Below are positions 1 to 64,000 of a stretch of DNA of 64,000 bases, in pieces. How positions within the stretch are numbered: the first letter of the stretch is position 1; every line of letters starts with the position of its first letter. The translations under genes were made by a program, and so were the position numbers. The DNA is taken from IMG/VR virus record IMGVR_UViG_3300035228_001078; one strand, 5' to 3'. The notes beneath the pieces were generated by a model that saw nothing but the letters and a program-made list of their open reading frames with translations, did no database searches and was not told where the DNA came from. The DNA comes from a virus.

Positions 1-74
1 TCTTGATCTGAGACACACACGAAACGACGCTTGCAAATGTCTACAAGGACGCACTCGATGTATTCTTCGTTCAT
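1..74 (-). CDS. 5' part of a hypothetical protein running off the window (MNEEYIECVLVDICKRRF...)
   Basis: ATG at 74-72 just downstream of a promoter-like element; frame open to the window edge. Confidence 0.5.
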   Translation of the reverse strand, partial: MNEEYIECVLVDICKRRFVCVSDQ

Positions 75-97
75 GGGGCTTGTTTGTTTACTTGTAT

Positions 98-138
98 ATT
101 ATAGCAGGTCCATGCATGGAAGGGAAGAGGGGGTGGAC
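98..138 (-). promoter_or_regulatory. early-type promoter, GTCCAC-N29-TATAAT
   Basis: TATAAT at 103-98 and GTCCAC at 138-133; same architecture and spacing at 60378-60418. Confidence 0.6.
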
Positions 139-143
139 AGTCC

Positions 144-461
144 CTAGACTGCCTCAGCAATGACAGTGATGTTACCAGTGTCTGGTTCTTCAAACACACC
201 AGTAAGAGTGTAGCTAGATCCACCTAACCTTAATGTTAATGTTCCGTCTACTACCAGGTTGCCCCTGATAACAGTATTGCCAGATACAGATAAAGAACCT
301 CCAACATCAAGATCGCCTTCAATATCTACATCAACGAGACCGCTAATACTACCACTAATAGATGCACCGTTATTAAGTTTTACTGCCTGATCAAATTCAC
401 ATTTGTGACCAAAAGCACTGCCTTCGTCACCGCTTCTAAATTTTGTTCTTTGTAGTGGCAT
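144..461 (-). CDS. small beta-helix/bactofilin-like protein, probably part of the baseplate spike
   Basis: repeated V/I-x-G-x-L-x-V strands; last gene of the gp5 block. Confidence 0.5.
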   Translation of the reverse strand: MPLQRTKFRSGDEGSAFGHKCEFDQAVKLNNGASISGSISGLVDVDIEGDLDVGGSLSVSGNTVIRGNLVVDGTLTLRLGGSSYTLTGVFEEPDTGNITVIAEAV

Positions 462-1186
462 TATGATCCTGAGTTAAAGAAATTATCGAGCCCTGATGCA
501 AAGTCAGCCATATCACCTAATCCACCAATACCAGTGGATGAGAGAACACTATCTGCAACAAAACCACCGATGCCTCCACCAGCGATAGAATCAAATGCTG
601 CTTGTCCAAATCCAAGAACTGTTGGTGATCCAAATGGTCCAAGAGCTGATTCAATTAGGTCACCAGGAACAAAAGAACCAGCGAACATGTTCATACCAAA
701 AGTATTTTCGATCATGTTACCTCTCTTACCCTTATTAGCAACAGTGTTTGCCTCAAGTAAGATTCTTGATCCTGCTTTGATATTAACATTACGACCTGCC
801 TGCAAATCAATATCTTGATCTGCCTGCACCATAACATTTTTAGCACGAATCTGAACAATACCCATGTCAGCATTGACAGTGATATTGCCCTGAGCAACAC
901 TGATTCTTAGATCAGCTTTACCAGGTTCATTCTTATCACCAGCGCGAACTTCAATTGTACCATCTGCTGCGATTCTAGTCAATCCACCTTGTGAGTGTGA
1001 AATGACAAAGACATCATCTTTATCATTAACAGCGTATACCTTTACAGCCTCTGGACCTGCAAGTGATTCTTGTGGGTTACCACTATCGATTCTAAAGTGA
1101 GCACCTCTAGAGTCAATAACCCTTCTAGCATGATTTTTTGGTTTATTACTCATATTAGATACAATCGATAACAGATACAATACCAA
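461..1186 (-). CDS. gp5/VgrG C-terminal beta-helix-like spike protein (start probably 1153)
   Basis: periodic short beta strands (NITVNADMGIVQIRAKNVMVQADQDIDLQAGRNVNIKAG); directly downstream of gp5. Confidence 0.55.
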   Translation of the reverse strand: MVLYLLSIVSNMSNKPKNHARRVIDSRGAHFRIDSGNPQESLAGPEAVKVYAVNDKDDVFVISHSQGGLTRIAADGTIEVRAGDKNEPGKADLRISVAQGNITVNADMGIVQIRAKNVMVQADQDIDLQAGRNVNIKAGSRILLEANTVANKGKRGNMIENTFGMNMFAGSFVPGDLIESALGPFGSPTVLGFGQAAFDSIAGGGIGGFVADSVLSSTGIGGLGDMADFASGLDNFFNSGS

Positions 1187-3350
1187 CTTGACGACCGTCA
1201 GGTGACAATCTATCTTTAGGAATTATACCAAAGATAGGTCTTAGTTGTACACCACTTCCCGTATCACTATTGATGACAAGTTGTGGCAATTCCTCATTGA
1301 ATCTGAGGATATTTATTACTGTGACCTTAGAGATTTCTCCACCCTCACCGATCTCAATTTCATAGATCGGTGATGTTGTTCCAATTCCAATTGCTGGACC
1401 AGGGACAATTGGGGTATTAACGGGCAACTCCGGTGGAGAAAGATCGGGATCACCTGGTGGTTCATCGACTCCAATAATAGTTGGAACATCTGGACGAGGT
1501 ATTCTCACCGTTCCAGATGTACTAATACCTGGTAATGTGATTCTATCTCCAGGTGTATATCCTGTTCCACCAATAGTTACGACAACATCTACAATACCAG
1601 TTATATCTCGATCTGGATTATCTTTAGCTGGATAATTCTCTCCTGGGTTATCAATAACAATAGCAATCACTTCTTGATTCTCTACGATAGCTCTACCATA
1701 AGCACCATAACCAATATCACATTTATCTCTAAAGTTGACAAGAGGAGGATAACGGTATCCACTACCAGTGTTTAGAATCTTAGCGCCAACAATCTGACCA
1801 GTTCTTTGAACACCACCAACTAGTTTTCTTAGACCAGGCGTATTGTCAATGAAACTACCCATCAGAACTTCTGCTACAGCACCAGATCCACCACCACCAA
1901 AAATTTCAATGTAAGGACCAGTACAATTTCTTCTAGGTCCAACATAACATCCACCTGGAATGGCACTGTTGCCTGCAGATGGTGTCAGATTACCAGAAGA
2001 ACCACCTACTGTGTTGCCTGTTCCAAATATATCCCACTTACCATACTGCCTCTCAAAATCAGATGCAAGGTTACCTACACTACGAGAGAAGTTCATAGCG
2101 TTCATCACATAATCAAATGGATCTTGCCCTTTCTCTCTACTACTACCACCAACAACATATTCTTTATCTTGTGGGCACTTACCTTTATTTGACTGATTGC
2201 AATCAAGAAATGCACCAAGATCATATAGATTACTAGCAGCACCTAACAAGAAGTCTGCTACCTTAAAACCAGGTGCAATAATTTTAGCGACAGTATCCAA
2301 AGGACCCGTCATTGCACTCTCAATCTCATCAATAATTTTATTTACAAATGCACCAGTAAACTGAGCTCCAGCACATCCTGCATAATGTGTTGCCTCATCA
2401 AAGAAATCATAGAGAAGATCTTCAATCGTTCCAGATAATCCTTCAACAACTTTGTTGGCAACACAAGCAAGAGATTCTTGTAAAAAACTTACTGGTCCAA
2501 GTAATGCTGTTTGTGCAGCAACACCAGCAAGGTGTGCAGCAGTTCCTGATCTAGTTGCCGCGAATACTTTCGCATAAACAAATTTATAGAGTTTAAGTAA
2601 TCCTTGCTTACCAAGACCTTCCAACTCACTGAACAGATTGTTCATCAAGTTGCCAACAAACTTGTTAGCTTGTGCCTCAATGATATCTGCAGCAATACTA
2701 ATCTCACCAGAGAGTCCTGAGATAGCACCTGTCAGTTGTTCTACCTTCATTCCAAGGTTCTCAACGACATTCGCCATCTTTGAGATAGGATTCGGTCGGC
2801 AGGTATCTGCGACTAGAATTACTTGACCAGTACCAGCTTGATCTTTTGCTTTTCCTTGCGATGCACTACTAGGTGAAGGTTGTGATTTTTTATTCTGTTC
2901 GTTTGTTTGATCAGTTTCAACCTTAGCGTTCTGTGGTGTTACATCAGTGTAACCAGTAGCAGGTTGGAATGGTCCCGCAGTACTTGTATCCGATACTTCT
3001 GATGTTCTTCCAAAGTGCCCAATAATCATGGGAACTTGTGCTTCATCTCCGTCTAGGAAGAAACCAAATACAGTGTCATTAGGTTGTAATTGTGGAGACT
3101 GTGCATAGTTTGCTCCACCACTTCCTGCGGTGACAGGTAGCATTACCTGAGCATATGGGAGGTCTTGATCACCAACTTCCTCCGTAAATGGGTGATAACC
3201 CATAATACGAACTTTGTAGCGATTGCCCCATCCATCTCCAGTAGAATTTTGGGTAACCTGAGCTTGTCTAGGAGCGATCTGTCCGATCCACCACCTAAAC
3301 CCATCCCTACCTACAAATGAACTTTGCCCAAGTAAAGCGTTTTCTATCAT
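1155..3350 (-). CDS. gp5: baseplate hub/central spike gp5 (OB-fold N-terminus)
   Basis: GFRWWIGQI, RYKVRIMGYH, LPYAQV and VFGFFLDG..AQVPMIIG are gp5 OB-domain motifs; baseplate synteny. Confidence 0.85.
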   Translation of the reverse strand: MIENALLGQSSFVGRDGFRWWIGQIAPRQAQVTQNSTGDGWGNRYKVRIMGYHPFTEEVGDQDLPYAQVMLPVTAGSGGANYAQSPQLQPNDTVFGFFLDGDEAQVPMIIGHFGRTSEVSDTSTAGPFQPATGYTDVTPQNAKVETDQTNEQNKKSQPSPSSASQGKAKDQAGTGQVILVADTCRPNPISKMANVVENLGMKVEQLTGAISGLSGEISIAADIIEAQANKFVGNLMNNLFSELEGLGKQGLLKLYKFVYAKVFAATRSGTAAHLAGVAAQTALLGPVSFLQESLACVANKVVEGLSGTIEDLLYDFFDEATHYAGCAGAQFTGAFVNKIIDEIESAMTGPLDTVAKIIAPGFKVADFLLGAASNLYDLGAFLDCNQSNKGKCPQDKEYVVGGSSREKGQDPFDYVMNAMNFSRSVGNLASDFERQYGKWDIFGTGNTVGGSSGNLTPSAGNSAIPGGCYVGPRRNCTGPYIEIFGGGGSGAVAEVLMGSFIDNTPGLRKLVGGVQRTGQIVGAKILNTGSGYRYPPLVNFRDKCDIGYGAYGRAIVENQEVIAIVIDNPGENYPAKDNPDRDITGIVDVVVTIGGTGYTPGDRITLPGISTSGTVRIPRPDVPTIIGVDEPPGDPDLSPPELPVNTPIVPGPAIGIGTTSPIYEIEIGEGGEISKVTVINILRFNEELPQLVINSDTGSGVQLRPIFGIIPKDRLSPDGRQVGIVSVIDCI

Positions 3351-3577
3351 CAGTCTTCATATACCAGACATTCTGGTTCCGATGGGTTAGCATCACAATA
3401 CAATTCCAACGGTGTGGGATCGTGATGATCACCTGCGTCAATCTCTGACTTATGATGTTCTACATAGTCTTCTAATTCATGCAGCTCAACTTCGACATGA
3501 CGCCGCATTTGTGGCGATGTTGTTGAGTTGTCAAGGATCTCTTTATCCTTGTTAATGTGTTGCTCGATACTATCCAT
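3350..3577 (-). CDS. cp12: CP12 Calvin-cycle inhibitor
   Basis: C-terminal ELYCDANPSEPECLVYED signature; 75 aa. Confidence 0.92.
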   Translation of the reverse strand: MDSIEQHINKDKEILDNSTTSPQMRRHVEVELHELEDYVEHHKSEIDAGDHHDPTPLELYCDANPSEPECLVYED

Positions 3578-4886
3578 TTTTTGGTTTTCCTCTGAGTCCG
3601 TGTGAATCTCTAATTACCCGCATAGCGGTATATGACTGATTTGGAAGGAGATAATGGGTCATCTCTTTGATAATATATAGTCCACTAAGTTGATTGTCCC
3701 ATTTACCTTTCTTTTTATCAGATACATCTGGGAAGTACAAATTGATCACATCACCCGCATTTAAGTTGGTATTTATTGGCACCGTAAGTGCCAATTGTTG
3801 TGACATAATTGTACTATACCGTGTGATTGATTGTGCAATATGATCTCCTGGGAAATCATTTATATCGGTGTTGACATCTCCCTTTTCACCTCCAAATGTT
3901 CCTCTACTAAGAATTTGAGTAATTTGACGAGATCCAAGGAAGTTAGCTGGTATATTATCTGGTTGTAGGTAATCAGGTAGTTTATCCTTCTTGCCTAGTT
4001 GTTGAGATGGTTCCTCATTAAATCTAGACACGATGAACTGAAATGTCACTGGGTCAAAAAACATTCTGTGAGATGAATACTCGCCCTTCGCCAAATTACC
4101 AGTAACATCATTGTCTGAAATGAGATTCCAAGTAAGAATGTTTGTAGCATTCTTAAGGTCATTATCTAGAGAGGTGCTGAGAGTCTGGACATAGCGATAC
4201 TGCTGTACACTATCCTTCTGCTGAACACCAGCCTTTATTATACCGTCTGGAGAGAGAAAATTAAACCCTGTGTGGGTTTGCCAAAAAAAGAATCCAGCAC
4301 TCTTACTCTTAGAATCTACAGGAATAGATCTCTTTGCTAACATTGTCAGCAGAGTAAATGGCTTTCTTAAGTTACCAAAAAAGTTATATGAGTTTTCTGT
4401 AGGTTCTAAAACATCAATCTTGACAGTTCCAAGATATTTCATAATAGATGCTACAGATTTATCAATAGTTTGGTTCTTAAAAAGAATAGGAACTCTTACC
4501 TGTTCATTGATAAATGCTTCTTTAGAAACTAAGTGAAGATCAAATACTTCTGATTTTTTCTCAGTATATACATTGCTTATACCATTAACATACATCTCAA
4601 GTTTACTAAAGACTTGCTTCCCCTTTATAGCTTTTTCGACAGGGGTATTAAACCCAATAATTACTTTTTCTCCACCCCTAATTGGTAGACCGTTAAAGAC
4701 ACCTCTTGACCCATCAATAACTGTACCAGTACTGGTAACTCTTACCTTTGCTGTATAGATTGGGGAAAATATATCTTCAAAGTACTGAAACTCAATGATG
4801 CCACCGATCAGACTGACGGTTGTTTTACCGTCATTAGATGTAATATCAAATTTACTATAGACCGATGGTCCGTTTGCGGCTGCCAT
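3570..4886 (-). CDS. baseplate hub protein (gp27-like)
   Basis: YFEDIFSP, GFFFWQT..GFNF, L.AGDVI and SGLYII..MTH motifs of gp27/gpD-type hubs; position upstream of gp5. Confidence 0.65.
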   Translation of the reverse strand: MAAANGPSVYSKFDITSNDGKTTVSLIGGIIEFQYFEDIFSPIYTAKVRVTSTGTVIDGSRGVFNGLPIRGGEKVIIGFNTPVEKAIKGKQVFSKLEMYVNGISNVYTEKKSEVFDLHLVSKEAFINEQVRVPILFKNQTIDKSVASIMKYLGTVKIDVLEPTENSYNFFGNLRKPFTLLTMLAKRSIPVDSKSKSAGFFFWQTHTGFNFLSPDGIIKAGVQQKDSVQQYRYVQTLSTSLDNDLKNATNILTWNLISDNDVTGNLAKGEYSSHRMFFDPVTFQFIVSRFNEEPSQQLGKKDKLPDYLQPDNIPANFLGSRQITQILSRGTFGGEKGDVNTDINDFPGDHIAQSITRYSTIMSQQLALTVPINTNLNAGDVINLYFPDVSDKKKGKWDNQLSGLYIIKEMTHYLLPNQSYTAMRVIRDSHGLRGKPKNG

Positions 4887-6577
4887 TAGGTAAACTGGCT
4901 ATTGTATCTTTTTATCTTTGCGAGGATGTCCCCATCTGGTAACACTGGAAAATTAGGAGTGTTAGTAGATCCACCACCTCCCGCTATAACCGTAGTTCCA
5001 CCACCCTTATTTAGAGGAGGTAATGGGAAGGGAACAGTGATAATCTTAGGATTGGCAGAAAGATTGATGTTTGCTGGAGGTCCGACAGTTGGATCAGGAC
5101 CAATGGGATTATTCTTTCCACTAAAGTCTGTCATAAATTGATTATCACCGTCACCACCTCTCCAAGATGTTCCTGGCATTCTTCCATTTGCATCAGCTGC
5201 AACATCAGTAGCGGGATTACCATCACTATTGACTGATCTAATTGTTGCTGGACTACCTCTGAACTGTGTTGCTCCTTTTACAAGTTCTGCTGCTTTCTGT
5301 CTCATGGATTGATTTCTCATATCCTTTATAGTTTGTTCAATATCAGTAACAGACACACCAGCCCATCGGGCAGCTTCTTCTGCAGTAGTAATTTTTCTAA
5401 ATGCACCAGCATCTCTTGCTATTGATACTCCAGCAAACTGTCCACCTGCAGCTAAAACATTAGTGTAGGACTGCCCATTTGCACTTGCTCTATTAGCAAC
5501 CACTTGTAAAACATCAATGGCAGCTTGACCTTTTGCACCCTCAGTAAGTAAACCAGCAGCAACTCTGAACTCTTCACCAGTGCCACTAGTACCTTGAGTC
5601 TGTGTACGAGGTATTACTGTGTTTTGTGGTTGTACTGTTGGTTTTGGTTCTGGTTCTTGAGTAGTACTGCCACCAGTGTTCACCTCAGGTGGTGGTTCAT
5701 TTTTAGTGGATGGTTGATACTGAGGAGACTTAGAGATTGATTGTAACTGTTTGGTCGCATCTTTCATCCCCTCGTCATACTGTTTGTTAGTAATCTCTCC
5801 ATCTTTAAGTTGCTGTTTGAGACTCGTAATTGATTTTTTTACCGAATCAACAGTCTGCGGTTTTTGTGCTGGATCACCTTCTTCAGTTACATTTTGACCT
5901 TGAGATACGGTCTCTGGTACAGGTGGCAGCCCCATTCCAGCTCTAACTTTATTAAATTCTTCAGCACCAGCATCTCTCATCTCTTTGATAGTTTTTTCTA
6001 TCTTATCAGTAGTCTGAAAGAAATCTGTTTTTGTTTTCTCTACTGCAGATTGTGCCTCATCAATTTCTCTCTTAAGTTTACCTTCACTATCAGTGAAATC
6101 AAAGTTCTTAATATTCTCTACACCTTGTTTAACAACATCCACCATCTCCGAAAACGCATTTTTCAAATTATCAACAAACCTCAACGCACCGTCAAAGGTT
6201 TCCTTGATAATTGATGCTACTTTTTGTGCGTAGAATATAATTTCTGGCAGTTTTGTTACTAAGAATCCCAGTAATAATGCTCCAGCAGCTCGTAACAGTC
6301 CACCAAAGAAACTTTTTGTTCCTGACATGGCACCTCTTATGCCACTAGTCAATTTTTTCATCGGTTGCTTAAGCAACTCTATTTTATTTTCTTGCTCGTT
6401 CTTCTTTCTATTATCAGCAATTACATGCTCTAGTGTCGTAACTCTACTATTTCTAGTCAGATCTGCACGAACACTCTTACCCAAAGATTTTCGGATACCT
6501 TGAGTAGTTTGCCTTACCGCAAGTAAACCAAAATCAACAATATCTAATGCTTCTGTTGTTGGGATAAAATTATTCAT
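4886..6577 (-). CDS. tape-measure/hub-associated protein with C-terminal SleB-like cell wall hydrolase domain
   Basis: helical N-half; LLTEG...IDVLQVVANRA...YTNVLAAGGQF resembles the Hydrolase_2 motif. Confidence 0.55.
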   Translation of the reverse strand: MNNFIPTTEALDIVDFGLLAVRQTTQGIRKSLGKSVRADLTRNSRVTTLEHVIADNRKKNEQENKIELLKQPMKKLTSGIRGAMSGTKSFFGGLLRAAGALLLGFLVTKLPEIIFYAQKVASIIKETFDGALRFVDNLKNAFSEMVDVVKQGVENIKNFDFTDSEGKLKREIDEAQSAVEKTKTDFFQTTDKIEKTIKEMRDAGAEEFNKVRAGMGLPPVPETVSQGQNVTEEGDPAQKPQTVDSVKKSITSLKQQLKDGEITNKQYDEGMKDATKQLQSISKSPQYQPSTKNEPPPEVNTGGSTTQEPEPKPTVQPQNTVIPRTQTQGTSGTGEEFRVAAGLLTEGAKGQAAIDVLQVVANRASANGQSYTNVLAAGGQFAGVSIARDAGAFRKITTAEEAARWAGVSVTDIEQTIKDMRNQSMRQKAAELVKGATQFRGSPATIRSVNSDGNPATDVAADANGRMPGTSWRGGDGDNQFMTDFSGKNNPIGPDPTVGPPANINLSANPKIITVPFPLPPLNKGGGTTVIAGGGGSTNTPNFPVLPDGDILAKIKRYNSQFT

Positions 6578-8202
6578 GAATCAAACATTGCTGCTGTAAA
6601 ATCTCGATAGAAATTATTAGAGTCTGAAGTAAAGATATTTGGGATATTCATATCTGCTATGGTTGTGGTGGGGAAGGATGTCATCGAAGGCTCATCTTCA
6701 GATTCAGTTGTGAATGGAAGAATGTTTAAGTTAATATTATCGTCCATATCAGCAACATCTAGATTGCTTGCCTTGGCAAAGTTAAAACCTTTGATTGCAC
6801 TCTGAGTATCATCCATACTAAATTTTAGCATGTCTGGTGCTCCACCTCCAGATGCTGGTGTTGAGGAAACTTGCTGACTTTGAGTTTGAGTATCTGAGGA
6901 CTGTGGAGCAAGAAGATTATCTGGCGCGTTCTTCAATGTATTCATTCTACTTTCTACTCTATCAATAGATTTCGCATCAAAATCTGGGAAGTCTCCAAAA
7001 CCAAAACCTTTGAATCCAGGATCAAGTGTCTTTTTGAAGAATCCAGCATCTCCACCCATAACAAAGGCAAATGTCTCTCTTCCTTGTGGAGATAAAGAAC
7101 TTCTTTGACTCTTGATAAAATCTTGAGAAGCAGAAATCTGCTTACCCAATTGTTCCATCTTTGCCTTCAGCTTTTCTTTCTCATCAGGATCAGTTGTCGA
7201 ATCATGTGCTAACTTAGTAACATCATACATCTCCCTATAATTTTTTATCTTCGACATCGCTGCTCGCATGTTATTGAACAGTGCCTTATCTGCCTCCGAT
7301 ATATTCTTACCAAGAACATATGCATATGGACCTTTACCATCCATAGCTTCTCTTATTCTATCCATCTCCTGGCGCATTTGCTGCCGCTCACCTTTAACAT
7401 CAAACATCCCGTGTTCTTGGAGATGATCTTCATGGAGTTTTTCTAACTCTCTTAGTGTTGCTTCTGGTCCAACTGTTGCCATTCTTCTCTGCACTTCTTT
7501 AGAAGTTGGATTATAGCTTTCAAAACCACTGGTCTTTTCTAATAAGTAATCACTCAATGCTAATCCACCAAGAGCAACTGCTGCTCCAAGCCACACATAT
7601 GGGTTTACAATTAGACCAAAAATAGCAGGCAAAGCTCCTAAAATAGTTCCAGCTAATGCTCCAGCAGCACCTAGAATCAAACCAATGCCACCATTAAGAG
7701 CAACAAATATACCAGCGCCGACAGCGAGTGCTTGTATTAAATCATTCTTTAAAGCTTCTAATGATTCTTTGTCGCCCTCTGCCCATGCAGTCAAAGCGTC
7801 AATCGCTTTCATTCCGACAAATCCAAAGAACAGAGCTTTGAGAGCATCCATGATTTTCCCAAATGGACCCTGAATCTTCTGCTTCATTACCTCAATAGGT
7901 TTGATGAGAGAATTCTTTATCTTTGTTCCTAAGTTAGATTCTACATCTTGTATTCTTGACTCTTGTCGTTCTTGCCGTAATTGTTTCTCGTCTGCTTTAT
8001 CTTCTGATGCTTCTTGAGTATCTCTTCGTATTAAAAGATCAGCAATCGCTCTAAGATTGCTTCTGATCGCTAAAATATTTTTATTAAGACCGTTATACTG
8101 CTTCTCAGAGACATAACCAGCAGGAACCCCAGGGTTTACTACAGTTCCCTCTGGTGTCCCTGGTTGCCCTGGTGGAAGTAATTTTGTACGATCAATTGCC
8201 AT
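6574..8202 (-). CDS. tape-measure-like protein (gp29-like)
   Basis: coiled coil plus a long Gly/Ala hydrophobic segment; position after gp26/gp51. Confidence 0.55.
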   Translation of the reverse strand: MAIDRTKLLPPGQPGTPEGTVVNPGVPAGYVSEKQYNGLNKNILAIRSNLRAIADLLIRRDTQEASEDKADEKQLRQERQESRIQDVESNLGTKIKNSLIKPIEVMKQKIQGPFGKIMDALKALFFGFVGMKAIDALTAWAEGDKESLEALKNDLIQALAVGAGIFVALNGGIGLILGAAGALAGTILGALPAIFGLIVNPYVWLGAAVALGGLALSDYLLEKTSGFESYNPTSKEVQRRMATVGPEATLRELEKLHEDHLQEHGMFDVKGERQQMRQEMDRIREAMDGKGPYAYVLGKNISEADKALFNNMRAAMSKIKNYREMYDVTKLAHDSTTDPDEKEKLKAKMEQLGKQISASQDFIKSQRSSLSPQGRETFAFVMGGDAGFFKKTLDPGFKGFGFGDFPDFDAKSIDRVESRMNTLKNAPDNLLAPQSSDTQTQSQQVSSTPASGGGAPDMLKFSMDDTQSAIKGFNFAKASNLDVADMDDNINLNILPFTTESEDEPSMTSFPTTTIADMNIPNIFTSDSNNFYRDFTAAMFDS

Positions 8203-8371
8203 TAGCTTGTTGTGCCTTTAAATTCTGTTCTTCAATGTGTGATTGCAACAGAGTTAAATAGATCTCTCTTTCCCAAGGGATCATATTTTCAAGTTCACTC
8301 AAGCTATATTTATGATGCTGCACTAAGGCGAAATTGATCTTGTAATATGATACAAGATCCTCATGCAACAT
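8192..8371 (-). CDS. gp51: baseplate hub assembly catalyst gp51-like, 59 aa (not in ORF track)
   Basis: own translation MLHEDLVSYYKINFALVQHHKYSLSELENMIPWEREIYLTLLQSHIEEQNLKAQQANGN; the MIPWEREIY motif is typical. Confidence 0.85.
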   Translation of the reverse strand: MLHEDLVSYYKINFALVQHHKYSLSELENMIPWEREIYLTLLQSHIEEQNLKAQQANGN

Positions 8372-8373
8372 CG

Positions 8374-9087
8374 CTAACTGAAAAAACTCGCTAATCCCTC
8401 AAGTACTACAGCATTTTCTTCGCCAGTGTTTGGGTTCTCAACAACAATAGTATGACTAAGCTTAGGCATAGTCTCAAAAAACCTCTCAACTTGTTTAAAC
8501 TGAGCTGAATTTAACTGTTCAATGAATTGAATCAATTCTTTCTTTGTGCTATCTTTTGCTTCCCACGATTCTTCTTCCGAAAAAATCTGGTCAATACTAC
8601 CAGCAATCACATCGAATGACTGTTCTAGTTTGTCACCAGCACCAAAGTTTTGCGCGATAAACTCACTTAGAGACGGATATCTCATACGCATTGTCAGTGT
8701 ATCATCCAGTTTAATATCTGGATTGTGATCTTCGTGATACTTGATTTTAATCTCATCAATAGCAATACTTACAGGAACTTTTGTAGTTCCATCGTCTTGA
8801 CAAGTAATGAGCAAGTCAATGGTTTCTCCAACAGACTTACCACGAACATTCAAGAACAGGTACTCAATGTCAAAAGTAGATAGTTTATCTACTTTGATGC
8901 CACGAGTCAAAATACATGACGAAAGGACATCTTTAATAGCTCTTCCAATATCAGAGAGATCATCACTCTCCATTGCCATGATAAGAACTTTTTCTTCTTT
9001 AACGAGAAAAGGTCTATATTTTACTTTTCTTTTTGATGATGGCAGTGTCAACTCATAAGTTGGTGTTGCAATCGTTGGTAAAGGCAT
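8374..9087 (-). CDS. gp26: baseplate hub subunit gp26
   Basis: MPLP..ATPTYEL.LPS, YRPFLVKEEK, FDIEYLFL..RGKSVGE, EGLASFF. Confidence 0.9.
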   Translation of the reverse strand: MPLPTIATPTYELTLPSSKRKVKYRPFLVKEEKVLIMAMESDDLSDIGRAIKDVLSSCILTRGIKVDKLSTFDIEYLFLNVRGKSVGETIDLLITCQDDGTTKVPVSIAIDEIKIKYHEDHNPDIKLDDTLTMRMRYPSLSEFIAQNFGAGDKLEQSFDVIAGSIDQIFSEEESWEAKDSTKKELIQFIEQLNSAQFKQVERFFETMPKLSHTIVVENPNTGEENAVVLEGLASFFS

Positions 9088-9110
9088 GATGTATTATGTC
9101 AGTGGGTTAT

Positions 9111-10025
9111 TTATTGTTTGGATGGCCAATATGTACTACCAGAGTAGTCGATTCCATCAGCAAGACCGCCCTTGTAATTGAAATTAAAGTCTCCAGTGAA
9201 AGCGTTGGTTTTGATTTTGGGATCATAATAGTTCTTATTCATATCATACTTAGAGTAATCAATATTAAGATCAGAGCCACCAAAATCACCAAACTTCATT
9301 TTTGATTGTCCTACAGGACTGCTGCTCCGTTTCGGGTTAGTGTTAACGAACTGGAATGGATCGTTATACTTTCTAAGTTGACCAGATCTATACGATCTAC
9401 TCAATTTATCTAGTCCACCAAAGAAGTGCCTGTCATATGTGAATGTGACTGACAACTCTAGCAATCTACTTTGATCATAAGAAACTGTTATTGGTGCAAG
9501 ACTCCTGGGAAAAGCATTTACATATGTGTATTCTACATCATGCTTATGATCTTTGTCAAATTTTTGAATACGCAAAGTTTCACACTTATAGTCTACAGGA
9601 TATTCCATCCTGTGATAGTAAGCTCTTCTAGTTGGATTCTCTGCCCCACCACTAGAAATAAATTCCTGCCACAACTCAAAAAATCTAACAACCCGATACT
9701 TATCATCGACTATGAAAGACATAGTAAAGTCAGGATAAATCCTTGTATGGGCATATTTCTGAATGATTCCCATAGCATGTCCAGACACTTGCGCCGTTGC
9801 AAATGATGTTCCTGGTAAGGAAGCAGTTTTACATAAGAGACCAAGATCTCTGAATATAAATTTATTAGTTACTTCATCATCTCTGTCTGTAATAAACTTG
9901 ATGAGCTTTGAAGGTAAGGACTGAAAGAAGACCTCATAGTGACTTGTAGTCGCTACTTCTTGAAAAAGTTTGCTAATAGATTGGGTCTGTATGCGTCTTG
10001 GATCTCTGTCCTTGATTAACCCCAC
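9111..10025 (-). CDS. baseplate tail-tube initiator (gp54/gp19-like fold)
   Basis: LLC..ASLPG, FFELWQ, Y.YVNAFP..L..I and L.VTFTY tube-family motifs. Confidence 0.65.
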   Translation of the reverse strand: MGLIKDRDPRRIQTQSISKLFQEVATTSHYEVFFQSLPSKLIKFITDRDDEVTNKFIFRDLGLLCKTASLPGTSFATAQVSGHAMGIIQKYAHTRIYPDFTMSFIVDDKYRVVRFFELWQEFISSGGAENPTRRAYYHRMEYPVDYKCETLRIQKFDKDHKHDVEYTYVNAFPRSLAPITVSYDQSRLLELSVTFTYDRHFFGGLDKLSRSYRSGQLRKYNDPFQFVNTNPKRSSSPVGQSKMKFGDFGGSDLNIDYSKYDMNKNYYDPKIKTNAFTGDFNFNYKGGLADGIDYSGSTYWPSKQ

Positions 10026-10058
10026 ACTAAATACTCCATGTGAAACATTTTTTAATTA

Positions 10059-10493
10059 ATGGCATATAAAGGTAAGTATCGCCCTAGCAATATTGAAAAA
10101 TATCGAGGAGACCATAGTAACATTATTTATCGCAGTTTATGGGAAAGAAAGTTCATGGCATACTGTGATCGCAACCCAAACATATTAGAATGGGGTAGCG
10201 AAGAGATTGTTATCCCATATCGCTCACCTCTTGACGGAAGAATACATAGATATTTCCCTGATTTTTATATTAAAGTTAGAGAAAAAGGTGGTAAGGTACA
10301 AAGGTATATTATAGAAGTAAAACCTAAAAAACAATGCATCGAACCTAAAAAACAAAAACAACGAACTCCTACTTATATTAGAGAAGTGACTGAGTATGCT
10401 AAGAATCAGGCAAAATGGAGTGCAGCGAAAGAATATTGTAAAGATCACTTATATCAATTCAAAATCTTAACAGAAGATAATCTAGGAGTATGA
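10059..10493 (+). CDS. gp4: head completion nuclease gp4
   Basis: YRSLWE, W.SEEI.IPY, YFPDF, IEVKP, N.AKW. Confidence 0.92.
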   Translation: MAYKGKYRPSNIEKYRGDHSNIIYRSLWERKFMAYCDRNPNILEWGSEEIVIPYRSPLDGRIHRYFPDFYIKVREKGGKVQRYIIEVKPKKQCIEPKKQKQRTPTYIREVTEYAKNQAKWSAAKEYCKDHLYQFKILTEDNLGV

Positions 10494-10837
10494 GTAGACT
10501 TCAACCAATTGTAGATAAATTCAGTGGTTTAGAAAACCCAGAAGATACCATGCTGGAACTAATGTCAGTTCTAGATGACATGGAGATAGTGCCAGAACCA
10601 GGACAATATTATACTTTTTTATATACTGCTAAGACGCCAAATATAAGGTATGACCAACACCCACTAATTATGTGTACAGATGTAGAACAGTGGGGTTTTA
10701 GGGGATTTAATTTCCACTGGGGTAAGAGCAGAAACTACACTTGGGGAGAATGTCAAAGTCAGCTATACACGATAAAACCCAATGAAATTGATGATGCACG
10801 GTCACTATCCTACGCTAGTTTAAAGATGTCAACATAA
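10490..10837 (+). CDS. DNA end protector protein (gp2-like, short)
   Basis: F.Y.AKTP..YDQHPLI...F.G.NFHW; follows gp4. Confidence 0.6.
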   Translation: MSRLQPIVDKFSGLENPEDTMLELMSVLDDMEIVPEPGQYYTFLYTAKTPNIRYDQHPLIMCTDVEQWGFRGFNFHWGKSRNYTWGECQSQLYTIKPNEIDDARSLSYASLKMST

Positions 10838-10871
10838 ATATTGGCAAAAGAATAGCACTTTTTATATTTTT

Positions 10872-11186
10872 ATGCTTTCCACTCAATATCGCCTCCGATT
10901 GGAGTTTATTTGTAAATGTATCGCAAACAATGAAGATGTGAAACTAGATGACATGATTTGGGCACAAAAACTTGCTAAGGCAAATACATCTGCCAATGAG
11001 ATGTTAAAAATGGCAAGACGCCAAGCATCTCAAAACATTGAAGAAGGAAGCACCGATGATTTTCTGAATAGGATGGGTTTAGGAGATCCCGATCCATCCA
11101 ACCATAAAAAGGGATTCAGTGATGCTGACGATATCAAAAATTGGTTCAAACAGGAGAAACCAGATGATTGGAGGCAAAGAGATTAA
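10872..11186 (+). CDS. conserved cyanophage hypothetical protein
   Basis: clean ORF after late-promoter-like ATAAATA (10834-10840). Confidence 0.7.
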   Translation: MLSTQYRLRLEFICKCIANNEDVKLDDMIWAQKLAKANTSANEMLKMARRQASQNIEEGSTDDFLNRMGLGDPDPSNHKKGFSDADDIKNWFKQEKPDDWRQRD

Positions 11187-11412
11187 CGATTTCGATCTTT
11201 ACGAAGACGACTGGTATGCAAGTTTTAACATGGGTATACAAGAGGTAAGATCTCTTTATGCAATTATTTGTTATGCACATGAAACTTGGCCAGGGTCTCC
11301 TGCAAGACCTCCTGAAGAACAAGAGCATCTTCGCTCCCTAAAATTGAGATTGTTTGCAATTATGTCTCAATATGCTTTTGATTGCATGGAGCTAGATGGA
11401 GACACTAAATAA
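11119..11412 (+). CDS. hypothetical protein (start may be downstream)
   Basis: fills the gap in the + strand operon. Confidence 0.6.
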   Translation: MMLTISKIGSNRRNQMIGGKEINDFDLYEDDWYASFNMGIQEVRSLYAIICYAHETWPGSPARPPEEQEHLRSLKLRLFAIMSQYAFDCMELDGDTK

Positions 11413-11424
11413 CAATAAAAACTA

Positions 11425-12324
11425 ATGGCTAAAATCTATCGTTACCCATACGATATGATGGACCGATCAACAGATTACATGTTGATTGAGTCAATTGAAT
11501 ATAAACCGTCTGGCAAGATGCCAGATTTTACTGGTGCTAACTCTCCCTTTCAGAGATTGAAGACGGAAAAAGCAAAGTATAATATTGTGCTGCCTATGCC
11601 TAATCAGATTGCATCGGCAAATACTGTTGGATGGGGAGAATCTAGAATTAGTTCGTTAGCAGGTGCTGGATATAACGCGGCAGCAGGCGGTCTCACTTCA
11701 GCGACGGCGACGAATGGACTTATGGCTGGTGCTTCAGCTGCTCTTAATACTGCAAGAGGTACAATTGCTGATAACGCTGGTGCAGCAGGACAACCCGCAG
11801 TGGGTACTGAAATAAGAAATTATATTAGAGACTTGGCAGCTGCTTCCGCAATTAACGCTGTCGCTGGTAGTAATATCAGAGCGGGAGACTTCATGGCAAG
11901 AACTCAAGGTAAGATTGTAAACCAAAACCTTGAATTGCTATTTAATGGTGTAGCATTAAGACCGTTTAACTTTGCTTGGGACTTAACACCTAGAGATGAA
12001 AAAGAATCTGGAGAAATTAGAGAGATACTTTACAGATTAAAGAAATCATCAGCAGCAAGAAGAACAAATAACTTATTCCTTGGCAGTCCTGATGTATGGA
12101 GACTTTCATACAGAAAAGGAACACAAGTGCATGGATTCTTAAATAGATTTAAGATCTGCGCTCTGACAAATGTTGGTGTCAACTACACTGGTTCTGGTCA
12201 GTACGCTAGTTACAATGATAGTATGGGAACTCCAGTTCACATGCAACTATCACTCAACTTCACGGAGTTAGAACCTATCTATCGTGAGGACTATGAAACC
12301 TATCAAGGAGGCTCTGGTTTCTAA
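11425..12324 (+). CDS. gp48: baseplate tail tube cap gp48
   Basis: LPMP, N.NLELLFNG..LR.F.F.W..TPR, CALT...VNY, L.F.ELEP. Confidence 0.9.
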   Translation: MAKIYRYPYDMMDRSTDYMLIESIEYKPSGKMPDFTGANSPFQRLKTEKAKYNIVLPMPNQIASANTVGWGESRISSLAGAGYNAAAGGLTSATATNGLMAGASAALNTARGTIADNAGAAGQPAVGTEIRNYIRDLAAASAINAVAGSNIRAGDFMARTQGKIVNQNLELLFNGVALRPFNFAWDLTPRDEKESGEIREILYRLKKSSAARRTNNLFLGSPDVWRLSYRKGTQVHGFLNRFKICALTNVGVNYTGSGQYASYNDSMGTPVHMQLSLNFTELEPIYREDYETYQGGSGF

Positions 12325-12971
12325 TGACACAAGACCGATATTTCGATATTTTACCTAACTTTAAATACATCAATCCTGCCCAGGAAGGCGGGAAGAGAGA
12401 ACAGTATGTTGAAGTAAAAAATCTTTTTACTAGAGTCAAGTTAAACAAATCTGTTCTTGCAAATATTACCAGTTTTCAATCTTATAGTATCTCAGATGGT
12501 GAGAGACCTGATAGTGTTGCAGAAAGACTCTATGAAGATCCAGATCTTGATTGGATAGTTTTGCTATCAGCTAACATTACTAGTGTTCAAGATCAGTGGC
12601 CACTTTCATCTAGAATTCTGTATGAAATTGCAGAAGAAAAATATGGAACTGCTCTGAACGAAGTTCACCATTACGAAACCAAACAGGTTAGGGATAGTAA
12701 GGGAAGACTGGTGCTTCCTGGTGGTCTTACAGTTGATCAAGGATTCACCATACCAGATCCAAACAACGCCCTGCAGGATCTAGATCCAACAACAGCAGTA
12801 TCTAACTGGTTGGTAGAAACTAGAAAAAACAACAAAAAAAGAGAGATCCAAGTACTGCGTCAGCAGTATGTGAATCAGCTCATTGATGATGCAATTGATT
12901 TAGTACAGTATCAGGAGTCGTCTCAGTTTAGTGAGGACGGCGGTAAAGTTGCCTTTAACGACCTGATCTAG
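12324..12971 (+). CDS. gp53: baseplate wedge gp53
   Basis: YF..LP, KNLF.R, I.DGERPD.VA..LY.D..LDWIVL, HHYET. Confidence 0.9.
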   Translation: MTQDRYFDILPNFKYINPAQEGGKREQYVEVKNLFTRVKLNKSVLANITSFQSYSISDGERPDSVAERLYEDPDLDWIVLLSANITSVQDQWPLSSRILYEIAEEKYGTALNEVHHYETKQVRDSKGRLVLPGGLTVDQGFTIPDPNNALQDLDPTTAVSNWLVETRKNNKKREIQVLRQQYVNQLIDDAIDLVQYQESSQFSEDGGKVAFNDLI

Positions 12972-13369
12972 ACTAATGCTTCTAATTCTGCAACAGTGGT
13001 TGCAGAGTCGATAGTAGAATATGGAACAGCAGGATTATCCTTCAGAGACGGGGACTCTCCCTTCATTTCTGCTAGGGCTGTTGTCTCCTGATTTTCTGTT
13101 CTGGTCTGAAGATACTTGCTCTCCAGATTTTTCTTGCAAATTTGTTTTGCACTTGCAAGATCCACATCCACAGTCGAACTTGAGTGGTTGTACTTCCATG
13201 CGTTTCTAAATGTTGTAGTAGGTAACTCGGTGTGGGTGATTACCGAGTATTCAGACACAGGAACATCCTTTGCGATAATATCCTCATCGGAAAGAACACA
13301 CTGCTCAGAGGGCACAACGACATTGCAATAACCGTCTGCCCCATTATAGACAATCAGTTGACGGGACAT
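12968..13369 (-). CDS. hypothetical protein, tail-fibre-assembly-like
   Basis: IIAKDVP...ELP...FRNAW motif seen in fibre-associated phage proteins. Confidence 0.5.
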   Translation of the reverse strand: MSRQLIVYNGADGYCNVVVPSEQCVLSDEDIIAKDVPVSEYSVITHTELPTTTFRNAWKYNHSSSTVDVDLASAKQICKKNLESKYLQTRTENQETTALAEMKGESPSLKDNPAVPYSTIDSATTVAELEALV

Positions 13370-13530
13370 TAGGTTGGAGTAGAAACTACAATGTTGGTTG
13401 CGTTAGTGAATAGGATTGTTACTTTTTTCGAGGCATCTGAGTCATCAGCAGCGAATACTTCGACTGTTTTTGTATCAGTGCCAGCACCTTCATTAAAGGT
13501 TGCCAAATAACGATTTGCTGTAAATGCCAT
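13369..13530 (-). CDS. small hypothetical protein, 53 aa (not in ORF track)
   Basis: MAFTANRYLATFNEGAGTDTKTVEVFAADDSDASKKVTILFTNATNIVVSTPT; TAATG overlap with next gene; ATAAATA upstream (13557-13563). Confidence 0.7.
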   Translation of the reverse strand: MAFTANRYLATFNEGAGTDTKTVEVFAADDSDASKKVTILFTNATNIVVSTPT

Positions 13531-13555
13531 AGTTGGACAGCTAACTTGTACTGGA

Positions 13556-15175
13556 TTATTTATCTACTATATAATCACCAATAACCAAACAATCAATATC
13601 CATGCTAAGAAAAGCTTGAACAGCGTAGTATGGTGACTCTACTATTGGGTCTCCATTATCATTAAATGAGGTATTAACAACTACAGGAGGATCTAGAGTT
13701 GTTAGTAACTCATGGAGTTTTGGATTCCATGTTTTCCTAAGTGTTTGAATCCTACATGTACCATCAGCATGTGTTATTGCAGGAATTAAATCACTTTTAA
13801 CAGTTTGAGAGTAAAGCATGTGAGGTGTAGAGAATGCCTCTTCAAAGTATTCACTGACATTTTCCTCAGGTATAATCCCAGCAAAGGGTCTCCAAGGTTC
13901 TCTGTGCTTAACTCTTTTATTCAGTACATCTTTGTTTTCTGCCTTTGACGGACTCATAAAGATGGATCTAGATCCAAGAGCTCTTGGTCCATGCTCAGAT
14001 CTACCTTGGAACCAAGCCACAATTAAATTGTCTTGTATTCTTTGCGATACCTTATCAACATCGTATGGTTGATAATCTAGATCAAACAAATCTAATGCTT
14101 TTGTGATATCAGAATTAGTATATTCTTTGCCCAATAACGCTAGATTTGCAGGTGTAGATATGCTTAGGTTTTCTTCAAAACATCCCCAAATAGCAGCACC
14201 AAAGTGTATACCAGAATCATCTGGGAATGGGGGAATATGAATAGATTTAAACAAACCACTTTCTCTGATCTTGGTATTTGCCAAGATGTTTAAGAATGAT
14301 CCACCAGCAAAACAAACTCTGTCAGTCAAATGATATCTTCTAAGTTTTTTAAGAAGTTCAATTAACCCATCCTCAAAATTCTTCTGGAGAGTATATGCAG
14401 CATCCTCAACACTATCAATGCCATCAACCCATACCGTATCAAAATTAATATAAGGAATAGAATGATCTGTTACATTATACAATTTCTGATATTTTTCAGA
14501 GTTTCCGTAAGCTGATAGACCCATGATCTTACCAGCGCAACCAATTTGAGTTGACCAATTATCTACATCCTTCCCAGTCTTTACAGCGTATATCTGTGAT
14601 GCTGCAACAGAGTAGATTTGACCAAAGTTATTATAGAATCCTTCAGGCATGTTATAGAACCTGAAGATACCCTTCTCTTTGTTAAAAAATCCAATTGAAT
14701 TATTCTCTATGTAATCAACCATGTCTCTAAATGGATCGTCAATTATAGATCCACCACCGTCAAATGTTAGAAAACTTCCCTCATTGAAAGGAGATGTAAA
14801 AACAGTAGATGCAGCATGACATAGATGATGCCCCACTGATTTAAGTTCTGCCTTTGGAAAAGACTTCCTCAGCATCTTGGTCACTGTACCATTCTCAATT
14901 TGATGCAGATTTATGACATGACTCGTCGGTACATGATAAACTAAATTTACATCATCTTTAGTGATTTGACCAACAGAAAGACAATAATCTATAGATTTTT
15001 GTGGATAATTTCCATCATATTTTGTTTTAGTAAGTCTTTCTTCGTTGATGCTACAGACATGTTTGCCGTTAATAAAAAGAGTACACCCCGCGTCATGGAC
15101 GAAGGATGTACTCTCGGATACAAACTCTAGGTTTGCATCCCAATCATAAGCACCATAGATGCCAATTATGATCAT
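13556..15175 (-). CDS. carbamoyltransferase (NodU/CmcH family)
   Basis: HDAG, EERL, HHLCHA, GKIMGLSAYG, FQGRSE.GPRALG.RSI, KHRE.WRPFA, NTSFN. Confidence 0.92.
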   Translation of the reverse strand: MIIIGIYGAYDWDANLEFVSESTSFVHDAGCTLFINGKHVCSINEERLTKTKYDGNYPQKSIDYCLSVGQITKDDVNLVYHVPTSHVINLHQIENGTVTKMLRKSFPKAELKSVGHHLCHAASTVFTSPFNEGSFLTFDGGGSIIDDPFRDMVDYIENNSIGFFNKEKGIFRFYNMPEGFYNNFGQIYSVAASQIYAVKTGKDVDNWSTQIGCAGKIMGLSAYGNSEKYQKLYNVTDHSIPYINFDTVWVDGIDSVEDAAYTLQKNFEDGLIELLKKLRRYHLTDRVCFAGGSFLNILANTKIRESGLFKSIHIPPFPDDSGIHFGAAIWGCFEENLSISTPANLALLGKEYTNSDITKALDLFDLDYQPYDVDKVSQRIQDNLIVAWFQGRSEHGPRALGSRSIFMSPSKAENKDVLNKRVKHREPWRPFAGIIPEENVSEYFEEAFSTPHMLYSQTVKSDLIPAITHADGTCRIQTLRKTWNPKLHELLTTLDPPVVVNTSFNDNGDPIVESPYYAVQAFLSMDIDCLVIGDYIVDK

Positions 15176-16062
15176 TCTTCAGCGAGCTTCTGGAAATAGG
15201 ACAGTGCATCGTCTTCACTTTCCTGTGAAGACATCTGTTTTGCAGGAGGATTGATATCAGGATCATTGAATCCACCAGTAGACTCCTCATCAAATGTTTC
15301 GGGATCAGGACGACTCGATTGTGTCTTGTTACCAAGAACATAGTTAAGACGCTTCTTCAGATCATCATATGACTTGAACTGATCGGCAGCAGTGATTTCT
15401 GCAAGAGAATATTCTTTCTTCCAGATTGCTTCCATAGCTTCATCGTCATCTAAGAGAGCACCGCCACGAGCAAACTCAGAACTATCGTAGTTCCAGTAAC
15501 CAGCAACTTTCTTGATTTTGATCTTGAAGTCTGCACCTGCCCAGAAATCAAAGGGATTGATAGGCTCTTCGTCTTCAAACTCAGGTTGCATGGCAGACAT
15601 GATCTTATCAAAGATCTTCTTACCAAACTTGTAGAGGAATACTTTACCCTCATTATCAGGGTTAGATGGGTCCTTCACAACATAGATGTTGCTGTAATAC
15701 TGAAGCTTACGCTTCTGCTTACGAGCAGTTTCTTTGTCTGAATCAACACCAGTGTTCCAAAGTTCACTGTTATATTCAGATACAGGATCCTTAGAACCGT
15801 TAGTGGTCAAGGAATTTTCGATGTACCAACCGCCAGGACCTTGGAAGGCGTGAGAGTACAGTTTTGCCCAGGGAAGGTCTTCACCATCGGGGGCAGGAAG
15901 GAAACGGACTACTGCGTAACCGTTACCAGCTTTATCGACTTCGGGTTTCCAAAGACGATCATCTCCAGAACCACCACCTTTATTGGTTTTTTCTACTTCC
16001 TTTACCAGTTTGGCGGTAAGGGCACCAAGGGAGGATTGTTTTTTGAGTGATGCAAAAGACAT
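15172..16062 (-). CDS. gp32: single-stranded DNA-binding protein gp32
   Basis: D.RLWKP..DKAGNGYAV.RFLP, HAFQGPGGWYIEN, acidic tail ending YFQKLAEE. Confidence 0.97.
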   Translation of the reverse strand: MSFASLKKQSSLGALTAKLVKEVEKTNKGGGSGDDRLWKPEVDKAGNGYAVVRFLPAPDGEDLPWAKLYSHAFQGPGGWYIENSLTTNGSKDPVSEYNSELWNTGVDSDKETARKQKRKLQYYSNIYVVKDPSNPDNEGKVFLYKFGKKIFDKIMSAMQPEFEDEEPINPFDFWAGADFKIKIKKVAGYWNYDSSEFARGGALLDDDEAMEAIWKKEYSLAEITAADQFKSYDDLKKRLNYVLGNKTQSSRPDPETFDEESTGGFNDPDINPPAKQMSSQESEDDALSYFQKLAEE

Positions 16063-16103
16063 AAGATTCGGCTTGTGTAATTGGATTTGGTCTTTACAGG
16101 TCT

Positions 16104-16132
16104 ATTATAGGGCGGACCCACGCCCATGTCAA
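16104..16132 (-). promoter_or_regulatory. sigma70-type promoter of gp32
   Basis: TTGACA-N17-TATAAT, perfect consensus. Confidence 0.85.
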
Positions 16133-16461
16133 GGTTCGATTTGATCCCTGACTTTAGCAAGTGTTTTCTGCATGTTACCAAACAGAACGGCACAGTCAAC
16201 ATCTTTTGGGAATCCCATAAGAACTGCTGATTGTCTCACAGTCTCTTTCATAGAGACTGCTCTAGGATCGTCAGACAGACTCAATCTTGTATACAGATTT
16301 CTCTGCCTTTCCAGCAGATCGTCTAACTTATTAAGATGAACTAACTTTTCATCCTTATCCAAATTGGCGAACTCAAACACTTCAGAATAAACTTGCTCCT
16401 GAAGCTCATTGATCTCTTCCATTGCTTTTTGGACTACTGGAGAATCGAAAAAGTCTGACAT
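16129..16461 (-). CDS. conserved cyanophage protein (DUF1825-like)
   Basis: FFDS.VV, LYTRL.LSDDP.A; usual position upstream of gp32. Confidence 0.7.
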   Translation of the reverse strand: MSDFFDSPVVQKAMEEINELQEQVYSEVFEFANLDKDEKLVHLNKLDDLLERQRNLYTRLSLSDDPRAVSMKETVRQSAVLMGFPKDVDCAVLFGNMQKTLAKVRDQIEP

Positions 16462-16479
16462 AATCCTCGTGCCTTGGGG

Positions 16480-17043
16480 TTATTTAGTGGGGAGTATGGT
16501 AGTTACTAAAATTACTCTTCTACCTTTAGTTGGACTTTGCATGTAATGTTTACCACTAAACAAAATTATATCATCCTCTGAAGGATCGTGGTAATCATAA
16601 GTTCCTGGGGATGTACTTTCGCAAAAAGTTTTTCCACCATTATCTGTAAAATATATTATAACATTTCCGTGTGGATACTGGTGATCAATATGAGGCAAGC
16701 TGTTGTATACTTTATCCTCAGCATGAACGCAATTCAAAGATATTCTCAAATAAGATGCAAAGTCTATTTTATTAAATTCAAAAATTTCATTTAATGCTTT
16801 GATAACTCCATGCCTTTCATCATCATCAGAGTGACCAGGTTTTGGATACTTATATTCATTTTCTGGTCTTTCTAAGATAGTCCTAGTATAAAAAGGAAGA
16901 TTCTTTTGTTCCCCATCAACACCATCATTATCAATATAATTAGGTGTTGCTGTGGGAATATAAGACCACATGATATCTGTACCCAAAACCCACCGCTTTA
17001 ATCTTATATAATTGTCGGATTGCGGATTTTTGAGTCTTTTCAT
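16480..17043 (-). CDS. 2OG-Fe(II) oxygenase-like protein
   Basis: PHID, IIYF, GG.T.F, F.GKH, RRVIL. Confidence 0.65.
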   Translation of the reverse strand: MKRLKNPQSDNYIRLKRWVLGTDIMWSYIPTATPNYIDNDGVDGEQKNLPFYTRTILERPENEYKYPKPGHSDDDERHGVIKALNEIFEFNKIDFASYLRISLNCVHAEDKVYNSLPHIDHQYPHGNVIIYFTDNGGKTFCESTSPGTYDYHDPSEDDIILFSGKHYMQSPTKGRRVILVTTILPTK

Positions 17044-17294
17044 ATAGGCAGTTTTGCCCTTGTGGTTTTCTTCATGAAGTTAAGTTCAATAGCATCCCGT
17101 TTAATCTTTTCCTTAAGAGGTTTTGAGATTAACTTAGATACCGAATCCACTTCTATACTATTCTTTTCACAGAATAAAATAATTGCCTCAATATAGTTCA
17201 CTTTTTCTTCTATCACAAGTCCCTCTATCTCTAGAGAGAATTTGGCAGAATTCATGAATTTTTTATCTAAGGCTTTAGATAGTTCATTTTCCAT
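17040..17294 (-). CDS. gp33: late transcription co-activator gp33
   Basis: YIEAI..FCE.N.IE...V.KLISKPLKEK..RDA..LNF. Confidence 0.9.
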   Translation of the reverse strand: MENELSKALDKKFMNSAKFSLEIEGLVIEEKVNYIEAIILFCEKNSIEVDSVSKLISKPLKEKIKRDAIELNFMKKTTRAKLPI

Positions 17295-17949
17295 TTAGTT
17301 GCAGATGAAATTCCAGAAAATTACGAATATAGGATACCAACATATTCATATACTTCATTTTATCATACTCTTGGTACACTACACAATCACCGTCTTCACA
17401 TGCCATGATTATGACAAATTTTTTAACTGGAATGCCTGTCAACTCATAGTACATACAAGCATATGCTGCACACTGTACAAAATATCCATCAATCCAAGCT
17501 CTTGGTTTTGGTTTTGCTGATGTTTTGAAGTCAATAATAGCTAGTTCACCATCATATTCTGCAATACAATCAACAGTTCCCGCAACACCAAGTTGCTTGC
17601 TGTACATGGATCCTTCTAATGTGTGTATGTTATCAATCTTATTTAAGTTTGGTTTGGCAATTTTAAATAAGAAATTGGGTAGGGGTTTCACTACAGGAAG
17701 ACTCTCGTTCTTCAAATAGTATTCAGTCAGCGTGTGCATGTCAGTGCCACGACTGGTAGCTTTACGAGTAATCTCGTTTGCTTTATCTTCTCCTACCCTT
17801 TTACGCCACTTGACGAATGTATCTCTGTTAAAGAAACTAATAACAGATGTGATTGAAACCAGTTTTGAGTCTGGTGTATCATAATATCGAACTCCGTCTA
17901 TAGTCTCTCTAGAGAGACTTGGGAGTTGTGTGTCAACATGATTAAACAT
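17284..17949 (-). CDS. PD-(D/E)XK exonuclease (Cas4-like)
   Basis: SITSV, RGT.MH, AGTVDCIAE, IDFKT, Q..AYA. Confidence 0.88.
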   Translation of the reverse strand: MFNHVDTQLPSLSRETIDGVRYYDTPDSKLVSITSVISFFNRDTFVKWRKRVGEDKANEITRKATSRGTDMHTLTEYYLKNESLPVVKPLPNFLFKIAKPNLNKIDNIHTLEGSMYSKQLGVAGTVDCIAEYDGELAIIDFKTSAKPKPRAWIDGYFVQCAAYACMYYELTGIPVKKFVIIMACEDGDCVVYQEYDKMKYMNMLVSYIRNFLEFHLQLNGK

Positions 17950-18701
17950 TACATACCGAGTGCCAATTTGGTGGTTAGATATTCTTTGCAGAGACCTGAC
18001 CGAACAATGTCCTCAACACCAAATTCAATGGTAGCGAATGATGGCATTTGTTCTAGGATTTTCATAAAATCCAGAATACCGTTTTTTTCGTAGGTTTTTG
18101 TCAAGTCAGTTTGAGTCGCGTCTCCACAAAAGTGGATTTTGGAGTTTTCTCCAACACGAGTGATGATCGAATCAAGTTCGTGGAAATTTAAATTCTGACA
18201 CTCATCGACAATGACAATAGCATCATCGAGTGTTGTACCGCGAATAAAACTCGTGGACCAGAATGAAATTGTTTCTTGCTGCTTAAGATTGCCATAGAGC
18301 ATTTCAAAATCAGCGGAAGACGGCATCTCAAACATATATTTTACCATATTCTTGTAGGGAATTTGGTAAAGTGCTGATTTGTCTTCATGATCACCAGGTA
18401 AGAATCCAATCTCTCTGGTTGAAACAAGAGATCTTACAATATAGATTTTAGTGTATGGGGAGTTTTCGTCAAGTACATCCCTAAGTGCATTGTAAAGCAC
18501 AATGAATGTTTTACCTGTTCCAGCTGCACCGTATGCAAAAATGTTTTTTCCTTTTTTATAGTCTGAGAAAAGAGATTCTTGGTTATCAGTGAGTGGAGTG
18601 ATATCCACCAAAAGGTCAGTGTTGATCGGTTTTTTCCTTCTCATCTGCTTAGCAGTGAGTCCAACACCGATTGAACTGTCAGTTTTTCTCTTCCTTGGCA
18701 T
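17949..18701 (-). CDS. phoH: PhoH-like ATPase
   Basis: GAAGTGKT, GFLPG, RGTTLD, IVDECQN, CGD..Q.D, DIVRSGL. Confidence 0.95.
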   Translation of the reverse strand: MPRKRKTDSSIGVGLTAKQMRRKKPINTDLLVDITPLTDNQESLFSDYKKGKNIFAYGAAGTGKTFIVLYNALRDVLDENSPYTKIYIVRSLVSTREIGFLPGDHEDKSALYQIPYKNMVKYMFEMPSSADFEMLYGNLKQQETISFWSTSFIRGTTLDDAIVIVDECQNLNFHELDSIITRVGENSKIHFCGDATQTDLTKTYEKNGILDFMKILEQMPSFATIEFGVEDIVRSGLCKEYLTTKLALGM

Positions 18702-18705
18702 AATT

Positions 18706-18957
18706 TTAGTCGAGGGTTAGTTTTTGACGATTTCTACCAGTTTTTTGTGCTCCTTTGAGCACTTCATTCCATCCTGGGTGGGATTTACGAAGTTTATCTT
18801 TCCACTCACCCACTTCACCCACACCTGGGGTGTTTTCTGGTGTATAGAATCTCTCCCAATCGGGATTGTCCTCAGTCCACTGGTCCCATGCATGAACGCT
18901 CATGACGATCTCTTTAGTCTCGCCAGTTTCTTTGTGCTTTACTGGATAAGTTGCCAT
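18706..18957 (-). CDS. conserved cyanophage hypothetical protein
   Basis: MATYPV...TGE.KE; typical neighbour of phoH. Confidence 0.75.
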   Translation of the reverse strand: MATYPVKHKETGETKEIVMSVHAWDQWTEDNPDWERFYTPENTPGVGEVGEWKDKLRKSHPGWNEVLKGAQKTGRNRQKLTLD

Positions 18958-18976
18958 ACCAAATAATAGTGTAGTT

Positions 18977-19618
18977 TTATTTAGACCAATCTAGAGCTTT
19001 TCCAACTGTAGGGAATTGCTCGCAGAAAATTACTTTTGCCATTTCAGCAATGTCCATGTGCTCCTTCTGTGTTCCATTTGCGCTTCTAAGGGCGATGTAG
19101 TGCGCCCAGGAGCGACATGAGCCTGTCATGTAGATCTTGGTGGGTACAGCGAGCGGAAGCACCATTCTAGCGCATTCCTTTGCCACACCATGATCAAGCA
19201 TAGTTTGATATAGATCCATACCAGAAGCAAAATGCCTCTCGATAGCAATCTCAAACTCTTGCTTATGAAAAGCATCTAAATCATCAGTAGAATTCTGACG
19301 ATTCTTTTTATCTTGACGACGCAATTCAGGAATAGGAATTGTATTTGCTAGCATAGAACTGTCAGCATACCGTTGTGAGAATTCTTGATATGTGAAAGAT
19401 CTATGACGAAGGATTTGAGCCGCGATTGCCCTAGAGGTTTCAATCTCCAAAGTCATATATGCTTGCTCAAACACTGACCAATGACCATGATTAATGCAGT
19501 ATTTCAACAATCCTTCAAAACTAGGATTATCCTGATTTTTTGGATTTGATACTCTGGCAATATACGCCATTGTTTCTTCTGCGTCAGGAGTTACCTGCAC
19601 CAACTTCACTTTCTCCAT
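18977..19618 (-). CDS. thyX: FAD-dependent thymidylate synthase
   Basis: HWSVFE, QILRHRSFTYQEFSQRY ThyX motif, KECAR.VLP, TQKEH. Confidence 0.96.
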   Translation of the reverse strand: MEKVKLVQVTPDAEETMAYIARVSNPKNQDNPSFEGLLKYCINHGHWSVFEQAYMTLEIETSRAIAAQILRHRSFTYQEFSQRYADSSMLANTIPIPELRRQDKKNRQNSTDDLDAFHKQEFEIAIERHFASGMDLYQTMLDHGVAKECARMVLPLAVPTKIYMTGSCRSWAHYIALRSANGTQKEHMDIAEMAKVIFCEQFPTVGKALDWSK

Positions 19619-19760
19619 TCAATCCTCTCATGTGTTTTAACTTTAATCCTTTCTTGGCGCGTGTCCTCGCCTTCTTCATGTATAGCAGTTCTGCCTCCGT
19701 ATATAACCAAGGATTCTTAAGTGCTTCCTTGGTTAACCGAATTGTATCTTTCATCCGCAT
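19584..19760 (-). CDS. small basic hypothetical protein, 58 aa (not in ORF track)
   Basis: MRMKDTIRLTKEALKNPWLYTEAELLYMKKAR...; fills the gap between 19717-19989 and thyX. Confidence 0.65.
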   Translation of the reverse strand: MRMKDTIRLTKEALKNPWLYTEAELLYMKKARTRAKKGLKLKHMRGLNGESEVGAGNS

Positions 19761-19989
19761 AATAAACCTCGTAGTACTTGATAATTCCGTGTGTGATCAT
19801 ATTTCCTTGGGATACCCAATCATGGGCACACGCATATATGCTCTGGTTTGAATATTTAGGGGAACCATCGGAATTCAACTCACTACCATAACGCTTGAGT
19901 AAGAGTGCCAAAGACTTCTCTCTGACTCCCATTTTATCGGGAGTATATCTCCAATCAGTCAGGATATCCGTCATCGTCTCCTTCTCCAA
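19717..19989 (-). CDS. hypothetical protein
   Basis: ORF in operon, phage-like composition. Confidence 0.65.
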   Translation of the reverse strand: MEKETMTDILTDWRYTPDKMGVREKSLALLLKRYGSELNSDGSPKYSNQSIYACAHDWVSQGNMITHGIIKYYEVYYADERYNSVNQGST

Positions 19990-20155
19990 AATATTCTACT
20001 GGATCATCAAGGTTTTCGCGCTTATCTTGTTGATATGCTTCTTTATCGGAAAATACTTCAGATTCTAATTCCAGAACCAGGGCTTTCATGGTCAAGACTA
20101 GACCCTTTAAAACTTGTCTATCCATCAGAATAATAAGGTTTTGTCTATTATACAC
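19955..20155 (-). CDS. hypothetical protein (start probably MDRQV at 20125)
   Basis: LESEVFSD..AY and acidic C-terminus DDDGYPD. Confidence 0.7.
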   Translation of the reverse strand: MYNRQNLIILMDRQVLKGLVLTMKALVLELESEVFSDKEAYQQDKRENLDDPVEYFGEGDDDGYPD

Positions 20156-20175
20156 AAAAAAGGGGTCCCCGTCAA
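20147..20175 (-). promoter_or_regulatory. sigma70-type promoter overlapping a terminator
   Basis: TTGACG-N17-TATAAT. Confidence 0.75.
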
Positions 20176-20184
20176 GGAACCCCC
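20156..20184 (-). terminator. intrinsic terminator after the DUF4278 gene
   Basis: GGGGTTCC-TTGACGG-GGACCCC hairpin followed by TTTTTT. Confidence 0.75.
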
Positions 20185-20203
20185 GTTATCTATGTAAGTG
20201 TGA

Positions 20204-20371
20204 TCACTTAGTATAAGAACGACCACGATAACAGAATGTACCGTGGGCTTCCTTACTCTCAACACAACGAGTAGAATACTCAACACCACGATATGAGGTG
20301 TGAAGAATTTGTGCGTTGTGAACAGCAGATGCTTTGTTGATCTGCTTACGAATGAGGTTAAGTGTGTTCAT
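20204..20371 (-). CDS. DUF4278-like small protein, 55 aa (not in ORF track)
   Basis: MNTLNLIRKQINKASAVHNAQILHTSYRGVEYSTRCVESKEAHGTFCYRGRSYTK; two YRG motifs; AGGAG RBS. Confidence 0.8.
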   Translation of the reverse strand: MNTLNLIRKQINKASAVHNAQILHTSYRGVEYSTRCVESKEAHGTFCYRGRSYTK

Positions 20372-20404
20372 TGTATTACTCCTAAAGTAGTTGGATTTTT
20401 AGGT

Positions 20405-20584
20405 CCGTTCCTTTAGTCGTTTGCGTCCCAATAGCAATCAGGAGATGACTCCTTCATGACCTCAATCAATTCTACCTTGAAAGCATCTGGGATGTTCTCA
20501 TTTGCTTTCATCCGAAACATAATCGCATCGGCTTGTTGGCAGGTGAGTGATGAATATAAAAGAAATTCAATCATGGGATGAACG
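20405..20584 (-). ncRNA. second glutamine-II aptamer, split by an ORF in its P2 loop
   Basis: 5' half CGTTCATCCCA (20584-20574) and 3' half TGGGACGCAAACGACTAAAGGAACGG (20430-20405) mirror the first aptamer. Confidence 0.65.
20413..20574 (-). CDS. 53-aa hypothetical protein nested in the riboswitch aptamer
   Basis: MIEFLLYSSLTCQQADAIMFRMKANENIPDAFKVELIEVMKESSPDCYWDAND; the ORF-track start at 20649 lies upstream of the predicted TSS. Confidence 0.7.
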   Translation of the reverse strand: MIEFLLYSSLTCQQADAIMFRMKANENIPDAFKVELIEVMKESSPDCYWDAND

Positions 20585-20587
20585 ACT

Positions 20588-20626
20588 CCGTTCCGCGACT
20601 TACTTGCGTCCCCGAAGGGATGAACG
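20588..20626 (-). ncRNA. glutamine-II (Downstream-peptide) riboswitch aptamer
   Basis: CGTTCA-TCCC-TTCG-GGGA-CGCAAGTAAGTCGC-GGAACGG; P1 CGTTC/GAACG; upstream of a DUF4278 gene. Confidence 0.8.
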
Positions 20627-20635
20627 ACAGGTCTT

Positions 20636-20664
20636 ATTATAGACCTCATACTCTATTTAGTCAA
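20636..20664 (-). promoter_or_regulatory. sigma70 promoter with an embedded late-promoter-like CTAAATA, driving the riboswitch leader
   Basis: TTGACT-N17-TATAAT; CTAAATA overlaps the -35 box. Confidence 0.8.
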
Positions 20665-20757
20665 GTGTCTTCGTATCAACACGAACTATTTTTTTAAAAA
20701 ACCCCAGAGATTAAAAAATACTGGGGAATTTTTTCCCGAATATATGGGAATAAAAAG

Positions 20758-20994
20758 TCATTTTTGTTTTGGTTCTTTCCAGAGCTTAGGATTCCATTTA
20801 CCATCACTCTGCTTTATTGAGATAACACTGTGGTACTTGTCGTAATAATGATCAAAAACCTCAACCAGTTTAGAAGAGATTGTTAAGTCATATTGGATAA
20901 CACCTTCATTGTCATACTCAACTAGGTATGCAGTGTAGGGTAATGTGGTGTCTTTAGCATCTTCTGGTTTACAATCTGCTTTTAGAATCTTCAA
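20758..20994 (-). CDS. conserved cyanophage hypothetical protein
   Basis: LPYTAYLVEY...FD.YYDKY...NPKLW. Confidence 0.7.
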   Translation of the reverse strand: MKILKADCKPEDAKDTTLPYTAYLVEYDNEGVIQYDLTISSKLVEVFDHYYDKYHSVISIKQSDGKWNPKLWKEPKQK

Positions 20995-21444
20995 TCAACC
21001 ACGCCCTCCCCATTCAACATCAGGATAGGCTTCTTTAATCACATTATGTGTGACTCTATATTTTTTGTTCATGGTCTTATCTTTGACGAGACAAATAAGT
21101 TCTGCCTCATCAGGATGCAACGACTCAAGAAGCTCAATGAAAAGAGATTCTCTCTTCACTTGCCTCAATGAATCATTACCACCCCTAACATAGTTGTACA
21201 GTGTCCTGTACTGACTAGCAAGTTTACTTTGTGCTTCAGGGGTAGGAGCATCATTAGGAGTGTAAGGAACAATTCCCTCAGGAATTGCACTCTTTACAGT
21301 GTCATCATAGTTCCAAACAAACAAGGAGACCAGAGCAGGAGAACGATACTCTTGTAGAATTTCGATCTTTTGCTTCTTAGTCTTTGCACTAGATACTGCT
21401 TGCAGAATCTCACTTTGCAATGGTTTGGGTGGTAATTTAGCCAT
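20995..21444 (-). CDS. conserved T4-like hypothetical protein
   Basis: RE.LFI.LLE.LHP.EAEL motif. Confidence 0.75.
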   Translation of the reverse strand: MAKLPPKPLQSEILQAVSSAKTKKQKIEILQEYRSPALVSLFVWNYDDTVKSAIPEGIVPYTPNDAPTPEAQSKLASQYRTLYNYVRGGNDSLRQVKRESLFIELLESLHPDEAELICLVKDKTMNKKYRVTHNVIKEAYPDVEWGGRG

Positions 21445-21446
21445 AA

Positions 21447-21674
21447 TTAGTCTTCGTAATCTTCGTCAGAATTGTTCTCAAAGCGGAAAGCGATTAATGA
21501 ATCGGGAAGAACATTTCCATGTTCATCATACATCTCAGGATGAAGTTCAGCAGTATTATTATTTCTATCGTGATGGTACATCATGTACTCTCTGAGCACC
21601 CATCCTAGCATGATCCCTAACAAAAGGGCACCTAGTACTAAGAAACTGCCAACAACAAGACTGATAGCTAACAT
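21447..21674 (-). CDS. small membrane protein
   Basis: N-terminal TM helix; HPEMYDEHGN. Confidence 0.7.
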   Translation of the reverse strand: MLAISLVVGSFLVLGALLLGIMLGWVLREYMMYHHDRNNNTAELHPEMYDEHGNVLPDSLIAFRFENNSDEDYED

Positions 21675-21904
21675 TTTTCATCCTCCTCGGGACTGTCCTT
21701 TTTAATATCCAGAGAGAACTCTAGATACAGGTGCATCTCCCGCTTGAGGAAGCGCACCATTTTTCCGAACTTAACTTGGAAAGTTTTTGGTGGTGTAGGC
21801 TTCCGCTTACCTCCATTAAGTAGTATTTCAACACCTCTATTTAGAGCTGAGTCAGACAAGATTTTGCTCCCTAAAATAGGCAACAGTTTCCTGGCATCCA
21901 CCAA
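21668..21904 (-). CDS. hypothetical protein
   Basis: ORF in operon; true start uncertain. Confidence 0.5.
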   Translation of the reverse strand: MVDARKLLPILGSKILSDSALNRGVEILLNGGKRKPTPPKTFQVKFGKMVRFLKREMHLYLEFSLDIKKDSPEEDEKC

Positions 21905-22082
21905 TGTGTTCTTTATTATACACCACTTGAGGGAAAAGTCTTGTATTAAAATTTAATTCAAATTCTTCTATGGCGAAGTCCTCATCAAGAGTATACACCA
22001 CATGCTTCTGCTCTGTCAACTCCATGAGTTGCTTTACCTGGCGGCAGTGATTGCAACCAGGCATCGAATAAATGATGAACAT
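21852..22082 (-). CDS. nrdC: glutaredoxin (NrdC-like)
   Basis: YS.PGCNHC, FPQV, HIGG. Confidence 0.85.
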   Translation of the reverse strand: MFIIYSMPGCNHCRQVKQLMELTEQKHVVYTLDEDFAIEEFELNFNTRLFPQVVYNKEHIGGCQETVAYFREQNLV

Positions 22083-22097
22083 GATATCAAATTAATA

Positions 22098-25000
22098 TCA
22101 AATATATGTAGCCCCTCCATCTTGACCACCGAGAGTCATGATACTCAGTTCTCCAAGATCTTCAAGGGCAGGAATACCATTATACACCCTAACCGTATAT
22201 CCGTTAACCGTTCTGTCAGAAATCCTAAGATTAACAATACCGCCTGGGAAGGCATTTGTACCACTCGCGATACCAATGACAGCGTAGTCTGTATCTGCCA
22301 TGGCATCTGAGAAGTTCACATTGTATGTTCCAGTAGCAGTTTGTTCAATGGAGCTGACATTATGTGAGCGATCACCAGGAGTGTAGTCACTGTTGCCAAC
22401 ACCAAGATTGCTATTCATGTACCAGGAGGTAGCACGACCCTCATAGAACTGAGTGTAAGTAGCAGTCTTAAGACCTACAAGGTTCTTAAACTCACCAACT
22501 CTGCTGATTTTATGGAAGTCATTGTTGAAAACTTGGATAGAGTTACCCATGCTTCCAAATTGTGTTCCAACACCAGCACCATAGTACAGAAGCTGAGGTG
22601 TGTTCTCATTAATAACAATCTCAGTATATGTTCCAGTCTCAGTTACATTGTCCTCATATACGACAGGTGTGGTTGTACCGAAACCAACTGGATCACCAGA
22701 AGCAGCGTAGTAGAACCTAATTGGGTAGGCTGCTTGCTGTGACGCATTAGTAAAGCGATAGGTTTGACCTACTTCAAATCTCAGGTAAGGAGATTCATAA
22801 CCCTGAACATTGATAGAACGATCAGATCCGATGCCATAATATCTGTGATCTGTTGTCTTTGTACCAATAGTAGTAGGTAGAGGCTTGAACGATCCCTCAT
22901 GCTCCGTGTAAAGGTTCTTAGCGGTGTCTGCAGCACCCGTGAGGGTGGAGAAACTAGCAGCAGATGCAAAGTTAGCATTGAGCGCCTGTGAGGCGATTCC
23001 GGCGAGCGTAGCATAGGTAGCAATGCCAGCGACAATAGCCTCAGATGCGATACCGGCAAGTGTAGCACGAGGTGCCTCGTTAATCGTTACGGTAACAATA
23101 CCAGCAGATACTGGACTGACATCAAGACCAGCATTAAAGTTAACTGTTCCTGCTGTACCAACTGCAGAACCAGAGTCTTGAATGATGACACCAGAACCAG
23201 AAGCAACAATGTTAGTCAGCTGAGAACCATCACCAATAAATCTCGGTGCAGTGATGTCATTATTGGATGTGATTGTGGCAGCAGCATCCAATTGAGAAGC
23301 AAATGCTGCAGTTGTTGCACTGAGTGCAGTTTGTGCAGAGATTGCTGTGTCTGCACTAACGGCAGTCTCAGCACTGGTTGCATTATTAGCAGTAATTGCT
23401 GCGGCAACCACAACTCCAGTGGCAAGACTGTTAGCAGTCTGAGCAATACTTACCGTATCTGCTGCAGTAATGGTAACAACACCAGCAGAGATAGGAGATA
23501 CTGTGAGGTTTTGAGCGAAGTTGACTGTAGCAGCAACGCCAATCGAAGATCCACTATCACTAACCTCAATACCACTACCAACAGCAGTGACACCTGTGAT
23601 ACCAGAACCATCACCGAAGAAAGCAGTTGCAGTAATGTTACCGCTGGTGTTGACATTAATGTTTGTACCGATACCAGAAGGACCAGGATCCTGAGGTACA
23701 GAGTGAGCAACAAATGTTAGGTTGGGTTTAGAACCACGAACAATCAGACTCTGACCTTTAGCAAGAGCAAGGTTATCAATCTGAACATCTTGTAGAGGAG
23801 CCAGTCTTAAACCAAATACTAAGTAGTCAGACTCTTGGAACTCAGCAATACCACCAGAGGACAGACCAACTGACATACCAACAGTAGAGTCAGAGTTCTG
23901 GTTAGTGGCATGAACCGTGACCAGACTATCTTCTTGTGCTGTAAAGAACTCAAGGTTTGTATTGATCTGGAAAGGAGGATTGAAACTCAGAGTACCAGAT
24001 CTTCTTCTACCATGAACCAAAGCAGAGTCAGGACCAAGTTTGTCAAACTTTCTAGTAGCAAAGGCAATGAAAGAAATGTTAGGGTCGAAGGAAGATACAA
24101 AGATCTTATCACCAGGCTTGACACCAACCTTCTCAATCAGTCTCGTGCCACCTCTATCAAGAGGAATACCATAAGTAATAAAATCACTCTGTTTGAATCC
24201 AGGCGTACTAGAGATACCAATAGAGAATGTAGAACGGAAATCGTTCTGGTTTGCAACACCGATACTAACTTCCAGTAGGTTATCAGACTCATAGAGCTGA
24301 ACTGGTTCAACAACACCCCTAGTTAGAGTAGTCTTGATGGATGCCAGTCTACCTACCTCAGCAAGAGCAGCAGCAGGTGTAGTGAAGCTGACTGTAGCAG
24401 AGAAGGGTGAAGTATGTTCAACACCAGATGTACCGTCAGCGTTGGAGAGGTGACGACATCTTACATAGAATGTTGTACCAGCAGCAAGACCATCTGAGAT
24501 GACCTGAGATAGGGAAGTATTATTATCACCTATGCTACTGAATACAATACTGATAGGTGTAAACGAAAGGTCACTAGCAACCTCATACTCAACTGCTTTG
24601 AGTGTACCAGATACAGCTTCACTATCAATAGAGATAAATGCACTCGATATAAGAGTGATACCAAATCTCTGCTGCAGAGTAGCTCCACTAGTAGGTGAAG
24701 TAATTGTTGGTGCCTGAACACCAGGTGCATTACCTAGCGTGGCGAATGAAACGATACCAGCAGAGAAGTTACCAACATATGCAGTGAATGCGGTGCCGTC
24801 ATCGTTGGATAGATGTCTGACACGGGCATAGTGTGTAGTGAAACCTGCTAACTGAACATTAACTGATTGAGTTAGATCTAATGACTGTAAACCTACAGAA
24901 TCCCAAACAACACTAGAGAAATCAGAGTCAGTAGCAAGTTGAAACTCAATTGCTTTTAGACTACCAGAGACTGTAGTGTCACCAATAGCAGAGTATTCTG

Positions 25001-27053
25001 ATGATCTTAACTGAAGACTCTCAGTGCTAACACCGACATCATCATTAATTGGAGACTGAATAGTTGGCTCATTAATACCAGCATTCGCTGTATCAATACC
25101 AGCACTTACATCCAAGTAAGTAATGGCAACTTTGCCTGCTGAATCTAGAGTTCTCTGGTTGAAAGATCCAGTCCACCAGTTAAAGTCAGAAGCACCATAA
25201 TCAGATGTCTGATGCTGGTCAAATAAGATATCAGTTCCTACAATGGTACTACCACCACCAACAGTGACTCCACCACCACCAGCAATGGTTCCAACACCTA
25301 CACCATAACCATGGTCATTCAACAACCACTTTCTTACATCTGTAGATGTTCCAGAAGGATTTCTCTGTAGATAGAGAGCAACAAGACCAGCAACTACAGG
25401 AGCAGCAGCTGATGTTCCGTTAAAATTGTTGTCATAATGATTGGGATTATCAAATCTTCTATAGTCTGCGTAAGTTCCAGAAGGAAGACCAGCAGCAAGA
25501 GTATCTTGTGCAGGTGCATAGATGTCAACACCAGGACCACTGTTAGAATACGATGCCTTTCTTTCTCTCAGGTCGGATTCAATAACATCATCCAGAGCAC
25601 CGACATTAATAACAGGATGATACCCTGTAGCCTCATTCCTACCAATACCTTGAGGGTTCATCCAGTCTCTGTGAGATGTTGGAGTTCTTTGTCCACCAAA
25701 CTCTGTTCTGGAATCATTAGAATTAAAATATCCATCCTGAACACCATTCAATCTATGAGGATCTGTAAATCCAATACCAATATACTGGTTGTTATTACCA
25801 GAGGCGGCGACATAGATAGCACCTGAGCTCAACAATTCATCACCAGCTTGATTGGTAGAATTGGATCTAGATGAAGATGACCAAGATTTATAAGCACCTG
25901 CGACCTGGTTACTAAAACCAAGAACCATATCTTCAACACCAGATGGAGATCCAGCAGAAAGTGTATTAGTTTGGAATGTACTGGTGATGCCAGTAAATTT
26001 ATAACTTATGTTAGATCCATCGTTATTGAGAGCAGCCTGATAACCCCAAGAACCATTAACAACAGTTGGGTTTCTTAGACCAAGCTCAACATTAACTGGT
26101 TTATATTGATGGAAGAATGAAATCAGATCATATGCTGTTTCAATATCCATTCCGACATTATCGGAGATGGCAGGCATGTTCCAGATATTTGCCCTGAATG
26201 CCAGACCAAAGTTCTTACCAGCAGCAAGAGATGCTGCAGAAGTACCGTGACCACTACCTAAGTTATTAGCACCTGCTGTGCCAATACCCATGGCACCATT
26301 TCTATTGTATCCAGAAGGGATAGCAATTTCAGGGAGAAGAACGAACTCAGATGAACGGGCGTTGTTATCTTCCCACCATGCTTCTGCTCTAGCTGTTTGG
26401 ATACCAGTAGTACCGTCTGCAAGAGTGTAAATAAATCCGTTACTATTAAAGTATCCAGGATCTAGAAAGTAAGGGAAGTCAAGAACAATATCTTTTACTC
26501 TACTCGTTCCATCATCATGTAAGAATTCTGGGTGGGATTGCAGAACACCAGAGTCATGGATAACAATGTCAACATTTCTACCATCATAAAGGTACTCAAC
26601 ATTACCTTGGACTGGAGCAATACTACCAGATGCATTGTCCCATTGAGCAAACTCACCAGCACTGGTGATACCAGAAATTCTGGGTAGTGCCCAGTTAGTA
26701 CGATTCTCTTCACCAGCTGTTGCAATACCAGGAGGACCATTACTAGTCAGATCTCTATAGATTTTGACATCACTTGGAAATCTATTTGCAACTAATTGTG
26801 GTTCTGGATAGTTATCTTTGTTATCTTTTAAAGAAAGTTCAATCCATTTGACATGAGGATGACGACCGATCTCTGTCGCCTCTTCATCGGTAAGTTCGTA
26901 TGTACCACGAACCGCACTGATGGAGTGCGTATCAGTACAAGTTACTTTTCTATCAGGAATTCCATCCTGATTAGAGTCAATGGTGAGAACACCGTGGATC
27001 CCACTCCAATGTTCGGCACTGGTTACAGCCAGGGTATATCTCTTAAGAGTCAT
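22098..27053 (-). CDS. large virion protein: N-terminal S8 subtilisin-like protease, tandem Ig/FN3-like repeats, fibre-like C-terminus
   Basis: triad motifs VIHDSG / GHGT / NGTSAAAPVVAG; duplicated modules; CTAAATA late promoter at 27086-27092. Confidence 0.8.
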   Translation of the reverse strand: MTLKRYTLAVTSAEHWSGIHGVLTIDSNQDGIPDRKVTCTDTHSISAVRGTYELTDEEATEIGRHPHVKWIELSLKDNKDNYPEPQLVANRFPSDVKIYRDLTSNGPPGIATAGEENRTNWALPRISGITSAGEFAQWDNASGSIAPVQGNVEYLYDGRNVDIVIHDSGVLQSHPEFLHDDGTSRVKDIVLDFPYFLDPGYFNSNGFIYTLADGTTGIQTARAEAWWEDNNARSSEFVLLPEIAIPSGYNRNGAMGIGTAGANNLGSGHGTSAASLAAGKNFGLAFRANIWNMPAISDNVGMDIETAYDLISFFHQYKPVNVELGLRNPTVVNGSWGYQAALNNDGSNISYKFTGITSTFQTNTLSAGSPSGVEDMVLGFSNQVAGAYKSWSSSSRSNSTNQAGDELLSSGAIYVAASGNNNQYIGIGFTDPHRLNGVQDGYFNSNDSRTEFGGQRTPTSHRDWMNPQGIGRNEATGYHPVINVGALDDVIESDLRERKASYSNSGPGVDIYAPAQDTLAAGLPSGTYADYRRFDNPNHYDNNFNGTSAAAPVVAGLVALYLQRNPSGTSTDVRKWLLNDHGYGVGVGTIAGGGGVTVGGGSTIVGTDILFDQHQTSDYGASDFNWWTGSFNQRTLDSAGKVAITYLDVSAGIDTANAGINEPTIQSPINDDVGVSTESLQLRSSEYSAIGDTTVSGSLKAIEFQLATDSDFSSVVWDSVGLQSLDLTQSVNVQLAGFTTHYARVRHLSNDDGTAFTAYVGNFSAGIVSFATLGNAPGVQAPTITSPTSGATLQQRFGITLISSAFISIDSEAVSGTLKAVEYEVASDLSFTPISIVFSSIGDNNTSLSQVISDGLAAGTTFYVRCRHLSNADGTSGVEHTSPFSATVSFTTPAAALAEVGRLASIKTTLTRGVVEPVQLYESDNLLEVSIGVANQNDFRSTFSIGISSTPGFKQSDFITYGIPLDRGGTRLIEKVGVKPGDKIFVSSFDPNISFIAFATRKFDKLGPDSALVHGRRRSGTLSFNPPFQINTNLEFFTAQEDSLVTVHATNQNSDSTVGMSVGLSSGGIAEFQESDYLVFGLRLAPLQDVQIDNLALAKGQSLIVRGSKPNLTFVAHSVPQDPGPSGIGTNINVNTSGNITATAFFGDGSGITGVTAVGSGIEVSDSGSSIGVAATVNFAQNLTVSPISAGVVTITAADTVSIAQTANSLATGVVVAAAITANNATSAETAVSADTAISAQTALSATTAAFASQLDAAATITSNNDITAPRFIGDGSQLTNIVASGSGVIIQDSGSAVGTAGTVNFNAGLDVSPVSAGIVTVTINEAPRATLAGIASEAIVAGIATYATLAGIASQALNANFASAASFSTLTGAADTAKNLYTEHEGSFKPLPTTIGTKTTDHRYYGIGSDRSINVQGYESPYLRFEVGQTYRFTNASQQAAYPIRFYYAASGDPVGFGTTTPVVYEDNVTETGTYTEIVINENTPQLLYYGAGVGTQFGSMGNSIQVFNNDFHKISRVGEFKNLVGLKTATYTQFYEGRATSWYMNSNLGVGNSDYTPGDRSHNVSSIEQTATGTYNVNFSDAMADTDYAVIGIASGTNAFPGGIVNLRISDRTVNGYTVRVYNGIPALEDLGELSIMTLGGQDGGATYI

Positions 27054-27126
27054 GCCTCAAAATCTACAGGTGAACACCTTTTTTATATTTAGGTGTGGTA
27101 GAATATATATTTAAAAGATCCTTGAT

Positions 27127-27939
27127 ATGAATATCGTAACTGGTGCTAAAGGTTTTATTGGCAATCACTTTGCCTGCACCGTAGACAAACCTCTTGAGGT
27201 TGATATTGACAACTGCTTTGAGCTACTCAATAAGTTCAATCATTGGAAAGATGTTGACATGATCATCCATATGGGTGCATTGTCTTCAACTGTCAATAAA
27301 GATGTCGATGCTATCTACAAATATAATATTGATTATAGCATAAAACTATTTGAAAAAGCCATTGAGTATGGTATTCCTGTAAAGTATGCTTCATCTGCAT
27401 CAACATACGGTCGCACTGATGACATCATTAATCCTTTGAACTACTATGCAATGTCAAAGGCGACTGTAGATTACTGGGTGCAAGATAATATGCATCGGTT
27501 CTCTCACATTCAGGGGTTCAAGTTCTTTAATGTGTATGGATTTGGTGAGGTTAACAAAGGAGAGCAAGCTAGTCTTGTGAGTAAGTTCCAGTGGCAATCA
27601 GCGACTGGTGCAATCCATCCATTCCAAGGATCTGATAAGGTTCTTAGAGATTATATCTGGGTTGGAGATATTGTTAATGTTGTCCTGACTAACAATGCAG
27701 GTAGTGGTATCTTTGATCTAGGTACAGGTAAAGCTATTCCTATTCAACATGTAGCAGATCTCGTCGCACAAAAAAACGAGGCAAGGGTGGAAGAGATTCC
27801 TTTCCCACCAAACCTCGTTGAGAAGTATCAGTTTCATACCCAAGCAGATATGAGTTGGTTGTCAAATTATAACTTTAGAACTGTTGATGATTATATCAAT
27901 CATCCAGACCCATCAATCGCCTCTCTTGATCCGTATTGA
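27127..27939 (+). CDS. gmhD: ADP-L-glycero-D-manno-heptose 6-epimerase-like NAD-dependent epimerase
   Basis: VTGAKGFIG, HMGALSST, YASSASTYG, PLNYYAMSK, FNVYG, RDYIWV; next to HldE domains. Confidence 0.8.
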   Translation: MNIVTGAKGFIGNHFACTVDKPLEVDIDNCFELLNKFNHWKDVDMIIHMGALSSTVNKDVDAIYKYNIDYSIKLFEKAIEYGIPVKYASSASTYGRTDDIINPLNYYAMSKATVDYWVQDNMHRFSHIQGFKFFNVYGFGEVNKGEQASLVSKFQWQSATGAIHPFQGSDKVLRDYIWVGDIVNVVLTNNAGSGIFDLGTGKAIPIQHVADLVAQKNEARVEEIPFPPNLVEKYQFHTQADMSWLSNYNFRTVDDYINHPDPSIASLDPY

Positions 27940-28287
27940 ATCTGAATCAAAGTGTTGCGTTGAGAACTCAAACAACTCAGAGTCATCCAACGCAATCATT
28001 TGATGCCTTAGTCCAGTAGGAACATAAAACTTATCTCCAGGCTCTAAGACTGTAAGTTCTGCATTACGGAGATCATCATCCCACCCATAATATAATGAGA
28101 TGAGACCACTCTGTAAGTAGAAGGTCTCATCTTTTATTTTATGGTAATGCCATGAACATCTCTTGTTCTTCTTAATAAACAAGAGTTTGCCACAGTATTG
28201 TTCATTGTTAACGATCCACTTCTCATATCCCCATCCTTTAGGGACATATTTAATTGAAGAATTCTTCTGAGTTGATTCCTTTGTCAT
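27913..28287 (-). CDS. cupin-fold sugar isomerase-like protein
   Basis: KGWG.E.W, YCGK.L, S.HYH..KDETFY, H....EFST. Confidence 0.75.
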   Translation of the reverse strand: MTKESTQKNSSIKYVPKGWGYEKWIVNNEQYCGKLLFIKKNKRCSWHYHKIKDETFYLQSGLISLYYGWDDDLRNAELTVLEPGDKFYVPTGLRHQMIALDDSELFEFSTQHFDSDSIRIKRGD

Positions 28288-28573
28288 CGATGTAATAGTC
28301 TGCTGCAGGTTTACCTAAGAAAAGTGTGTGGTACTTACATCCCCAGGAGTTTAGTTGCTCGATAGTAAAATCGTAATACTTATCGTTAGCTTCCTTACGA
28401 TTATTTTCAAATGTTCCCATACCTCTCGCGGTATGATAGATGATCTCGTGCCCATCATCATACAATTTATTTATGATTTGAATCCTAGCCCAGCGTGGGA
28501 CAGCATGAGTATATCTACTATCTCCCTTGCCAGGGAAGCAGATCGTACCGTCAATGTCTACATTATATCTCAT
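28250..28573 (-). CDS. HAD-superfamily phosphatase
   Basis: DIDGT, HTARG, GKP.AD.YIDDK. Confidence 0.8.
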   Translation of the reverse strand: MRYNVDIDGTICFPGKGDSRYTHAVPRWARIQIINKLYDDGHEIIYHTARGMGTFENNRKEANDKYYDFTIEQLNSWGCKYHTLFLGKPAADYYIDDKGINSEEFFN

Positions 28574-29166
28574 TGTACTATATCAAATTCACATTGAACA
28601 TTAAAACTAATCGTAACACGATCTGTTACAGCTGGATCAACATAGTGATACATTTCAGAAGGAAAGATTATGATCTCACCCTCCTTTGCATAGGTTGTGC
28701 TGTGCATAAAATCTTGATAAGGTTGATTAGATCCGTTACCAAAGAAGACAGTTCTATTGTCCTCCTCTAAGTGGTAGAGATAGATTCCTGAGAAAGTTGA
28801 TGATGGATGCACATGTGGGTGATGACAATTACCACGAGTGTAATATGTGTACCAAATATCAACTAAGTTTATGTTACTTAGATCTGGCATTTCAAATGGC
28901 AGATCATCAGCACAATCAGAAATAGGATCAAACACAATATCCTTGATAAAATCTAGGTCATGTAAATGATCCATAAATGCTGACGAAGGATCGTTAGCAC
29001 CTCTGTTGTCCCAAGGAAAAGACAAATCATAAAACTGTGACTCCTTGTCAGCTTGAATCCAATCCCAAAGAACTCTTTTTATATTAGCATGATTCTTGAT
29101 CTTCTTCCTATACAGGAAAGGACCAGGGAATAAAGTTAGATCAAATGTTGAGGATTCTATCGACAT
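28570..29166 (-). CDS. 2OG-Fe(II) oxygenase (TIGR02466-like)
   Basis: W...Y, H.PHVH, SGIY, IIFPS...H.V, R.TISFN. Confidence 0.8.
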   Translation of the reverse strand: MSIESSTFDLTLFPGPFLYRKKIKNHANIKRVLWDWIQADKESQFYDLSFPWDNRGANDPSSAFMDHLHDLDFIKDIVFDPISDCADDLPFEMPDLSNINLVDIWYTYYTRGNCHHPHVHPSSTFSGIYLYHLEEDNRTVFFGNGSNQPYQDFMHSTTYAKEGEIIIFPSEMYHYVDPAVTDRVTISFNVQCEFDIVQ

Positions 29167-29935
29167 CTTCCATTCTCAAAGTGTATGTGCCTGGGTTTTG
29201 TACAGCAATTGCAGCTGCCTTGTTTGCGAAAGAAATTGCCTCTTCCATCACAGGCAATTGAACAAAGTAAAATACTAATGCAGCAAGGAATGTATCACCA
29301 GCACCTGTCACATCAAATGTTCTGACGAGATCATTGCAGGGAAATATTTTCTTATTCCATGCTGCACCATCATCCCCAAGAGTAACAATCATATTCTCTC
29401 CATTAGGAATGTTACCAGGATCTAATGCCTCAAATTCTTTCTTGTTAATTTTATAGATGATATTACTGAACTCTGTAACAAGTTTAGTTTTTTTCGTATC
29501 CACAAATATTTTAGTATTAGGATACCTGCCAGCAATATCACTGATTATTTTAGTGTCAGGAATGAATCCTTTGTTATAGTCTGAGATGATAATTGCATCG
29601 TAGGTATCATGCAACAGTGCCATCTGCAACTGAGCTGAATGTAACTCTTTTACATCAGGCTCACTGTCAACTCGAATGATCTGCTGATTACTTTTACTAT
29701 CAATAAACCTGGTCTTCTTTGCTTCTTCCTTGTTACACAAAAAAGTAACAGTAATACCAAGAGACTCTAAGTTCTGCTTGACATTACCTGCCATACCAGG
29801 AGCAGTATCTTTACCTTGCTCAATAAGAATAGGAACAGGTGCCTCTGGACTTAAGCGATCACACTCACCATAGACCCATTCATCGGTACAACTATCCCCG
29901 ATCAATAATACTTTGTATTGTTTTGCTAGTTGCAT
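29141..29935 (-). CDS. heptose-7-phosphate kinase (HldE/RfaE domain I, PfkB family)
   Basis: RLSPEAPVP, G.AGNV, SDYNKG, DVTGAGDTF. Confidence 0.9.
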   Translation of the reverse strand: MQLAKQYKVLLIGDSCTDEWVYGECDRLSPEAPVPILIEQGKDTAPGMAGNVKQNLESLGITVTFLCNKEEAKKTRFIDSKSNQQIIRVDSEPDVKELHSAQLQMALLHDTYDAIIISDYNKGFIPDTKIISDIAGRYPNTKIFVDTKKTKLVTEFSNIIYKINKKEFEALDPGNIPNGENMIVTLGDDGAAWNKKIFPCNDLVRTFDVTGAGDTFLAALVFYFVQLPVMEEAISFANKAAAIAVQNPGTYTLRMEDVDRILNI

Positions 29936-30296
29936 AATCTTCTAGTCTAGGGAAAAAATGTACTTCGGCAGAGAACATGGATCCGATGACAGACTTTCCT
30001 TCCCAGTCAGATCCTACTACCATTATGTCAGGATTTGTAACCTTTACACAGTTCTCTAGCTCTAGATCAGAGTCAAACAAGAGAACATGATCTACGGTTT
30101 TAAGACTTGAGAGCATGTATGCTCTGTCTTCGGCAGTATTTATTGGTCGTGTTGGACCCTTCTTTTCTTTTACTCTTTCGTCACTATCAATAGCGACAAC
30201 TACAACATCACCTTGGGACTTTGCATACTCCAGTAGTTCAAGATGACCACGATGGAGTATGTCAAAGGTCCCATTAACAAATACTTTCTTAGTCAT
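29892..30296 (-). CDS. heptose-1-phosphate adenylyltransferase (HldE/RfaE domain II)
   Basis: NGTFDILHRGH, DSD..V...KG..RPIN, V.GSDW. Confidence 0.88.
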   Translation of the reverse strand: MTKKVFVNGTFDILHRGHLELLEYAKSQGDVVVVAIDSDERVKEKKGPTRPINTAEDRAYMLSSLKTVDHVLLFDSDLELENCVKVTNPDIMVVGSDWEGKSVIGSMFSAEVHFFPRLEDYATSKTIQSIIDRG

Positions 30297-32103
30297 TTGA
30301 TAATGAAATCAGTTTACCATATTCGGGAAGATACAAATATTCAATCTCAGAATTTGCAAGAGTTCTACATGCATCATCCAATGTTTCTACAAGAGGTTCA
30401 CCACCGAGATTAAACGATGTGTTAAACAAGATAGGACAACCAGTTGCTTCATAAAAACAATTGATTAGATTGTAGTAGTTCTCATTCTGCTCTTCAGTTA
30501 CAGTTTGAATACGACATGTATCATCGATATGAATAATAGAAGGAATCTTTTCTTCAATTCCTGGCAAACAATTAACAGCGTACATCATATGAGGAGTCTC
30601 TTCCATGCCACGCAGATCAAACCACTCATGTACATGTTCTTTCAGAATAGATCCAGCAAAAGGACGGAAGTATTCACGCCGCTTTACTTTATTGACATGA
30701 TCTTTTCCTTTAGGATCACGAGGATCATAAACAATAGAACGATTGCCTAGAGCTCTAGGACCAGATTCAGATCTACCTTGGAACATCGCAACAATATTTT
30801 TATCAGTGATCAAATCAACTACAGTTTGATCTGTTGCTTCAGATACTTTAGCGCCATACTTATCAGAGGTGTCTACAATATCACTAAGTTTATAATTATA
30901 TTCTTTCCCAAGATATAAACTAGTTGCATAAGGACGGACCTTAGAATCACCAGTAACCCTATGATAATGAAGAAGAGCTGCACCAATAGCAGTGCCTGCA
31001 TCATTAGAAATGGGTTCAGCATATAGATTGATACCCTCGTCTTTCAGTTGATCAAGATACCAATAGTTTGCAACACAATTCAGACCATATCCACCAGAGA
31101 TAACAACATTAGATGTTTCGCTAGATTCAACTGCACTTCTAATCAAAGAAAGAACTTGTTGCTGTGATTCAGTTTGGATTTTGTATGCTAAGTCCCTACG
31201 ATTCTGCATCCTAGTCCAATCATTTCTATCAATCTCAGGATCAGTATGGAGTTCTGAGCACGCTCCCTCATTAACAAGAGACGCATTTGGATATGTTGGG
31301 GAGAGCATGTTTAGATTGGTTGGAACATATCCACCAATCTTATTTTCCTCTGAAAAGAGAGAAGGAATTTTTTCGTTTGGTTTACCATATGGAAACAGAC
31401 CCATGGTTTTCCCTGCTTCAATTGCATGGAATCCACAGTATTGAGTTACAGCTTCGTATGCTTTGACAATACCAGGTGTACAATCAATAACCATAAAAGA
31501 TGTTCCCTCTTCATCCTGATGAAGTTGAGAGTTATCAAACTGAGGATTAATTTGTGGCGGAATGCCAACACCATTACCACCTAGGTGTCTGTAAATAGGA
31601 ACAAATGATGCGGGATAATCACATCCAAATATAGATTCAGTCTCCCAGAAAGTATGACTTCTATCACCAAACTTCATTGGAATAAATGTTCCAGCACCAT
31701 CAACTACAACAGAGACTGCCTTATCAAATCCAGAACGATAAAACGCGCAAGCTGCATGTAATTTATGATGAATAGTACCATAATCAATCACCTGGTGATG
31801 ACCATCTGGAGTTTTAGATCTACGATCAATCAGTCCCAACTTCCGTGCCAGTCCTGTGTAAGGATCTTCTCCGCAATACTCAAGTCTATTACCGCTAGAA
31901 CTAATTAATTCAGTGTGTGCGACTACAAGATAGTCTAGTCTATCAGTGTACTCTAGAATCTTTGTCATCGATACTAGAGGAGCTCCATCATACTTTGCTC
32001 TAGTAAGTCTTTCTTCTTCTACTGCAAGTACAATCTCACCATCTTTTAAGAGACAAACTCCTCCATTATGTCCCCTAGTAATACCAGCAATCCATTGTGT
32101 CAT
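30289..32103 (-). CDS. carbamoyltransferase (NodU/CmcH family), second copy
   Basis: HNGG, EEERL, HH.LHA, GKTMGL, FQGRSESGPRALGNRS, RPFA, NTSFN. Confidence 0.92.
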   Translation of the reverse strand: MTQWIAGITRGHNGGVCLLKDGEIVLAVEEERLTRAKYDGAPLVSMTKILEYTDRLDYLVVAHTELISSSGNRLEYCGEDPYTGLARKLGLIDRRSKTPDGHHQVIDYGTIHHKLHAACAFYRSGFDKAVSVVVDGAGTFIPMKFGDRSHTFWETESIFGCDYPASFVPIYRHLGGNGVGIPPQINPQFDNSQLHQDEEGTSFMVIDCTPGIVKAYEAVTQYCGFHAIEAGKTMGLFPYGKPNEKIPSLFSEENKIGGYVPTNLNMLSPTYPNASLVNEGACSELHTDPEIDRNDWTRMQNRRDLAYKIQTESQQQVLSLIRSAVESSETSNVVISGGYGLNCVANYWYLDQLKDEGINLYAEPISNDAGTAIGAALLHYHRVTGDSKVRPYATSLYLGKEYNYKLSDIVDTSDKYGAKVSEATDQTVVDLITDKNIVAMFQGRSESGPRALGNRSIVYDPRDPKGKDHVNKVKRREYFRPFAGSILKEHVHEWFDLRGMEETPHMMYAVNCLPGIEEKIPSIIHIDDTCRIQTVTEEQNENYYNLINCFYEATGCPILFNTSFNLGGEPLVETLDDACRTLANSEIEYLYLPEYGKLISLSND

Positions 32104-33098
32104 TTTCCAAATCCTTTAGGTTCACAGCAAGAAGGAGTCATAACCTTCTGGGGTTCTTTCGTTACATCACGGAACTTTGGTTTACCAAGTCTCTTACGGC
32201 ATGAAGAAACGACTTTATCGTATACATCCTTAGACATATTCATACACTCATCATTCATCATGTCCTGATAGTCTTCCATCGTCAATCTAATTGGCGAGAA
32301 TGTTCTATCATTCTCACCAACATCAATTATATCAAATGTAGAATCTTCTGGGTATGAAATGTTAACAGGATAGGTAGAACCAATCACAGCTGTTACAGAT
32401 GTTTCTGTGCTCTTAGCAATGTGTTGTCCTACAGAATCACATCCAACAAAATGATCTGCATTCTGAATGATACCAGCCCAAACTCTAATATCTGCTTGTG
32501 GCCAGGCAACATGAGGAGTTTGTTCTCCAATTTGGAACTGGAACTCACTCATGATCACAACAGCATAATCTTTTCTAAGATTATTAATTAGATCTACTGC
32601 ATGAGTTGTATGAAAACTTCTAGAAGATGGATCAATAATATATTCCTGCTCTACCTGAACACCTCTACCAAATGGTTGGAAGACTACAACTTTTTCCTTG
32701 CCAGTTACATTCTTAATTTCCTCAATAGTATTAAGAGCAGTGATCGCTTCTGTTTTAGATAACTTAATGCTAGGGGAAGGAAGTTCTCTAGGTTCTGTAA
32801 TACCATTGATTTCCATATCAAAAGCTTGTGCAATATTACACTTCTGATTGTAATAATGCCACTGACGATATGGTTCTGGAGTTACACAATCCCTAGACTT
32901 GAGGTAATCCTCAAACAGATTCTTATGCCAATTGTCAAACGCATACTTATGGAGAACGGGATGCGCTTTGTAGAAATTCATTCCACCTTCGCACACGATG
33001 ATAAAGTCATCATGAGTCTCTGCATACTTTACAAATGCAGGGATAGAACAAATCACTCGACCAGCGCCGCCGTTAATGAAAAATGCTTTAGCTCTCAT
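32100..33098 (-). CDS. GT-B glycosyltransferase, GT9/heptosyltransferase-like
   Basis: GG.G..ICSIP N-terminus; I..AD.FVGCDS..QHIA motif; adjacent ADP-heptose genes; ATAAATA at 33118-33124. Confidence 0.7.
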   Translation of the reverse strand: MRAKAFFINGGAGRVICSIPAFVKYAETHDDFIIVCEGGMNFYKAHPVLHKYAFDNWHKNLFEDYLKSRDCVTPEPYRQWHYYNQKCNIAQAFDMEINGITEPRELPSPSIKLSKTEAITALNTIEEIKNVTGKEKVVVFQPFGRGVQVEQEYIIDPSSRSFHTTHAVDLINNLRKDYAVVIMSEFQFQIGEQTPHVAWPQADIRVWAGIIQNADHFVGCDSVGQHIAKSTETSVTAVIGSTYPVNISYPEDSTFDIIDVGENDRTFSPIRLTMEDYQDMMNDECMNMSKDVYDKVVSSCRKRLGKPKFRDVTKEPQKVMTPSCCEPKGFGK

Positions 33099-33124
33099 AT
33101 TATCTTGAGTAACGGGTTATTTAT

Positions 33125-33835
33125 TTACATGAATAGCACTTGTGCCATTCGATCATGGTCGGTAAACATGCCTTCAGAATACCATTGACTATGCAGTAGG
33201 TCAGCTTCATAGAGTATACATCTATTATACACCATCTTGAATTCTAATTCAACTTTCCAGGGAGATTCTGGATCTACATCAACCCAGTCTCTCAACCATC
33301 TATTTTTAGTCAGTTGATTAAACTCATGACCCATTGCTACACAATCTTCAGTGATCATGTCTGGTCTAGGAAAAGATTGTTTGCCATAATATGAATAGAG
33401 TCTTGTTCCACCCTGACATTCATCTCCTTTATTCAAATAGATTACAGATCCAAAATTAATATCAAATGAATCTTGATGAGGTATACCACCACCAACATCC
33501 ATGGTCTTAGCATTCATTATATTGCACATGAATCCAGATTTATTCCAGTTGCTTTCCCACTCCTGTTCATTAACTGGACTCTTCCATATAGGATGTTGTT
33601 TAAGCTGATCGAAGAGTGGTTTAAGATTCTCCTTAACACGAGAGTCTTCTTCATAAACTCTCCATCCAGGGAGACCTGCAATCAGATCTGGATCATCTCT
33701 ATTAGGAGAGTCGATACAATACTGTCTAACCTCATCTGGATTTTTATAGAACCCATCAATAATTAATGCGTTTCTTTTTTCTTCTCCAATCTCAGATACA
33801 ACTGTAATATCAAATTCTTTATTTAATTCAAACAT
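33125..33835 (-). CDS. 2OG-Fe(II) oxygenase-like (DUF6445-like)
   Basis: ID.FY.NP..VR, PHQD, IYLN, GGT.LY, YNR..LY...LLH, R..QV.F. Confidence 0.75.
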   Translation of the reverse strand: MFELNKEFDITVVSEIGEEKRNALIIDGFYKNPDEVRQYCIDSPNRDDPDLIAGLPGWRVYEEDSRVKENLKPLFDQLKQHPIWKSPVNEQEWESNWNKSGFMCNIMNAKTMDVGGGIPHQDSFDINFGSVIYLNKGDECQGGTRLYSYYGKQSFPRPDMITEDCVAMGHEFNQLTKNRWLRDWVDVDPESPWKVELEFKMVYNRCILYEADLLHSQWYSEGMFTDHDRMAQVLFM

Positions 33836-33837
33836 GA

Positions 33838-34473
33838 TTAGTTAATGAATGTTATGTTGCCAGCAACTGAAACTCTTTCAATATCAGGAGTTCTAAATGG
33901 AACTACTGTATGCATCAAGCTTGATGGAAATAAAAAGAAGTCTCCTCTCTTAGGTAGGAAAAACTTTCTATTGTCTTGGAATGGAGGAACAGAATCGCCA
34001 TGAACAAACATGATTGATCCAGGAATAGGTCCATTACCTACCATGTTGAATCTTTCTTTCTCTGTCTGTAGCTCATCTGGCACATCAAGATACAGAACAA
34101 AACTCAAATCACCTCTATGGTTATGTAGGGGATTATAATCATGTTGTTTTTGATAATTAATCCATAGACTATCACATTCCCAAGAAGGACTTATACGATT
34201 CTCAACATGATGAGACAATCCATCTAAGTATAAAGAGATGTAAGGCTCAATCTGTTCTTGAAACCAGAGAATATGATTGGGTGTATAGTTCCATTCATCA
34301 TGCATATCTGCAGCTAACATTCTCTCTGCATTGTACTGTGGAACATCTCTAATTTCAGATGCTCTCTCTGCTAGACCATCTAAAATACTATCTTCCGTTG
34401 TCATCTGCAATAAAAAAGGTCCCCAAGTAATCGGTTTGCACACGAATTGCCTGGGGACTTCTGTATTAATCAT
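33838..34473 (-). CDS. 2OG-Fe(II) oxygenase
   Basis: WIN, NPLHNH, SFVLYL, FPS.L.H.V.PF, R.SVAGN. Confidence 0.8.
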   Translation of the reverse strand: MINTEVPRQFVCKPITWGPFLLQMTTEDSILDGLAERASEIRDVPQYNAERMLAADMHDEWNYTPNHILWFQEQIEPYISLYLDGLSHHVENRISPSWECDSLWINYQKQHDYNPLHNHRGDLSFVLYLDVPDELQTEKERFNMVGNGPIPGSIMFVHGDSVPPFQDNRKFFLPKRGDFFLFPSSLMHTVVPFRTPDIERVSVAGNITFIN

Positions 34474-34551
34474 ATCAAACCTTGGGAGTCAAAAAATATG
34501 GGGGAAATTTTTCCCCCATCAGTGTAATTATATATTCGATTTTGTTTTGGG

Positions 34552-35274
34552 TCAGTCTGTAATTCCGTTGTTAGGACGCTCACCTGTCGTGACACCCGCT
34601 CCAAGTTGATCAGGATCAAGTGGCCAAACAACCAAGTGAGTTGCTGTACCTACACCTGCCCAGTCAGTAGGAAGATTTCTCAACTTAGTACGATAGTCTA
34701 ACCAGGGTTGCTTGACAGAATCGGGCATGTCAACAGCTGCAACTCTAGAGTCACATGCCGTCAGCATTCCATTTCTTGTGTCGCGAATCTGATCCCATCC
34801 AAAGCAGACAGTATCAGTATTGACTACTTCGCTAGGTTCATCGTGACTGAATAGAGGAGTAGACCAGCTGTTAGCTGATGTATCGTAGTAGAAAGATCTG
34901 AGATCGAAAGCTTCACTAAAGTGATAGGGATCGCAGACAGTAGGATTGGGTTCGTTAGATGGACCACACTCTACTTCATACTGTTCAGCAGGGTCTTGCC
35001 AACCCCACAGAGCCATAGCATGTAGAGGATATTGCTCCGCATCTAAGGTAACTTCTACAAATCCAGGAGGGGTAGGAACATCAGCATCGATCGTTCCGAC
35101 CTCAGCGATTCTATCATTACCATCCAGACCTGGACTAGCTGGATCCCAAATGGTTTGGATATATCTAGGACCAACATAGGTAGAGATACCAGCTTCATCT
35201 GGATCTACCTCGTCTCCCATCCATTCGGTGGGGACTGAGTAAAGTACTGTTTTTGTGATTTGTGGATTAGACAT
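34552..35274 (-). CDS. tail fibre assembly chaperone
   Basis: C-terminal W..IR..RN..L...D...PD...W..YR..LR.LP....WP. Confidence 0.8.
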   Translation of the reverse strand: MSNPQITKTVLYSVPTEWMGDEVDPDEAGISTYVGPRYIQTIWDPASPGLDGNDRIAEVGTIDADVPTPPGFVEVTLDAEQYPLHAMALWGWQDPAEQYEVECGPSNEPNPTVCDPYHFSEAFDLRSFYYDTSANSWSTPLFSHDEPSEVVNTDTVCFGWDQIRDTRNGMLTACDSRVAAVDMPDSVKQPWLDYRTKLRNLPTDWAGVGTATHLVVWPLDPDQLGAGVTTGERPNNGITD

Positions 35275-35295
35275 TGTTCTTTAGATCTCCTTTAA

Positions 35296-36129
35296 TTACT
35301 GCCAGTAGGACACAACAACGAGACCAGCGGCACCGAAGCCACCCCAGCAACATCCGCCATCGGTAAACGGCGATGTTCCGCCACCACCAGGGAACAAGGA
35401 CTGACCTTTACAGCATCCATGAGTGTTACCACCAGAGCAGTTATCCATATTGAAGTTAGTTGAGGAAGCATAAGGTCCTACACCAGGTCCAGTCCAGGAT
35501 CTGTCAGTTCCCCTGCAATACTGGTTATTATGCTTACCACCAGAAGGACCAAGGATCCCAAAGTCTCCACCAAACCAGCAGGCACAAACCTGAAGACATT
35601 TCTGGCACTGTGCAGGAGCAACACAAGAGTAGCAACCGCCACCACAGTGGTGCCATCCCCATGCTCCACCTTCAGCACAGAAGTTAGAAAGACCAGAGCC
35701 TGTTACATAACTTTTGCAACCTCGTCTACCACAACATGCTCTACTTGTACACTGTCGGCAGCAGGAACACTGTGATGTTCCCCCAGCACAAATTGTGTAG
35801 GCTGTAGATCCAGGAGTGAAATCTTTGTATGCAAACAGAGTCTTGGTTACAAATGCACCAGCTCCACCTGAAGGACCATTGGAGCAACATGCACCGATAG
35901 ATCCTGTGCCACCGCCAGAGGTCAACTCAAATCGGATACTAGTTGTAAGGGCAGGAACCGTCCAGTTCAAGCAACAACCACCATTGGAAACACTCCAATA
36001 GTTGTTATTATACAAGTAAAACTGATCAGCGATACCTGTAGAAACCCCAGTGACCTGTCCAGGACCAACTGAGTTAGCGATAATCGCCTCAGTACCTTGA
36101 ATCTGTTTATATGTCTGGTAATTAGCCAT
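35296..36129 (-). CDS. Cys/Gly-rich tail fibre-like virion protein
   Basis: MANY.TYK start, CCLNWTVP, many CC pairs, GG.G.V.VSY end; late promoter CTAAATA at 36166-36172; followed by a chaperone. Confidence 0.7.
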   Translation of the reverse strand: MANYQTYKQIQGTEAIIANSVGPGQVTGVSTGIADQFYLYNNNYWSVSNGGCCLNWTVPALTTSIRFELTSGGGTGSIGACCSNGPSGGAGAFVTKTLFAYKDFTPGSTAYTICAGGTSQCSCCRQCTSRACCGRRGCKSYVTGSGLSNFCAEGGAWGWHHCGGGCYSCVAPAQCQKCLQVCACWFGGDFGILGPSGGKHNNQYCRGTDRSWTGPGVGPYASSTNFNMDNCSGGNTHGCCKGQSLFPGGGGTSPFTDGGCCWGGFGAAGLVVVSYWQ

Positions 36130-36185
36130 TGCTTTTAATATTCTAAAGTGGTGGAATCGTAATAGTATTTAGGAAAAAGCATAAT

Positions 36186-36210
36186 AAAAAGGGGGGAGAT
36201 TGCTCTCCCC
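36186..36210 (-). terminator. intrinsic terminator
   Basis: GGGGAGAGCAATCTCCCCCC followed by TTTTT. Confidence 0.7.
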
Positions 36211-36217
36211 AGAAGAA

Positions 36218-39200
36218 TCAGATGGTGATGATTCTCCAACCTTGTGTGCCATCATAGAAGACCAGTTCAAATGCAGCACCCTCAGTGTTAACTGTCAAGT
36301 CTGAAGCGTCTCCCATGATTGGGTTACCGTTTCTACCAATCGTTAATGCGTTTGAATCAAATGTCTTGGCGACATCAAAGATTCTAACAGTATCACCCTT
36401 AACAGGAGATCCAGGTAAGGTAAGTGTGAATCCACCGCTAGTAGTATTACAGAATGCTTGCTGTCTGTTTGCCAATGTGGTTCCATTACCACTGACATCT
36501 ACATTACTGTAAGCACCCAGAGGCAACCAACCAGCACCGTTATAGAATTCAAATCCATCAGAGTCGGTATCATAGCGGAGACCACCTTCGATTAGATCAA
36601 TACCAGTTGGACGCCCAGCTTGGTTACCACGAGGTGGAACAAGAATACCAGAAGTGGTATCCATCTTACCGCGAGTGAGGAAGCCACGAACTGCTTTCTC
36701 AGTAGGACATGCTTGGTTAGAGTCGCCAGATAGGAATTCGTCAGAAGAGAATTCGTTAACTGCTTCACCAATCTGACCACCAATGGCACCCAGTCTCAGT
36801 TCAGAAAGACCTGACAGGTTGAATGCAGAGGCATCCAGGGTAGCAGCACCAGTCAACTGGTTAACAGAGAAGTATTCACCAACTCTGAAGTTACCACCTT
36901 GGTCAGTAGAGACGAAGAAGATCTTACCAGTGTTCAGTACAGTTGTCTCGTTACCCTGAGAAGCTGTGTTCTCGTCAACATTTGGATAATTGGTTGCCGA
37001 AGTGTTACCTGTACCAATTAGCAGGAAGTCATGACCCGTAAGACGAACCTTGGAGAACTTAGATCTCATCAAGAACTCTTGATTATCATACGAAGCAGGA
37101 GCAGATCCTTTAACTGGTGCAATGTTGATCGTTGCACGACCATTTGCTTGGTTAACAGCATTAGTTGCTGCACTTACAAATGTATGGGAACTTGTATTTG
37201 TAGAAGGAATAGTACCTAGTGACTGGAATGAGAATGTATTCAAAGTCGTTGCTGAGATAGCAACTAATGTATTATGTAATTCGTCAGGGCTATTAGCGTT
37301 AACACCCGTGCCTTTCGCACGAGGATATGTTTTGGTTACTGTGTTTCCATCTAGAGCACAAGTAAATGATAACGAGTCAGTCTGTAGTTGAATATTATCT
37401 CCAACCATCATACCGTGACCATTAGATGTCAACTCTACGATACCGTTTGATGGGTTATAAGCACCAGCAGTTGGAGTAAAGTTATTACCAGGAACATAGT
37501 TACTTACAGTTCTGACGATGTATCCAATTGAATCGGAGAATCCTAATCCAACTGTAGTAAATCCAATCGTATCACCAACAAGTGGTGTTGTACTCAGTCC
37601 GACTACTTCAAATAGTCCATCCTTCTGTCCACCAACGGAGTTAGATGCAGATGCAATCTTAACATATCCTGTACCACCAGCACCGACAGAATCAAATTCA
37701 ATGAACTCACCAGGTGTGAAGACAGTAGTACCAACACCAACAGCACCGTTAGCACCATCGGCGTTACCAAATCCAGAATTGTACTTAAAGTACAGTTGAT
37801 CACCAGAGATCTGATTGTTTGTAACTACAGCGCGAGCTCCTGATGTAGCACCACGCATCGTAGCACCAACAGAGATAGTACCGGCAGAAGTACCCACTTG
37901 GGTTGCCATCTTGTCACCAAAGAGGCGAGCAGAGCGAGCAACTTCTAGTGTAGAGAATCCAACAGCTAATGCACCGTATGTACCGTAGGAGTTGTTACCT
38001 GAGAGAGATCTGATTTCAGATCCATCATCAGAAACATAACCGAAAGCACAGTAGTAAGTGAAGGAAGAAACAATCTCAGCAAGAGCATCATCTTCAAGCC
38101 AGAAACCTACACCACCGGAGTGAATGTTGGTAAAGGCATCGAAGACCATCGACTTACCACCTCTACCCTCAGGTTTACCTTCGTGGACACCACCCTCAAT
38201 AAAGATACCTACAGCACCTTCATGTCCAGTACCATCAGTACATACATTAGAGAATGCGGTACAATCTTTAATATAAGGTGAACGCTCAAGAATAGGAGTA
38301 TCAGGATTAAGTCTGAAGTAGACACCACAAGCTGTAGTACCTACACCAACCTTGGGTTGCCACTGATCAGTATTGAAAGGATCATTAGTATCATAATCAA
38401 ATCCTTGCAGACCACGCATCGTGATTGCCTGAACCGTCGTAGAGTCAGACACGAAGAACATCGTGGAACGCTGATTAGGTGTTACACCATCAGTAGCAAA
38501 ACCAGCAGCTGGTTCAACAGTCGTACCTCTCAGAACATCACCAGCAATCGAGAAGTTCTTAGGCAGTGTGATAGGAAGTTGCTCTCTGAATACACCAGCA
38601 GACAACTTCAGAATGATAGGAGATACATCAGTAACCTCACCACCGCTCACATAAGTATGAGCAATCGTAGAGATACCGACATTGGTAGTAAATGAATTGG
38701 AGTCAACTACAGAGTCAACTTTAAAGAAGAATCCTTGTGTACTATCTGGGAAGATAGTAGTTGTGATACCAGCATGAGCTTGGGCACAAGTGAATCCAAT
38801 ACCCTGCAGTTTAACCTGACCCTGTGAGAACAGACCATGAGCAGCAGCAGTAACTGTTGCAATACCGCTAGACTCATCATAAACAAAGTTGGTAATATCT
38901 CTTCTAATCTGACCAGCAGTAGAAGCAAATGAGATAGAACCCCAAGCATTATCAGGTGTAAGACCTGTACTTGTATCCGAACCTTGCTGTGCATCAACAT
39001 AGTATACCTTGGTACGGAGACCAGGATACTGCCACTCAACCTCATCGCTAGAAGAGACTCTTAGATATGTACCTTGCGTACCAATACCCTGTCTCGAAGG
39101 GCCAGTACCATCTCTGGTAAGCAGGTCACCTTTAGTCGTCAGCAGTGCTGCACTATCACCGATAGCGAACGCTGCCCACATGGTAACAGCAGTACCAGGT

Positions 39201-40222
39201 TGGACATTAATGTTAGATGATGCAATCGAGATGTAAGCAGAAGATGCAAACTCAGCGACATCATTAATCTCATATACACCAGAACCACTCCAGGTGCTTC
39301 TCCAATTGAAACCACGGTTAATCAGAGACCAACCATTAATACCAGTATCAACCGATGTAATACCAAGACCTACAGGTCGCTTATCAACTTCAATCTTAAT
39401 ATCGTCAGCAATATATGTAATACCACCAAGGGTTACAGTCTCACCTCTAGAATATGTCTGACTAGGAGCATAGGTAGATCCACCAGCAGTAGCAATACCA
39501 CTGACAAGCAGAGTCCATTCCTGTGGACTGTCGTTAGGTTGAGAAGATAACGGGTTAGTACCAATAGCTACATATGATGCACCTTGGAACTCAACAATGT
39601 CACCTCTCTCGTAACGAGCCAGGGCATCATAGATACCCTCGTTAGTGAAAGCTTTACTGAAGTCTACGAAGTTTGATGATGGAGGATAGAAACCATCCGA
39701 ACCAATACCTGTGAGATCGTGCAGGGATGTAGAGATCCCCTGCATCGATAAGTCTGCAGCGACTTGGAATGGTACTGTTGTTCGGTATTCTTGTCCGCCG
39801 TATCTAACAACATCATTGATGCCGTAGTAGGAGTTCGTAGTAAAGGCACCTCGGAAGTTCAGTCCCTCGCCGTAGAGCTCCCAGTATGCCGGGAAATCAC
39901 TACTGTACCAGTTACTTTGGACACCGGTCGAAGTGTGTTGAGCCGTACAGATGTATTGATTACCGCCTTCCTTGACGATATCGTTTACAACATATCCGGT
40001 ACTGACTGACCATTCGCCAGCATAATTCTGTCCCTCCGTATGAAGGTCCCAGTAGGTATTGTCGTTGGGAAATCCGGTAGAGCTGGCATCTGAGGTGTGG
40101 TTCCCTGTACATACATAGGAACTTGCACCGAATCTAACGATGTCATCAATAATGAATGCGGTAGAGGGTGCCCAGGCACCACGCCAGTTAAATTTCAGTC
40201 TACCAAGTCTAAATTCTGCCAT
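36218..40222 (-). CDS. large tail fibre/spike protein with carbohydrate-binding repeats and pectin-lyase-like beta-helix
   Basis: MAEFRLGR.KF.W.G.W, repeated W....Y..NDVV..GG..Y modules, SPYIKDCT region, C-terminal TLTLP.SP..GD fibre domain. Confidence 0.8.
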   Translation of the reverse strand: MAEFRLGRLKFNWRGAWAPSTAFIIDDIVRFGASSYVCTGNHTSDASSTGFPNDNTYWDLHTEGQNYAGEWSVSTGYVVNDIVKEGGNQYICTAQHTSTGVQSNWYSSDFPAYWELYGEGLNFRGAFTTNSYYGINDVVRYGGQEYRTTVPFQVAADLSMQGISTSLHDLTGIGSDGFYPPSSNFVDFSKAFTNEGIYDALARYERGDIVEFQGASYVAIGTNPLSSQPNDSPQEWTLLVSGIATAGGSTYAPSQTYSRGETVTLGGITYIADDIKIEVDKRPVGLGITSVDTGINGWSLINRGFNWRSTWSGSGVYEINDVAEFASSAYISIASSNINVQPGTAVTMWAAFAIGDSAALLTTKGDLLTRDGTGPSRQGIGTQGTYLRVSSSDEVEWQYPGLRTKVYYVDAQQGSDTSTGLTPDNAWGSISFASTAGQIRRDITNFVYDESSGIATVTAAAHGLFSQGQVKLQGIGFTCAQAHAGITTTIFPDSTQGFFFKVDSVVDSNSFTTNVGISTIAHTYVSGGEVTDVSPIILKLSAGVFREQLPITLPKNFSIAGDVLRGTTVEPAAGFATDGVTPNQRSTMFFVSDSTTVQAITMRGLQGFDYDTNDPFNTDQWQPKVGVGTTACGVYFRLNPDTPILERSPYIKDCTAFSNVCTDGTGHEGAVGIFIEGGVHEGKPEGRGGKSMVFDAFTNIHSGGVGFWLEDDALAEIVSSFTYYCAFGYVSDDGSEIRSLSGNNSYGTYGALAVGFSTLEVARSARLFGDKMATQVGTSAGTISVGATMRGATSGARAVVTNNQISGDQLYFKYNSGFGNADGANGAVGVGTTVFTPGEFIEFDSVGAGGTGYVKIASASNSVGGQKDGLFEVVGLSTTPLVGDTIGFTTVGLGFSDSIGYIVRTVSNYVPGNNFTPTAGAYNPSNGIVELTSNGHGMMVGDNIQLQTDSLSFTCALDGNTVTKTYPRAKGTGVNANSPDELHNTLVAISATTLNTFSFQSLGTIPSTNTSSHTFVSAATNAVNQANGRATINIAPVKGSAPASYDNQEFLMRSKFSKVRLTGHDFLLIGTGNTSATNYPNVDENTASQGNETTVLNTGKIFFVSTDQGGNFRVGEYFSVNQLTGAATLDASAFNLSGLSELRLGAIGGQIGEAVNEFSSDEFLSGDSNQACPTEKAVRGFLTRGKMDTTSGILVPPRGNQAGRPTGIDLIEGGLRYDTDSDGFEFYNGAGWLPLGAYSNVDVSGNGTTLANRQQAFCNTTSGGFTLTLPGSPVKGDTVRIFDVAKTFDSNALTIGRNGNPIMGDASDLTVNTEGAAFELVFYDGTQGWRIITI

Positions 40223-40234
40223 TGTAGGTTCTCG

Positions 40235-40585
40235 TTAAACAGGTTCAGAGTATGAGTGGGTTCCATTAACCTGAAGGACTAGATATCCATCAGCGTCTAG
40301 GTAATAAAAAAGGTTGCGCCTGTCAAAGCGTATCTGTTGATATTTATCTTGCGGATTATTAGCAAGTCGCTTCTGCTCAGTAGTCTCTTCGACATAATCA
40401 TCATAGTCACCAAACTCTTCAACCTGTGTCCCGTCTAAACGGAACGGATCAAAAGATTCAGATGTGGATGCAGTGCTCACTTTAGTAAAAAACAGCATGT
40501 CGTCTGCGTCTCTTCTCAAAGCGTAGACATAATAGCCCGTCGAATCCTGTGGTTGGAAGTGGGCGTTACTTAAAGTTAAAGCCAT
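40235..40585 (-). CDS. virion structural protein (fibre-associated)
   Basis: YALRRD, YQQ.RFD...L.YY.D.DG.LV; in the fibre operon. Confidence 0.65.
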   Translation of the reverse strand: MALTLSNAHFQPQDSTGYYVYALRRDADDMLFFTKVSTASTSESFDPFRLDGTQVEEFGDYDDYVEETTEQKRLANNPQDKYQQIRFDRRNLFYYLDADGYLVLQVNGTHSYSEPV

Positions 40586-41055
40586 TAGCTAATAATTCTC
40601 CAATAACTGCCAGTCCACAACAGCATTACAGTGATACCAGAAACATCAAGGTTCACAGGACCATCATCAATATTACCAATCGCATCTTTAAATTGATGCG
40701 CTGATGAGGTCAATATAACATTATTTATATTCCAATTTTGTGCGCCATCTGCGATCTCAATACTATCGCCAACTGACAAGTTAACGATAGGCATAGTCGC
40801 GTTAATAACGCCAGAAGAAGTAGTACCAAGGTATCTCTTGTTGACAACCAACTGAGTTGTCAAAGGACCAGTCAGCTCGGTAAAAACAGGAGTAGCACCA
40901 GTTGCTGCTTGAGCAACTGTTTCTACATTGTTACCCGATCTAATGTAGATTTTCTGGTCAACTATATTAATAGCCATTTCACCATCTTCCAGATCTATAA
41001 GACCAGGAATTTGACCTTGCGTGGTACTTCGTTTTGGTTTAATGCGTGTAGGCAT
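40585..41055 (-). CDS. short fibre-associated protein
   Basis: IKPKRS....P....L.DGE.A.N..D.K.Y fibre N-terminal motif; C-terminus resembles that of 36218-40222; ATAAATA at 41085-41091. Confidence 0.7.
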   Translation of the reverse strand: MPTRIKPKRSTTQGQIPGLIDLEDGEMAINIVDQKIYIRSGNNVETVAQAATGATPVFTELTGPLTTQLVVNKRYLGTTSSGVINATMPIVNLSVGDSIEIADGAQNWNINNVILTSSAHQFKDAIGNIDDGPVNLDVSGITVMLLWTGSYWRIIS

Positions 41056-41080
41056 TATGGTTTACGAAATAGTGTGCGTC

Positions 41081-41659
41081 CTAGTATTTATCATAAAGAT
41101 TAAACGCAAGTGAATACCTTGGTTCTCTTGACCTGTTTTCATCAACATGATGTGCCAGGGATCCAGGGAAGAGCATCATCATTCCTGCCGTTGGTTCGTA
41201 GGACCATGTTGTAACTTGAAGTTCTGCTAGAGAGTGATTGTCGTGATGATGAAAAGTAAATTCGCCAGAGTTCTGAGGGAAATCAATCCACAGAACTCCA
41301 GCTAAAGGACACCCAGGATGGGTGTGTTGTGAGTTATAACATCCAGTATGATTAATATTAAACCACATATTAGATAGTTTATATTGATTATCCCAGGAAA
41401 CATATTCATGTTCCCTGTAAGTTTCAATCATTTTATCTACCCTATCTTCAATGTAGGATAAGAATTTATCGAACGATGGTTCTAAGTAAAAATTATCTGG
41501 ACTTTGATACCCATTCACATTACTCCTATTATTTCCCTTATGCTTTAACGAATAAGAATCCATCCAGTCCATGATGTCACCTTGAATAGTAGATTCAAAG
41601 TTCTTATCTTCATCATGGACAACGATATAGGGAAGGACTTTATGTGTAACGGGACTCAT
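41081..41659 (-). CDS. 2OG-Fe(II) oxygenase (TIGR02466-like)
   Basis: SN..GYQS, WFNIN, HTHP, FPG.L.H.V, R.SLAFN. Confidence 0.85.
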   Translation of the reverse strand: MSPVTHKVLPYIVVHDEDKNFESTIQGDIMDWMDSYSLKHKGNNRSNVNGYQSPDNFYLEPSFDKFLSYIEDRVDKMIETYREHEYVSWDNQYKLSNMWFNINHTGCYNSQHTHPGCPLAGVLWIDFPQNSGEFTFHHHDNHSLAELQVTTWSYEPTAGMMMLFPGSLAHHVDENRSREPRYSLAFNLYDKY

Positions 41660-42321
41660 TATTTAATATAATCGTTTTCAACCAGGTACTTACGAGTCAA
41701 TGGAGTTGGTTCATATACCTTCCACATCTCACCACCAGCACAAGCAGATAGTGCAGCTTGTGTCATACCTTCTGTACGACCTGCCCACTGTGCTTCTGCT
41801 TCCCATGGCACAGCATTTTTTGGGTATGTACGCTCTGCCATCACACGCCAGATCATTGGCACTTCATCTTCAGGTTTGATAATAGCAATCAAACTATTCT
41901 GAATAGTTCCTGCCATACAATCCTGAGCAGCGTGCCATCCTTCATGCCGCATGAGCATCATCAGCGTGCTAGGCTCATCCATATACCTTTTATTCAGATA
42001 AAAGTTATTACTTACGGTATGATAAACACCACGATGCATTACTGGGAAGTAACGAGAATCAGCAAGATATACATTGACACCAATCTGATTCAGTGTCACC
42101 AACAGTTGGTTGAACTCGTTTGCAAATGGCGTGTAACGCTCTGGATCTTTGTATTTTGTTGAGATATCAATAAGAGAATATACTTCTTCCACATCTTTTG
42201 TACACTCACGCAAGAGCATACAACCCATGGAGTCCATGGAGTTAAATCCCCTTGTGATTTTATCTTCACCAGCAAAAACTGGTGATGCTGCTAGCAATAA
42301 GGCAAGTAGAACTTTTTTCAT
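41659..42321 (-). CDS. signal-peptide-bearing protein with HExxH metallopeptidase motif
   Basis: MKKVLLALLLAASPVFA; RHEGWHAAQDC...WEAEA. Confidence 0.65.
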   Translation of the reverse strand: MKKVLLALLLAASPVFAGEDKITRGFNSMDSMGCMLLRECTKDVEEVYSLIDISTKYKDPERYTPFANEFNQLLVTLNQIGVNVYLADSRYFPVMHRGVYHTVSNNFYLNKRYMDEPSTLMMLMRHEGWHAAQDCMAGTIQNSLIAIIKPEDEVPMIWRVMAERTYPKNAVPWEAEAQWAGRTEGMTQAALSACAGGEMWKVYEPTPLTRKYLVENDYIK

Positions 42322-42587
42322 ACTGAAAATTCTTCCAATGTCGATTCAGGTAATTTTTGTTGAAGCTTTTGTTCACCCACTATGAATTCATAGGGTAGTC
42401 CTAGTTGTCCTGGTAATTGATAATCTGTTGTAGCAGTAACATCAATTACTTGGTCTTGGAGATACTTAGTCTTGTGATAGGTCCTGCCAGGAACCATAGC
42501 ACAAAGACGAGCAGCATCTCGTTCCAATCCACAGTCTGCATACTTCCTACCGTCAGGAGTATAGACCGTCCAGTATTCTGATTGCAT
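42318..42587 (-). CDS. hypothetical protein
   Basis: ORF in operon. Confidence 0.6.
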   Translation of the reverse strand: MQSEYWTVYTPDGRKYADCGLERDAARLCAMVPGRTYHKTKYLQDQVIDVTATTDYQLPGQLGLPYEFIVGEQKLQQKLPESTLEEFSV

Positions 42588-42613
42588 AAAAAAAGAGGGG
42601 GGTGTTCCCCTCT
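42588..42613 (-). terminator. intrinsic terminator
   Basis: AGAGGGG-AACACC-CCCCTCT followed by T tract. Confidence 0.7.
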
Positions 42614-42707
42614 AATTATAACACATTTTATCTGCATTGGCACGAGATGGTGGTCTGAATGGACAGTCTGGACACCCAGCACCACAACATCCTCTATTCT
42701 TTGTCAT
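42612..42707 (-). CDS. 31-aa Cys-rich microprotein (not in ORF track)
   Basis: MTKNRGCCGAGCPDCPFRPPSRANADKMCYN; start overlaps the upstream gene end, stop sits at the terminator. Confidence 0.55.
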   Translation of the reverse strand: MTKNRGCCGAGCPDCPFRPPSRANADKMCYN

Positions 42708-42912
42708 AGAGTTGTTCCAGTTTTTCTCTAGAGAGATCTACATACATCAATTCTTCACCTGCTTGTGGTGCTTCAGGATGCTTTGGCTTACGAGGATTAC
42801 TAATATCTATAGTATTAATAGATTGAATGTTAGCCCACATCATAGCGAAGGCACCACCAGCAATCAGAGAAAAGCATACAAAATAAAGAAGGACTTCAAA
42901 ACTATTCATCAT
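42694..42912 (-). CDS. small membrane protein (DUF2973-like)
   Basis: TM helix then HPEAP..GEELMYV. Confidence 0.7.
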   Translation of the reverse strand: MMNSFEVLLYFVCFSLIAGGAFAMMWANIQSINTIDISNPRKPKHPEAPQAGEELMYVDLSREKLEQLYDKE

Positions 42913-43154
42913 GCTTCCTGAAGAGATTGAACTGTGTTGTGAAGTTCTCCAATATCACGGAGACCTTCAACGCTGAACCATGGGGCATTTGCCCAACTGA
43001 ATCCTTCACCCATGGTGCTATCGGGTGCCGTAATATACCAATGACAAGCTGTGTCTGGTACATCTACTGCACACTTAGACCAATCGTCACTCCACTGTGG
43101 GACTTGTACCCACATAATGGCAGCAAACATAAGACTGAAGAGTGATTTAATCAT
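42909..43154 (-). CDS. hypothetical secreted/membrane protein
   Basis: hydrophobic N-terminus, Trp-rich, 2 Cys. Confidence 0.65.
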   Translation of the reverse strand: MIKSLFSLMFAAIMWVQVPQWSDDWSKCAVDVPDTACHWYITAPDSTMGEGFSWANAPWFSVEGLRDIGELHNTVQSLQEA

Positions 43155-43545
43155 TTGTGAGTCTCCTCATTATGAGGTGGTCTATTGAGAAATTACCAGC
43201 GCCAGTTAGAAGAACACATGCTGCACCTCCCCAGTAAAGAACTAGGAGTTCTAACAAGTAGATATTAAATCCACCTGTCATAACAGCATGATAGATTGCA
43301 AAGGACATAGTGCCTAGGATTGCCAAGGCACCCAGTAGAGTGCCAAGTCCAAAGATAATCATCCAACTTCCTACAATCTCAGAAAATGCTGCGATGTAGG
43401 AGAAGAAGATTGGGAATGGAAGATGTAATGGTCTTACAAATGCATCCGCAAAGTTTTCAATGTTCTCTAGTTTCTCGTAACCATGATGGATAAGCATGAT
43501 GCCTAACGCTAAACGAAGTATCAAGAGTCCTAGAGATTTAATCAT
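43147..43545 (-). CDS. DoxX-family membrane protein
   Basis: LR...G..L..HG..KL, E..G, GAG.FS.D. Confidence 0.88.
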
Positions 43546-44600
43546 AGTGCATTACCACGAGGTAGAACTTCTTCGGGGAAGATGAAGTTTTCATGAGGCT
43601 GATCAGCAGGTGCCATCCAAGCACGGAGCCCTTCATTCAAAAGAATATTCTTTGTGTAGAAGGTCTCAAATTCTGGATCTTCCGCTGCACGAATCTCCTG
43701 AGATACGAAGTCGTAAGCACGAAGATTAAGAGCGAGTCCAACAATACCGATAGAAGCAGTCCAGAGACCCATGACGGGCACGAAGAGCATAAAGAAATGC
43801 AACCAACGCTTGTTACTAAAAGCAATACCGAAGATCTGTGACCAGAAACGGTTCGCAGTAACCATCGAGTAAGTCTCCTCCTCTTGCGTAGGTTCAAAAG
43901 CCTTGAAAGTATTTGATTGTTCTCCATCTTCAAACAGAGTGTTTTCTACAGTGGCACCATGAATAGCACAAAGCAAAGCACCGCCGAGAATACCTGCCAC
44001 TCCCATCATATGGAAAGGGTTGAGCGTCCAGTTATGGAAACCCTGTAGGAAGAGTAAGAATCTAAATATCGCAGCAACACCAAACGACGGTGCAAAGAAC
44101 CAACTGGACTGTCCGAGTGGGTAGAGGAGAAACACACTGACAAAAACAGCGATAGGCCCAGAGAACGCAATAGCATTGTACGGTCTAATTCCTACGAGAC
44201 GACTGATTTCAAACTGTCTAAGCATGAAACCAATGAGAGCGAAGGCACCGTGGAGAGCCACGAAATTCCATAGTCCCCCAAGCTGGCACCACCTGACGAA
44301 ACTGCCCTGAGCTTCAGGACCCCAAAGTAGAAGAAGAGAATGACCCATAGCATCAGCAGGCGTCGAGACAGCCGCTGTGAGAAAGTTAGCACCCTCAAGA
44401 TAGGAACTAGCGAGTCCGTGGGTGTACCAGCTCGTAACAAAAGTTGTGCCAGTAAGCCAGCCACCAATGGCCAAATAAGCAGTGGGAAGAAGTAGTAGTC
44501 CAGACCAGCCCACAAAGACAAAGCGATCCCGTTTAAGCCAGTCATCAAGGATATCAAACCATCCCCTCCGTTGTGTTGGTTGTAATGTAGAAGCAACCAT
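43542..44600 (-). CDS. psbD: photosystem II D2 protein
   Basis: [16 protein letters not shown] ... [10 protein letters not shown]; full length, no intron. Confidence 0.99.
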
Positions 44601-44613
44601 TTTGAATGAACCT

Positions 44614-44631
44614 TTTACTAAACTTTACATA
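44614..44631. promoter_or_regulatory. HLR1-like (RpaB) direct repeat upstream of psbD
   Basis: TTTACTAA-AC-TTTACATA on + strand. Confidence 0.45.
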
Positions 44632-44638
44632 TAAAGAG

Positions 44639-44664
44639 AAAAGAAAAGGGACCCGAAGGTCCCT
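44639..44664 (-). terminator. intrinsic terminator after psbA
   Basis: AGGGACC-TTCG-GGTCCCT followed by TTTCTTTT. Confidence 0.85.
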
Positions 44665-44689
44665 ATTCGATTTGTTATTGATACCAGTA

Positions 44690-45772
44690 TCAACCGATAG
44701 CAGGTGCGATAAGTGCAACAGGAGTTGACTCAACAGCTGCCAGGTCAAGTGGGAAGTTGTGAGCGTTACGCTCATGCATTACTTCCATACCGAGACCAGC
44801 ACGGTTCAGTACATCTGCCCAGGTGTTCAGTACACGACCTTGACCATCGAGGATGGACTGGTTGAAGTTGAAACCATTGAGGTTGAATGCCATGGTGCTT
44901 ACGCCCAGTGCAGTGAACCAGATTCCAACGACAGGCCATGCTGCCAGGAAGAAGTGAAGTGAACGGGAGTTGTTGAATGATGCGTATTGGAAGATCAAAC
45001 GACCGAAGTAGCCATGGGCTGCAACGATGTTATAGGTCTCTTCCTCTTGACCGAACTTGTAACCGTAGTTCTGTGACTCTGTTTCAGTTGTTTCACGAAC
45101 AAGTGAGGAAGTAACGAGACTTCCGTGCATAGCAGAGAAAAGAGATCCACCGAATACCCCAGCAACACCGAGCATGTGGAACGGGTGCATAAGGATATTG
45201 TGTTCTGCTTGGAATACAAGCATGTAGTTAAAAGTACCAGAGATACCAAGAGGCATAGCATCGGAGAATGAACCTTGACCGAAAGGATAGACGAGGAATA
45301 CTGCACTCGCTGCAGCTACTGGTGCCGAGTAGGCAACACAGATCCATGGACGCATACCTAAACGGTAAGAAAGTTCCCACTCACGACCCATGTAGCAGAA
45401 GATGCCAATGAGGAAGTGAAAGATTACGAGTTGGAAAGGACCACCATTATACAGCCACTCATCAAGTGATGCGGCTTCCCAGATGGGATAGAAGTGAAGA
45501 CCAATTGCGTTGGAAGATGGAACAACTGCACCAGAGATGATGTTGTTACCATACATGAGTGAACCAGCTACGGGTTCACGGATGCCGTCGATGTCCACAG
45601 GGGGAGCAGCGACGAAGGCGATGATGAAACAGATGGTTGCTGCCAACAGAGTTGGGATCATCAGTACGCCGAACCAACCGACATAGAGGCGGTTATTGGT
45701 AGAAGTTACCCACTCGCAGAACGAATCCCACGCGGAGGTTGTTTGTTGTTGTTGAAGTGTAGCGTTAGCCAT
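44690..45772 (-). CDS. psbA: photosystem II D1 protein (E130 type)
   Basis: [15 protein letters not shown] ... [14 protein letters not shown]; YMGREWE; no intron. Confidence 0.99.
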
Positions 45773-45786
45773 TGAATTGAAAAAAG

Positions 45787-45892
45787 TAAGATCATCAGGG
45801 AAATGATGGTTTTACTATTCCTGTCTCACCCTTAGAGGCAGGTATGAAAGACTGTTTTTTAGACACGCTGTTTAGTCTTGGTAAGGCGTGTT
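45787..45892 (-). ncRNA. structured psbA leader, PhotoRC-II-like RNA motif
   Basis: ACACGC..GCGTGT stem enclosing AAGACT complementary to downstream AGTCTT; CCTG..CAGG and CATCA..TGATG stems; directly 5' of psbA. Confidence 0.65.
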
Positions 45893-45934
45893 ACGAACCG
45901 TTAAGGAATGTGTTGGTTCCTTAACCTCTCGACT

Positions 45935-45968
45935 TATTTATAATAACAGAAAAGTGTCGTGGTGTCAA
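45935..45968 (-). promoter_or_regulatory. composite psbA promoter: sigma70 plus T4 late TATAAATA
   Basis: TTGACA-N17-TATTAT overlapping TATAAATA (45942-45935). Confidence 0.75.
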
Positions 45969-47095
45969 GCAGCAGTGCCCCAGTATGGGGCAGTTGTTTG
46001 ATCGGTATTGTCTAGCCAGTTACGGAAGTTGGAAGCAATCCACTGACCATACTCATCATCCCCATCATCTTCATCATCAATGTGATTCAGAGCTTTGGAG
46101 TAGTTCAAATACTCAAAGAACCTGTCGTCATACTCGTGTGACCGTGCCATCTCCTTTGCTTTCTGCCAGAATATTGTATCATATTTTGACCCCGCAGCGT
46201 AGTGCCAGAGGATAAAATTCTGGATCTCCACAATCTCTTTATAATATTCCTCTACAGCATTCTCAAGATCATGACCTTCAAACAGGCACTGACCGACGCG
46301 ACCCGCCCAACGAACATACGATTCTGTCGATGTTGCTTCCATCGGTTCGATGAACATCAATCGATTGCCATTTAAGAATACTCTCTCATCATCTTGAATA
46401 GGATTCTTGGCGATGTAATTACTGAAACTGAATCTATCTCCAGGAGCAACACCAAACATTTGTTCCATGGTGGATGCCGCTTCTGCTTCATCAGTCAGCT
46501 CATTATTGTATAGGTAACCATAATTCATAGAGTTCTTGGCAGGAATACCAAAGCACCATCCATGTGGAGTCGCAATACAATCTGACCAGAGTTGCTGTGG
46601 TTTGACTGGACCAGATCCAAGCACGACAGAGTTCAGTGGATTCTTCAGGACATGATAGTCTGTGAAGTCTTCTGGTTTTCCTCTACAGTCAAATACAATA
46701 TCTGCATCTACCTGACTAGGGTCTGTGATATTTGCTTCAGTAAACTTACAAAAATTTCGTTGCATCATTAACTCTCTCAGCTTTGATGGAGAGTAATGCA
46801 ACGCTATGACATCCATAGGGAATGGATGAATAAACTTATCTACCTTTGTACCCCACCCATCATATAAAATACCTGTCTTAAATGTGGCATCGATAGGATT
46901 GTCATACCAATTAATATTTGTAGTCTCAGTCAACAGAGCTGCAAAAGTAACTAAAGATCCTTGTCCCACTTTTTCAATAGGGACATTAGGATCATAGTAG
47001 ATCTCTATCTCAGAGATTTGTTTATACCAGTTCCTCTTTAAAATTAAAGCGGTGGCCAATCCACCGTTGCCACCGCCAATGATTGCAATTTTCAT
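45965..47095 (-). CDS. flavin-dependent tryptophan-halogenase-like protein (short form)
   Basis: IIGGGNGG, VGQG, ATFKTGI...W, FDCRG, GWCFGIP, GN...FIEPMEAT, HY..GS.YDT.FW. Confidence 0.8.
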   Translation of the reverse strand: MKIAIIGGGNGGLATALILKRNWYKQISEIEIYYDPNVPIEKVGQGSLVTFAALLTETTNINWYDNPIDATFKTGILYDGWGTKVDKFIHPFPMDVIALHYSPSKLRELMMQRNFCKFTEANITDPSQVDADIVFDCRGKPEDFTDYHVLKNPLNSVVLGSGPVKPQQLWSDCIATPHGWCFGIPAKNSMNYGYLYNNELTDEAEAASTMEQMFGVAPGDRFSFSNYIAKNPIQDDERVFLNGNRLMFIEPMEATSTESYVRWAGRVGQCLFEGHDLENAVEEYYKEIVEIQNFILWHYAAGSKYDTIFWQKAKEMARSHEYDDRFFEYLNYSKALNHIDDEDDGDDEYGQWIASNFRNWLDNTDQTTAPYWGTAA

Positions 47096-47256
47096 TGCGT
47101 ATATTCTTGAAGAAGATCTAGAATTTTATCTAAAGAATAGTGAGCACCATCATGCCACTGACCAGGATGAGTAGAAGGATCCTCATCATAAAGTTCATTC
47201 TTTATCTTGTAGACTCTAACCAAGATATCGTTTTTAGTCACAGATCCATGAGGCAT
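47092..47256 (-). CDS. hypothetical protein, 54 aa (not in ORF track)
   Basis: MPHGSVTKNDILVRVYKIKNELY...WHDGAHYSLDKILDLLQEYTQ; ATGA overlap with the halogenase-like gene. Confidence 0.7.
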   Translation of the reverse strand: MPHGSVTKNDILVRVYKIKNELYDEDPSTHPGQWHDGAHYSLDKILDLLQEYTQ

Positions 47257-47259
47257 AAT

Positions 47260-47505
47260 TTACAATCCAGGAATAGACATGCCGCCAGGAGCAGCGCCAC
47301 CGACAACACCGCCAGTTGTTTTAGGAAGTTCGGGAATAGATCCGCTTAACATTCCAGGAAGAGCTTCTGTAATTGCAGTCGTGATTTGAGACTTTACATT
47401 TTCTGTAATCTCTGCACGACTCAAGTACACATAGGTTCCTCCACCAATGATACCAGCAGTACCTAAAAATGACAACACTGCCATTAGATTAATTACTTTT
47501 TGCAT
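47260..47505 (-). CDS. small membrane protein
   Basis: MQK.IN..AVLSF TM helix; PELPK.TG. Confidence 0.7.
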   Translation of the reverse strand: MQKVINLMAVLSFLGTAGIIGGGTYVYLSRAEITENVKSQITTAITEALPGMLSGSIPELPKTTGGVVGGAAPGGMSIPGL

Positions 47506-47522
47506 CGCGATATCGTGACAAT

Positions 47523-47553
47523 AAAAAAGGACACCCTATATAGGTGTCCCTTT
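47523..47553. terminator. intrinsic terminator (possibly bidirectional)
   Basis: AAAAA-GGACACC-CTATATA-GGTGTCC-CTTT. Confidence 0.65.
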
Positions 47554-47561
47554 ATCATGGT

Positions 47562-48119
47562 TCAATGTTCTTCTATCAAATCCTCACGAAGTAAACCAAA
47601 CTCATCACACAGATCTTTGTAGATCTCATCTGCTTTGGTTTCCTCGTAGGGATCATGTGGGGAATCATGCTTCTTGCCAGCTTCCGACCATTCTCTGATG
47701 ATGACTCCATCATCAATGTACATAGCGTACCGCCAAGATCTATTACCCATTCCTAGGTTAGTTTTCTTGACAAGCATACCGAGAGACTCTGCAAGCTCGC
47801 CATTCCCATCAGGGATCATCTCAATCTTTTTGATTTTCTCCTGTCTAGCCCATCCTTCTAACACATAATCATCATTGACTGATGTGCAATAGATTTTATC
47901 GATACCAATCGCTTTGAACTTGTCATAAAGCAGTTCATAATCAGGTAGCATTTGGTTTGTGCATGTTGGTGTAAATGCACCAGGCACGCCAATAAGAATT
48001 ACTTTCCTACCACCAAAATACCAAGAGGTTGATCTATGATCTGTCCTCTCATCTTCTGTTTCATCGTCTATAGAAGCTGCTCCTGATAGAATAAAATCAA
48101 TATCGTCAAGGCGTTCCAT
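47562..48119 (-). CDS. peroxiredoxin (Prx5/type II)
   Basis: PGAFTPTC, SVND.YV..W, PDGNG, RSWRYAM. Confidence 0.9.
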   Translation of the reverse strand: MERLDDIDFILSGAASIDDETEDERTDHRSTSWYFGGRKVILIGVPGAFTPTCTNQMLPDYELLYDKFKAIGIDKIYCTSVNDDYVLEGWARQEKIKKIEMIPDGNGELAESLGMLVKKTNLGMGNRSWRYAMYIDDGVIIREWSEAGKKHDSPHDPYEETKADEIYKDLCDEFGLLREDLIEEH

Positions 48120-48149
48120 ATGTTACCTAATTAATTGACTCTATTTATT

Positions 48150-48284
48150 TCAGGTTGAAGTGGCAGGAACCATCATGCCACCACCACCTTGATCGTCATC
48201 ATCCCCATCTATGTCTGCGAGGAGTAACATTAAAAAGAATGGGGTGAATATAAAAACAATAGTCTGGACCCATTCAATACTCAT
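48150..48284 (-). CDS. small membrane protein, 44 aa (not in ORF track)
   Basis: MSIEWVQTIVFIFTPFFLMLLLADIDGDDDDQGGGGMMVPATST; TAATG coupling to hli. Confidence 0.7.
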   Translation of the reverse strand: MSIEWVQTIVFIFTPFFLMLLLADIDGDDDDQGGGGMMVPATST

Positions 48285-48391
48285 TACCAAATACCTGGGA
48301 TGAGTTGTCCTGTAGTTGCATAGCTACCGATAGCAGCGATGACTCCGAGCATTGCTGCCCAACCGTTGATCCGTTCTGCGTTTTCGTTCAT
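48284..48391 (-). CDS. hli: high-light-inducible protein, 35 aa (not in ORF track)
   Basis: MNENAERINGWAAMLGVIAAIGSYATTGQLIPGIW; ExxNGxxAMLG and TGQIIPG-type motifs. Confidence 0.95.
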   Translation of the reverse strand: MNENAERINGWAAMLGVIAAIGSYATTGQLIPGIW

Positions 48392-48603
48392 CAGTTTTCT
48401 CCTAGTGTAAGATAGAATTTAGTTTGATCTGTTGGTGCGTTCTCGTAGATAGAACTGTCACCATATTCTTTGTGGTCTTTGTATCCAACCATACGACCTT
48501 TCGTATTTTGGATAGCTCCCATCATAGCAATGATCAGGAAGATTGCAGGTGGTCCAATAATAAGAGCACCGCCAATCACATAATAAGTAAGAAGTTCAAT
48601 CAT
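48391..48603 (-). CDS. small membrane protein
   Basis: TM helix; lies between the two hli genes. Confidence 0.65.
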   Translation of the reverse strand: MIELLTYYVIGGALIIGPPAIFLIIAMMGAIQNTKGRMVGYKDHKEYGDSSIYENAPTDQTKFYLTLGEN

Positions 48604-48821
48604 TAGAATCCGAATGCACCAAAAAAGAATACGCTACCACTGAAAGTATAAGAGATAACAGCAGCAACAAATCCAAGCATAGCAGTCCTTCCATTTAATT
48701 TCTCTGCTTTCTCTGCATATGTCTCGAAACCATAACGCTCTGCGTCTGTCTCAGAGATATACATTCTAGGCTCAGTGGCGTACATGTTTGTCCGTCCACC
48801 GTCTTCAGTTGTTACAGTCAT
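48603..48821 (-). CDS. hli: high-light-inducible protein with N-terminal extension
   Basis: AEKLNGRTAMLGF. Confidence 0.92.
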   Translation of the reverse strand: MTVTTEDGGRTNMYATEPRMYISETDAERYGFETYAEKAEKLNGRTAMLGFVAAVISYTFSGSVFFFGAFGF

Positions 48822-48877
48822 GTTACACTCCGTTATAAATCTTTACATATTATATAGGAAACATAAAGTTTTGTCAA
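48822..48877 (-). promoter_or_regulatory. sigma70 promoter of the hli operon with triple HLR1-like repeat
   Basis: TTGACA-N17-TATAAT (48877-48849); + strand GTTACACT/GTTATAAA/TTTACATA at 10-bp period (48822, 48832, 48842). Confidence 0.75.
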
Positions 48878-49083
48878 TAGTCCATGTTACCACCATAACG
48901 GATGCAGGTCTTTTTGTTTTCTGCTGATGACCTACACCACTTTCTCACATAGCTATCTGCATCCATATTCATTGTGAAGTGGGCATGGTTATGCAGTGCC
49001 CCTATCATTGCTATCGTCCCCAGCATCAGAAGGGAAGTCAGCGTTCCTGGATTCGTTATGAAAATTATAAAATATTTTTTCAT
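48874..49083 (-). CDS. small membrane protein
   Basis: MKKYF start chosen because the ORF-track upstream extension runs through a terminator. Confidence 0.6.
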   Translation of the reverse strand: MKKYFIIFITNPGTLTSLLMLGTIAMIGALHNHAHFTMNMDADSYVRKWCRSSAENKKTCIRYGGNMDY

Positions 49084-49111
49084 AAAAAAAGGGGGATGCC
49101 GTCGCACCCCC
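49084..49111 (-). terminator. intrinsic terminator after the porin-like gene
   Basis: GGGGGTGC-GACG-GCATCCCCC followed by TTTTTTT. Confidence 0.8.
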
Positions 49112-49149
49112 ATTATAACACCTAGATGTTTATGTGTTTATATGAACAA

Positions 49150-49521
49150 TCAGAAGTTGTACTTGACGCCCAACTTAGCTCCATATCCACGGTCAAGATC
49201 TTCGTCACCAGAACCGATAAACGATACTTCACCATATGCGCCCAGGGCATCGGTAACAGCGAACCCAAGACCAGCTTTACCGGAGGGAACTGTATCGCTC
49301 TCGCCACTGTCAGGGGAGACTACACTAGCGCCGCCTTGTACATAGTACGAAGCAGACTCACCAAGTGCGCCTTCAAATCCTACATGAAGATCTGTCGTGG
49401 TCGAATTGTAGTCGGATCCAGTCCAACCAGAATTAGCCTCGACATTGACATAGGGTCCTGCAAAAGCAGCGCCAGCAGAAGCGAAAAGAGCAGCGGAAGC
49501 TGCGAATACAGATTTAAACAT
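49150..49521 (-). CDS. small outer-membrane beta-barrel (porin-like) protein
   Basis: signal peptide ..AGAAFA; alternating strands; C-terminal GVKYNF BAM signal. Confidence 0.8.
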   Translation of the reverse strand: MFKSVFAASAALFASAGAAFAGPYVNVEANSGWTGSDYNSTTTDLHVGFEGALGESASYYVQGGASVVSPDSGESDTVPSGKAGLGFAVTDALGAYGEVSFIGSGDEDLDRGYGAKLGVKYNF

Positions 49522-49623
49522 TTAAAAATACCTTTAGTTACTTGCGGAATGGTTACCCGCAGATGAATAGAGACATCGACTTGTCTCGTTTTAAATATGA
49601 ACTGTCACATGTGACAGTTGTAA

Positions 49624-49631
49624 TATTTATA
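49624..49631 (-). promoter_or_regulatory. T4 late promoter TATAAATA
   Basis: exact consensus upstream of the porin leader. Confidence 0.75.
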
Positions 49632-49635
49632 CATG

Positions 49636-50433
49636 TTACTTACCCTCAAACCCAGGAGGAAGTCTGCCTAGGTATGGATTGAGATCGAAATAGGGTGTCC
49701 AATCCTCAACCATATTAGCATCATTCTTCCAAAAATTCCAGAGGGCATCATGACAATTTCTGTGATAGACATCAACATGGATGTCATGGATGTCTGACCC
49801 AAGTGCAATCTTATACATGAAGATAGGAAAGACGAAGGTCAGCCCGCTATTATAGATGAGATCATCTGCAACTGCACGGGGTTTGATTCTACTATCCAAC
49901 TTGTACTTGCCCTTCTTTGTGTAAAGGGATAGTAACTTCTCAGCATACCTACGATTAATAATGTAAGCAGCTGTAGAGAAATCGTTGATGAACCTGTAAT
50001 GCATTTGCAGAACAGGGACAGCAGGATTGATGATTGCGATCTGGATACAGTCCCATGCAGCAGGAGCATGACGGAACCAGTCTTTCCAAGAGAAGGGCCA
50101 GTGCTTGACCACTTCTAGATCGCAATCATCTTCCATCATTATAGCATACTCATCGTCGGAATTGTCCAACCAGTATTGGATCCCCTTAAGATGTGATGTG
50201 ACACAACCGATCTCACCAGACGACATGTTATCTGGATACTTACCAACGATGATGTCACTAAGATCATCATCTCTACCATCATAAGCAGAGATCCTAGTAT
50301 TTTCTACTTCCCAATAAGCAAACTGTTCCTCCATGAACTGCTTGCGATCAGTCTTAGAATCAAGATTGATCCAGTAGATATGTGGAATGTCCTTTAGCTT
50401 GTGTGCTGATTTATTTTTGTCCATGTCTGGCAA
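49636..50433 (-). CDS. glycosyltransferase family 25-like
   Basis: YWINLD...DR, RISAYDG, EIGC..SH, IMMEDD, AY.IN. Confidence 0.85.
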   Translation of the reverse strand: MPDMDKNKSAHKLKDIPHIYWINLDSKTDRKQFMEEQFAYWEVENTRISAYDGRDDDLSDIIVGKYPDNMSSGEIGCVTSHLKGIQYWLDNSDDEYAIMMEDDCDLEVVKHWPFSWKDWFRHAPAAWDCIQIAIINPAVPVLQMHYRFINDFSTAAYIINRRYAEKLLSLYTKKGKYKLDSRIKPRAVADDLIYNSGLTFVFPIFMYKIALGSDIHDIHVDVYHRNCHDALWNFWKNDANMVEDWTPYFDLNPYLGRLPPGFEGK

Positions 50434-51364
50434 TCACCTCTTCCACATTAGGTAAGTAGTATTTTTGTAGAACATTCTTCCAATCAAATTGCTGAGAGTA
50501 TTCAATAATCTCTTCTCTATGAGCAATAGAATACTCTCTGTTCTTAATAATCTGATATTCGACATATTCTATATCATCAATCTTAGATTCAGGGATCACC
50601 GTGATAAAATCAAGACCAGTGTCTAGATTAGCAGTAGCAAACTCGCTCACAACGACCCCCAGACCAGCAGCAAATGCCTCCATAATGACCAGAGAGTGTG
50701 CCTCACCATCCGAAAGGAGCACAAGGTTACCATAGTCCGTTAGATAGTCATGTAGGTACTCCTTCTTCCATTCACCAAGATAGTTATGATTCTCATTGAA
50801 TCTCTTGTCTGCTATGTTACCAGCAAAGAAGAGACTATCTATGGACTGGAACTTATGTTGACGCTTTCTATAATCAATCTTTGCCAAGTAGATACTGCGG
50901 TCAGGGAACTCAGGTTCCATTGACTTCCTGAACAAGCTTAGATCAACACCATTAGGATTGACCCACAGTTTTTCAGTAGGGATATCGGCTAAGATATGAT
51001 AGACCTTTTTGATTCCTTCGGATAGGCAGAATGTATTTGGTCTAGTCTGTTGGAAGTGACCAAAGATCTGCCCATACCCATTCATTTTGTCCGGGCGTTC
51101 GATGTAGGCAAAGTGGGTGGTACATGCACAAGGATATTGCACAAAAGGATAGAGAATAATCCAGTCGTCATAATGAATATGCACGAAATCTGGACGAAAC
51201 GAATTGATTCTCTTGAGGATTTCTCTAGGATCCCCAATGTTGATAATGTCCACTTCATGACCAAGCTCCTCAAGGGTTACTTTATAGTCCCAAATGAGAC
51301 TTTCTACAGCACCCCATCCTCTAGGAGGGATAGGCGTGTTAGGTCCTACAATTGAAAACTTCAT
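50411..51364 (-). CDS. GT-B glycosyltransferase (GT4-like)
   Basis: IPP.GWGAVE, PNGVD, EAH.LV..EA.AAGL.VV. Confidence 0.85.
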   Translation of the reverse strand: MKFSIVGPNTPIPPRGWGAVESLIWDYKVTLEELGHEVDIINIGDPREILKRINSFRPDFVHIHYDDWIILYPFVQYPCACTTHFAYIERPDKMNGYGQIFGHFQQTRPNTFCLSEGIKKVYHILADIPTEKLWVNPNGVDLSLFRKSMEPEFPDRSIYLAKIDYRKRQHKFQSIDSLFFAGNIADKRFNENHNYLGEWKKEYLHDYLTDYGNLVLLSDGEAHSLVIMEAFAAGLGVVVSEFATANLDTGLDFITVIPESKIDDIEYVEYQIIKNREYSIAHREEIIEYSQQFDWKNVLQKYYLPNVEEVIARHGQK

Positions 51365-52323
51365 AGCAATGATTCTAATTTAGGAATGTATTCATAAGCA
51401 AGAATGTTTTCAAGACCGAATTCACGAATACCGTATTCTCTAATCTCTTTTCTATGTTGCTTAGAAACTTTTTTATTGTTCTCAATAACATCAAGAACAT
51501 ATTCCAAGTTATTTATTTTGCTCTCAGGAATGACATCGATCCATGGTTTACTGGTGTCAAGTTCTGGAGCAACAGATTCAGAACAAACAACACCAAGACC
51601 ACAGATTAATCCCTCTTTGATAACAAGGGGTGTGGTATTCTCAACCTCACTCATTAGAGCAATGTTTGAGTAGCAAGTAATAAACTCATTGAGTTTTTCT
51701 CTAATGACCTCGCCTTTATAATTTGGATTGTTCTTTGCAAACTTACCACCAAATTCCATACGACCCATGAAGTCAACAGTATCGATATCTTCTAGAAGAT
51801 ATTGACGCTTACGATCTACAATCTGAGAGAAGCATAGGGTTCTATCAAGACTTGCAAATTCATCAAACTTATATGGATAAGGACGGACACCAAGTTTGCT
51901 CAACCAAACACGGTTAGGATTAGCTCCGAGATCTGTCCAAGTATCGATATCTTTCTGCGAAGAGCAGAAGATATGAAAGTTTCTATTAGCAGCATACCTC
52001 TCGGCTACAAGTCCATAACCATCTCTACCCCACATATGAGGAGTATTGACATATGGATAGTGACTAGAGACAATCAATGCCTTACACAAAGGAACTAAGT
52101 CATTAATAATATCATGGAAGACATCGTAATGTAGGTGAACTACATCATACTTACCATGCTCTACTTCAAATTTAATTAGTTCTCTATCTGGAGTATTGAT
52201 AATCTCCACACGATGCCCAAGTTCTCTAAGAATTACAGTGTAATCCCAGATCAGCATTTCAACAGCACCCCACCCATCAGGTGGGATTTCCATAATACCA
52301 GGACCAATTAATGCAATCTTCAT
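51361..52323 (-). CDS. GT-B glycosyltransferase (GT4-like), paralogue of 50411-51364
   Basis: IPPDGWGAVE, D.VH.HYD, PLVIKEGL..GLGVV.SE. Confidence 0.85.
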   Translation of the reverse strand: MKIALIGPGIMEIPPDGWGAVEMLIWDYTVILRELGHRVEIINTPDRELIKFEVEHGKYDVVHLHYDVFHDIINDLVPLCKALIVSSHYPYVNTPHMWGRDGYGLVAERYAANRNFHIFCSSQKDIDTWTDLGANPNRVWLSKLGVRPYPYKFDEFASLDRTLCFSQIVDRKRQYLLEDIDTVDFMGRMEFGGKFAKNNPNYKGEVIREKLNEFITCYSNIALMSEVENTTPLVIKEGLICGLGVVCSESVAPELDTSKPWIDVIPESKINNLEYVLDVIENNKKVSKQHRKEIREYGIREFGLENILAYEYIPKLESLL

Positions 52324-53156
52324 TTGTAATCCTCCCAGTACATATCTCTCTTAATTTCGTTGATGAATCCAGGACTATGAGAAGCAAGAGATTCTACATT
52401 CTGACAAGAAGAATGGAACAAGAATACTTTCTTCCAATCATCTTCCTGAGGATTCTTACCGTACCATATACCATCATCTAACTTAAGGTCTTGCTGGTCT
52501 GCTGCAGCGCAGTGATTGAATGCACCGTTGGTAAATTTATACCCACCAATCTCATTCAGTGCTAAACACAATACAAACTCATCAGTAACTCCGTTATGCA
52601 GCCCGCCATCACTAAAGATGTCATTATAAATTTCAGCACAACGCTCAAAGATTGCATCGTGCTTATCTTTCTGAAAGAGAAATGCTCCTGATGCGGCATA
52701 CTTATAGGTAGACAGTTCTTCAGGAAGATACTCTCTCAATCCACTATGATCTACTTCAACATTTCTCATGTAGTCTGCAAGAGTAGGAACCCACCAGTGA
52801 CGGGCGATTAAAAAATCATCCTCAGCTTCTTTAATCAGTTCATCTACACGATCGTGAATGACCACAGTGTCTGTGTCAAGATAGATGCAATGATCAGTTT
52901 CTACATGCTTATAAAGATTAAACCTCTCCTTCCAGATGTGTGGTTGGAACCAGTTACGATCATCCTTATTTTCTACCTTCTCTCCTGCACCACTGACAAT
53001 CTTTACTTTGGGATCATCAATTTCTAGACGATCATCCATATCCAAGATAAGAATCTCATGTGATTGACCAATCCTTTCTAGAGACTCACATGCTCTCATT
53101 AAATTTTTATAATAACTATCGTCTCCGCCGACGATGAAACCAAAACTAAGAGTCAT
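52320..53156 (-). CDS. GT-A glycosyltransferase (GT8-like)
   Basis: IYLDTDTVV DxD motif, SG.FLF, TDE. Confidence 0.7.
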   Translation of the reverse strand: MTLSFGFIVGGDDSYYKNLMRACESLERIGQSHEILILDMDDRLEIDDPKVKIVSGAGEKVENKDDRNWFQPHIWKERFNLYKHVETDHCIYLDTDTVVIHDRVDELIKEAEDDFLIARHWWVPTLADYMRNVEVDHSGLREYLPEELSTYKYAASGAFLFQKDKHDAIFERCAEIYNDIFSDGGLHNGVTDEFVLCLALNEIGGYKFTNGAFNHCAAADQQDLKLDDGIWYGKNPQEDDWKKVFLFHSSCQNVESLASHSPGFINEIKRDMYWEDYK

Positions 53157-54085
53157 AATAATCTAAGCAATCCATTGATACGATTAACATATGTATGATG
53201 ATCTTTTGTATGCATCATTTGTCTACGAATAAGATCTTTATTATCCTTATTCTGCAAACCAAGTTCAAAAAGATCACCGATACCTTCAGCACAGAGAACT
53301 TCTGGTCCTGCAAACTTAGCAAGTTTAGGTGAGTTAGTCAAACCTAAGTGACCATAACTCATCGACTTGAACACTCTACAAGTTTTAGTTCCCCAGCGTT
53401 TATGGGTATCATTTCTAAGATCTGGATTAAGAAACGACTTCTGCATAAGATCTCTCATGACAGAACCATCAAGAGGATTAGTCCAGGGGTTTGACCATCC
53501 AGTCTTCACATTAATTTTAGCACACAATGCACCAAATTCTTTGATTAGATGTTCATTTTTGAAGCGACCATCTCCAGAGATACTACCAATAAAATACCAT
53601 ACATCTTCCCTTGGAATATCTACCCACTCTTCATCAAATTCTTCAGGCATAAGATCAGTTGCCCATGCAATGTAGGCAATCTCATATCCCTTATCTCTAG
53701 ATGACAAACGATCAACACATACACCTGTGTCTAGCTCTTCAAAATCATTCAGGTCATGGTGGAACTCGTAGTTATCCTTGTCCATGCTATCCTGATGATA
53801 GCGCATGTCAATTAGTTTTTTACATTTGCCGAGATACTTTTCTGGATTAACACAGACATGCACATAATATACACAACTTGCCAAGACAGGAAGGTTCTTA
53901 TCGGCGTAACCCTCGGTAAAGAATACGCAGTCTTCATAATTAAAGTCTGCGTGATTAGGATACTCATCATCATGGAACCAGTGAACCTCATGTCCCGCTC
54001 TTTCTAGAGCTTTCTTGAAGCCTTCGTGTACATATGAGTATGTATCAGAATGAAGTGGGTATCCCCAGAGAACACATTTCATCAA
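53153..54085 (-). CDS. glycosyltransferase-like protein
   Basis: CRVFK.MSYG...TNS and HTYVNR C-terminal GT-B-like motifs. Confidence 0.65.
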   Translation of the reverse strand: MMKCVLWGYPLHSDTYSYVHEGFKKALERAGHEVHWFHDDEYPNHADFNYEDCVFFTEGYADKNLPVLASCVYYVHVCVNPEKYLGKCKKLIDMRYHQDSMDKDNYEFHHDLNDFEELDTGVCVDRLSSRDKGYEIAYIAWATDLMPEEFDEEWVDIPREDVWYFIGSISGDGRFKNEHLIKEFGALCAKINVKTGWSNPWTNPLDGSVMRDLMQKSFLNPDLRNDTHKRWGTKTCRVFKSMSYGHLGLTNSPKLAKFAGPEVLCAEGIGDLFELGLQNKDNKDLIRRQMMHTKDHHTYVNRINGLLRLL

Positions 54086-54783
54086 ACCCTCCCGAGCATG
54101 TAGTCTTCTGCTTTCTTAGTTTCACCAGTCACACATTTCATAGTATCAATAGTATGTGAAGGAACAAGATCGGGATGAGCCCACCAGTCTTCAAAGGGAT
54201 GATCCTCATCAACAGAGATATTATCTGCAATCAATGTGTAGCCATGTGCCTGAAGATACTCACGAGAAGCATCTCTAACATCAGTACCGTCATTATACGC
54301 ATCATGCTCAAATGTAATAGTAGCGAACTTATACTTCTCTAAATTAATTTTTTTCAGTGCTTCAAAGGTAACCTCAGCAGGTTCACAATCTACCTGCAAG
54401 TAGTCAAAGTTAGGACCGAGACCAACCTCTTCAAACAAAGCATCGAAGTCTGCAGTTGTAGCATCACCCACAGCAACCTTAGCTTTACGATGTTTGTTAT
54501 ATAATTCAGCTTCGGTTTCTTTAATTTCAAACCCAATACCCTCCCACTCATAGCGAGACTCAAGCAAAGCAGTATTGTTAGAGATCACAGGATGTCCTGA
54601 TCCAATCTCTACAAAGGTTCCCTTAGGACGACCATCGGTCATACACAGGACAAACATATCCTGATAGCACTGAGAGAAGTTCTGGTGACTTACCAGTTCC
54701 AATCCGGGGAATTTATAACGAAGTTCATCTGCCTTCTCTTTAGTAAAGAAGGTTGGCATTTGCCATGCATTAGGGTCGGTCAT
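54082..54783 (-). CDS. FkbM-like SAM methyltransferase
   Basis: SQ..QD.FV, GTFVEIG, NNT..LE...W.G, DYLQVD.E, ITFEH. Confidence 0.8.
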   Translation of the reverse strand: MTDPNAWQMPTFFTKEKADELRYKFPGLELVSHQNFSQCYQDMFVLCMTDGRPKGTFVEIGSGHPVISNNTALLESRYEWEGIGFEIKETEAELYNKHRKAKVAVGDATTADFDALFEEVGLGPNFDYLQVDCEPAEVTFEALKKINLEKYKFATITFEHDAYNDGTDVRDASREYLQAHGYTLIADNISVDEDHPFEDWWAHPDLVPSHTIDTMKCVTGETKKAEDYMLGRV

Positions 54784-55493
54784 ACTTGATAAGATGAGTT
54801 ATCTTTGGATAGGTGGATGATTTTTCTTTTGTATGGATAGTTAGGATAGCATTCTGGGAATGCATAGTCTGGTGGGGCAGCAAACACCCTATCGTTATGT
54901 TCAATAAAGAATCTATTGAGATGACTTTCATCATGCCATAGAGCAATTATATCATTACTATAATCTTTGTCAACTCTATCTCTCAAGAGTTTCATCATAG
55001 GAATGACTGCTTCCATTTTACCTCCCCATAGGCATCCTTGATAGTATTGAAGGGGTTGTCCTTTTACATAAGCCTCAGATTTGGGATTAGTTTCAAAGGT
55101 TCCTGTACCAGTCATGTAATGACATGGATGATGAACAGCAACAAAGTCCCTATCATCATCAAGAAGTTCTTCAGAGTAAACTACGGAGTCAACTCTCATA
55201 TCAGCATCTAGGAAAAGTAACCAATCATGCTGCTTTAAAAGTTCTTCTGCCTGTAGGATCGTATGAAAGCGTTCCAATGTAATTGCAGGCCATTCCTTAT
55301 GACTGATTTGAACATGAGTAATGTTCTCAGGTAGTTCTCCCTCAAGTTCTCCATCGGTAAAGACATAATATTGTTTCCTCAGATCAGGAAAGAGGAATTC
55401 TTCACAAGTCTCATAATATTTCGGAAAGAAATCTAGATACTTATTAGTTCCAATGAATATGATTGCAGCACTTAAGCTCATACAATTTCCCAA
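54780..55493 (-). CDS. glycosyltransferase family 6 (ABO-like)
   Basis: KYL.FF, YYVFTD, WP..TL.RF, FLDAD, YYQG.LWGG, WHDESHLN. Confidence 0.9.
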   Translation of the reverse strand: MGNCMSLSAAIIFIGTNKYLDFFPKYYETCEEFLFPDLRKQYYVFTDGELEGELPENITHVQISHKEWPAITLERFHTILQAEELLKQHDWLLFLDADMRVDSVVYSEELLDDDRDFVAVHHPCHYMTGTGTFETNPKSEAYVKGQPLQYYQGCLWGGKMEAVIPMMKLLRDRVDKDYSNDIIALWHDESHLNRFFIEHNDRVFAAPPDYAFPECYPNYPYKRKIIHLSKDNSSYQV

Positions 55494-56287
55494 CCCTCAC
55501 AATACAAGTCTTTAGTGTTATTGGTTTGACTCAAGGGAGGACCAAACCAATTAGAAGGTGCAACCACCCTCTTATCTGGGTTAGTGCAAAGCCATGCTCC
55601 CCACCAACTGAAAGAACTGTTAGCAATAATAAAGTCACTACACATAGACATCAAACAAAGGTCAAGATATTGATCATTGGTTTGAGATACTAAGAAGCGG
55701 TCTTCATCAAACAGATCTTCTTGCAAGCACCAATCGGGGTCATCAGAAAAGATAATTACCTCACGATCATCACCGAAACGGTTAAGTGCTTCCCTATAGT
55801 AATTTATATCACAAATAGGATGGTGTGAATAATTTTGATAGTCAGTACGACGCACATGTAGAGCAACAGGATTATTAACTTCCTTCAGCATCTTCTTACA
55901 TGGATCAAGATAATCATCCTTAAAGCTAAAATCTTCAAGGAGACTTTCTCTCACATTACTAAAGTATTTTTCAGACTGAAAAAATCCAAACAACGATACG
56001 AAGTCTGGACAATTATCAAACAAGTTCTGATCAAAGTGAAAGTGCTCCTCCCTTACAACAGGACGCTCCTTATCAATATACTGTACCTGAAGTGCGCTCA
56101 GGTTAGAAAGATTAAATGGAACAAACAGTTGGTGTTCGTTCCATTCATCTGCTTTACTTTTATATTTTGATGGTGGCACAGCAAATGTGTAACCACAATT
56201 AGCTGCAATACCTTTTACAGCAGCATACTGAAACATTTGATTGGCAAGACGATCTTTCATCTTGCCAACATAATTAATACCAATCAT
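55478..56287 (-). CDS. alpha-1,2-fucosyltransferase (GT11)
   Basis: L.NQMFQYA, G.FQSEKYF, HVRRTDY, IFSDD, IIANSSFSWWGAWL. Confidence 0.92.
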   Translation of the reverse strand: MIGINYVGKMKDRLANQMFQYAAVKGIAANCGYTFAVPPSKYKSKADEWNEHQLFVPFNLSNLSALQVQYIDKERPVVREEHFHFDQNLFDNCPDFVSLFGFFQSEKYFSNVRESLLEDFSFKDDYLDPCKKMLKEVNNPVALHVRRTDYQNYSHHPICDINYYREALNRFGDDREVIIFSDDPDWCLQEDLFDEDRFLVSQTNDQYLDLCLMSMCSDFIIANSSFSWWGAWLCTNPDKRVVAPSNWFGPPLSQTNNTKDLYCEGWEIV

Positions 56288-57237
56288 CTTGTTTGCAAAT
56301 CAGTTTGTGCAATATACCAGTCGTAAGTTTTACGAAGACCTTCTAGTAATTTATGGTTCGGCTTCCAACCTTTTTTCAGGAGTTTTGTATAGTCCAGAGG
56401 ACGCTTGGGTGTACCATCTGGTTTAGAAGTATCCCATTCAATCTCTCCAGGGTATCCAGTTACCTTTGCCATCATTTCTGCTAGTTCTTTGATAGAAACA
56501 TCCTCGCCTGATCCTACATTGAGCAACTCTGCACAGCTGTAGTTCTCCATGGCAAACATACATGCATCGGCAAGATCATCTACATGGAGGAACTCTCTAC
56601 GAGGGGTGCCTGTACCCCAGCAGGTGACGGGTTTATCGCCCTGCTGCCAGTTATTAAACTTCTGCATCATCGCGGGGATCACATGCCCATTCAGAGGATG
56701 GAAGTTATCATTGGGACCATACAGGTTAGCAGGCATGAGACTAACACCCTTAAATCCGTACTGTTTATAGTAGGACTTGAGCATGTATATACCATGAATC
56801 TTGGCAAGAGCATACGCATCATTAGTAGGCTCAAGTTCTCCAGACATCAGAGACTCTTCTTGTACAGGAGTCTCTGCAAACTTAGGATAGATGCATACAC
56901 TTCCCAAAAACAAAAACTTTTTAACACCGCTTTTCCAAGCATTGTGAATTAAATTGTTTTGAATCTGAGTGTTCTGGTAGATAAACTCTGCTGAATAAGT
57001 ATCGTTAGCATGAATGCCGCCGACACGAGCAGCAGCATCAAATACATAATCAATTTGTTCATAGTCAAAGAAACTTTCTACAGCCTCTTGATCCATAAGA
57101 TCAAGTTCTTGCCTAGTCCTGGTAATAACTTTAGTGTACCCTTCTTCTTTGAGACGACGAACAATGGCAGACCCAACTAGACCACAGTGACCAGCAACAA
57201 AAATTTTTGAATCTTTATTCATTGTCCTAATCTTCAC
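56284..57237 (-). CDS. fcl: GDP-L-fucose synthase
   Basis: AG..GLVGSA, AAARVGGI.AN, LGS.CIYPK, LEPTN..YA.AK, NLYGP.DNF, WGTG.P.REF. Confidence 0.95.
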   Translation of the reverse strand: MKIRTMNKDSKIFVAGHCGLVGSAIVRRLKEEGYTKVITRTRQELDLMDQEAVESFFDYEQIDYVFDAAARVGGIHANDTYSAEFIYQNTQIQNNLIHNAWKSGVKKFLFLGSVCIYPKFAETPVQEESLMSGELEPTNDAYALAKIHGIYMLKSYYKQYGFKGVSLMPANLYGPNDNFHPLNGHVIPAMMQKFNNWQQGDKPVTCWGTGTPRREFLHVDDLADACMFAMENYSCAELLNVGSGEDVSIKELAEMMAKVTGYPGEIEWDTSKPDGTPKRPLDYTKLLKKGWKPNHKLLEGLRKTYDWYIAQTDLQTR

Positions 57238-58499
57238 GGTGCAATAACTACTTCAGGTTCAGGTAGTGGGAATAGGAAACGCTTTCCTTTGAACTTTTCA
57301 TTCTTGAGAAAGAAGTCTCTAAAGTGCCAAGGTAATACGATATGAAGATCGAAGTCACGCATCAGCACATCCTCTTCATCCTTAATAGGAATCCATGTTC
57401 CAGGAGTGAACGACCCATCCTTATCAGGATTAACATCTCCAATCATCTCTACATCATCAGGAGTCACTTCCCATGTCTGTAGTGTGACATTTCCCTTGGT
57501 ACTAGCACCAAGACAACAGATCTTTGCACCATTACCTTTGTAGAAGTCAAGGATCTTCCAGAACTGTTCCTTGCAGTCATTGATCCTCTGAGCAAACTCT
57601 TCCCAGGGTTCAGTTGTATCCAGTTTCTTTTCAAGCTCTAGAGCGATAAGACCGGTCAACTTAGTTGTACACTCTTTACGCTCACTGTTAGTAGAGGGCG
57701 TAACAACAACAGAGATGCTACCACCATTAACATTATTGAAATCAAAATCAACAATCTTAAATCCTGCCTTGTCCATAATGTACTTGATTTGCCGCATACC
57801 ATAGTATGACAGATGCTCATGGCACACGGTGTCGAATGAATTCATCTTCAACATTTCTGGCATGTAGCTCTGCTCAAGCACCCAAATGCCACGAGGATCA
57901 ATGATCTCATTGACCTGACGAGCAAACTCACATGGATCTTCCAGGTCATAGAACATCGAGAACGATGTTACAACCTTTGCCTTCTGCTTACCAAACCGAT
58001 CACGATAGGTATCAGCAGAGAAGAAGTCTGCAATATAATTAACATGCTCAGGAATATAATCCCTAAACTTTTTAGATGTAGGATCGATACTCATGAGTTG
58101 TAAATCATGAGGGAAAGATCCAAGGAAGGTGCCATCATTTCCAGCAATATCAATGACGATATCACCAGATTCAAGCTTGGTGTCTGCTCTAATCTTCTCT
58201 GCTTTCTCACGCAGATGACGAATCATACTGCCGTTGAGACCAGAGCGATAACCATACTCATCACCATACATGGTAGGCAGATCAAATGTATGCTCAAGCT
58301 GAACATGACCACAACCACCTTTTTTCTCATCACACTTTACAAGTGCAAGAGGACCTTTGTACATACCCAGATCGATAGTCTTAGGAAAAATACCCGAAAG
58401 ATATTGATCTCCAAGGTCAAGCACAGTAACTAGATGTTCGTTACCACAAACTCTGCAGCGTTCGATTTTGTGAAATTTATTCATTGTCCAAAAATACAC
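57234..58499 (-). CDS. NDP-sugar C-methyltransferase
   Basis: N-terminal CRVC..C..C zinc site, DIAGNDG, D..CHEH..YY, GAS.KG, LPWHF. Confidence 0.85.
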
Positions 58500-59473
58500 A
58501 TGTCTTGTACAAGGTCAGAGAAACTAAATTCTGGTTCCCACCCTAGAACAGTTCTTGCCTTAGTAAAATCACCCAGAAGTTGTTCCACTTCTGTCGGGCG
58601 GTAATATTTAGGGTTCACCCGGATGATGTCTCTGTTCATACATTTACAGAAACCAACCTCACTTTCGCCCTCTCCACGCCACTCAATATTAAATCCAAAG
58701 TATTGAGATGCCTCTTCAACAAACTGTCTGACACTACGCATCTCACCTGTAGCAAGAACAAAATCATCAGGAGTTTCGTGCTGTGCAATCATCCACATAC
58801 CACGAACAAAATCTTTAGCATGACCCCAGTCACGCTGAGCATCAAGGTTACCAAGCTCTAGAACATCTTGAAGTCCTGCAGAGATCTTTGATAGTCCTCT
58901 CGTGATTTTGCGAGTGACAAATGTTTCGCCTCTCCTAGGGGACTCATGATTGAATAGAATACCGTTACTAGCATGTATACCATACGCCTCGCGGTAGTTT
59001 CGTGTGATCCAATAGGCATAAAGCTTTGCTACACCATAGGGTGAGCGCGGATAAAATGGCGTGGTCTCTGATTGAGGGACCTCTTGTACCAGTCCATACA
59101 GTTCACTTGTAGATGCCTGATAGAACTTGCAGGGATGATCTAGCAGACGAATAGCATCCAAAAGACGCAGTGTGCCTAAAGCATCAACCTCTCCAACATA
59201 GTCAGGCATCTCAAAGGACACCTTAACATGACTCATTGCACCAAGGTTGTATACCTCAGTAGGTTTAATTGTCTGGATTAAGCTGATGAGATTACCTGCA
59301 TCAGTCAGGTCTCCATAGTGAAGATTAATTTTATCGTAGATATGATCAATACGATGGGTATTAATAAGAGAAGAACGGCGTACAATGCCATGAACTTCAT
59401 ATCCCTTTTCAAGGAGAAATTCTGCAAGGTACGAACCGTCCTGTCCCGTAATACCAGTTATTAGTGCTATCAT
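58481..59473 (-). CDS. gmd: GDP-mannose 4,6-dehydratase
   Basis: [48 protein letters not shown]. Confidence 0.97.
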
Positions 59474-59857
59474 TTATGTGAAAGTAATTGTATCCTGGCA
59501 GAGTCCTCCCATATCTACGGGTGCTGCTGCATAGGTCATACCGAGAACGGTGTCACCAGTGGTGCCAGAGCTAATAGTATCGGCGTTGAAGTTAAAACTA
59601 ATGGTGTCAGAAGATGCAGTGCCAGGATTACCTGTAACGCTATGTCCATCATCCATCCAAAAATTATTAACGGAACCAGAATCTTCGTCGTTGTACATAT
59701 GACTGAATGCACCATCGGTAATTGTTCTCATACCGATATAGTAGCTCCAAATGTCTTCTAGATTTTCTGTTTCCTCGTCGTTATTTAGTGCAGAGATCAG
59801 AGCGTCACGAATAGAATCGACAGCGTTTTGATAGTGCTTGTAGTTAGGGCAGGACAT
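59474..59857 (-). CDS. hypothetical protein
   Basis: ORF in operon, low-complexity C-half. Confidence 0.65.
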   Translation of the reverse strand: MSCPNYKHYQNAVDSIRDALISALNNDEETENLEDIWSYYIGMRTITDGAFSHMYNDEDSGSVNNFWMDDGHSVTGNPGTASSDTISFNFNADTISSGTTGDTVLGMTYAAAPVDMGGLCQDTITFT

Positions 59858-59859
59858 AA

Positions 59860-60171
59860 TTAATGAGGAGATGATACAGTGTCAGTAGTATAGCAGGGAA
59901 CTCCTGCAGGGTCTAACCATTTAGAATACTCAAAGTCTTCTATGGCAAGGAAGCATTGATCAGCGTTATCGAAAAGATAGATGTCAGAGTATTTTTTAGT
60001 ATACTCGTCTGCTTTCTGAAGACGCAAGTCAGGTTTACCATTCAGCTGAATATAACCCTTCTGTACATAGCGATAAGGAAAACGCTCATGAATAATAAGA
60101 GTCTTAGTCGATTCTACAGACTTTGGATCTAGATCATTCATGGATAACACCTTCGGTAACAAGATCAGCAT
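59860..60171 (-). CDS. conserved cyanophage hypothetical protein (start probably MNDLD)
   Basis: ERFPYRYV..G....NG.PD.R.QK, WLDP.GVPCY. Confidence 0.7.
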   Translation of the reverse strand: MLILLPKVLSMNDLDPKSVESTKTLIIHERFPYRYVQKGYIQLNGKPDLRLQKADEYTKKYSDIYLFDNADQCFLAIEDFEYSKWLDPAGVPCYTTDTVSSPH

Positions 60172-60355
60172 ACAGGCAGTCTAGCAGGATCTCATAATCA
60201 TCGCAAGGATCGTCTTTGAATACCACACCTTTCTCAATGTAGAACTTAGTAACCTTTTTATAAATTTTTGGGTACTTGTGATCCAGTGCGATTTGACCCT
60301 CAGCAGCACCACGCAAAATGTCGATGCTCTTCTTGAACTTAGCTGTAATGGACAT
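60134..60355 (-). CDS. hypothetical protein
   Basis: first gene after the 60378-60418 promoter. Confidence 0.7.
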   Translation of the reverse strand: MSITAKFKKSIDILRGAAEGQIALDHKYPKIYKKVTKFYIEKGVVFKDDPCDDYEILLDCLYADLVTEGVIHE

Positions 60356-60377
60356 TGCCTTGTTGGTTTACCTTGTA

Positions 60378-60418
60378 ATTATAAGACATCTGATCTGTTT
60401 TGTGAAGCTCTAGTGGAC
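60378..60418 (-). promoter_or_regulatory. early-type promoter, GTCCAC-N29-TATAAT
   Basis: matches the 98-138 element, including downstream TACAAG(G)TAAAC(A/C)AACAAG. Confidence 0.6.
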
Positions 60419-60432
60419 GGTTGTTCCAGTGT

Positions 60433-60669
60433 CTAATGTATCATCTCCTGGTCTTTCATATATTGTAGAGTTTCTTTGAGAGTGCCGCGATGCCTAAGTC
60501 CAATAGCAATCTGTGGATACTCTGCATTGCCACCAAACTCCATTTCAAATTGAGTTTTAGTAAAGTCTGCGTCGAGATAAAACTCTCTGATATCTTCGTG
60601 AACACTCTCTAGGAGCATCCTTGCTCTCTCACACTCTTGACTTCTGTTTGAATAGATAATCGCTTGCAT
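60433..60669 (-). CDS. glutaredoxin-like protein lacking the N-terminal Cys (SQEC)
   Basis: IIYS...QEC, YPQI, HRG.L fit the Grx fold. Confidence 0.7.
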   Translation of the reverse strand: MQAIIYSNRSQECERARMLLESVHEDIREFYLDADFTKTQFEMEFGGNAEYPQIAIGLRHRGTLKETLQYMKDQEMIH

Positions 60670-60670
60670 G

Positions 60671-60856
60671 TTAAGTGTTGCGTTTTTTTACACGGCGGTC
60701 AAACTTTTTCATTTGATATCCCTCACGAAGTGCATGAATTATAATACTATCGTAAGAGTGAGACCTAAGAGGAATATTGCGATGTAGCAGAAAGTCTTCG
60801 CAGTCATCTGCTAATACTTCCTTCTCTTCATGGCTTAATCTTTCAAGGTCAATCAT
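60671..60856 (-). CDS. hypothetical protein
   Basis: ORF in operon. Confidence 0.6.
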   Translation of the reverse strand: MIDLERLSHEEKEVLADDCEDFLLHRNIPLRSHSYDSIIIHALREGYQMKKFDRRVKKRNT

Positions 60857-61101
60857 CGTTCTTCAAAGTTTAGTTTACGAACCTTTCGTTTCCTTCGGTT
60901 CTCTTGATACTCTAAATCATTTTTTGTAAGAATGGTATTATCTTTAACATTCTTATTATAATTTGTCCATACTACTTTGGTTAAGTCAATAGCGGATACC
61001 TTATCACCATCAACGGTCATCATATTCGGACACCCACAGCATTGAATCTTGGTCGAGCTGGTCAATTCTTGATTGCATATTTTGCACCTGACAGATAACA
61101 T
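60853..61101 (-). CDS. zinc-ribbon hypothetical protein
   Basis: CKIC...CCGCPN. Confidence 0.7.
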   Translation of the reverse strand: MLSVRCKICNQELTSSTKIQCCGCPNMMTVDGDKVSAIDLTKVVWTNYNKNVKDNTILTKNDLEYQENRRKRKVRKLNFEER

Positions 61102-61158
61102 GTTTCAATAACTCCTTTACTTCTGATAACTCTTCTTTAATTTTTTGCTTTTTCATGA

Positions 61159-61230
61159 TGGGAGATACAAGGATCGAACTTGTGACAATCTCGGTGTAAA
61201 CGAGGTGCTCTACCGCTGAGCTAATCTCCC
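61159..61230 (-). tRNA. tRNA-Val(TAC)
   Basis: GGGAGAT TAGCTCAG..., anticodon loop TTTACAC, T-loop GTTCGA, acceptor stem pairs; no encoded CCA. Confidence 0.92.
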
Positions 61231-61847
61231 TTAAACATGAAGGTGTAGTTAACTCTCCGACTCATTAGACCATCTTTCATTGAAACATTGTTCGTTTCGT
61301 GAAAGTATTTAGAGTTGAATATTAACAACCGATTGCATGAGTAGGGGACTATTGTCTTCTTAGAATTTGTATAGTCTAAGAATTTTTTAATCAATTCTGG
61401 ATTAGAATTGTATTCTTGATAGGTCCATGAAAGAGGCGGTTTGATATCATAGATAATCAAACCGTTTTTCTCTTTGTCAATCACACAATCATTAGGAGTA
61501 ACCCACAAGTTAACATTGTAACGAGATGGGTCTGCATGGGGTGTGACTCCCTCTGCCTCATTATTATAAACGAAAGCCCATCCCCTGTCAAATTCTCCAA
61601 GGAAAGGAAATTTGTTTTGTAGTCCTAGAACCACATCTTTAATAAGAGGTAATGGAACATATGTACTATCGTAATTTATAGAGAAATAACCTTCTTCGTA
61701 TTCCTCATTACGGATGTCTGTCGTGAGAGCAAACTCTCTCAGTTCTTCAATTACTTCTGGAAGAAATAAATTATCCTCCACATAGTAACGGCAATCATCA
61801 ATACTCTTCTTTACTATATTTGATTGCATATGTAAACCTGTGATCAC
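61221..61847 (-). CDS. 2OG-Fe(II) oxygenase-like protein
   Basis: WAF.Y, PHAD, VNLWVTP, Y..NR..IF.S..FH.T, R.N.T.MF. Confidence 0.78.
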   Translation of the reverse strand: MITGLHMQSNIVKKSIDDCRYYVEDNLFLPEVIEELREFALTTDIRNEEYEEGYFSINYDSTYVPLPLIKDVVLGLQNKFPFLGEFDRGWAFVYNNEAEGVTPHADPSRYNVNLWVTPNDCVIDKEKNGLIIYDIKPPLSWTYQEYNSNPELIKKFLDYTNSKKTIVPYSCNRLLIFNSKYFHETNNVSMKDGLMSRRVNYTFMFKGD

Positions 61848-62370
61848 TATTAAAAGGAGTAGCTCTATGCCAAATCCATCCAGTAAACTTTACGAGAGTA
61901 TTAGGGATTGGTGGTATGGCAATGATTTTTTCTTCTAGAAAAAATTCTGTTGCCCCGCCTTCATCTAATCCTTTGAAGACTGGATTGGCGTACAGTAGAA
62001 AGGTAACACAATCAATTGGTTCTTCACAATCTCGATGATAATTTGCTAACTCTCTAGGAGCAAAACAATTGATATACAATCTATCAAGTTTATACTCTTC
62101 CATTTCTGGAAATTTATCTAGGATTTTCCCATGAATAAGGTCAATGACATCCTGATCTTCTTCATCAGTATCGTCAGTCAGAAGATCATATGTCATACCT
62201 GTGGGTTTATGGGTATCCTCATCCTTTTCTCCGTACCTATATTGACACTCTTCAGCAAACTCTGAGAGGTCACTAAAATTATTTCTGGATAAAAATTTAT
62301 CTATCACACAAATACTTGGTCTAACACTAGTTTCGTAGTGATGCATTTTAACAAAGTTCCGAACAATCAT
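61798..62370 (-). CDS. 2OG-Fe(II) oxygenase (prolyl-hydroxylase-like)
   Basis: YHRD, T.LLY.NP, GG.T.F, P.PN..V.F...IWH, R.T.A.K. Confidence 0.82.
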   Translation of the reverse strand: MIVRNFVKMHHYETSVRPSICVIDKFLSRNNFSDLSEFAEECQYRYGEKDEDTHKPTGMTYDLLTDDTDEEDQDVIDLIHGKILDKFPEMEEYKLDRLYINCFAPRELANYHRDCEEPIDCVTFLLYANPVFKGLDEGGATEFFLEEKIIAIPPIPNTLVKFTGWIWHRATPFNSDHRFTYAIKYSKEEY

Positions 62371-62945
62371 AATTCATCGAGAGCTGAGTCAATATCTTGC
62401 ACTCTCCAAACCACAGTGTATCTATACACATAAGGATGGCGTGGTCCCAATCCTCTGTGACGAATGTTAGATGGAAACACTAACACTCTACCAGGAACAA
62501 ACTCATGCTCCTCAAGCACATTAAATTTCTCATCACACAATTGAAACTGACCACCCCACTCCTTAGTATCCCAGGTATGGTTAGCCATATACATCATGGT
62601 ATACTCGTCTGAATCATTTCCATCAATATGGTATGACCCATCACAGAAAGAATGTTGTAAATTATAATCAATTCTGTTCAAATAGTAGTACTGATCTGTT
62701 ACTTTTTGAATGTGCTCAAACATATCAAAAAATCTAGATGAATCTTTACTAAGAGTATCTACCCTATTGAAATTTGATCTAGAGAATATACATTCTCCAA
62801 ATAATCTATGTGTCCCATGAAGTGCATTGGGATAGTCAACACCGTTTGCAATATTGATAGCAGAGACTGGCATCTCAGCAAGCAGTTCTTCCGTCTCTAT
62901 TATATACTTTGGAGAAAATAAGTTATCGTGAATCTTAGCAATCAT
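62367..62945 (-). CDS. 2OG-Fe(II) oxygenase
   Basis: YHID, T..Y..N..W...WGG, PGR..VFPS...H, R.T. Confidence 0.82.
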   Translation of the reverse strand: MIAKIHDNLFSPKYIIETEELLAEMPVSAINIANGVDYPNALHGTHRLFGECIFSRSNFNRVDTLSKDSSRFFDMFEHIQKVTDQYYYLNRIDYNLQHSFCDGSYHIDGNDSDEYTMMYMANHTWDTKEWGGQFQLCDEKFNVLEEHEFVPGRVLVFPSNIRHRGLGPRHPYVYRYTVVWRVQDIDSALDEL

Positions 62946-63607
62946 ATCCTTGCCCAGTAAGACGGTAATGTGACAACATTTTCATACTCTTTATTAACCT
63001 CCTCACAAGATGTAATAAACAAATCATATACTATGGCAGCTCTAGGTTCGTCCCCCTCAAACTCACTAACAAAATGCATCATATTAGCAGGGAAAATAAT
63101 AAGGTCACCATCCTCAACCTCAACATCATAATTTAGATATCGTTCATGGACATTAATAGGTGCCATCTCAAACCCAGTGCTAGCGCAGAGTGTTAATACA
63201 CCACCCTCACCTTCTGTTCTTAGATAATAAATGGCACTGAAGTGAGACCCTTTATGTAGATGCTCAGGAACTCTGCCACTATGAGGACTAACTACGCTAG
63301 TCCATGCCTTCTGTACAAAGACGGCATACTCAAGTGTTTTACCATCATCAGCGTCTCTACAGATACTACGCAAGTATTCCTGCATAGCCTGAGATACTTG
63401 GTAGTTTAACCAGTAAAATTTTTCTGACCGATGCGCCATGAAAAACTTCTGGACATCTTGATCACCAGTCATGTTGCCATGATCATCGATCTCTTCTTGA
63501 TTTCTTTCCCAGAACTCTTCACAGAGATCCATCATCCCTTCCCACTCCTTGTCAGGACAAGGAACATTTGTTTGATATATCGCTGTAGGAAATAGTTCTT
63601 TAATCAT
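62942..63607 (-). CDS. 2OG-Fe(II) oxygenase (TIGR02466-like)
   Basis: LFPT.IY, AW, H.H, SAIYYL, IIFPA...H.V, R. Confidence 0.82.
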   Translation of the reverse strand: MIKELFPTAIYQTNVPCPDKEWEGMMDLCEEFWERNQEEIDDHGNMTGDQDVQKFFMAHRSEKFYWLNYQVSQAMQEYLRSICRDADDGKTLEYAVFVQKAWTSVVSPHSGRVPEHLHKGSHFSAIYYLRTEGEGGVLTLCASTGFEMAPINVHERYLNYDVEVEDGDLIIFPANMMHFVSEFEGDEPRAAIVYDLFITSCEEVNKEYENVVTLPSYWARI

Positions 63608-63608
63608 A

Positions 63609-63680
63609 AGCCTCTGACAAGATTTGAACTTGCGACCTGAGCTTTACAAAAGCCCTGCTCTACCACTGAGCTACGGAGGC
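63609..63680 (-). tRNA. tRNA-Thr(TGT)
   Basis: GCCTCCG TAGCTCAGTGGTAGAGC, anticodon loop TTTGTAA, GTTCAAAT. Confidence 0.92.
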
Positions 63681-63682
63681 AA

Positions 63683-63756
63683 CGATTCAGGCTGGACTCG
63701 AACCAGCGACCAACGCTTTAGAAGAGCGATGCTCTATTCCACTGAGCTACTGAACC
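63683..63756 (-). tRNA. tRNA-Arg(TCT)
   Basis: GGTTCAG TAGCTCAGTGGAATAGAGC, anticodon loop CTTCTAA, GTTCGAGTCC. Confidence 0.92.
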
Positions 63757-63764
63757 ATATGACC

Positions 63765-63793
63765 ATTATATCAGGCGGTCTCTTCCTCGTCAA
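63765..63793 (-). promoter_or_regulatory. sigma70 promoter of the tRNA/oxygenase unit
   Basis: TTGACG-N17-TATAAT. Confidence 0.8.
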
Positions 63794-64000
63794 CTGGCGT
63801 AAACCATATCTGTAGACTATATCTAAAGTCATCAGCAAATGGAGATACTGTGGTTACCATATGATCTTCGTTCTCTGTATTAAGAACCATCATATTATAT
63901 GTGGGGTTAAGTGCTCTCAACTTTTCTCCATCATTCCATATAAAGATACCTCCCCAATTGATATCCCACTCTCGGTTTAAGTATATAGTACAACCATTCT
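63771..64000 (-). CDS. 3' end of a 2OG-Fe(II) oxygenase (partial)
   Basis: own translation ..TIYLNREWDINWGGIFIW...P.YN.MV...DHMVT.V...RYSLQIWF. Confidence 0.75.
   Translation of the reverse strand, partial: NGCTIYLNREWDINWGGIFIWNDGEKLRALNPTYNMMVLNTENEDHMVTTVSPFADDFRYSLQIWFTPVDEEETA

Follow-up and report, generated by a model that had tools for sequence, protein, structure and literature searches.

In the window, i.e. the whole stretch of 64,000 nucleotides of viral DNA that was analysed, gp26 and gp51 lie between a tail-tube-like gene and a large candidate tape-measure gene, and all features described here are on the minus strand. gp26 (8374..9087) encodes 237 amino acids in the 0 frame and would represent a tail assembly chaperone in its short form (TAC-N). 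The protein matches phrog_150 (E 4e-77) and the PF12322 T4_baseplate profile (E 7e-72), the latter covering residues 8-236 with 242 bits against a curated cut-off of 24.5, and is similar to T4 gp26 over its full length (BLASTP E 5e-4). gp51 as it is usually annotated (8192..8371) is an ORF of 59 amino acids, whose ATG (8371-8369) is in the -1 frame relative to gp26. Immediately 5' of gp26 is the tail-tube-like gene (9111..10025, 304 aa), the product of which matches PF23849 Phage_TTP_2 (E 7e-15) and the 'tail tube' family phrog_45 (E 1.5e-33), and has no BLASTP similarity to T4 gp54. On the other side of gp51, the candidate tape-measure gene (6574..8202, 542 aa) overlaps the 3' end of gp51 by 11 nt with its ATG; its protein has weak PHROG matches, which are with tape-measure families (phrog_58, E 1.3e-5), and no BLASTP similarity to T4 gp29. 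The gene order described in the first-pass annotation thus stands as far as the tube-like gene is concerned, while the tape-measure assignment is borne out weakly. The order of tube-like gene, gp26, small -1 ORF and large gene is shared by cyanophages and by rhizobial, Stenotrophomonas, Vibrio and Aeromonas phages, with a large gene syntenic to the 542-aa gene in all isolates viewed. NCBIfam holds no model for any protein of the gp26/gp51 locus.

The 3' end of gp26 reads GAG GGA TTA GCG AGT TTT TTC AGT TAG, such that a slippery heptamer T_TTT_TTC (8380..8386), the proposed -1 slip site, is placed in X_XXY_YYZ register over the last base of AGT and the codons TTT TTC, with the 0-frame stop TAG (8374..8376) following one codon later. 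The heptamer allows re-pairing, UUU and UUC being read as UUU and UUU by tRNA-Phe in the -1 frame, and motifs of the type H_HH.U_UU.Y, including U_UU.U_UU.Y, rank among the -1 classes of highest efficiency in E. coli (PMC4066793). Starting 22 nt ahead of the gp26 stop, the -1 frame is open, and reading it from 8386 gives FFQLAMLHEDL... until the stop at 8194-8192, i.e. an extension of 62 codons. This segment (8192..8386), which comprises FFQLA and gp51 and by which the long form (TAC-NC) would be extended at its C-terminus, matches phrog_634 (E 1.5e-26), as well as positions 239-279 of phrog_150, the family that is also matched by gp26. The predicted fusion has 236 + 3 + 59 = 298 amino acids; the peptide across its junction would be ...LEGLASFFQLAMLHEDLVSYYK, and the trans-frame junction peptide of the S-PM2 counterpart would be ...LEGLQSFFRISMFYNNLENYYR. 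The first-pass annotation had given the same coordinates and frames, the in-register heptamer at 8386-8380, and a stop-free -1 reading into the 59-aa gp51 that yields 298 residues, all of which were reproduced.

TTTTTTC alone is not rare in the window (25 copies vs 16 expected), so that the weight of the argument rests on its conservation. In total 160 uncultured relatives were sampled, down to ~35% protein identity, with the divergent set at 35-50%. All seven positions of the heptamer, including three wobble positions, are invariant in 81 close sequences, in which wobble sites nearby have an entropy of 1.4-1.6 bits, and the gp26 stop sits 10 nt from the heptamer start in every one of them (81/81). 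The divergent set has an in-register T_TTT_TTY at 80/80 loci, and the motif is found in the same register in 160/160 uncultured relatives, with Phe-Phe encoded as TTT TTC or TTT TTT after NNT. Named isolates of the T4 superfamily with the adjacent layout carry the heptamer in ten of eleven cases, including S-PM2, P-HM2 and KVP40; the exception is Vibrio K364, which has CTT TTT GCG and lacks a canonical heptamer. By these comparisons the conservation of the heptamer is far in excess of chance. An explanation without any recoding would be that the T run reflects protein constraint and AT-rich codon bias, gp51 being a dispensable or separately expressed remnant. Indeed, Phe-Phe is kept at the protein level even in T4, TTT accounts for 70% of the Phe codons, and T is the commonest third base (43%). 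However, such a bias predicts NNT TTT TTY in ~0.43 x 0.70 = 30% per independent lineage, as opposed to the 160/160 observed. The codon preceding the Phe pair is AGT, TCT, AAT, GCT, GAT or GGT, i.e. it varies among five amino acids, while its third base is T in 160/160 loci, and the second Phe is fixed as TTC in 80/80 close relatives, even though this is the rarer Phe codon. Moreover, with a mean column identity of 81%, the gp51 segment is under clear purifying selection. The comparative data already contradict an absence of recoding, the probability of which we consider negligible.

The frame of gp51 is as constant as the slip site, since its offset is -1 in 160/160 related loci, and in no case does a stop interrupt the -1 frame on the way from the heptamer into the gp51 segment, the frame running for 28-68 codons that contain the gp51 motif. 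The first-pass annotation had linked its proposal to the conservation of heptamer and -1 register among relatives, and neither a variable gp51 offset, nor non-slippery Phe codons, nor a -1 stop before gp51 is found in any of the 160 loci. An arrangement of two proteins only, in which termination-reinitiation at the ATG of gp51 (8371) yields gp51 without a fusion, and the T run simply consists of codons for a conserved Phe-Phe, would agree with the position of the ATG, which is kept in 77/81 close sequences, and with the database records viewed, which give two genes or omit gp51 and have no joined CDS. By contrast, a Met within ten codons of the slip is missing from 74/78 divergent loci (4/80 close loci), and ACG-2014d, Aeromonas avDM6 and Ochrobactrum OC have no ATG at the gp51 start position, so that in these phages the segment is without a start codon of its own. 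In the window, the 15 nt preceding the gp51 ATG contain no purine-rich Shine-Dalgarno (SD) sequence, as had been pointed out in the first-pass annotation.

T4 provides further arguments against two separate proteins. T4 gp51 (249 aa) consists of PF12322 (residues 1-201, E 4e-52) followed in frame by a gp51-like tail, i.e. T4 encodes the segment only fused to a gp26-like domain. From the second slip-site Phe onward, the -1 frame of the window aligns without gaps to residues 200-245 of T4 gp51 (E 7e-8); the alignment includes the three codons before the ATG, which are also conserved in length among the relatives. By this alignment T4 gp51 is the in-frame equivalent of the predicted gp26-gp51 fusion. 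In T4 gp26, Phe-Phe is encoded by the non-slippery TTC TTT and the -1 frame closes at once, so that T4, with its separate fused gp51, represents a built-in negative control, and the invariant T of the otherwise variable preceding codon is hard to reconcile with a mere requirement for Phe-Phe. We regard an expression of two proteins without fusion as highly improbable. Since the gp51 ATG follows the gp26 stop by 5 nt in the window and in 77/81 close sequences, free gp51 may nevertheless arise by reinitiation as a product in addition to the predicted fusion.

The predicted slip site is flanked by candidate stimulatory elements, which in canonical bacterial -1 signals are an SD-like sequence on the 5' side and/or a structure placed 5-9 nt downstream. 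Upstream, an SD-like GAGGG (8396..8400) lies 9 nt 5' of the heptamer and is formed by the Glu-Gly codons of an LEGL motif; counted as GAGG the spacing is 10 nt, in line with the first-pass annotation. GAG is used rather than GAA at the SD-like codon in 69/74 close relatives, compared with 33% GAG gene-wide, and in 17/27 sequences of the divergent set, compared with 21% gene-wide; the element is missing from many divergent relatives. Downstream, the 45 nt following the heptamer have a mean folding energy of -12.6 kcal/mol vs -4.5 kcal/mol in control windows, and a 10-bp stem-loop that is conserved in close relatives starts 6 nt past the heptamer (8345..8373), with 7/10 pairs retained in the window. 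The stem (alignment columns 54-63 with 73-82) is paired in 89.9% of the alignment cells vs 25-43% with slid partners, and contains three covarying pairs, a score that was reached by 0/500 shuffles. The full 10-bp stem came from per-sequence folding, and RNAalifold on a 72-sequence alignment returned a weak 5-bp core only. An alternative long hairpin that is predicted for the window alone (8314..8372, 7 nt past the heptamer, MFE -25.9 kcal/mol, z -2.4) was rejected as a conserved element, with 64% of cells paired in relatives. The divergent relatives have lineage-specific downstream hairpins or none. By analogy with E. coli dnaX, GAGGG, heptamer and stem-loop of the close relatives resemble a three-part cassette, in which the first and the last would be putative stimulators.

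The same two products would also be obtained if RNA polymerase, rather than the ribosome, slipped on the T run and added one U. The site is a homopolymer, and 27/80 divergent loci have runs of seven or more T's. Efficient transcriptional slippage, however, needs runs of ~8-9, and the window and all 80 close relatives have six T's only, followed by an invariable C at the seventh base, although a longer run would favour slippage by the polymerase. In addition, the strict codon register is typical of ribosomal slippage, as are the SD-like element and the hairpin, which are spaced much as in dnaX. Transcriptional slippage has been tied to U7 and A7 runs (PMC4066793), and the 'other mechanism' of Vladimirov et al. 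is, in the paraphrase given by the PRFect paper, two separate genes and not slippage. We consider a contribution of the polymerase instead of the ribosome very unlikely, and favour a -1 slip of the ribosome.

That the gp26 domain is a tail assembly chaperone is suggested by its predicted structure. The AlphaFold2 model of gp26 has a pLDDT of 95.3, and a comparison of its residues 1-92 with 48,161 chains (VIA-align) ranked three chains on top, namely rbstp2171 (3fgx, Z 7.7), the HK97 tail assembly chaperone (2ob9, Z 7.6) and B. subtilis YqbN (3klu, Z 7.3), each with 85-86 residues aligned, followed by the fourth-ranked chain with a Z of 5.0. A Z of 7-8 is middling in absolute terms, and the superposition concerns the N-terminal 40% of gp26 only, at a sequence identity of 7-10%. 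A Foldseek search with the gp26 model gave no significant match, and searching PDB sequences by profile yielded no hits. As modelled, the N-terminal domain of gp26 matches the tail assembly chaperone fold. Together with the in-frame equivalent in T4 and the conserved -1 layout, the fold lends support to the chaperone pair of the lambda G/GT type that had been proposed in the first-pass annotation.

Database ORFs in which gp26 and gp51 are fused (e.g. P0002, 299 aa) were considered as natural fusions and rejected, because each of them is a singleton found on one contig, and its junction is irregular; they are most likely due to homopolymer indels in assemblies, and for this reason are not counted as evidence. 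Precomputed domain assignments give PF12322 and PF28602, the latter standing for the gp51 C-terminal segment, for these proteins. In the fold of P0002, taken as a surrogate for the fusion, residues 236-260 form a disordered linker and the C-terminal helices are without confident docking onto gp26. A complex prediction of the gp51 segment with the core of the tube-like protein (residues 1-215), run without controls, gave a score of 0.00, and is uninformative either way.

As judged from the sequence comparisons, the phage of the window, a cyanophage of the T4-like type, very probably produces its tail-assembly chaperone in two forms, one short and one long, via a -1 slip on TTTTTTC, and we are confident that gp26 and gp51 constitute one recoded gene for a tail (baseplate-hub) assembly chaperone with two forms. 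As regards the slip and its rate, most ribosomes would terminate at the gp26 stop codon, yielding the short form of 237 aa (TAC-N), while in a fraction of them the two tRNAs-Phe, paired to UUU (P site) and UUC (A site), would re-pair one base back as UUU UUU, possibly promoted by the putative stimulators. The slipped ribosomes would read Q-L-A-M-L-H... through the gp51 frame and complete the 298-aa long form (TAC-NC), which would have its first 236 residues in common with gp26. As regards binding partners, the analogy to lambda G/GT suggests that the tape-measure protein would be coated by the N-terminal domain common to both forms, and that tube or tube-initiator subunits would be brought in by the rare C-terminal extension.

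The first-pass annotation had regarded such a pair as undescribed for T4-like phages, which has to be corrected. The TAC genes of T4-like phages were identified by Vladimirov, Gautam and Davidson (Virology 2022, 566:9-15), as far as the study is cited in PMC10885494 and PMC12846349, and poly-T -1 frameshift signals in the 'TAC-N genes of T4-like phages' are, according to a citing paper, known from the same work. Our analysis supports the frameshift, but adds little as a discovery, because both the identity of the chaperone and the poly-T signal are already in the literature. A wider interpretation would be that the -1 frameshift is ancestral and near-universal across T4-superfamily phages of cyanobacteria, rhizobia, Vibrio and Aeromonas, that the cyanophages have in addition a dnaX-like cassette of a GAGGG under selection, T_TTT_TTC and covarying 10-bp hairpin, and that both are new, provided that the published work is mainly concerned with the two-gene solution of T4; we consider this unlikely. 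If the frameshift were indeed ancestral, hundreds of deposited genomes would mis-annotate gp51.

The practical value lies in the annotation. The two frames are left unjoined in all of the 12 GenBank records inspected; gp51 is labelled as 'baseplate hub assembly catalyst' or 'hypothetical protein', is cut to a late ATG in P-HM2 (31 aa), and is omitted in ACG-2014d and avDM6. The correct feature would be one CDS with ribosomal slippage, together with the short form. Cyanobacteria make little use of SD pairing, and the locus would offer a clean natural system for U-rich -1 frameshifting in these hosts. T4-like phages, long seen as an exception, would follow the rule of long-tailed phages that a short and a long chaperone are made from one start.

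The closest known system is that of T4 itself, in which gp26 and gp51 belong to the same families as the proteins of the window and likewise represent a short and a long form with a common N-terminal domain. However, T4 encodes the two forms in separate genes that are transcribed divergently, whereas in the window one locus would make both by slippage. In phage lambda, G/GT reportedly exemplifies a -1 frameshift that is conserved among tail assembly chaperone genes (Levin, Hendrix and Casjens 1993; Xu, Hendrix and Duda 2004). In systems of this type, the pair is encoded with the tail tube gene on one side and the tape measure gene on the other, the long form is minor, and both forms are needed for tail assembly and absent from virions; the N-domain binds the tape measure and the C-domain the tube protein. 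There is no detectable sequence similarity between gpG of lambda and gp26, which is ~100 residues longer and has an extra C-terminal alpha/beta domain, and the heptamers differ (G_GGA_AAG in lambda vs T_TTT_TTC in gp26, with the 0-frame stop of gp26 one codon later). Unlike lambda, the phage with gp26 is contractile-tailed and T4-like, with its true tube gene (gp19) elsewhere. P2 is a contractile-tailed phage whose chaperone gene, E/E+E', is reported to undergo a -1 frameshift (Christie et al. 2002); the frameshift likewise lies upstream of the tape measure gene, and the slip site is T-rich and T_TTT_TTG-like, while E is much smaller than gp26 and by sequence belongs to a different protein family.

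With regard to the slip site, E. coli dnaX (tau/gamma) shares the three parts of the putative cassette at similar spacing, i.e. an X_XXY_YYZ heptamer that is preceded by an internal SD-like sequence (~10 nt upstream) and followed by a stem-loop (~6 nt downstream). The dnaX heptamer is A_AAA_AAG, whereas that of gp26 is U-rich, and the stimulators of gp26 are putative. Furthermore, the shifted frame of dnaX ends almost immediately and gives a shorter protein, whereas the shift in gp26 would give a longer one.

On the minus strand of the window, a tail-tube-like gene (10025-9111, 304 aa; PF23849, E 7e-15; phrog_45, E 1.5e-33) is followed by gp26 (9087-8374, 237 aa; PF12322, E 7e-72), the gp51 ORF (8371-8192, 59 codons; phrog_634, E 1.5e-26) and a 542-aa gene (8202-6574) with weak tape-measure matches. 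In the family scan the 59-aa gp51 also matched positions 239-279 of phrog_150, the gp26 family profile, an early indication that both ORFs may form a unit. The 3' end of gp26 reads GAG GGA TTA GCG AGT TTT TTC AGT TAG, in which TTTTTTC (8386-8380) lies in the codon register AG[T TTT TTC], i.e. X_XXY_YYZ. The gp51 ATG is located two bases after the gp26 stop, which places gp51 in the -1 frame; this frame is open starting 22 nt ahead of the stop, and the predicted slip product is ...SFF-QLA-MLHEDL..., of 298 aa. The heptamer, its register, the -1 frame of gp51 and the 298-aa fusion had been described in the first-pass annotation, correctly in every detail. A tRNA-Phe on UUU (P site) and another on UUC (A site) could both re-pair one base back, and slippage would then yield a short (gp26) and a long (gp26-gp51) form of the T4-superfamily tail assembly chaperone. 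The motif U_UU.U_UU.Y falls in the class H_HH.U_UU.Y, which Sharma et al. (PMC4066793) placed with the most efficient -1 motifs of E. coli. A second TTTTTTC inside gp26 (8579-8585, minus strand) is read ATT TTT TCG and, being out of register, is not a canonical slip site.

Downstream, the 542-aa gene starts within the gp51 frame: its ATG overlaps the final 11 nt (8192-8202), which suggests that translation of this tape-measure-like gene is coupled to that of gp51 or of the rare long form. The next gene (4886-6577, 563 aa) has a counterpart in cyanophage S-SRM01 (8133-10043) that is annotated as M23 peptidase; for the window protein no peptidase domain was matched in Pfam, and only weak coiled-coil-type matches were obtained.

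Since the AT-rich genome has many copies of TTTTTTC (25 versus 16 expected), comparison with relatives is needed to decide against chance. In 80 of 80 uncultured relatives, whose gp26 shares 62-70% identity with that of the window, TTTTTTC is found at the same place, 10 nt ahead of the stop, with gp51 in the -1 frame and the junction open in that frame, which bears out the alignment check proposed in the first-pass annotation. Across 81 sequences (79 distinct) all seven heptamer positions are invariant, although three could vary synonymously, while the third positions of adjacent codons have an entropy of 1.4-1.6 bits. The codon 5' of the run varies in amino acid (AGT, TCT, AAT, GCT), but ends in T throughout, and the second Phe codon is always TTC, the rarer one (TTT:TTC 711:303 gene-wide). 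In a more divergent set, seeded with a homologue 35% identical to the window gp26 and of much greater diversity, all 80 loci carry the heptamer in register, as T_TTT_TTC (53) or T_TTT_TTT (27), with GAT and GGT as further preceding codons; in one locus (L091) it was recognised by inspection only, because the 0-frame stop lies farther downstream. Codon bias alone as the source of the slippery spelling is contradicted, since codon frequencies predict that spelling in ~30% of lineages and it is seen in all. Transcriptional slippage on the T run, whose protein products would be identical to those of a ribosomal slip, is disfavoured by the shortness of the run (6 T's), an invariant C at the position where further T's would help, and the strict codon register.

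The -1 extension spans 38-68 codons in the divergent set, and the gp51 core motif is present in 78 loci. A Met within ten codons of the slip site is missing from 74 of these 78, so that the gp51 segment would be reachable from gp26 only; the gp51 ATG is also absent in four close relatives (L039, L040, L046, L061). Separate initiation therefore cannot be the only route to gp51, but where the ATG is present it may contribute some free gp51. The heptamer is judged to be a real -1 programmed frameshift site of deep conservation, and one that very probably makes both chaperone forms. In ten divergent loci (L096, L098, L111, L135, L143, L158, L159, L161, L169, L090) the 0-frame stop is 31 nt from the heptamer start, not 10, which gives the short form a longer tail of its own; this tail and the N-terminus of the gp51 segment overlap in different frames.

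Among named isolates, the slip site is present in cyanophages S-PM2, P-HM2, S-SRM01 and ACG-2014d, in Stenotrophomonas phage Mendera, Vibrio phages KVP40 and F86 and Aeromonas phage avDM6, and as T_TTT_TTT in Sinorhizobium phage phiM19 and Ochrobactrum phage vB_OspM_OC. The sole departure is Vibrio phage K364 (L087, 3690-3730), with ACG CTT TTT GCG TAA; this phage may slip in the P site on U_UUU, or may have gone over to separate initiation, and its small -1 ORF begins ATG ATG. None of the database records inspected annotates a joined gp26-gp51 CDS. Because the segment lacks its own start codon, gp51 is unannotated in ACG-2014d and avDM6, reduced in P-HM2 to the 31 aa that follow a late ATG, and given a later ATG start in vB_OspM_OC. 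Three metagenome proteins (P0002, P0006, P0011) are encoded by in-frame gp26-gp51 ORFs, each on a single contig with an odd junction, and probably arose through erroneous single-base indels within the T run, not as natural fusions; they show how the homopolymer misleads assemblies and gene callers. The frameshift had been thought undescribed for T4-like phages, but according to papers citing Vladimirov, Gautam and Davidson (Virology 2022) it has already been described, with poly-T -1 signals in TAC-N genes of T4-like phages named as known from that work. The site is known in substance, and is unannotated in every record inspected. One of these papers, PRFect, paraphrases that some T4-like phages use one short and one longer fused gene, with no frameshifting.

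An AlphaFold2 model of gp26 (113-sequence alignment, pLDDT 95.3) was compared exhaustively with 48,161 PDB representatives. The top three chains, 3fgx (Z 7.7), 2ob9 (Z 7.6; "bacteriophage HK97 tail assembly chaperone") and 3klu (YqbN, Z 7.3), each cover 85-86 residues of model residues 1-92, with the fourth-best match at Z 5.0; Z 7-8 is middling in absolute terms, and Foldseek placed all three within its top 25, none significantly. Since the three fall on one domain and one is a named chaperone, the modelled N-terminal domain is taken to be a tail-assembly-chaperone fold. A fusion-surrogate model has a disordered linker, then helices. Two zinc-ribbon-type Cys pairs occur in most gp26-family members, T4 gp26 and gp51 among them (consensus CxxC twice; C-T-C and C-P-E-C in T4), but both have been lost from the window gp26 (8374-9087), which has TCQDDG and ENPNTG at the equivalent places.

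In E. coli dnaX, an SD-like element ~10 nt upstream and a hairpin ~6 nt downstream flank the heptamer. The close relatives have a similar layout: a conserved LEGL motif has its Glu and Gly codons spelling GAGGG 9 nt 5' of the heptamer, and a 10-bp stem (window 8373-8364 with 8354-8345) starts 6 nt 3' of it. GAG is used at this Glu in 69 of 74 distinct close sequences, while GAA is twice as common gene-wide, and in 17 of 27 divergent sequences versus 21% gene-wide. Within the stem 89.9% of cells are paired, versus 25-43% with slid partners. Three pairs covary, notably one in which an Ala wobble base faces the second position of a Glu/Val/Ala codon (UA 34, AU 14, GC 11, GU 5), and 0 of 500 shuffles reach the observed score. 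The 45 nt downstream fold at a mean of -12.6 kcal/mol, versus -4.5 in control windows of the same genes. The window keeps GAGGG but only 7 of 10 stem pairs, and can instead fold into a longer hairpin of its own that its relatives lack; hairpins at 4-7 nt recur frequently among the divergent loci, but they are lineage-specific and overall not significant. Thus, GAGGG and the hairpin are probable stimulators in the clade, but uncertain ones in this genome.

T4 provides a control, as its genes 26 and 51 are divergently transcribed and read-through is impossible. T4 gp51 (249 aa) comprises the full PF12322 domain that it has in common with gp26 (residues 1-201, E 4e-52), followed by a tail, of which residues 200-245 align without gaps to the window -1 frame from the second slip-site Phe (E 7e-8), so that the Q-L-A codons before the gp51 ATG pair with K-L-L. 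T4 thus holds in one frame what the window would make only by slipping. In T4 gp26 the Phe-Phe is kept, but spelled TTC TTT instead of the slippery TTT TTC, and the -1 frame shuts immediately: T4 gp26 is released from the need to slip. Taken together, the in-frame gp51 and the TTC TTT of T4 make the strongest single case for the fusion as the functional product, and for a heptamer that is retained for slippage and not for coding.

Follow-up and report, generated by a model that had tools for sequence, protein, structure and literature searches.

Riboswitches are regarded as rare in phages. A survey by the leading laboratory of the field recorded only two glutamine aptamers in cyanophage genomes (McCown et al. 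2017, PMC5473149). Both classes of glutamine riboswitch are ON switches that precede DUF4278/IF17-like genes (PMC6212724, PMC6698751). The type-1 class (glnA RNA, RF01739; for example the Synechocystis gifB/IF17 leader, PMC6212724) has a P1 helix CGUUC:GAACG, a hairpin after a conserved A, an ACG-N-AAGUA junction, and P3 followed by [G/A]AAG-GAACG, with a DUF4278/IF17-like gene downstream. The glutamine-II class (Downstream-peptide, RF01704, PMC6698751) has CGUUCA, a hairpin and CGCA, holds GGAACGG in the loop of a P2 helix that reaches the ribosome binding site, and lies before short DUF4278 peptides in marine picocyanobacteria. Two separate RNA pieces can assemble into the glutamine-II aptamer, whose crystal is a strand-swapped dimer (Huang et al. 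2019, PMC6698751). The tandem glycine riboswitch and tandem glnA RNAs combine in one leader two aptamers that bind the same ligand and contact each other (Weinberg et al. 2010, PMC2864571).

The locus described here lies in a 64,000-nucleotide stretch of marine cyanophage DNA (IMG/VR record IMGVR_UViG_3300035228_001078), which we call the window. It carries elements that match those of type 1 and glutamine-II, a probable P1 and a DUF4278-like downstream gene included, and departs from each class. Compared with type 1, the phage P3 is not a small hairpin; it appears to enclose a permuted second aptamer set and mostly also a protein-coding gene, and a P2-like helix is added around the 3' GGAACGG. 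Compared with glutamine-II, the loop of P2 is far longer, two cores appear to share a helix in one RNA, and the hairpin loop is a gene. Unlike in tandem riboswitches, one core would be enclosed by a helix of its partner, with strands that appear exchanged.

Other structured RNAs also house ORFs in their peripheral loops, among them group I and group II introns, with their homing-endonuclease or maturase ORFs, and tmRNA. There too a long-range helix closes on coding sequence, and translation and folding interfere, but these ribozymes and this rescue RNA do not sense ligands, nor do they regulate the ORF as one of two outputs. In trp operon attenuation, which has no small-molecule aptamer, which RNA fold forms depends on where a ribosome stands on a short ORF; that ORF is a productless sensor, whereas the phage ORF encodes a conserved protein inside the aptamer. 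We know of no tandem riboswitch with an ORF inside an aptamer, and a literature search found no paper on this nested-gene layout.

Layout of the locus

The original prediction described a tandem glutamine riboswitch with a whole gene inside the stem loop of the second aptamer. On the minus strand the first copy is exact to the base, reading CGTTCA, TCCC-TTCG-GGGA, CGCAAGTAAGTCGC, GGAACGG at 20626-20588. Three nucleotides on, the second copy begins with CGTTCA-TCCCA (20584-20574), is interrupted by 143 nt (20573-20431), and resumes as TGGGA-CGCAAACGACTAAA-GGAACGG (20430-20405). As predicted, a 53-aa ORF begins at A 20574, where the 5' stem strand ends, and its TAA (20415-20413) falls within the 3' half. 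With the CGUUCA strands denoted alpha and the GGAACGG strands beta, the elements are as follows.

20636..20664, minus strand: sigma-70-type promoter TTGACT-17-TATAAT, 11/12 consensus matches
20621..20626, minus strand: alpha1, CGUUCA, 5' strand of the proposed outer P1 helix, in 141/141 aligned loci
20609..20620, minus strand: P1a hairpin UCCC-UUCG-GGGA (P2 of the type-1 model), with covariation
20601..20608, minus strand: junction strand 1, CGCAAGUA, nearly invariant, placed by Rfam alignments
20596..20600, minus strand: P3 5' strand AGUCG, partner CGACU at 20419-20415; type-1 P3 in the Rfam alignment
20588..20594, minus strand: beta1, GGAACGG
20587-20585: linker AGU, directly 3' of beta1
20579..20584, minus strand: alpha2, the second CGUUCA
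20574..20578, minus strand: P1b 5' strand UCCCA, partner UGGGA at 20430-20426 across 143 nt
20413..20574, minus strand: nested ORF, 53 aa and TAA (phrog_504, T4-GC_430, Syn9 gp197 family)
20426..20430, minus strand: P1b 3' strand UGGGA, a Trp codon and the first bases of an Asp codon
20420..20425, minus strand: junction strand 2, CGCAAA, within the last codons of the ORF
20415..20419, minus strand: P3 3' strand CGACU, its U being the first base of the nested stop codon
20411..20416, minus strand: P2 5' strand CUAAAG, including the stop UAA, with a 2-nt overlap with P3
20405..20411, minus strand: beta2, GGAACGG, 3' strand of the proposed outer P1 helix
20379..20387, minus strand: P2 3' strand CUUUAG (20387-20382) and the downstream SD GGAG (20382-20379) that it overlaps
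20204..20371, minus strand: DUF4278-like gene, 55 aa (phrog_545, T4-GC_937, Syn9 gp198 family)
20152..20184, minus strand: intrinsic terminator-like hairpin and T run, ending a unit of ~480 nt

The -10 box lies within an imperfect inverted repeat, GGTCTATAATAAGACC, which in many relatives is the perfect repeat GGTCTATAATAGACC; transcription is predicted to start 2-4 nt upstream of the first CGUUCA. A possible NtcA box was considered and set aside as unsupported: the sole candidate, GTT-N8-TAC with one mismatch at 20686-20673, lies ~50 nt before the predicted start, and NtcA-like one-mismatch matches occur in the window at near-chance density (328 vs 271 expected). Junction strand 1 equals the type-1 consensus CGGAAGUA save one base. 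Alpha1 is complementary to both GGAACG copies, and beta1 together with the linker creates an SD-like GGAG at 20589-20586. In Syn9-type phages the P1a loop contains another ORF, gp196.

The downstream gene was anticipated to be DUF4278-like, and its product matches Pfam DUF4278 (PF14105) over residues 25-53 with 21.1 bits (E 4e-4), below the curated cut-off of 25.3 bits, so that it is filed as DUF4278-like only. YRG repeats are visible in the product, which is related to the IF17-like peptides of the hosts; the link between DUF4278 and IF17 is that of Klahn et al. (2018, PMC6212724).

Every conserved aptamer element is present in both copies, beyond chance frequency. The 64-kb window has two matches to GGGACGCA-N8-14-GGAACGG, exactly at the two copies, against 0.00 expected from 100 shuffles. 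The layout recurs in 80/80 IMG/VR loci reached via the ORF protein and in 429 GenBank phage records (blastn). We collected 305 distinct cyanophage loci. In 255 the P1b loop carries an ORF (49-98 aa), and 49, phage Bellamy among them, have a plain hairpin. A loose pattern scan of genome contigs gave only chance matches in unrelated bacteria, none with a full aptamer.

Pairing of the two cores

The window contains no match to any Rfam model at gathering score (35 bits for RF01739, 33 bits for RF01704), in line with the expectation that covariance models overlook a split aptamer; the best scores, 25.5 bits (RF01739) and 20 bits (RF01704), cover alpha1-beta1 only. The full outer core is not scorable in the window because the 143-nt ORF exceeds the span of the RF01739 model. 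In ORF-less relatives (L181, L104, L152, L099, L136 and L314) RF01739 passes with 40.2-46.8 bits over 86-97 nt, and its alignment assigns P1 to alpha1:beta2 and P3 to AGU:ACU, reading the inner core as 38 inserted nucleotides within P3.

A simple tandem would consist of two independent glutamine aptamers, alpha1:beta1 and a long-looped alpha2:beta2, acting additively or cooperatively on the DUF4278 gene. Each neighbouring pair does resemble a compact aptamer: beside the 25.5 bits of alpha1-beta1 in the window, the joined alpha2-beta2 copy of Bellamy scores 34.5 bits with RF01739, just under 35, and RF01704 gives 33.2-40.1 bits across alpha1-beta1 in some relatives. P2 surrounds beta2 as in glutamine-II, and tandem glnA RNAs are on record (PMC2864571). 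Against this, the type-1 model fits best from alpha1 to beta2, and the pattern of substitution speaks for a different pairing. In 23 sequences beta1 is GCAACGG, and alpha2 is then always CGUUGA. This G-to-C/C-to-G double change disrupts the top pair of both tandem helices and leaves beta1:alpha2 and alpha1:beta2 intact; it is thus compatible only with nested pairing, and the nested scheme is favoured. Across the alignment beta1:alpha2 is 99.6% paired and alpha1:beta2 100%, the latter complementary in 141/141 loci and never varying, so that this pair is backed indirectly, by the double change, RNAalifold and RNAfold. The changed state occurs on many ORF backgrounds and takes a minimum of 14 changes on the ORF tree. 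Since the four alpha and beta strands hardly vary, nested and tandem pairing are told apart by this one double change.

The two changed sites lie 5-9 nt apart, and their spread as one linked unit, or hairpin-templated mutation, could explain them.

The junction strands also pair with each other, for which independent aptamers would have no need. The P3 strands AGUCG and CGACU covary in sequence and length (S-SSM7-like family). The 27 distinct J1/J2 combinations are 79% paired, compared with 68.5 +/- 1.6% in shuffles (0/500 reach the observed value), and shifted registers are 11-36% paired; one pair is UA 12 times, AU 6 and GC 3. Two A-C mismatches recur in the S-SSM7-like family. The P3 result was confirmed on 30 ORF-less elements. 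Unguided RNAalifold on the ORF-less set predicts the nested fold. The RNAfold minimum-energy structure of the 264-nt leader of the window contains alpha1:beta2 and P1b, with a window fold z-score of only -1.59. The alternative fold AGTCGTT:AACGACT, suggested earlier, is present in the window and used by RNAfold, but it is not conserved, as it needs a linker T carried by 4/164 loci of this family; CGACT has its conserved partner in AGTCG (20600-20596).

Both hairpins covary. P1a has compensatory changes at all four pairs, with 88-99.5% of cells paired. In P1b 97.3% of cells are paired, with compensatory changes at 3/5 pairs, one of which is CG 111 times, UA 20, UG 6 and GC 3; among ORF loci alone, all 21 AGGA 3' strands stand opposite UCCU, with zero C-A mismatches. 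The covariation around the ORF that the original prediction called for is therefore present, and it tracks ORF subfamilies, in which the 3' strand supplies Trp, Lys, Gln or stop codons, so the number of independent P1b events is few.

Another helix, P2, pairs CU[A/G]AAG with CUU[U/C]AG, surrounds beta2 and overlaps the start of the downstream SD. The middle base of the nested stop codon (A/G) covaries with the U/C beside that SD (GC 57, AU 48, GU 30). This placement could be read as positive translational coupling: a ribosome terminating at U[A/G]A in the P2 5' strand would free the SD 30 nt downstream, and translation of the nested ORF would switch on the DUF4278 gene, besides or instead of glutamine. 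The covarying stop codon and its fixed position in 237/255 loci are what such coupling would predict. We nevertheless hold it unlikely, given that ORF-less loci retain both P2 and the downstream gene, so that P2 works without a terminating ribosome, and that in 11 loci the ORF ends before the junction strand. P2 could also belong to the aptamer itself, like the P2 of glutamine-II, and not be an OFF-state trap for the SD.

By computation, the locus shows conserved parts, four covarying helices and a nested pairing scheme. An interlocked architecture of two cores is very probable, and a simple tandem is improbable. The ORF-flanking halves do belong to one glutamine-aptamer core, as first proposed, and natural relatives join them by a short hairpin; what has to be given up is the independence of the two copies.

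The gene in the hairpin loop

By its sequence characteristics the nested ORF is a real gene. Its pN/pS is 0.28, its family is phrog_504 and its lengths vary in steps of three. The protein is predicted to adopt a small three-helix fold (mean pLDDT 78) and has two invariant Cys; searches returned no family in Pfam, no named Atlas cluster and no fold match in the PDB. The loop ORFs fall into at least four protein families: phrog_504, phrog_13397, phrog_6471 and one without a PHROG. Single-linkage BLAST clustering had placed nearly all of them in a single family; this was rejected, as neither PHROGs nor pairwise BLAST gave clear homology. The ORF types are possibly distant relatives of each other.

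Over its last five codons, the ORF has a synonymous diversity of 0.017 vs 0.454 in the rest (~27 times lower), measured on loci chosen by protein, since choice by the 3'-half pattern would be circular. Junction strand 2 keeps its sequence in S-T4-type and ORF-less loci, which do not encode protein there; at S-T4-type loci the 3' half is identical and follows a TAG stop. These observations bear on whether the aptamer-like halves are a relic past glutamine binding, kept for coding, mRNA stability or processing sites. The window lacks a gathering-score Rfam match and has C in place of the consensus G in ACGGAAGUA, as a relic might. However, hundreds of divergent loci show hardly any variation at the ligand-site positions (PMC6698751), synonymous sites are frozen, conservation extends to non-coding copies, and ORF-less relatives score above the curated Rfam cut-off. 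A relic is very unlikely, and the leader RNA is likely to bind glutamine.

The reading frame is held in register with the RNA. The nested AUG lies exactly 4 nt past CGUUCA in 210/255 ORF loci, and the stop lies within GACU[A/G]A in 237/255. At least one base of the AUG is inside the stem in 225/255, and the entire AUG in 90/255. GGAG is found in 164/255 ORF loci and in 0/49 ORF-less loci. As a universal SD of the nested ORF it was rejected, for it is exclusive to ORF-bearing loci yet missing from 91/255; it is kept as a lead.

The gene could instead be a passenger: tolerant hairpin loops would accept small genes that are swapped by recombination, with the conserved halves as anchors and no regulatory tie. 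The diversity of the loci has features that such exchange would produce: 49/305 are ORF-less, the families in the loops (at least four) have weak pairwise likeness, all four occupancy combinations of the two loops are seen, some loci have a homing-endonuclease-like gene or remnant in the linker, and the 5' module and ORF module have reassorted. A mere passenger would not, however, account for the fixed register, in which the stem abuts the AUG without a spacer in >95% of loci and the stop is always in the stem or junction strand, for the presence of GGAG only with an ORF, or for the whole AUG lying inside the stem at so many loci. Reading the ORF also requires P1b, P3 and the 5' strand of P2 to be melted, which makes some interplay physically unavoidable. 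We regard a gene without regulatory ties as rather unlikely.

Model for the leader RNA

We propose that the locus is probably a composite glutamine riboswitch in the leader of an early two-gene transcript. The first CGUUCA and the last GGAACG would form a type-1 (glnA-type) aptamer as the outer core. Its P3 (AGUCG:CGACU) would surround a second, circularly permuted core made of beta1 GGAACGG, the 3-nt linker, alpha2 CGUUCA, hairpin P1b and CGCAAA. The loop of P1b is the complete 53-codon gene, with its AUG starting from the last base pair of the stem and its stop in the strand common to P3 and P2. P2 would surround beta2 as in glutamine-II and mask the start of the SD of the DUF4278-like gene.

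At high glutamine, the bound fold would lock the SD-like GGAG, the alpha2 spacer and the AUG in helices, and the nested gene would be repressed. By analogy with both classes of ON switch, the same fold would open translation of the IF17-like DUF4278 peptide; this ON logic is by analogy only, because P2 could be an integral aptamer helix. At low glutamine, ribosomes would read the nested gene and both sensor cores would stay unfolded. A ribosome can read the nested gene only by melting P1b (3' strand), junction strand 2, P3 and P2 (5' strand), and its passage would therefore reset both cores. From this geometry, ribosome and ligand should compete. Opposite outputs with ribosome gating are a tentative part of the model, for which we put the chances at somewhat short of even.

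Transcription reaches the 3' half ~160 nt later than the 5' half. Ribosomes may already be loaded by then, and closure of the sensor may be rare.

The putative sensor hidden by a gene occurs in several hundred cyanomyophage records. If the model is true, this would be the first riboswitch whose aptamer holds a gene under its own control, and cyanophages would sense host nitrogen via riboswitches much more commonly than model searches have indicated. A gene inside an aptamer hairpin would set ligand sensing against translation and offers a testable model of ribosome-gated RNA folding. The interlocked layout would resemble, within one RNA, the strand-swapped dimer of the glutamine-II crystal. 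It would link an early phage transcript to the glutamine pool of the host and to peptides related to glutamine-synthetase inactivating factors, and would be relevant to the way phages in the ocean sense, and perhaps reset, the nitrogen metabolism of their hosts.

The leader in the window and among its relatives

It is established that glutamine riboswitches exist, that they can occur in tandem and that they are linked to DUF4278 genes (PMC2864571, PMC6212724), and such riboswitches have been mentioned in T4-like cyanophages (PMC9964418). In cyanophage genomes McCown et al. (2017) identified just two glutamine aptamers, and they concluded that riboswitch use is rare in phages (PMC5473149). Our literature search returned no paper on a gene inside an aptamer, nor on the interlocked layout. 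All evidence on the element is computational. The original prediction, a tandem glutamine riboswitch whose second aptamer has a whole gene in its stem loop, described the sequence exactly: the pattern GGGACGCA-N8-14-GGAACGG occurs at just two sites in the 64-kb window, both in this element (expected 0.00).

Features of the leader and operon in the window, 5' to 3'
20664-20636, minus: promoter TTGACT-17-TATAAT, near-consensus by sequence
20626-20621, minus: alpha1, CGUUCA
20620-20609, minus: hairpin P1a
20608-20601, minus: CGCAAGUA, between P1a and AGUCG
20600-20596, minus: AGUCG
20594-20588, minus: beta1, GGAACGG; linker AGU next
20584-20579, minus: alpha2, CGUUCA
20578-20574, minus: UCCCA, the final A being the first base of the nested AUG
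20574-20413, minus: nested ORF, 53 aa
20430-20426, minus: UGGGA, in the final codons of the nested ORF; CGCAAA next
20419-20415, minus: CGACU, in the final codons of the nested ORF; stop UAA after
20411-20405, minus: beta2, GGAACGG
20387-20379, minus: CUUUAG-GAG
20371-20204, minus: DUF4278-like gene, 55 aa
20184-20161, minus: terminator closing the unit

A terminator also sits upstream of the promoter, and the transcript should, from the sequence, start 2-4 nt ahead of the first CGUUCA. An inverted repeat is centred on the -10 box (20630-20645, minus strand; GGTCTATAAT(A)AGACC), as at most related loci, and is a perfect GGTCTATAATAGACC in many relatives. The repeat resembles the promoter-plus-stem-loop cassettes that border shuffled small genes of T4-type phages, and could be a site for recombination or for a regulator. 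An NtcA-box-like GTT-N8-TAC with one mismatch (20673-20686, ~50 nt before transcription is predicted to begin) is not supported as an NtcA site; such matches lie near chance density in the window.

The leader architecture is not confined to the window: 305 distinct loci carry it and were parsed. A blastn search with the region hit 429 GenBank cyanophage records, nearly all from Synechococcus myoviruses (family Kyanoviridae). Records encoding the DUF4278-like protein number 371 and those encoding the nested protein 309, and at least 339 IMG/VR stretches also encode the latter. The same flanks recur at 80/80 IMG/VR loci retrieved by the nested protein alone, and further loci came from pattern scans, chosen independently of the ORF. 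A loose pattern scan aimed at host genomes gave only chance matches, in unrelated bacteria. The second hairpin contains an ORF of 49-98 aa, its length varying in multiples of three, in 255/305 loci, and is a plain hairpin in 49/305. Synechococcus phage Bellamy exemplifies the latter: alpha1-P1a-beta1, a 3-nt linker, alpha2-UCCC-UUCG-GGGA and the same 3' half immediately precede its DUF4278 gene.

The first loop is occupied in Syn9 and S-SCSM2R, where P1a encloses gp196 (phrog_6471), its AUG directly after CGUUCA-UCUC and its TGA stop within the 3' stem strand UGAGA. Both sensor hairpins are thus genes there, and across the set all four combinations of the two loops, with and without an ORF, exist. 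The Syn9 and S-SCSM2R transcript begins ~10 nt before CGUUCA-UCUC-AUG. At two loci (L155, about 1-728, and L207) the beta1-alpha2 linker holds a gene whose C-terminus resembles a homing-endonuclease DNA-binding tail, and at a third (L176) just a ~70-nt 3'-end remnant of a homing-endonuclease-like gene; this loop therefore tolerates large insertions. An IMG/VR locus, L195, is a deletion/fusion variant with one CGUUCA and one 3' half around a 326-nt loop, in which the tail of an S-T4-type ORF comes after a gp196-like ORF.

Features at related loci
L083:121-345 (Syn9, DQ149023.2): gp196, 66 aa, in the first aptamer hairpin
L088:118-345 (S-SCSM2R): gp196, 66 aa, in the first aptamer hairpin
L243:586-780, L314:1299-1496 and L303:4460-4657: manA RNA (RF01745), from Rfam

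Pairing between the two copies

At gathering thresholds Rfam found in the window three tRNAs (61159-61230, 63609-63680, 63683-63756 (-)) and a PhotoRC-II RNA (45807-45903 (-), 57.6 bits) alone, and no glutamine riboswitch. In permissive mode alpha1-beta1 reached 25.5 bits with RF01739, the type-1 Glutamine model (cut-off 35), and 20 bits with RF01704, the Glutamine-II model (cut-off 33); the split second copy matched neither, bearing out the prediction that covariance-model searches would miss it. The proposed loop deletion exists naturally in Bellamy, whose joined copy reaches 34.5 bits under RF01739 and 27.1 bits under RF01704. ORF-less relatives exceed the RF01739 gathering score (40.2-46.8 bits across 86-97 nt). 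A rival but unlikely reading is that the leader is a relic which has lost glutamine binding; the low scores in the window speak for it and the higher ones of these relatives against it. We consider glutamine binding probable. Elsewhere in the set, several S-SSM7-like loci carry manA RNA (168-189 bits) some hundreds of nucleotides past the glutamine element, L314 has an additional Glutamine match at 1194-1242, and L181 contains a group I intron and PhotoRC-II RNA.

Two copies are indeed present, as predicted, but a linked double change, P3 covariation, folding predictions and the RF01739 alignment speak against their reading as independent tandem aptamers. In 23/141 distinct sequences beta1 is GCAACGG, and alpha2 is then always CGUUGA; no intermediates between this state and GGAACGG/CGUUCA occur in any sequence set. 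The change keeps the beta1:alpha2 helix (99.6% paired), leaves alpha1:beta2 (100% paired) untouched, and disrupts the top pair in alpha1:beta1 as well as in alpha2:beta2. A single origin is possible for it, the sites being only 5-9 nt apart; it has nevertheless persisted, since it is found on many ORF and downstream backgrounds (at least 14 changes on the tree of that part).

P3 pairs AGUCG (after AAGUA) with CGACU (before [A/G]AAG-GGAACG), both invariant in the window's family. In the S-SSM7-like family both strands are 3 nt longer and variable: over 27 distinct combinations 79% of positions are paired, against 68.5 +/- 1.6% in shuffled sets (0/500 as high) and 11-36% when the register is shifted, and one pair is UA 12, AU 6, GC 3. 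On 30 ORF-less elements P3 is 85% paired (one pair AU 8, UA 8, GC 1, UG 1). Two recurrent A-C mismatches persist in the helix.

RNAalifold of the ORF-less set placed alpha1:beta2 outside, with P1a, beta1:alpha2 and P1b, the stem around the nested ORF, inside. RNAfold of the window's 264-nt leader gave alpha1:beta2 and P1b in the minimum-energy structure, with a z-score of only -1.59. The RF01739 alignment of ORF-less relatives takes alpha1:beta2 as P1 and P1a as the model's P2, with P3 running from AGU to ACU around a 38-nt insertion, the entire inner core. Because of the double change, P3 pairing, folding predictions and this alignment, the element is best described as a putative type-1 glutamine riboswitch that holds within its P3 a second core in circularly permuted order. 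The inner core would run beta1, linker, alpha2, P1b, CGCAAA, with P3 common to both cores and the nested ORF as the loop of its hairpin. A functional two-piece aptamer and, in crystals, a strand-swapped dimer are reported for glutamine-II (PMC6698751), so strand exchange is physically reasonable. The architecture of interlocked cores with an ORF in the inner hairpin is very probably correct.

Constraint on the nested gene and its stem

Enclosure of a gene by the second copy's stem, also part of the original prediction, held across the 255 ORF-bearing loci. In A1, the 141-sequence alignment, P1b is 97.3% paired with compensatory change in 3/5 pairs (one being CG 111, UA 20, UG 6, GC 3, other 1); these changes track ORF subfamilies and hence reflect few independent events. 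The 3' strands ending in AGGA (21 ORF-bearing loci), derived from Lys, Gln or Glu codons or a TAG stop, all lie opposite UCCU, and the partner of GGGA (a Trp codon) is UCCC or, with wobble pairs, UCCU, UCUC or UUCC; C-A mismatches are absent from the ORF-bearing loci. Mean pairwise synonymous diversity, in loci chosen by protein, is 0.017 in the last five ORF codons versus 0.454 in the core. In S-T4-type loci a TAG inside the stem ends the ORF, and the remaining 3' half is non-coding yet identical. These comparisons show RNA-level constraint on the 3' half. The core, with a pN/pS of 0.28, encodes a protein under purifying selection.

The nested gene might be a passenger of no regulatory meaning, an explanation to be judged by both the diversity of its products and its register. 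The proteins span different PHROGs (phrog_504 in the window, phrog_13397 in S-PRM1-type loci; no PHROG match for the S-T4-type protein), with weak pairwise likeness between types. That of the window has no Pfam family, just unnamed look-alikes in the Atlas, two invariant cysteines and a predicted small three-helix fold (mean pLDDT 78) with no PDB match. The AUG lies exactly 4 nt past CGUUCA in 210/255 loci, with at least one base in the stem in 225/255 and all three in 90/255; the stop falls within GACU[A/G]A in 237/255. GGAG is present in 164/255 ORF loci and 0/49 ORF-less loci.

Expression platform and proposed regulatory logic

A helix P2 (CU[A/G]AAG:CUU[U/C]AG), positioned like the P2 of glutamine-II, surrounds beta2 and extends into GGAG, the SD of the DUF4278-like gene, whose product scores under the Pfam cut-off. 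P2 shares two nucleotides with the P3 3' strand. It covaries strikingly: the middle base of the nested stop codon (UAA/UGA) changes in step with one 30 nt further downstream (GC 57, AU 48, GU 30). P2 may trap the SD in the OFF state or be integral to the aptamer; the sequence fits either. With the stop codon so placed, positive coupling, in which a terminating ribosome opens P2, is a rival to the opposite-output scheme set out below. In a subset of loci (L087, L083, L084, L085, L217 and others) a further covarying hairpin lies between beta2 and the SD, with AACGGAUCC and GAGAAGGUU on either side and stems such as CACC-GAAA-GGUG or CUGC-UACG-GCAG.

Both glutamine riboswitch classes increase translation of DUF4278/IF17-type genes as glutamine rises (PMC6212724, PMC6698751), and by homology to both the same would be expected of the downstream gene here. 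The bound fold would engage the entire initiation region of the nested gene (the SD-like GGAG at the beta1-linker junction, the alpha2 spacer and the AUG in P1b), so that glutamine should repress it. Conversely, a ribosome on the nested gene would have to unwind P3 and CGCAAA together with the 3' strand of P1b and the 5' strand of P2, leaving both cores unfolded; transcription reaches the 3' half ~160 nt later than the 5' half, so ribosomes may load early. We propose this opposite-output, ribosome-gated logic tentatively, at somewhat less than an even chance: in these phages, rising glutamine would favour the DUF4278-like protein, and translation of the nested gene would unfold the sensor.

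Follow-up and report, generated by a model that had tools for sequence, protein, structure and literature searches.

Why does a short motif, G-[IVLF]-[GAST]-[TS], recur through the virion proteins of a phage whose DNA also carries a large set of sugar-handling genes? This question is raised by a 64,000-nucleotide stretch of viral DNA (IMG/VR record IMGVR_UViG_3300035228_001078), here called the window. An earlier note on this DNA had read the motif as a convergently acquired Thr/Ser O-modification site through which the phage coats its particle with glycan, rather than its glycosyltransferases (GTs) acting only on host LPS. Few viruses of the ocean are as abundant as the T4-like cyanophages, and since their first genomes the usual guesses for their GT genes have been modification of the host envelope or of DNA. 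As described below, this compact motif sets a single large clade apart from the sister clades, is confined to particle proteins, and travels with GT11.

Table 1. Features of the window considered in the analysis.
Feature	Coordinates	Strand	Basis
gp5-like baseplate hub and tail lysozyme; GIST and GIGT in C-terminal part	1155..3350	-	PHROG 1922, 432 bits
1651-aa virion protein; N-terminal S8 subtilase, fibre-like C-terminal part	22098..27053	-	Pfam Peptidase_S8, 70 bits; PHROG tail-fibre families (C-terminal part)
Sugar-nucleotide, carbamoyltransferase and GT9-like cluster, between two fibre genes	27127..34473	.	Pfam
Tail-fibre assembly chaperone; 3 copies (GIST, GVGT, GVTT)	34552..35274	-	Pfam Phage_tail_APC; PHROG tail fibre assembly
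Gly- and Cys-rich fibre-associated protein; 1 copy (GVST)	35296..36129	-	Pfam Gly_rich_2
1334-aa tail fibre or tailspike; CBM5/12 repeats, FCCH-like domains, right-handed beta-helix, gp10-like C-terminus	36218..40222	-	Pfam CBM_5_12; PHROG tail fibre, 821 bits
GT25-family glycosyltransferase	49636..50433	-	Pfam Glyco_transf_25
Other GT genes: three GT4-like, FkbM-like gene, GT6	50411..55493	-	Pfam
GT11-family glycosyltransferase (alpha-1,2-fucosyltransferase family)	55478..56287	-	Pfam Glyco_transf_11 (PF01531), 93.6 bits, cut-off 23.9
GDP-L-fucose synthase (Fcl)-like SDR enzyme/epimerase	56284..57237	-	NCBIfam GDPFucSynFcl, 439 bits; best family, below 500-bit cut-off
GDP-mannose 4,6-dehydratase (Gmd)	58481..59473	-	TIGR01472, 533 bits

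Motif and sugar genes in the window

The earlier note had estimated by eye about 15 copies in each of the 1651-aa and 1334-aa proteins. The recount gave 17 and 14, against about 3.3 expected, and the coordinates and examples of the note proved correct, as did the copies it had listed in the chaperone, the Cys-rich protein and the gp5-like C-terminus. Composition-preserving shuffles, which that note had proposed, were run both over the whole protein and inside 50-aa blocks, 2000 each, and the excess exceeds what composition provides. Shuffled versions of the 1651-aa protein held 3.4 copies on average (SD 1.8) and those of the 1334-aa protein 3.2, and the observed number was reached in 0 of 2000 shuffles for either. 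The three copies of the chaperone stand against 0.14 expected, and at most 1 of 2000 shuffles gave three. By the same shuffles, the Cys-rich protein is not enriched (1 copy, 0.6 expected) and the gp5-like protein not significantly so (2 copies, 1.0 expected).

The order of the residue classes is equally distinctive. Glycine, hydrophobic residue, small residue and Thr/Ser, in that sequence, ranks first of the 24 possible class orders in all three enriched proteins, with the runner-up reaching 9 copies against 17 in the 1651-aa protein and 8 against 14 in the 1334-aa protein. In the rest of the window (16.3 k residues), the same order lies near the bottom of the 24; there are 6 copies there, and the motif is absent from replication and metabolic proteins, which agrees with the earlier impression of rarity in the enzymes. 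The codons of the motif differ synonymously among copies in the two giant proteins, and BLAST detected no internal repeats in either; the signal therefore lies at the protein level.

The 1651-aa protein does contain a 9-residue tandem repeat with the motif at residues 1331–1357. The AlphaFold model of the 1334-aa protein has a pLDDT of 69, and its Foldseek matches are tailspike depolymerases, GH110 and E1 FCCH domains; residues 1178–1331 match a PDB tailspike.

The sugar-nucleotide and glycosyltransferase genes that had been proposed for the window are real by Pfam and NCBIfam profile matches. They comprise GT25, three GT4-like genes, GT6, GT11, Gmd, Fcl, a C-methyltransferase, a gene with only a weak GT9-like match and a carbamoyltransferase. 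The GT11 match is nearly full length, with residues 10–266 aligned to profile positions 37–294 of 298, and the absence of any transmembrane-like segment marks the enzyme as soluble. The GTs of the window lack a clear membrane segment, with a borderline hydrophobic stretch in one GT4-like protein, and no flippase, polymerase or ligase gene is encoded within the window. The Fcl-like and Gmd genes adjoin the GT11 gene.

Distribution of the motif and of the genes that travel with it

The comparison set consisted of 18 T4-like marine phage genomes and T4. The genome-wide motif ratio is bimodal: 2.3–3.2 in eight phages and the window (motif-rich), and 0.76–1.25 in ten phages and T4 (motif-neutral). 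S-SSM7, P-SSM2, S-T4 and S-CAM9 belong to the rich clade, S-PM2 and Syn9 to the neutral phages. Partial data for additional phages placed ACG-2014f, Bellamy and P-TIM68 among the motif-rich and S-RIM2, ACG-2014a and Syn30 among the motif-neutral, with S-RIM44 ambiguous (1.66, on 8 copies). In ACG-2014f, the excess lies in the fibre giants (48, 58, 64 and 31 copies against 6–8 expected), and the core structural region stands at 1.3x. The motif-rich, GT11-positive phages form one clade (SH-aLRT 100).

Ranking of tetrapeptides in proteins of at least 700 aa, with no motif assumed beforehand, recovered the same signal. In the rich clade, GIST (93 copies against 8.6 expected), GIAT (70 against 6.6), GIGT (89 against 10.7), GITT (76 against 10.2) and GIVT (55 against 7.8) are outranked only by two low-complexity repeat words; in other cyanophages, all five are at or under expectation. 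The motif can be written as [V/T/S/A]-G-[I>V>L,F]-[G/S/T/A]-[T>>S]-[T], about six residues, and clade-wide the flanks beyond positions −1 to +4 are nearly empty, with at most 0.25 bits past +4. Since these flanking positions carry almost no information, the sites do not form a common repeat family. At position +3 after G[IV], Thr is enriched 3.3x, Ser 1.3x and Val 0.9x; Pro at +6 reaches only 1.3x at clade sites. Judged by these patterns, the motif behaves as a short linear element and does not resemble the signature of a domain.

Across 57 core gene families, the four in which rich orthologues gain most over neutral ones all encode virion proteins: gp8 (4.0 vs 1.1), sheath (3.9 vs 1.2), gp13 (1.7 vs 0.3) and gp23 (1.0 vs 0.25). 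Replication and metabolic families within this set show no gain. In the sheath, 29 of 31 sites fall in the variable N-terminal part and differ among clade members. The S8 peptidase domain holds 1–4 copies in rich phages versus 0–1 in neutral ones. The spread over unrelated domains, protease included, which the earlier note had described, is thus independent of fold: it covers the S8 peptidase, beta-helix, FCCH-like domain and chaperone, and in relatives the sheath, gp8, gp13 and gp23.

Sister clades carry the same folds in a different state. Homologues of the 1334-aa fibre in the neutral phages S-CAM3, S-CAM1 and Mosig hold 2–3 copies, the chance level, and read GPAT, PIGT, GFNA and EFIT where the window reads GIAT, GIGT, GFST and GFTT; most other rich homologues also show some form of the motif at these positions. 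T4 gp34, gp37 and gp12 have 0 copies. Because sister-clade orthologues of the same folds lack the motif, its description as acquired on virion proteins is a fair one. Convergent acquisition of individual sites was not supported. Many sites hold their position across 38–96% identity and are therefore old, not recent convergent gains. Among homologues of the 1651-aa protein (n = 120), the motif is enriched 2.5–8x, and sites 1063, 1127, 1334/1343/1352 and 1407 are retained in 19/19 aligned sequences; sites 626 and 829 of the 1334-aa protein are present in 23/23 homologues.

Three families only are found in 8/8 rich and 0/11 neutral genomes: GT11, the Fcl-like epimerase and one giant virion protein. 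GT25 follows with 7/8 and 0/11, and at 6–7/8 versus 0/11 several small or unannotated genes come close to being specific to the clade, among them a 313-aa protein of S-T4 that belongs to no Pfam family. Each rich-clade phage has one to three GT11 copies, and GT11 status agrees with motif status in 7/7 additional phages (partial data, the motif status of S-RIM44 being uncertain). The set of about 8 glycosyltransferases to which the earlier note had pointed is narrowed accordingly: GT4-like genes, GT6, Gmd and the methyltransferase are sporadic inside the rich clade, with Gmd limited among the fetched genomes to S-SCSM1 and P-SSM2, and the heptose/sugar-nucleotide cluster at 27127..34473 is not tied to the motif, since it also occurs in motif-neutral S-CAM3 and S-CAM1. 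Protein O-heptosylation of the autotransporter heptosyltransferase (TibC/AAH) type was rejected for the latter reason and for its weak GT9 match (E = 0.02, under the cut-off). O-FucT (PF10250) was found only in S-SCSM1, and no initiating protein O-transferase was identified. The correlation with GT genes that had been suggested as a check came out positive: GT11 and the Fcl-like epimerase are the sole enzyme families to match the motif exactly. All rich phages, however, form one clade, so that the co-distribution counts as a single evolutionary event and could be coincidental inheritance.

Candidate roles of the motif

The reading that we favour, tentatively, is that the motif is a Thr O-glycosylation site on virion proteins. 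It may be a site of sugar attachment because the same clade alone carries GT11 together with a fucose-synthase-like gene. The motif has accumulated on virion proteins of unrelated folds in one monophyletic clade of T4-like marine cyanophages, the window's phage included. On these particle proteins it would serve for recognition, most probably as the place where the Thr is O-glycosylated. The enzymes acting on it in the infected cytoplasm would be the soluble phage enzymes that define the clade: a GDP-fucose-synthase-like enzyme, between one and three transferases of the GT11 family and, in most cases, a GT25. The outcome would be a glycan containing fucose on the fibres, the periphery of the baseplate and the surface of the sheath. 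The more specific proposal is offered with greater reserve: G-[IVLF]-[small]-Thr could be the sequon of a clade-defining, phage-encoded cytoplasmic O-glycosylation, begun or extended by GT11 with phage-made GDP-fucose, that leaves sheaths, baseplates and fibres coated with glycan. Modification of the Thr, the action of GT11 or another GT on protein instead of host lipopolysaccharide, and the identity of the sugar are points that we only infer.

About 100–190 candidate sites are encoded per genome of the clade, and our literature search found no virion mass-spectrometry or glycan-staining data for any clade member. To our knowledge, characterised GT11 enzymes fucosylate glycans, not protein, and we know of no GT11 member that acts on protein. 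Should the Thr prove to be glycosylated, the glycosylation of phage virions would gain its first defined sequon known to us and, as far as is known, its first case in a Gram-negative-type host, with consequences for how hosts are recognised, for grazing and aggregation, and for the decay of particles in sea water. If it is unmodified, the motif would still be a clean, clade-wide, fold-independent signature in need of a structural explanation.

Such an explanation, which we consider rather unlikely, would make the motif purely structural: a turn followed by the start of a strand in beta-rich fibre and decoration modules that the clade inherited and expanded. The Gly would form the turn, the hydrophobic residue would point to the core, and the Thr would be a hydrogen-bonding cap with nothing attached, while the GTs act on host envelope glycans or DNA. 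The invariant Gly and the conserved I/V/L/F at +1 suit a turn and strand start, the confident sites of the AlphaFold model lie at loop–strand junctions, and the long-held positions of many sites fit as well. The tandem repeat of the 1651-aa protein, the regular L-x-V-S-G-phi-x-T-phi context frequent in the giant fibres of ACG-2014f, and the giant virion protein family that shares the clade-specific profile of the GTs also favour it. A capping-loop consensus known from a recombinant fibre fragment fits three window sites (see below), but capping-loop and tandem-repeat sites together explain only about 5/17 in the 1651-aa protein and 2/14 in the 1334-aa protein. Furthermore, the sister-clade and T4 versions of the same folds lack the motif, which is also found in the subtilase domain, outer sheath, gp8, gp13, gp23 and chaperone; its flanks are near-empty of information; and Val is not favoured at +3, where a merely beta-branched position would accept it.

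It is improbable, in our estimate, that the motif is read by something other than a GT, such as a protease, an assembly chaperone specific to the clade, a partner in cross-linking or decoration, or the enzyme of another Thr modification (phosphorylation, acylation). Virion restriction, fold independence and compactness would fit a reader of this kind equally well, the small, nearly clade-specific genes mentioned above are possible sources of one, and the fibre chaperone itself holds three copies. However, apart from GT11, the Fcl-like enzyme and the giant virion protein, no candidate has the 8/8 versus 0/11 profile, and such a motif has no precedent known to us. Finally, a by-product of composition or an after-the-fact pattern has almost no probability left: although the motif was defined after the sequence was read, in proteins rich in Gly, Thr and Ser, this explanation is refuted by the shuffles (50-aa blocks included), the class-order ranking and the de novo tetrapeptides, and it also conflicts with the 2.5–8x enrichment in 240 homologues and with neutral-phage proteins of similar composition that show none.

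Comparison with known systems

For the favoured reading, Thr O-glycosylation of particle proteins, a close likeness is with mycobacteriophages, where Freeman and colleagues reportedly showed by mass spectrometry that capsid and tail-tube proteins bear sugars on C-terminal extensions rich in Ser and Thr. By contrast, the candidate site here is a defined tetrapeptide spread over many folds, and the putative enzymes belong to the GT11, Fcl-like and GT25 families. The likeness lies in the proposed route, in which soluble phage GTs would act on capsid and tail proteins that are still unassembled in the cytoplasm and give a glycan-coated particle. Glycosylation of virions by enzymes that the virus itself encodes is known for mycobacteriophages (Freeman et al. 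2023, Cell Host Microbe, cited in PMC12801897) and also for chloroviruses.

The fucosyltransferase superfamily comprises GT11, GT23, GT65 and GT68, and GT11 shares conserved peptide motifs with the protein O-fucosyltransferases POFUT1 and POFUT2 (Martinez-Duncker et al. 2003, cited in PMC9602691). A protein-directed GT11 relative is conceivable for this reason. POFUT1 and POFUT2 fucosylate Ser/Thr residues in EGF and TSR modules that have already folded; they are ER enzymes with Cys-framed sequons, from which the present motif differs.

Two known sequence elements resemble parts of the fibres and were rejected as the identity of the motif. The capping loop of trimeric beta-helix fibres has the form V-G-G/N-small-x-x-P-x-x-x-L in Bdellovibrio Bd3182, phage K1F and T5 fibres, and its structure comes from an autoprocessing recombinant fragment for which no glycan was reported (Caulton et al. 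2024, PMC10769870). The shared core is G-[VI]-G-T-T-x-P; the Bd3182 sequence is VGVGTTAPTSAL, and the window sites that resemble it are GIGTTSP (gp5-like protein), GFGTTTP (1651-aa protein, residue 1457) and GLSTTP (1334-aa protein, residue 875). However, the capping loop needs a Pro at +6/+7 and a later Leu, T-x-P or T-P comes after the motif at only about 4 of the 37 sites that the five named window proteins contain, and most motif sites lie in non-fibre folds. The second element, Pfam PF06598, is the chlorovirus glycoprotein repeat from PBCV-1 Vp260, a viral surface glycoprotein, and it matches the fibre part of the 1651-aa protein and relatives weakly. At 13.9 bits the match stays below the cut-off of 27, and the matched stretch at residues 1272–1288, FIGDGSQLTNI, follows F-x-G-D-G-S-x-L-T-x-I, not G-phi-x-T. 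The glycan of Vp260 is moreover thought to be of the type found on Vp54, an N-glycosylated capsid protein, and not O-linked.

Cyanophage GTs have been read as modifiers of the host envelope or cell wall, or of DNA, and the available portions of these two sources make no mention of a virion motif or of a clade-wide co-distribution (PMC9602691, PMC12801897). The "cell wall synthesis and modification" sets of S-SCSM1, S-SCSM2R and P-SSM2 consist of the same genes as discussed here (GT11, GT25, GT2/GT4, Gmd, Fcl and epimerases).

Motif excess in the window and across T4-like phages

The copy counts and examples of the G-[IVLF]-[GAST]-[TS] motif that the earlier note had read by eye in virion proteins were all correct on recount. 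Composition-preserving shuffles, performed over whole proteins and also inside 50-residue blocks, separated the five proteins concerned. Counts exceed composition in the 1651-aa protein (17 copies, 3.4 expected) and the 1334-aa fibre (14 copies, 3.2 expected), with 0 of 2000 shuffles reaching either count, and in the chaperone (3 copies, 0.14 expected, at most 1 of 2000 shuffles). They do not in the Cys-rich protein (1 copy, 0.6 expected) and the gp5-like protein (2 copies, 1.0 expected). Among the 24 possible orders of the residue classes, the order written here ranks first in all three enriched proteins and among the lowest in the remainder of the window. A DNA-level cause was ruled out, the underlying codons varying synonymously with no common oligonucleotide, as was internal duplication within the two large proteins, which gave no self-BLAST matches.

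The source phage is a T4-like marine cyanophage without a high-identity relative in the phage collection; in tblastn, its fibre proteins match myophages of Synechococcus and Prochlorococcus best, at 42-53% identity. Among 240 database homologues of the 1651-aa and 1334-aa proteins, the motif is enriched 2.5-8 fold, and many sites keep their position over 38-96% identity. Sites 626 and 829 of the 1334-aa fibre are kept in 23/23 aligned sequences, and sites 1063, 1127, 1334/1343/1352 and 1407 of the 1651-aa protein in 19/19, with G-hydrophobic-x-[T/S] as the conserved core.

Comparison of 18 complete genomes of T4-like cyanophages and pelagiphages together with T4 revealed a bimodal genome-wide observed/expected motif ratio. 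Eight genomes are motif-rich (S-T4, S-CAM9, S-PRM1, Sf-FS3, S-SSM7, S-SCSM1, S-SCSM2R and P-SSM2; ratio 2.3-3.2), each with 4-8 individually significant proteins, and the window has a ratio of 2.55. The 11 neutral genomes (S-TIM54, S-CAM3, S-CAM1, S-PM2, S-H38, Syn9, P-SSM4, Mosig, S-WAM2, ACG-2014e and T4; ratio 0.76-1.25) contain no individually significant protein. A general property of phage fibres is ruled out by T4 itself, in which gp34, gp37, gp12, gp7 and wac hold 0 copies and gp10 holds 0-1; the 24 T4 proteins checked carry 4 copies against about 12.6 expected, and the whole phage stands at 0.82x. When exact tetrapeptides from proteins of at least 700 aa are ranked without a preset motif, motif words of the rich group come just after two low-complexity words, RPRP and PRPR. 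GIST was observed 93 times (8.6 expected), GIAT 70 (6.6), GIGT 89 (10.7), GITT 76 (10.2) and GIVT 55 (7.8), and all five are at or under expectation in the neutral group.

Virion restriction, fold independence and shape

When 57 core gene families are compared, rich orthologues gain most over neutral ones in gp8 (4.0 vs 1.1 copies), tail sheath (3.9 vs 1.2), gp13 (1.7 vs 0.3) and gp23 (1.0 vs 0.25), and no gain was found among these families in DNA polymerase, helicases, ribonucleotide-reductase-type enzymes or photosystem genes. In the sheath, 29 of the 31 sites of the rich clade lie within a variable N-terminal part that does not align with the sheaths of other T4-like phages, and their positions vary among clade members. 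The S8 peptidase domain carries 1-4 copies in seven rich phages vs 0-1 in five neutral ones (0.4-0.9 expected). A property of the fold was ruled out by the S-CAM3, S-CAM1 and Mosig fibres homologous to the 1334-aa protein, which are at chance level (2-3 copies vs 2-3 expected) and read GPAT, PIGT, GFNA and EFIT where the window has GIAT, GIGT, GFST and GFTT; at these positions, most other rich homologues also show some form of the motif. The recurrence first noticed in the window is confirmed, and widens to a short linear motif that is clade-wide, restricted to virion proteins and independent of fold.

In the rich group, the residue at +3 from the Gly of G[IV] shows an enrichment of 3.3-fold for Thr, against 1.3-fold for Ser and 0.9-fold for Val; V/T/S/A are favoured at position -1 and, mildly, T at +4. 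Outside -1 to +4, relative entropy is about 0.04-0.25 bits, in giants (at least 1500 aa) and in 200-900-aa proteins alike, which makes the motif a six-residue linear element and not the signature of a single repeat family.

Gene content and descent

The gene-content profile (BLASTP, E<1e-5, at least 40% coverage; queries from the window, S-T4 and S-PRM1) identified only three families present in 8/8 rich and 0/11 neutral genomes: the fucosyltransferase-family gene GT11, at 1-3 copies per rich genome, an SDR enzyme resembling GDP-fucose synthase (Fcl-like), and one giant virion protein. GT25 follows with 7/8 rich and 0/11 neutral. Distribution is sporadic for Gmd (GDP-mannose 4,6-dehydratase), GT6, the methyltransferase and the GT4-like genes. 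A complete GDP-fucose pathway was rejected as a correlate, Gmd occurring in just 2/8 rich genomes, and so were the sporadic GT2 and GT1 families; O-FucT (PF10250), seen in S-SCSM1 only, was ruled out as initiating enzyme. The features concerned are located as follows.

Coordinates of the features in the window and in related phages
Feature	Genome	Coordinates	Strand	Content
1651-aa protein	window	22098-27053	minus	S8 subtilase joined to fibre-like C-terminal part
Cluster between the two fibre genes	window	27127-34473		SDR epimerase, pfkB kinase, carbamoyltransferase, GT9-like gene
GT9-like gene	window	32100-33098		
NATAAATA box	window	33099-33125		T4-type late-promoter-like
1334-aa protein	window	36218-40222	minus	tail fibre or tailspike; CBM5/12 repeats, gp10-like C-terminus
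Segment of operon ending in 1334-aa fibre	window	40585-41055		
NATAAATA box	window	41056-41092		T4-type late-promoter-like
GT/sugar block	window	49636-59473		GT25, three GT4-like, GT6, GT11, Fcl-like GDP-fucose synthase, C-methyltransferase, Gmd
Compact GT block	S-T4	73105-76330		GT25, GT11, GT7C-like, GT11
Collagen-like run	S-CAM9	27398-32890		rich in G-x-K
Collagen-like run	S-PRM1	122963-128437		rich in G-x-K
Collagen-like run	P-SSM2	18953-25106		rich in G-P-x

Seven additional phages, sampled in part as 24-50 kb stretches, fit the same pattern, the ratio of S-RIM44 (GT11-negative; 1.66 on 8 copies) being uncertain. GT11 and motif richness occur together in ACG-2014f, Bellamy and P-TIM68; S-RIM2, ACG-2014a and Syn30 lack GT11 and are neutral. 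ACG-2014f, at 1.3x in its core structural region, is ruled out as an exception by four giant fibre proteins, in which 6-8 copies are expected and 48, 58, 64 and 31 occur. A homologue of GT11 is also encoded by LR745206.1, a phage of 635 kb.

The correlation with particular glycosyltransferases that the earlier note proposed to look for was found. It narrows to two genes, GT11 and the Fcl-like one, GT25 coming next, and represents one phylogenetic event. In two trees, one from nine concatenated core proteins and the other from sheath, terminase and portal of 25 phages, all rich, GT11-positive phages form one clade (SH-aLRT 100 in both), and therefore one evolutionary change suffices for the association. 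Beyond that single event the association is weaker, yet not empty, given that neither motif richness nor GT11 was lost over at least 10 genera and that the clade-defining enzyme genes are exactly a glycosyltransferase and its probable sugar-nucleotide supplier.

Several gene arrangements accompany these results. Homologues of the cluster that separates the two fibre genes are present in phages of both clades that have a 1334-aa-type fibre, namely Sf-FS3, S-SSM7 and P-SSM2 as well as the motif-neutral S-CAM3 and S-CAM1, and S-T4 carries part of the cluster; this cassette goes with the 1334-aa-type fibre rather than with the motif, and its heptose, GT9-like and carbamoyltransferase genes were ruled out as a correlate, accompanying that fibre type into neutral phages. 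The four-gene block of S-T4, the only recognisable GT set there, would be a minimal form of the clade's glycan toolkit. GT25 in CAZy also includes collagen galactosyltransferases; collagen-like repeats combined with GT25 were ruled out as an explanation, the long runs occurring in some clade members only and their co-distribution not being clean. The NATAAATA boxes precede the GT9-like gene and the operon ending in the 1334-aa fibre by 27-37 nt. No late-promoter box lies upstream of the GT11 block within the window, which offers nothing informative there on expression timing. No clear membrane segment is seen in the glycosyltransferases of the window, a borderline hydrophobic stretch being present in one of the GT4-like proteins.

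Structural and glycosylation readings

Part of the motif signal is a known structure. Bdellovibrio Bd3182 (PDB 8OJN), an autoprocessing recombinant fragment for which no glycan was reported, reads VGVGTTAPTSAL, a stretch described as a capping loop on trimeric beta-helix fibre edges, whose consensus is V-G-G/N-small-x-x-P-x-x-x-L (PMC10769870). Sequences of the window similar to this loop are GIGTTSP, GFGTTTP, GLSTTP and GVGTTVFTP. In the 1651-aa protein, residues 1331-1357 hold three tandem copies of a nine-residue unit, x-A-G-[IV]-[AS]-T-Y-A-x, of which the metagenomic fibre P0211 has about a dozen consecutive copies in all, divided over several blocks; the repeat adjoins the recurring elements F-x-G-D-G-S-x-L-T and V-G-I-G-T-T-x-P-x-x-x-L. 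In the ACG-2014f giants, the motif often stands within L-x-V-S-G-phi-x-T-phi, and confident sites in an AlphaFold model of the 1334-aa fibre lie at loop-strand junctions, a result covering secondary structure at the sites only. A second model (1651-aa protein, residues 1101-1651) was unusable at pLDDT 46, and PF06598 was ruled out as a source, its match covering another element. The structural classes above account for just about a quarter of sites in the two window proteins and leave unexplained why the motif occurs in the protease, sheath, gp8, gp13 and gp23 and why it is absent from sister clades. A purely structural motif is somewhat less likely than Thr O-glycosylation.

Thr O-glycosylation at the motif is the preferred, though tentative, reading. 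The earlier note's proposal of a glycosylation sequon is partly supported: the correlation exists, with GT11, the Fcl-like gene and then GT25, and amounts to one event. A recognition site of another kind is improbable, and chance is scarcely credible. Published work places these cyanophage genes in host envelope or DNA modification, and no mention of the motif was found in the passages covered (PMC9602691, PMC12801897). Virion glycosylation by phage- or virus-encoded enzymes is known in mycobacteriophages (cited in PMC12801897) and chloroviruses, where sites and enzymes differ from those considered here.

The two fibre proteins show further features. The 1651-aa protein arises from a gene fusion, with the peptidase N-terminal; S-T4, S-SSM7 and S-SCSM2R encode the S8 peptidase and the fibre-like part separately, in neighbouring genes of which that for the fibre part comes first. 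Residues 140-940 of the 1334-aa fibre are modelled (AlphaFold, pLDDT 69) as E1-FCCH-like domains and a right-handed beta-helix. This predicted helix, at residues about 400-800, is similar to capsule depolymerase tailspikes and to GH110 alpha-1,3-galactosidases, which cleave blood group B; GT6 and GT11, families building epitopes of this type, are also encoded in the window.
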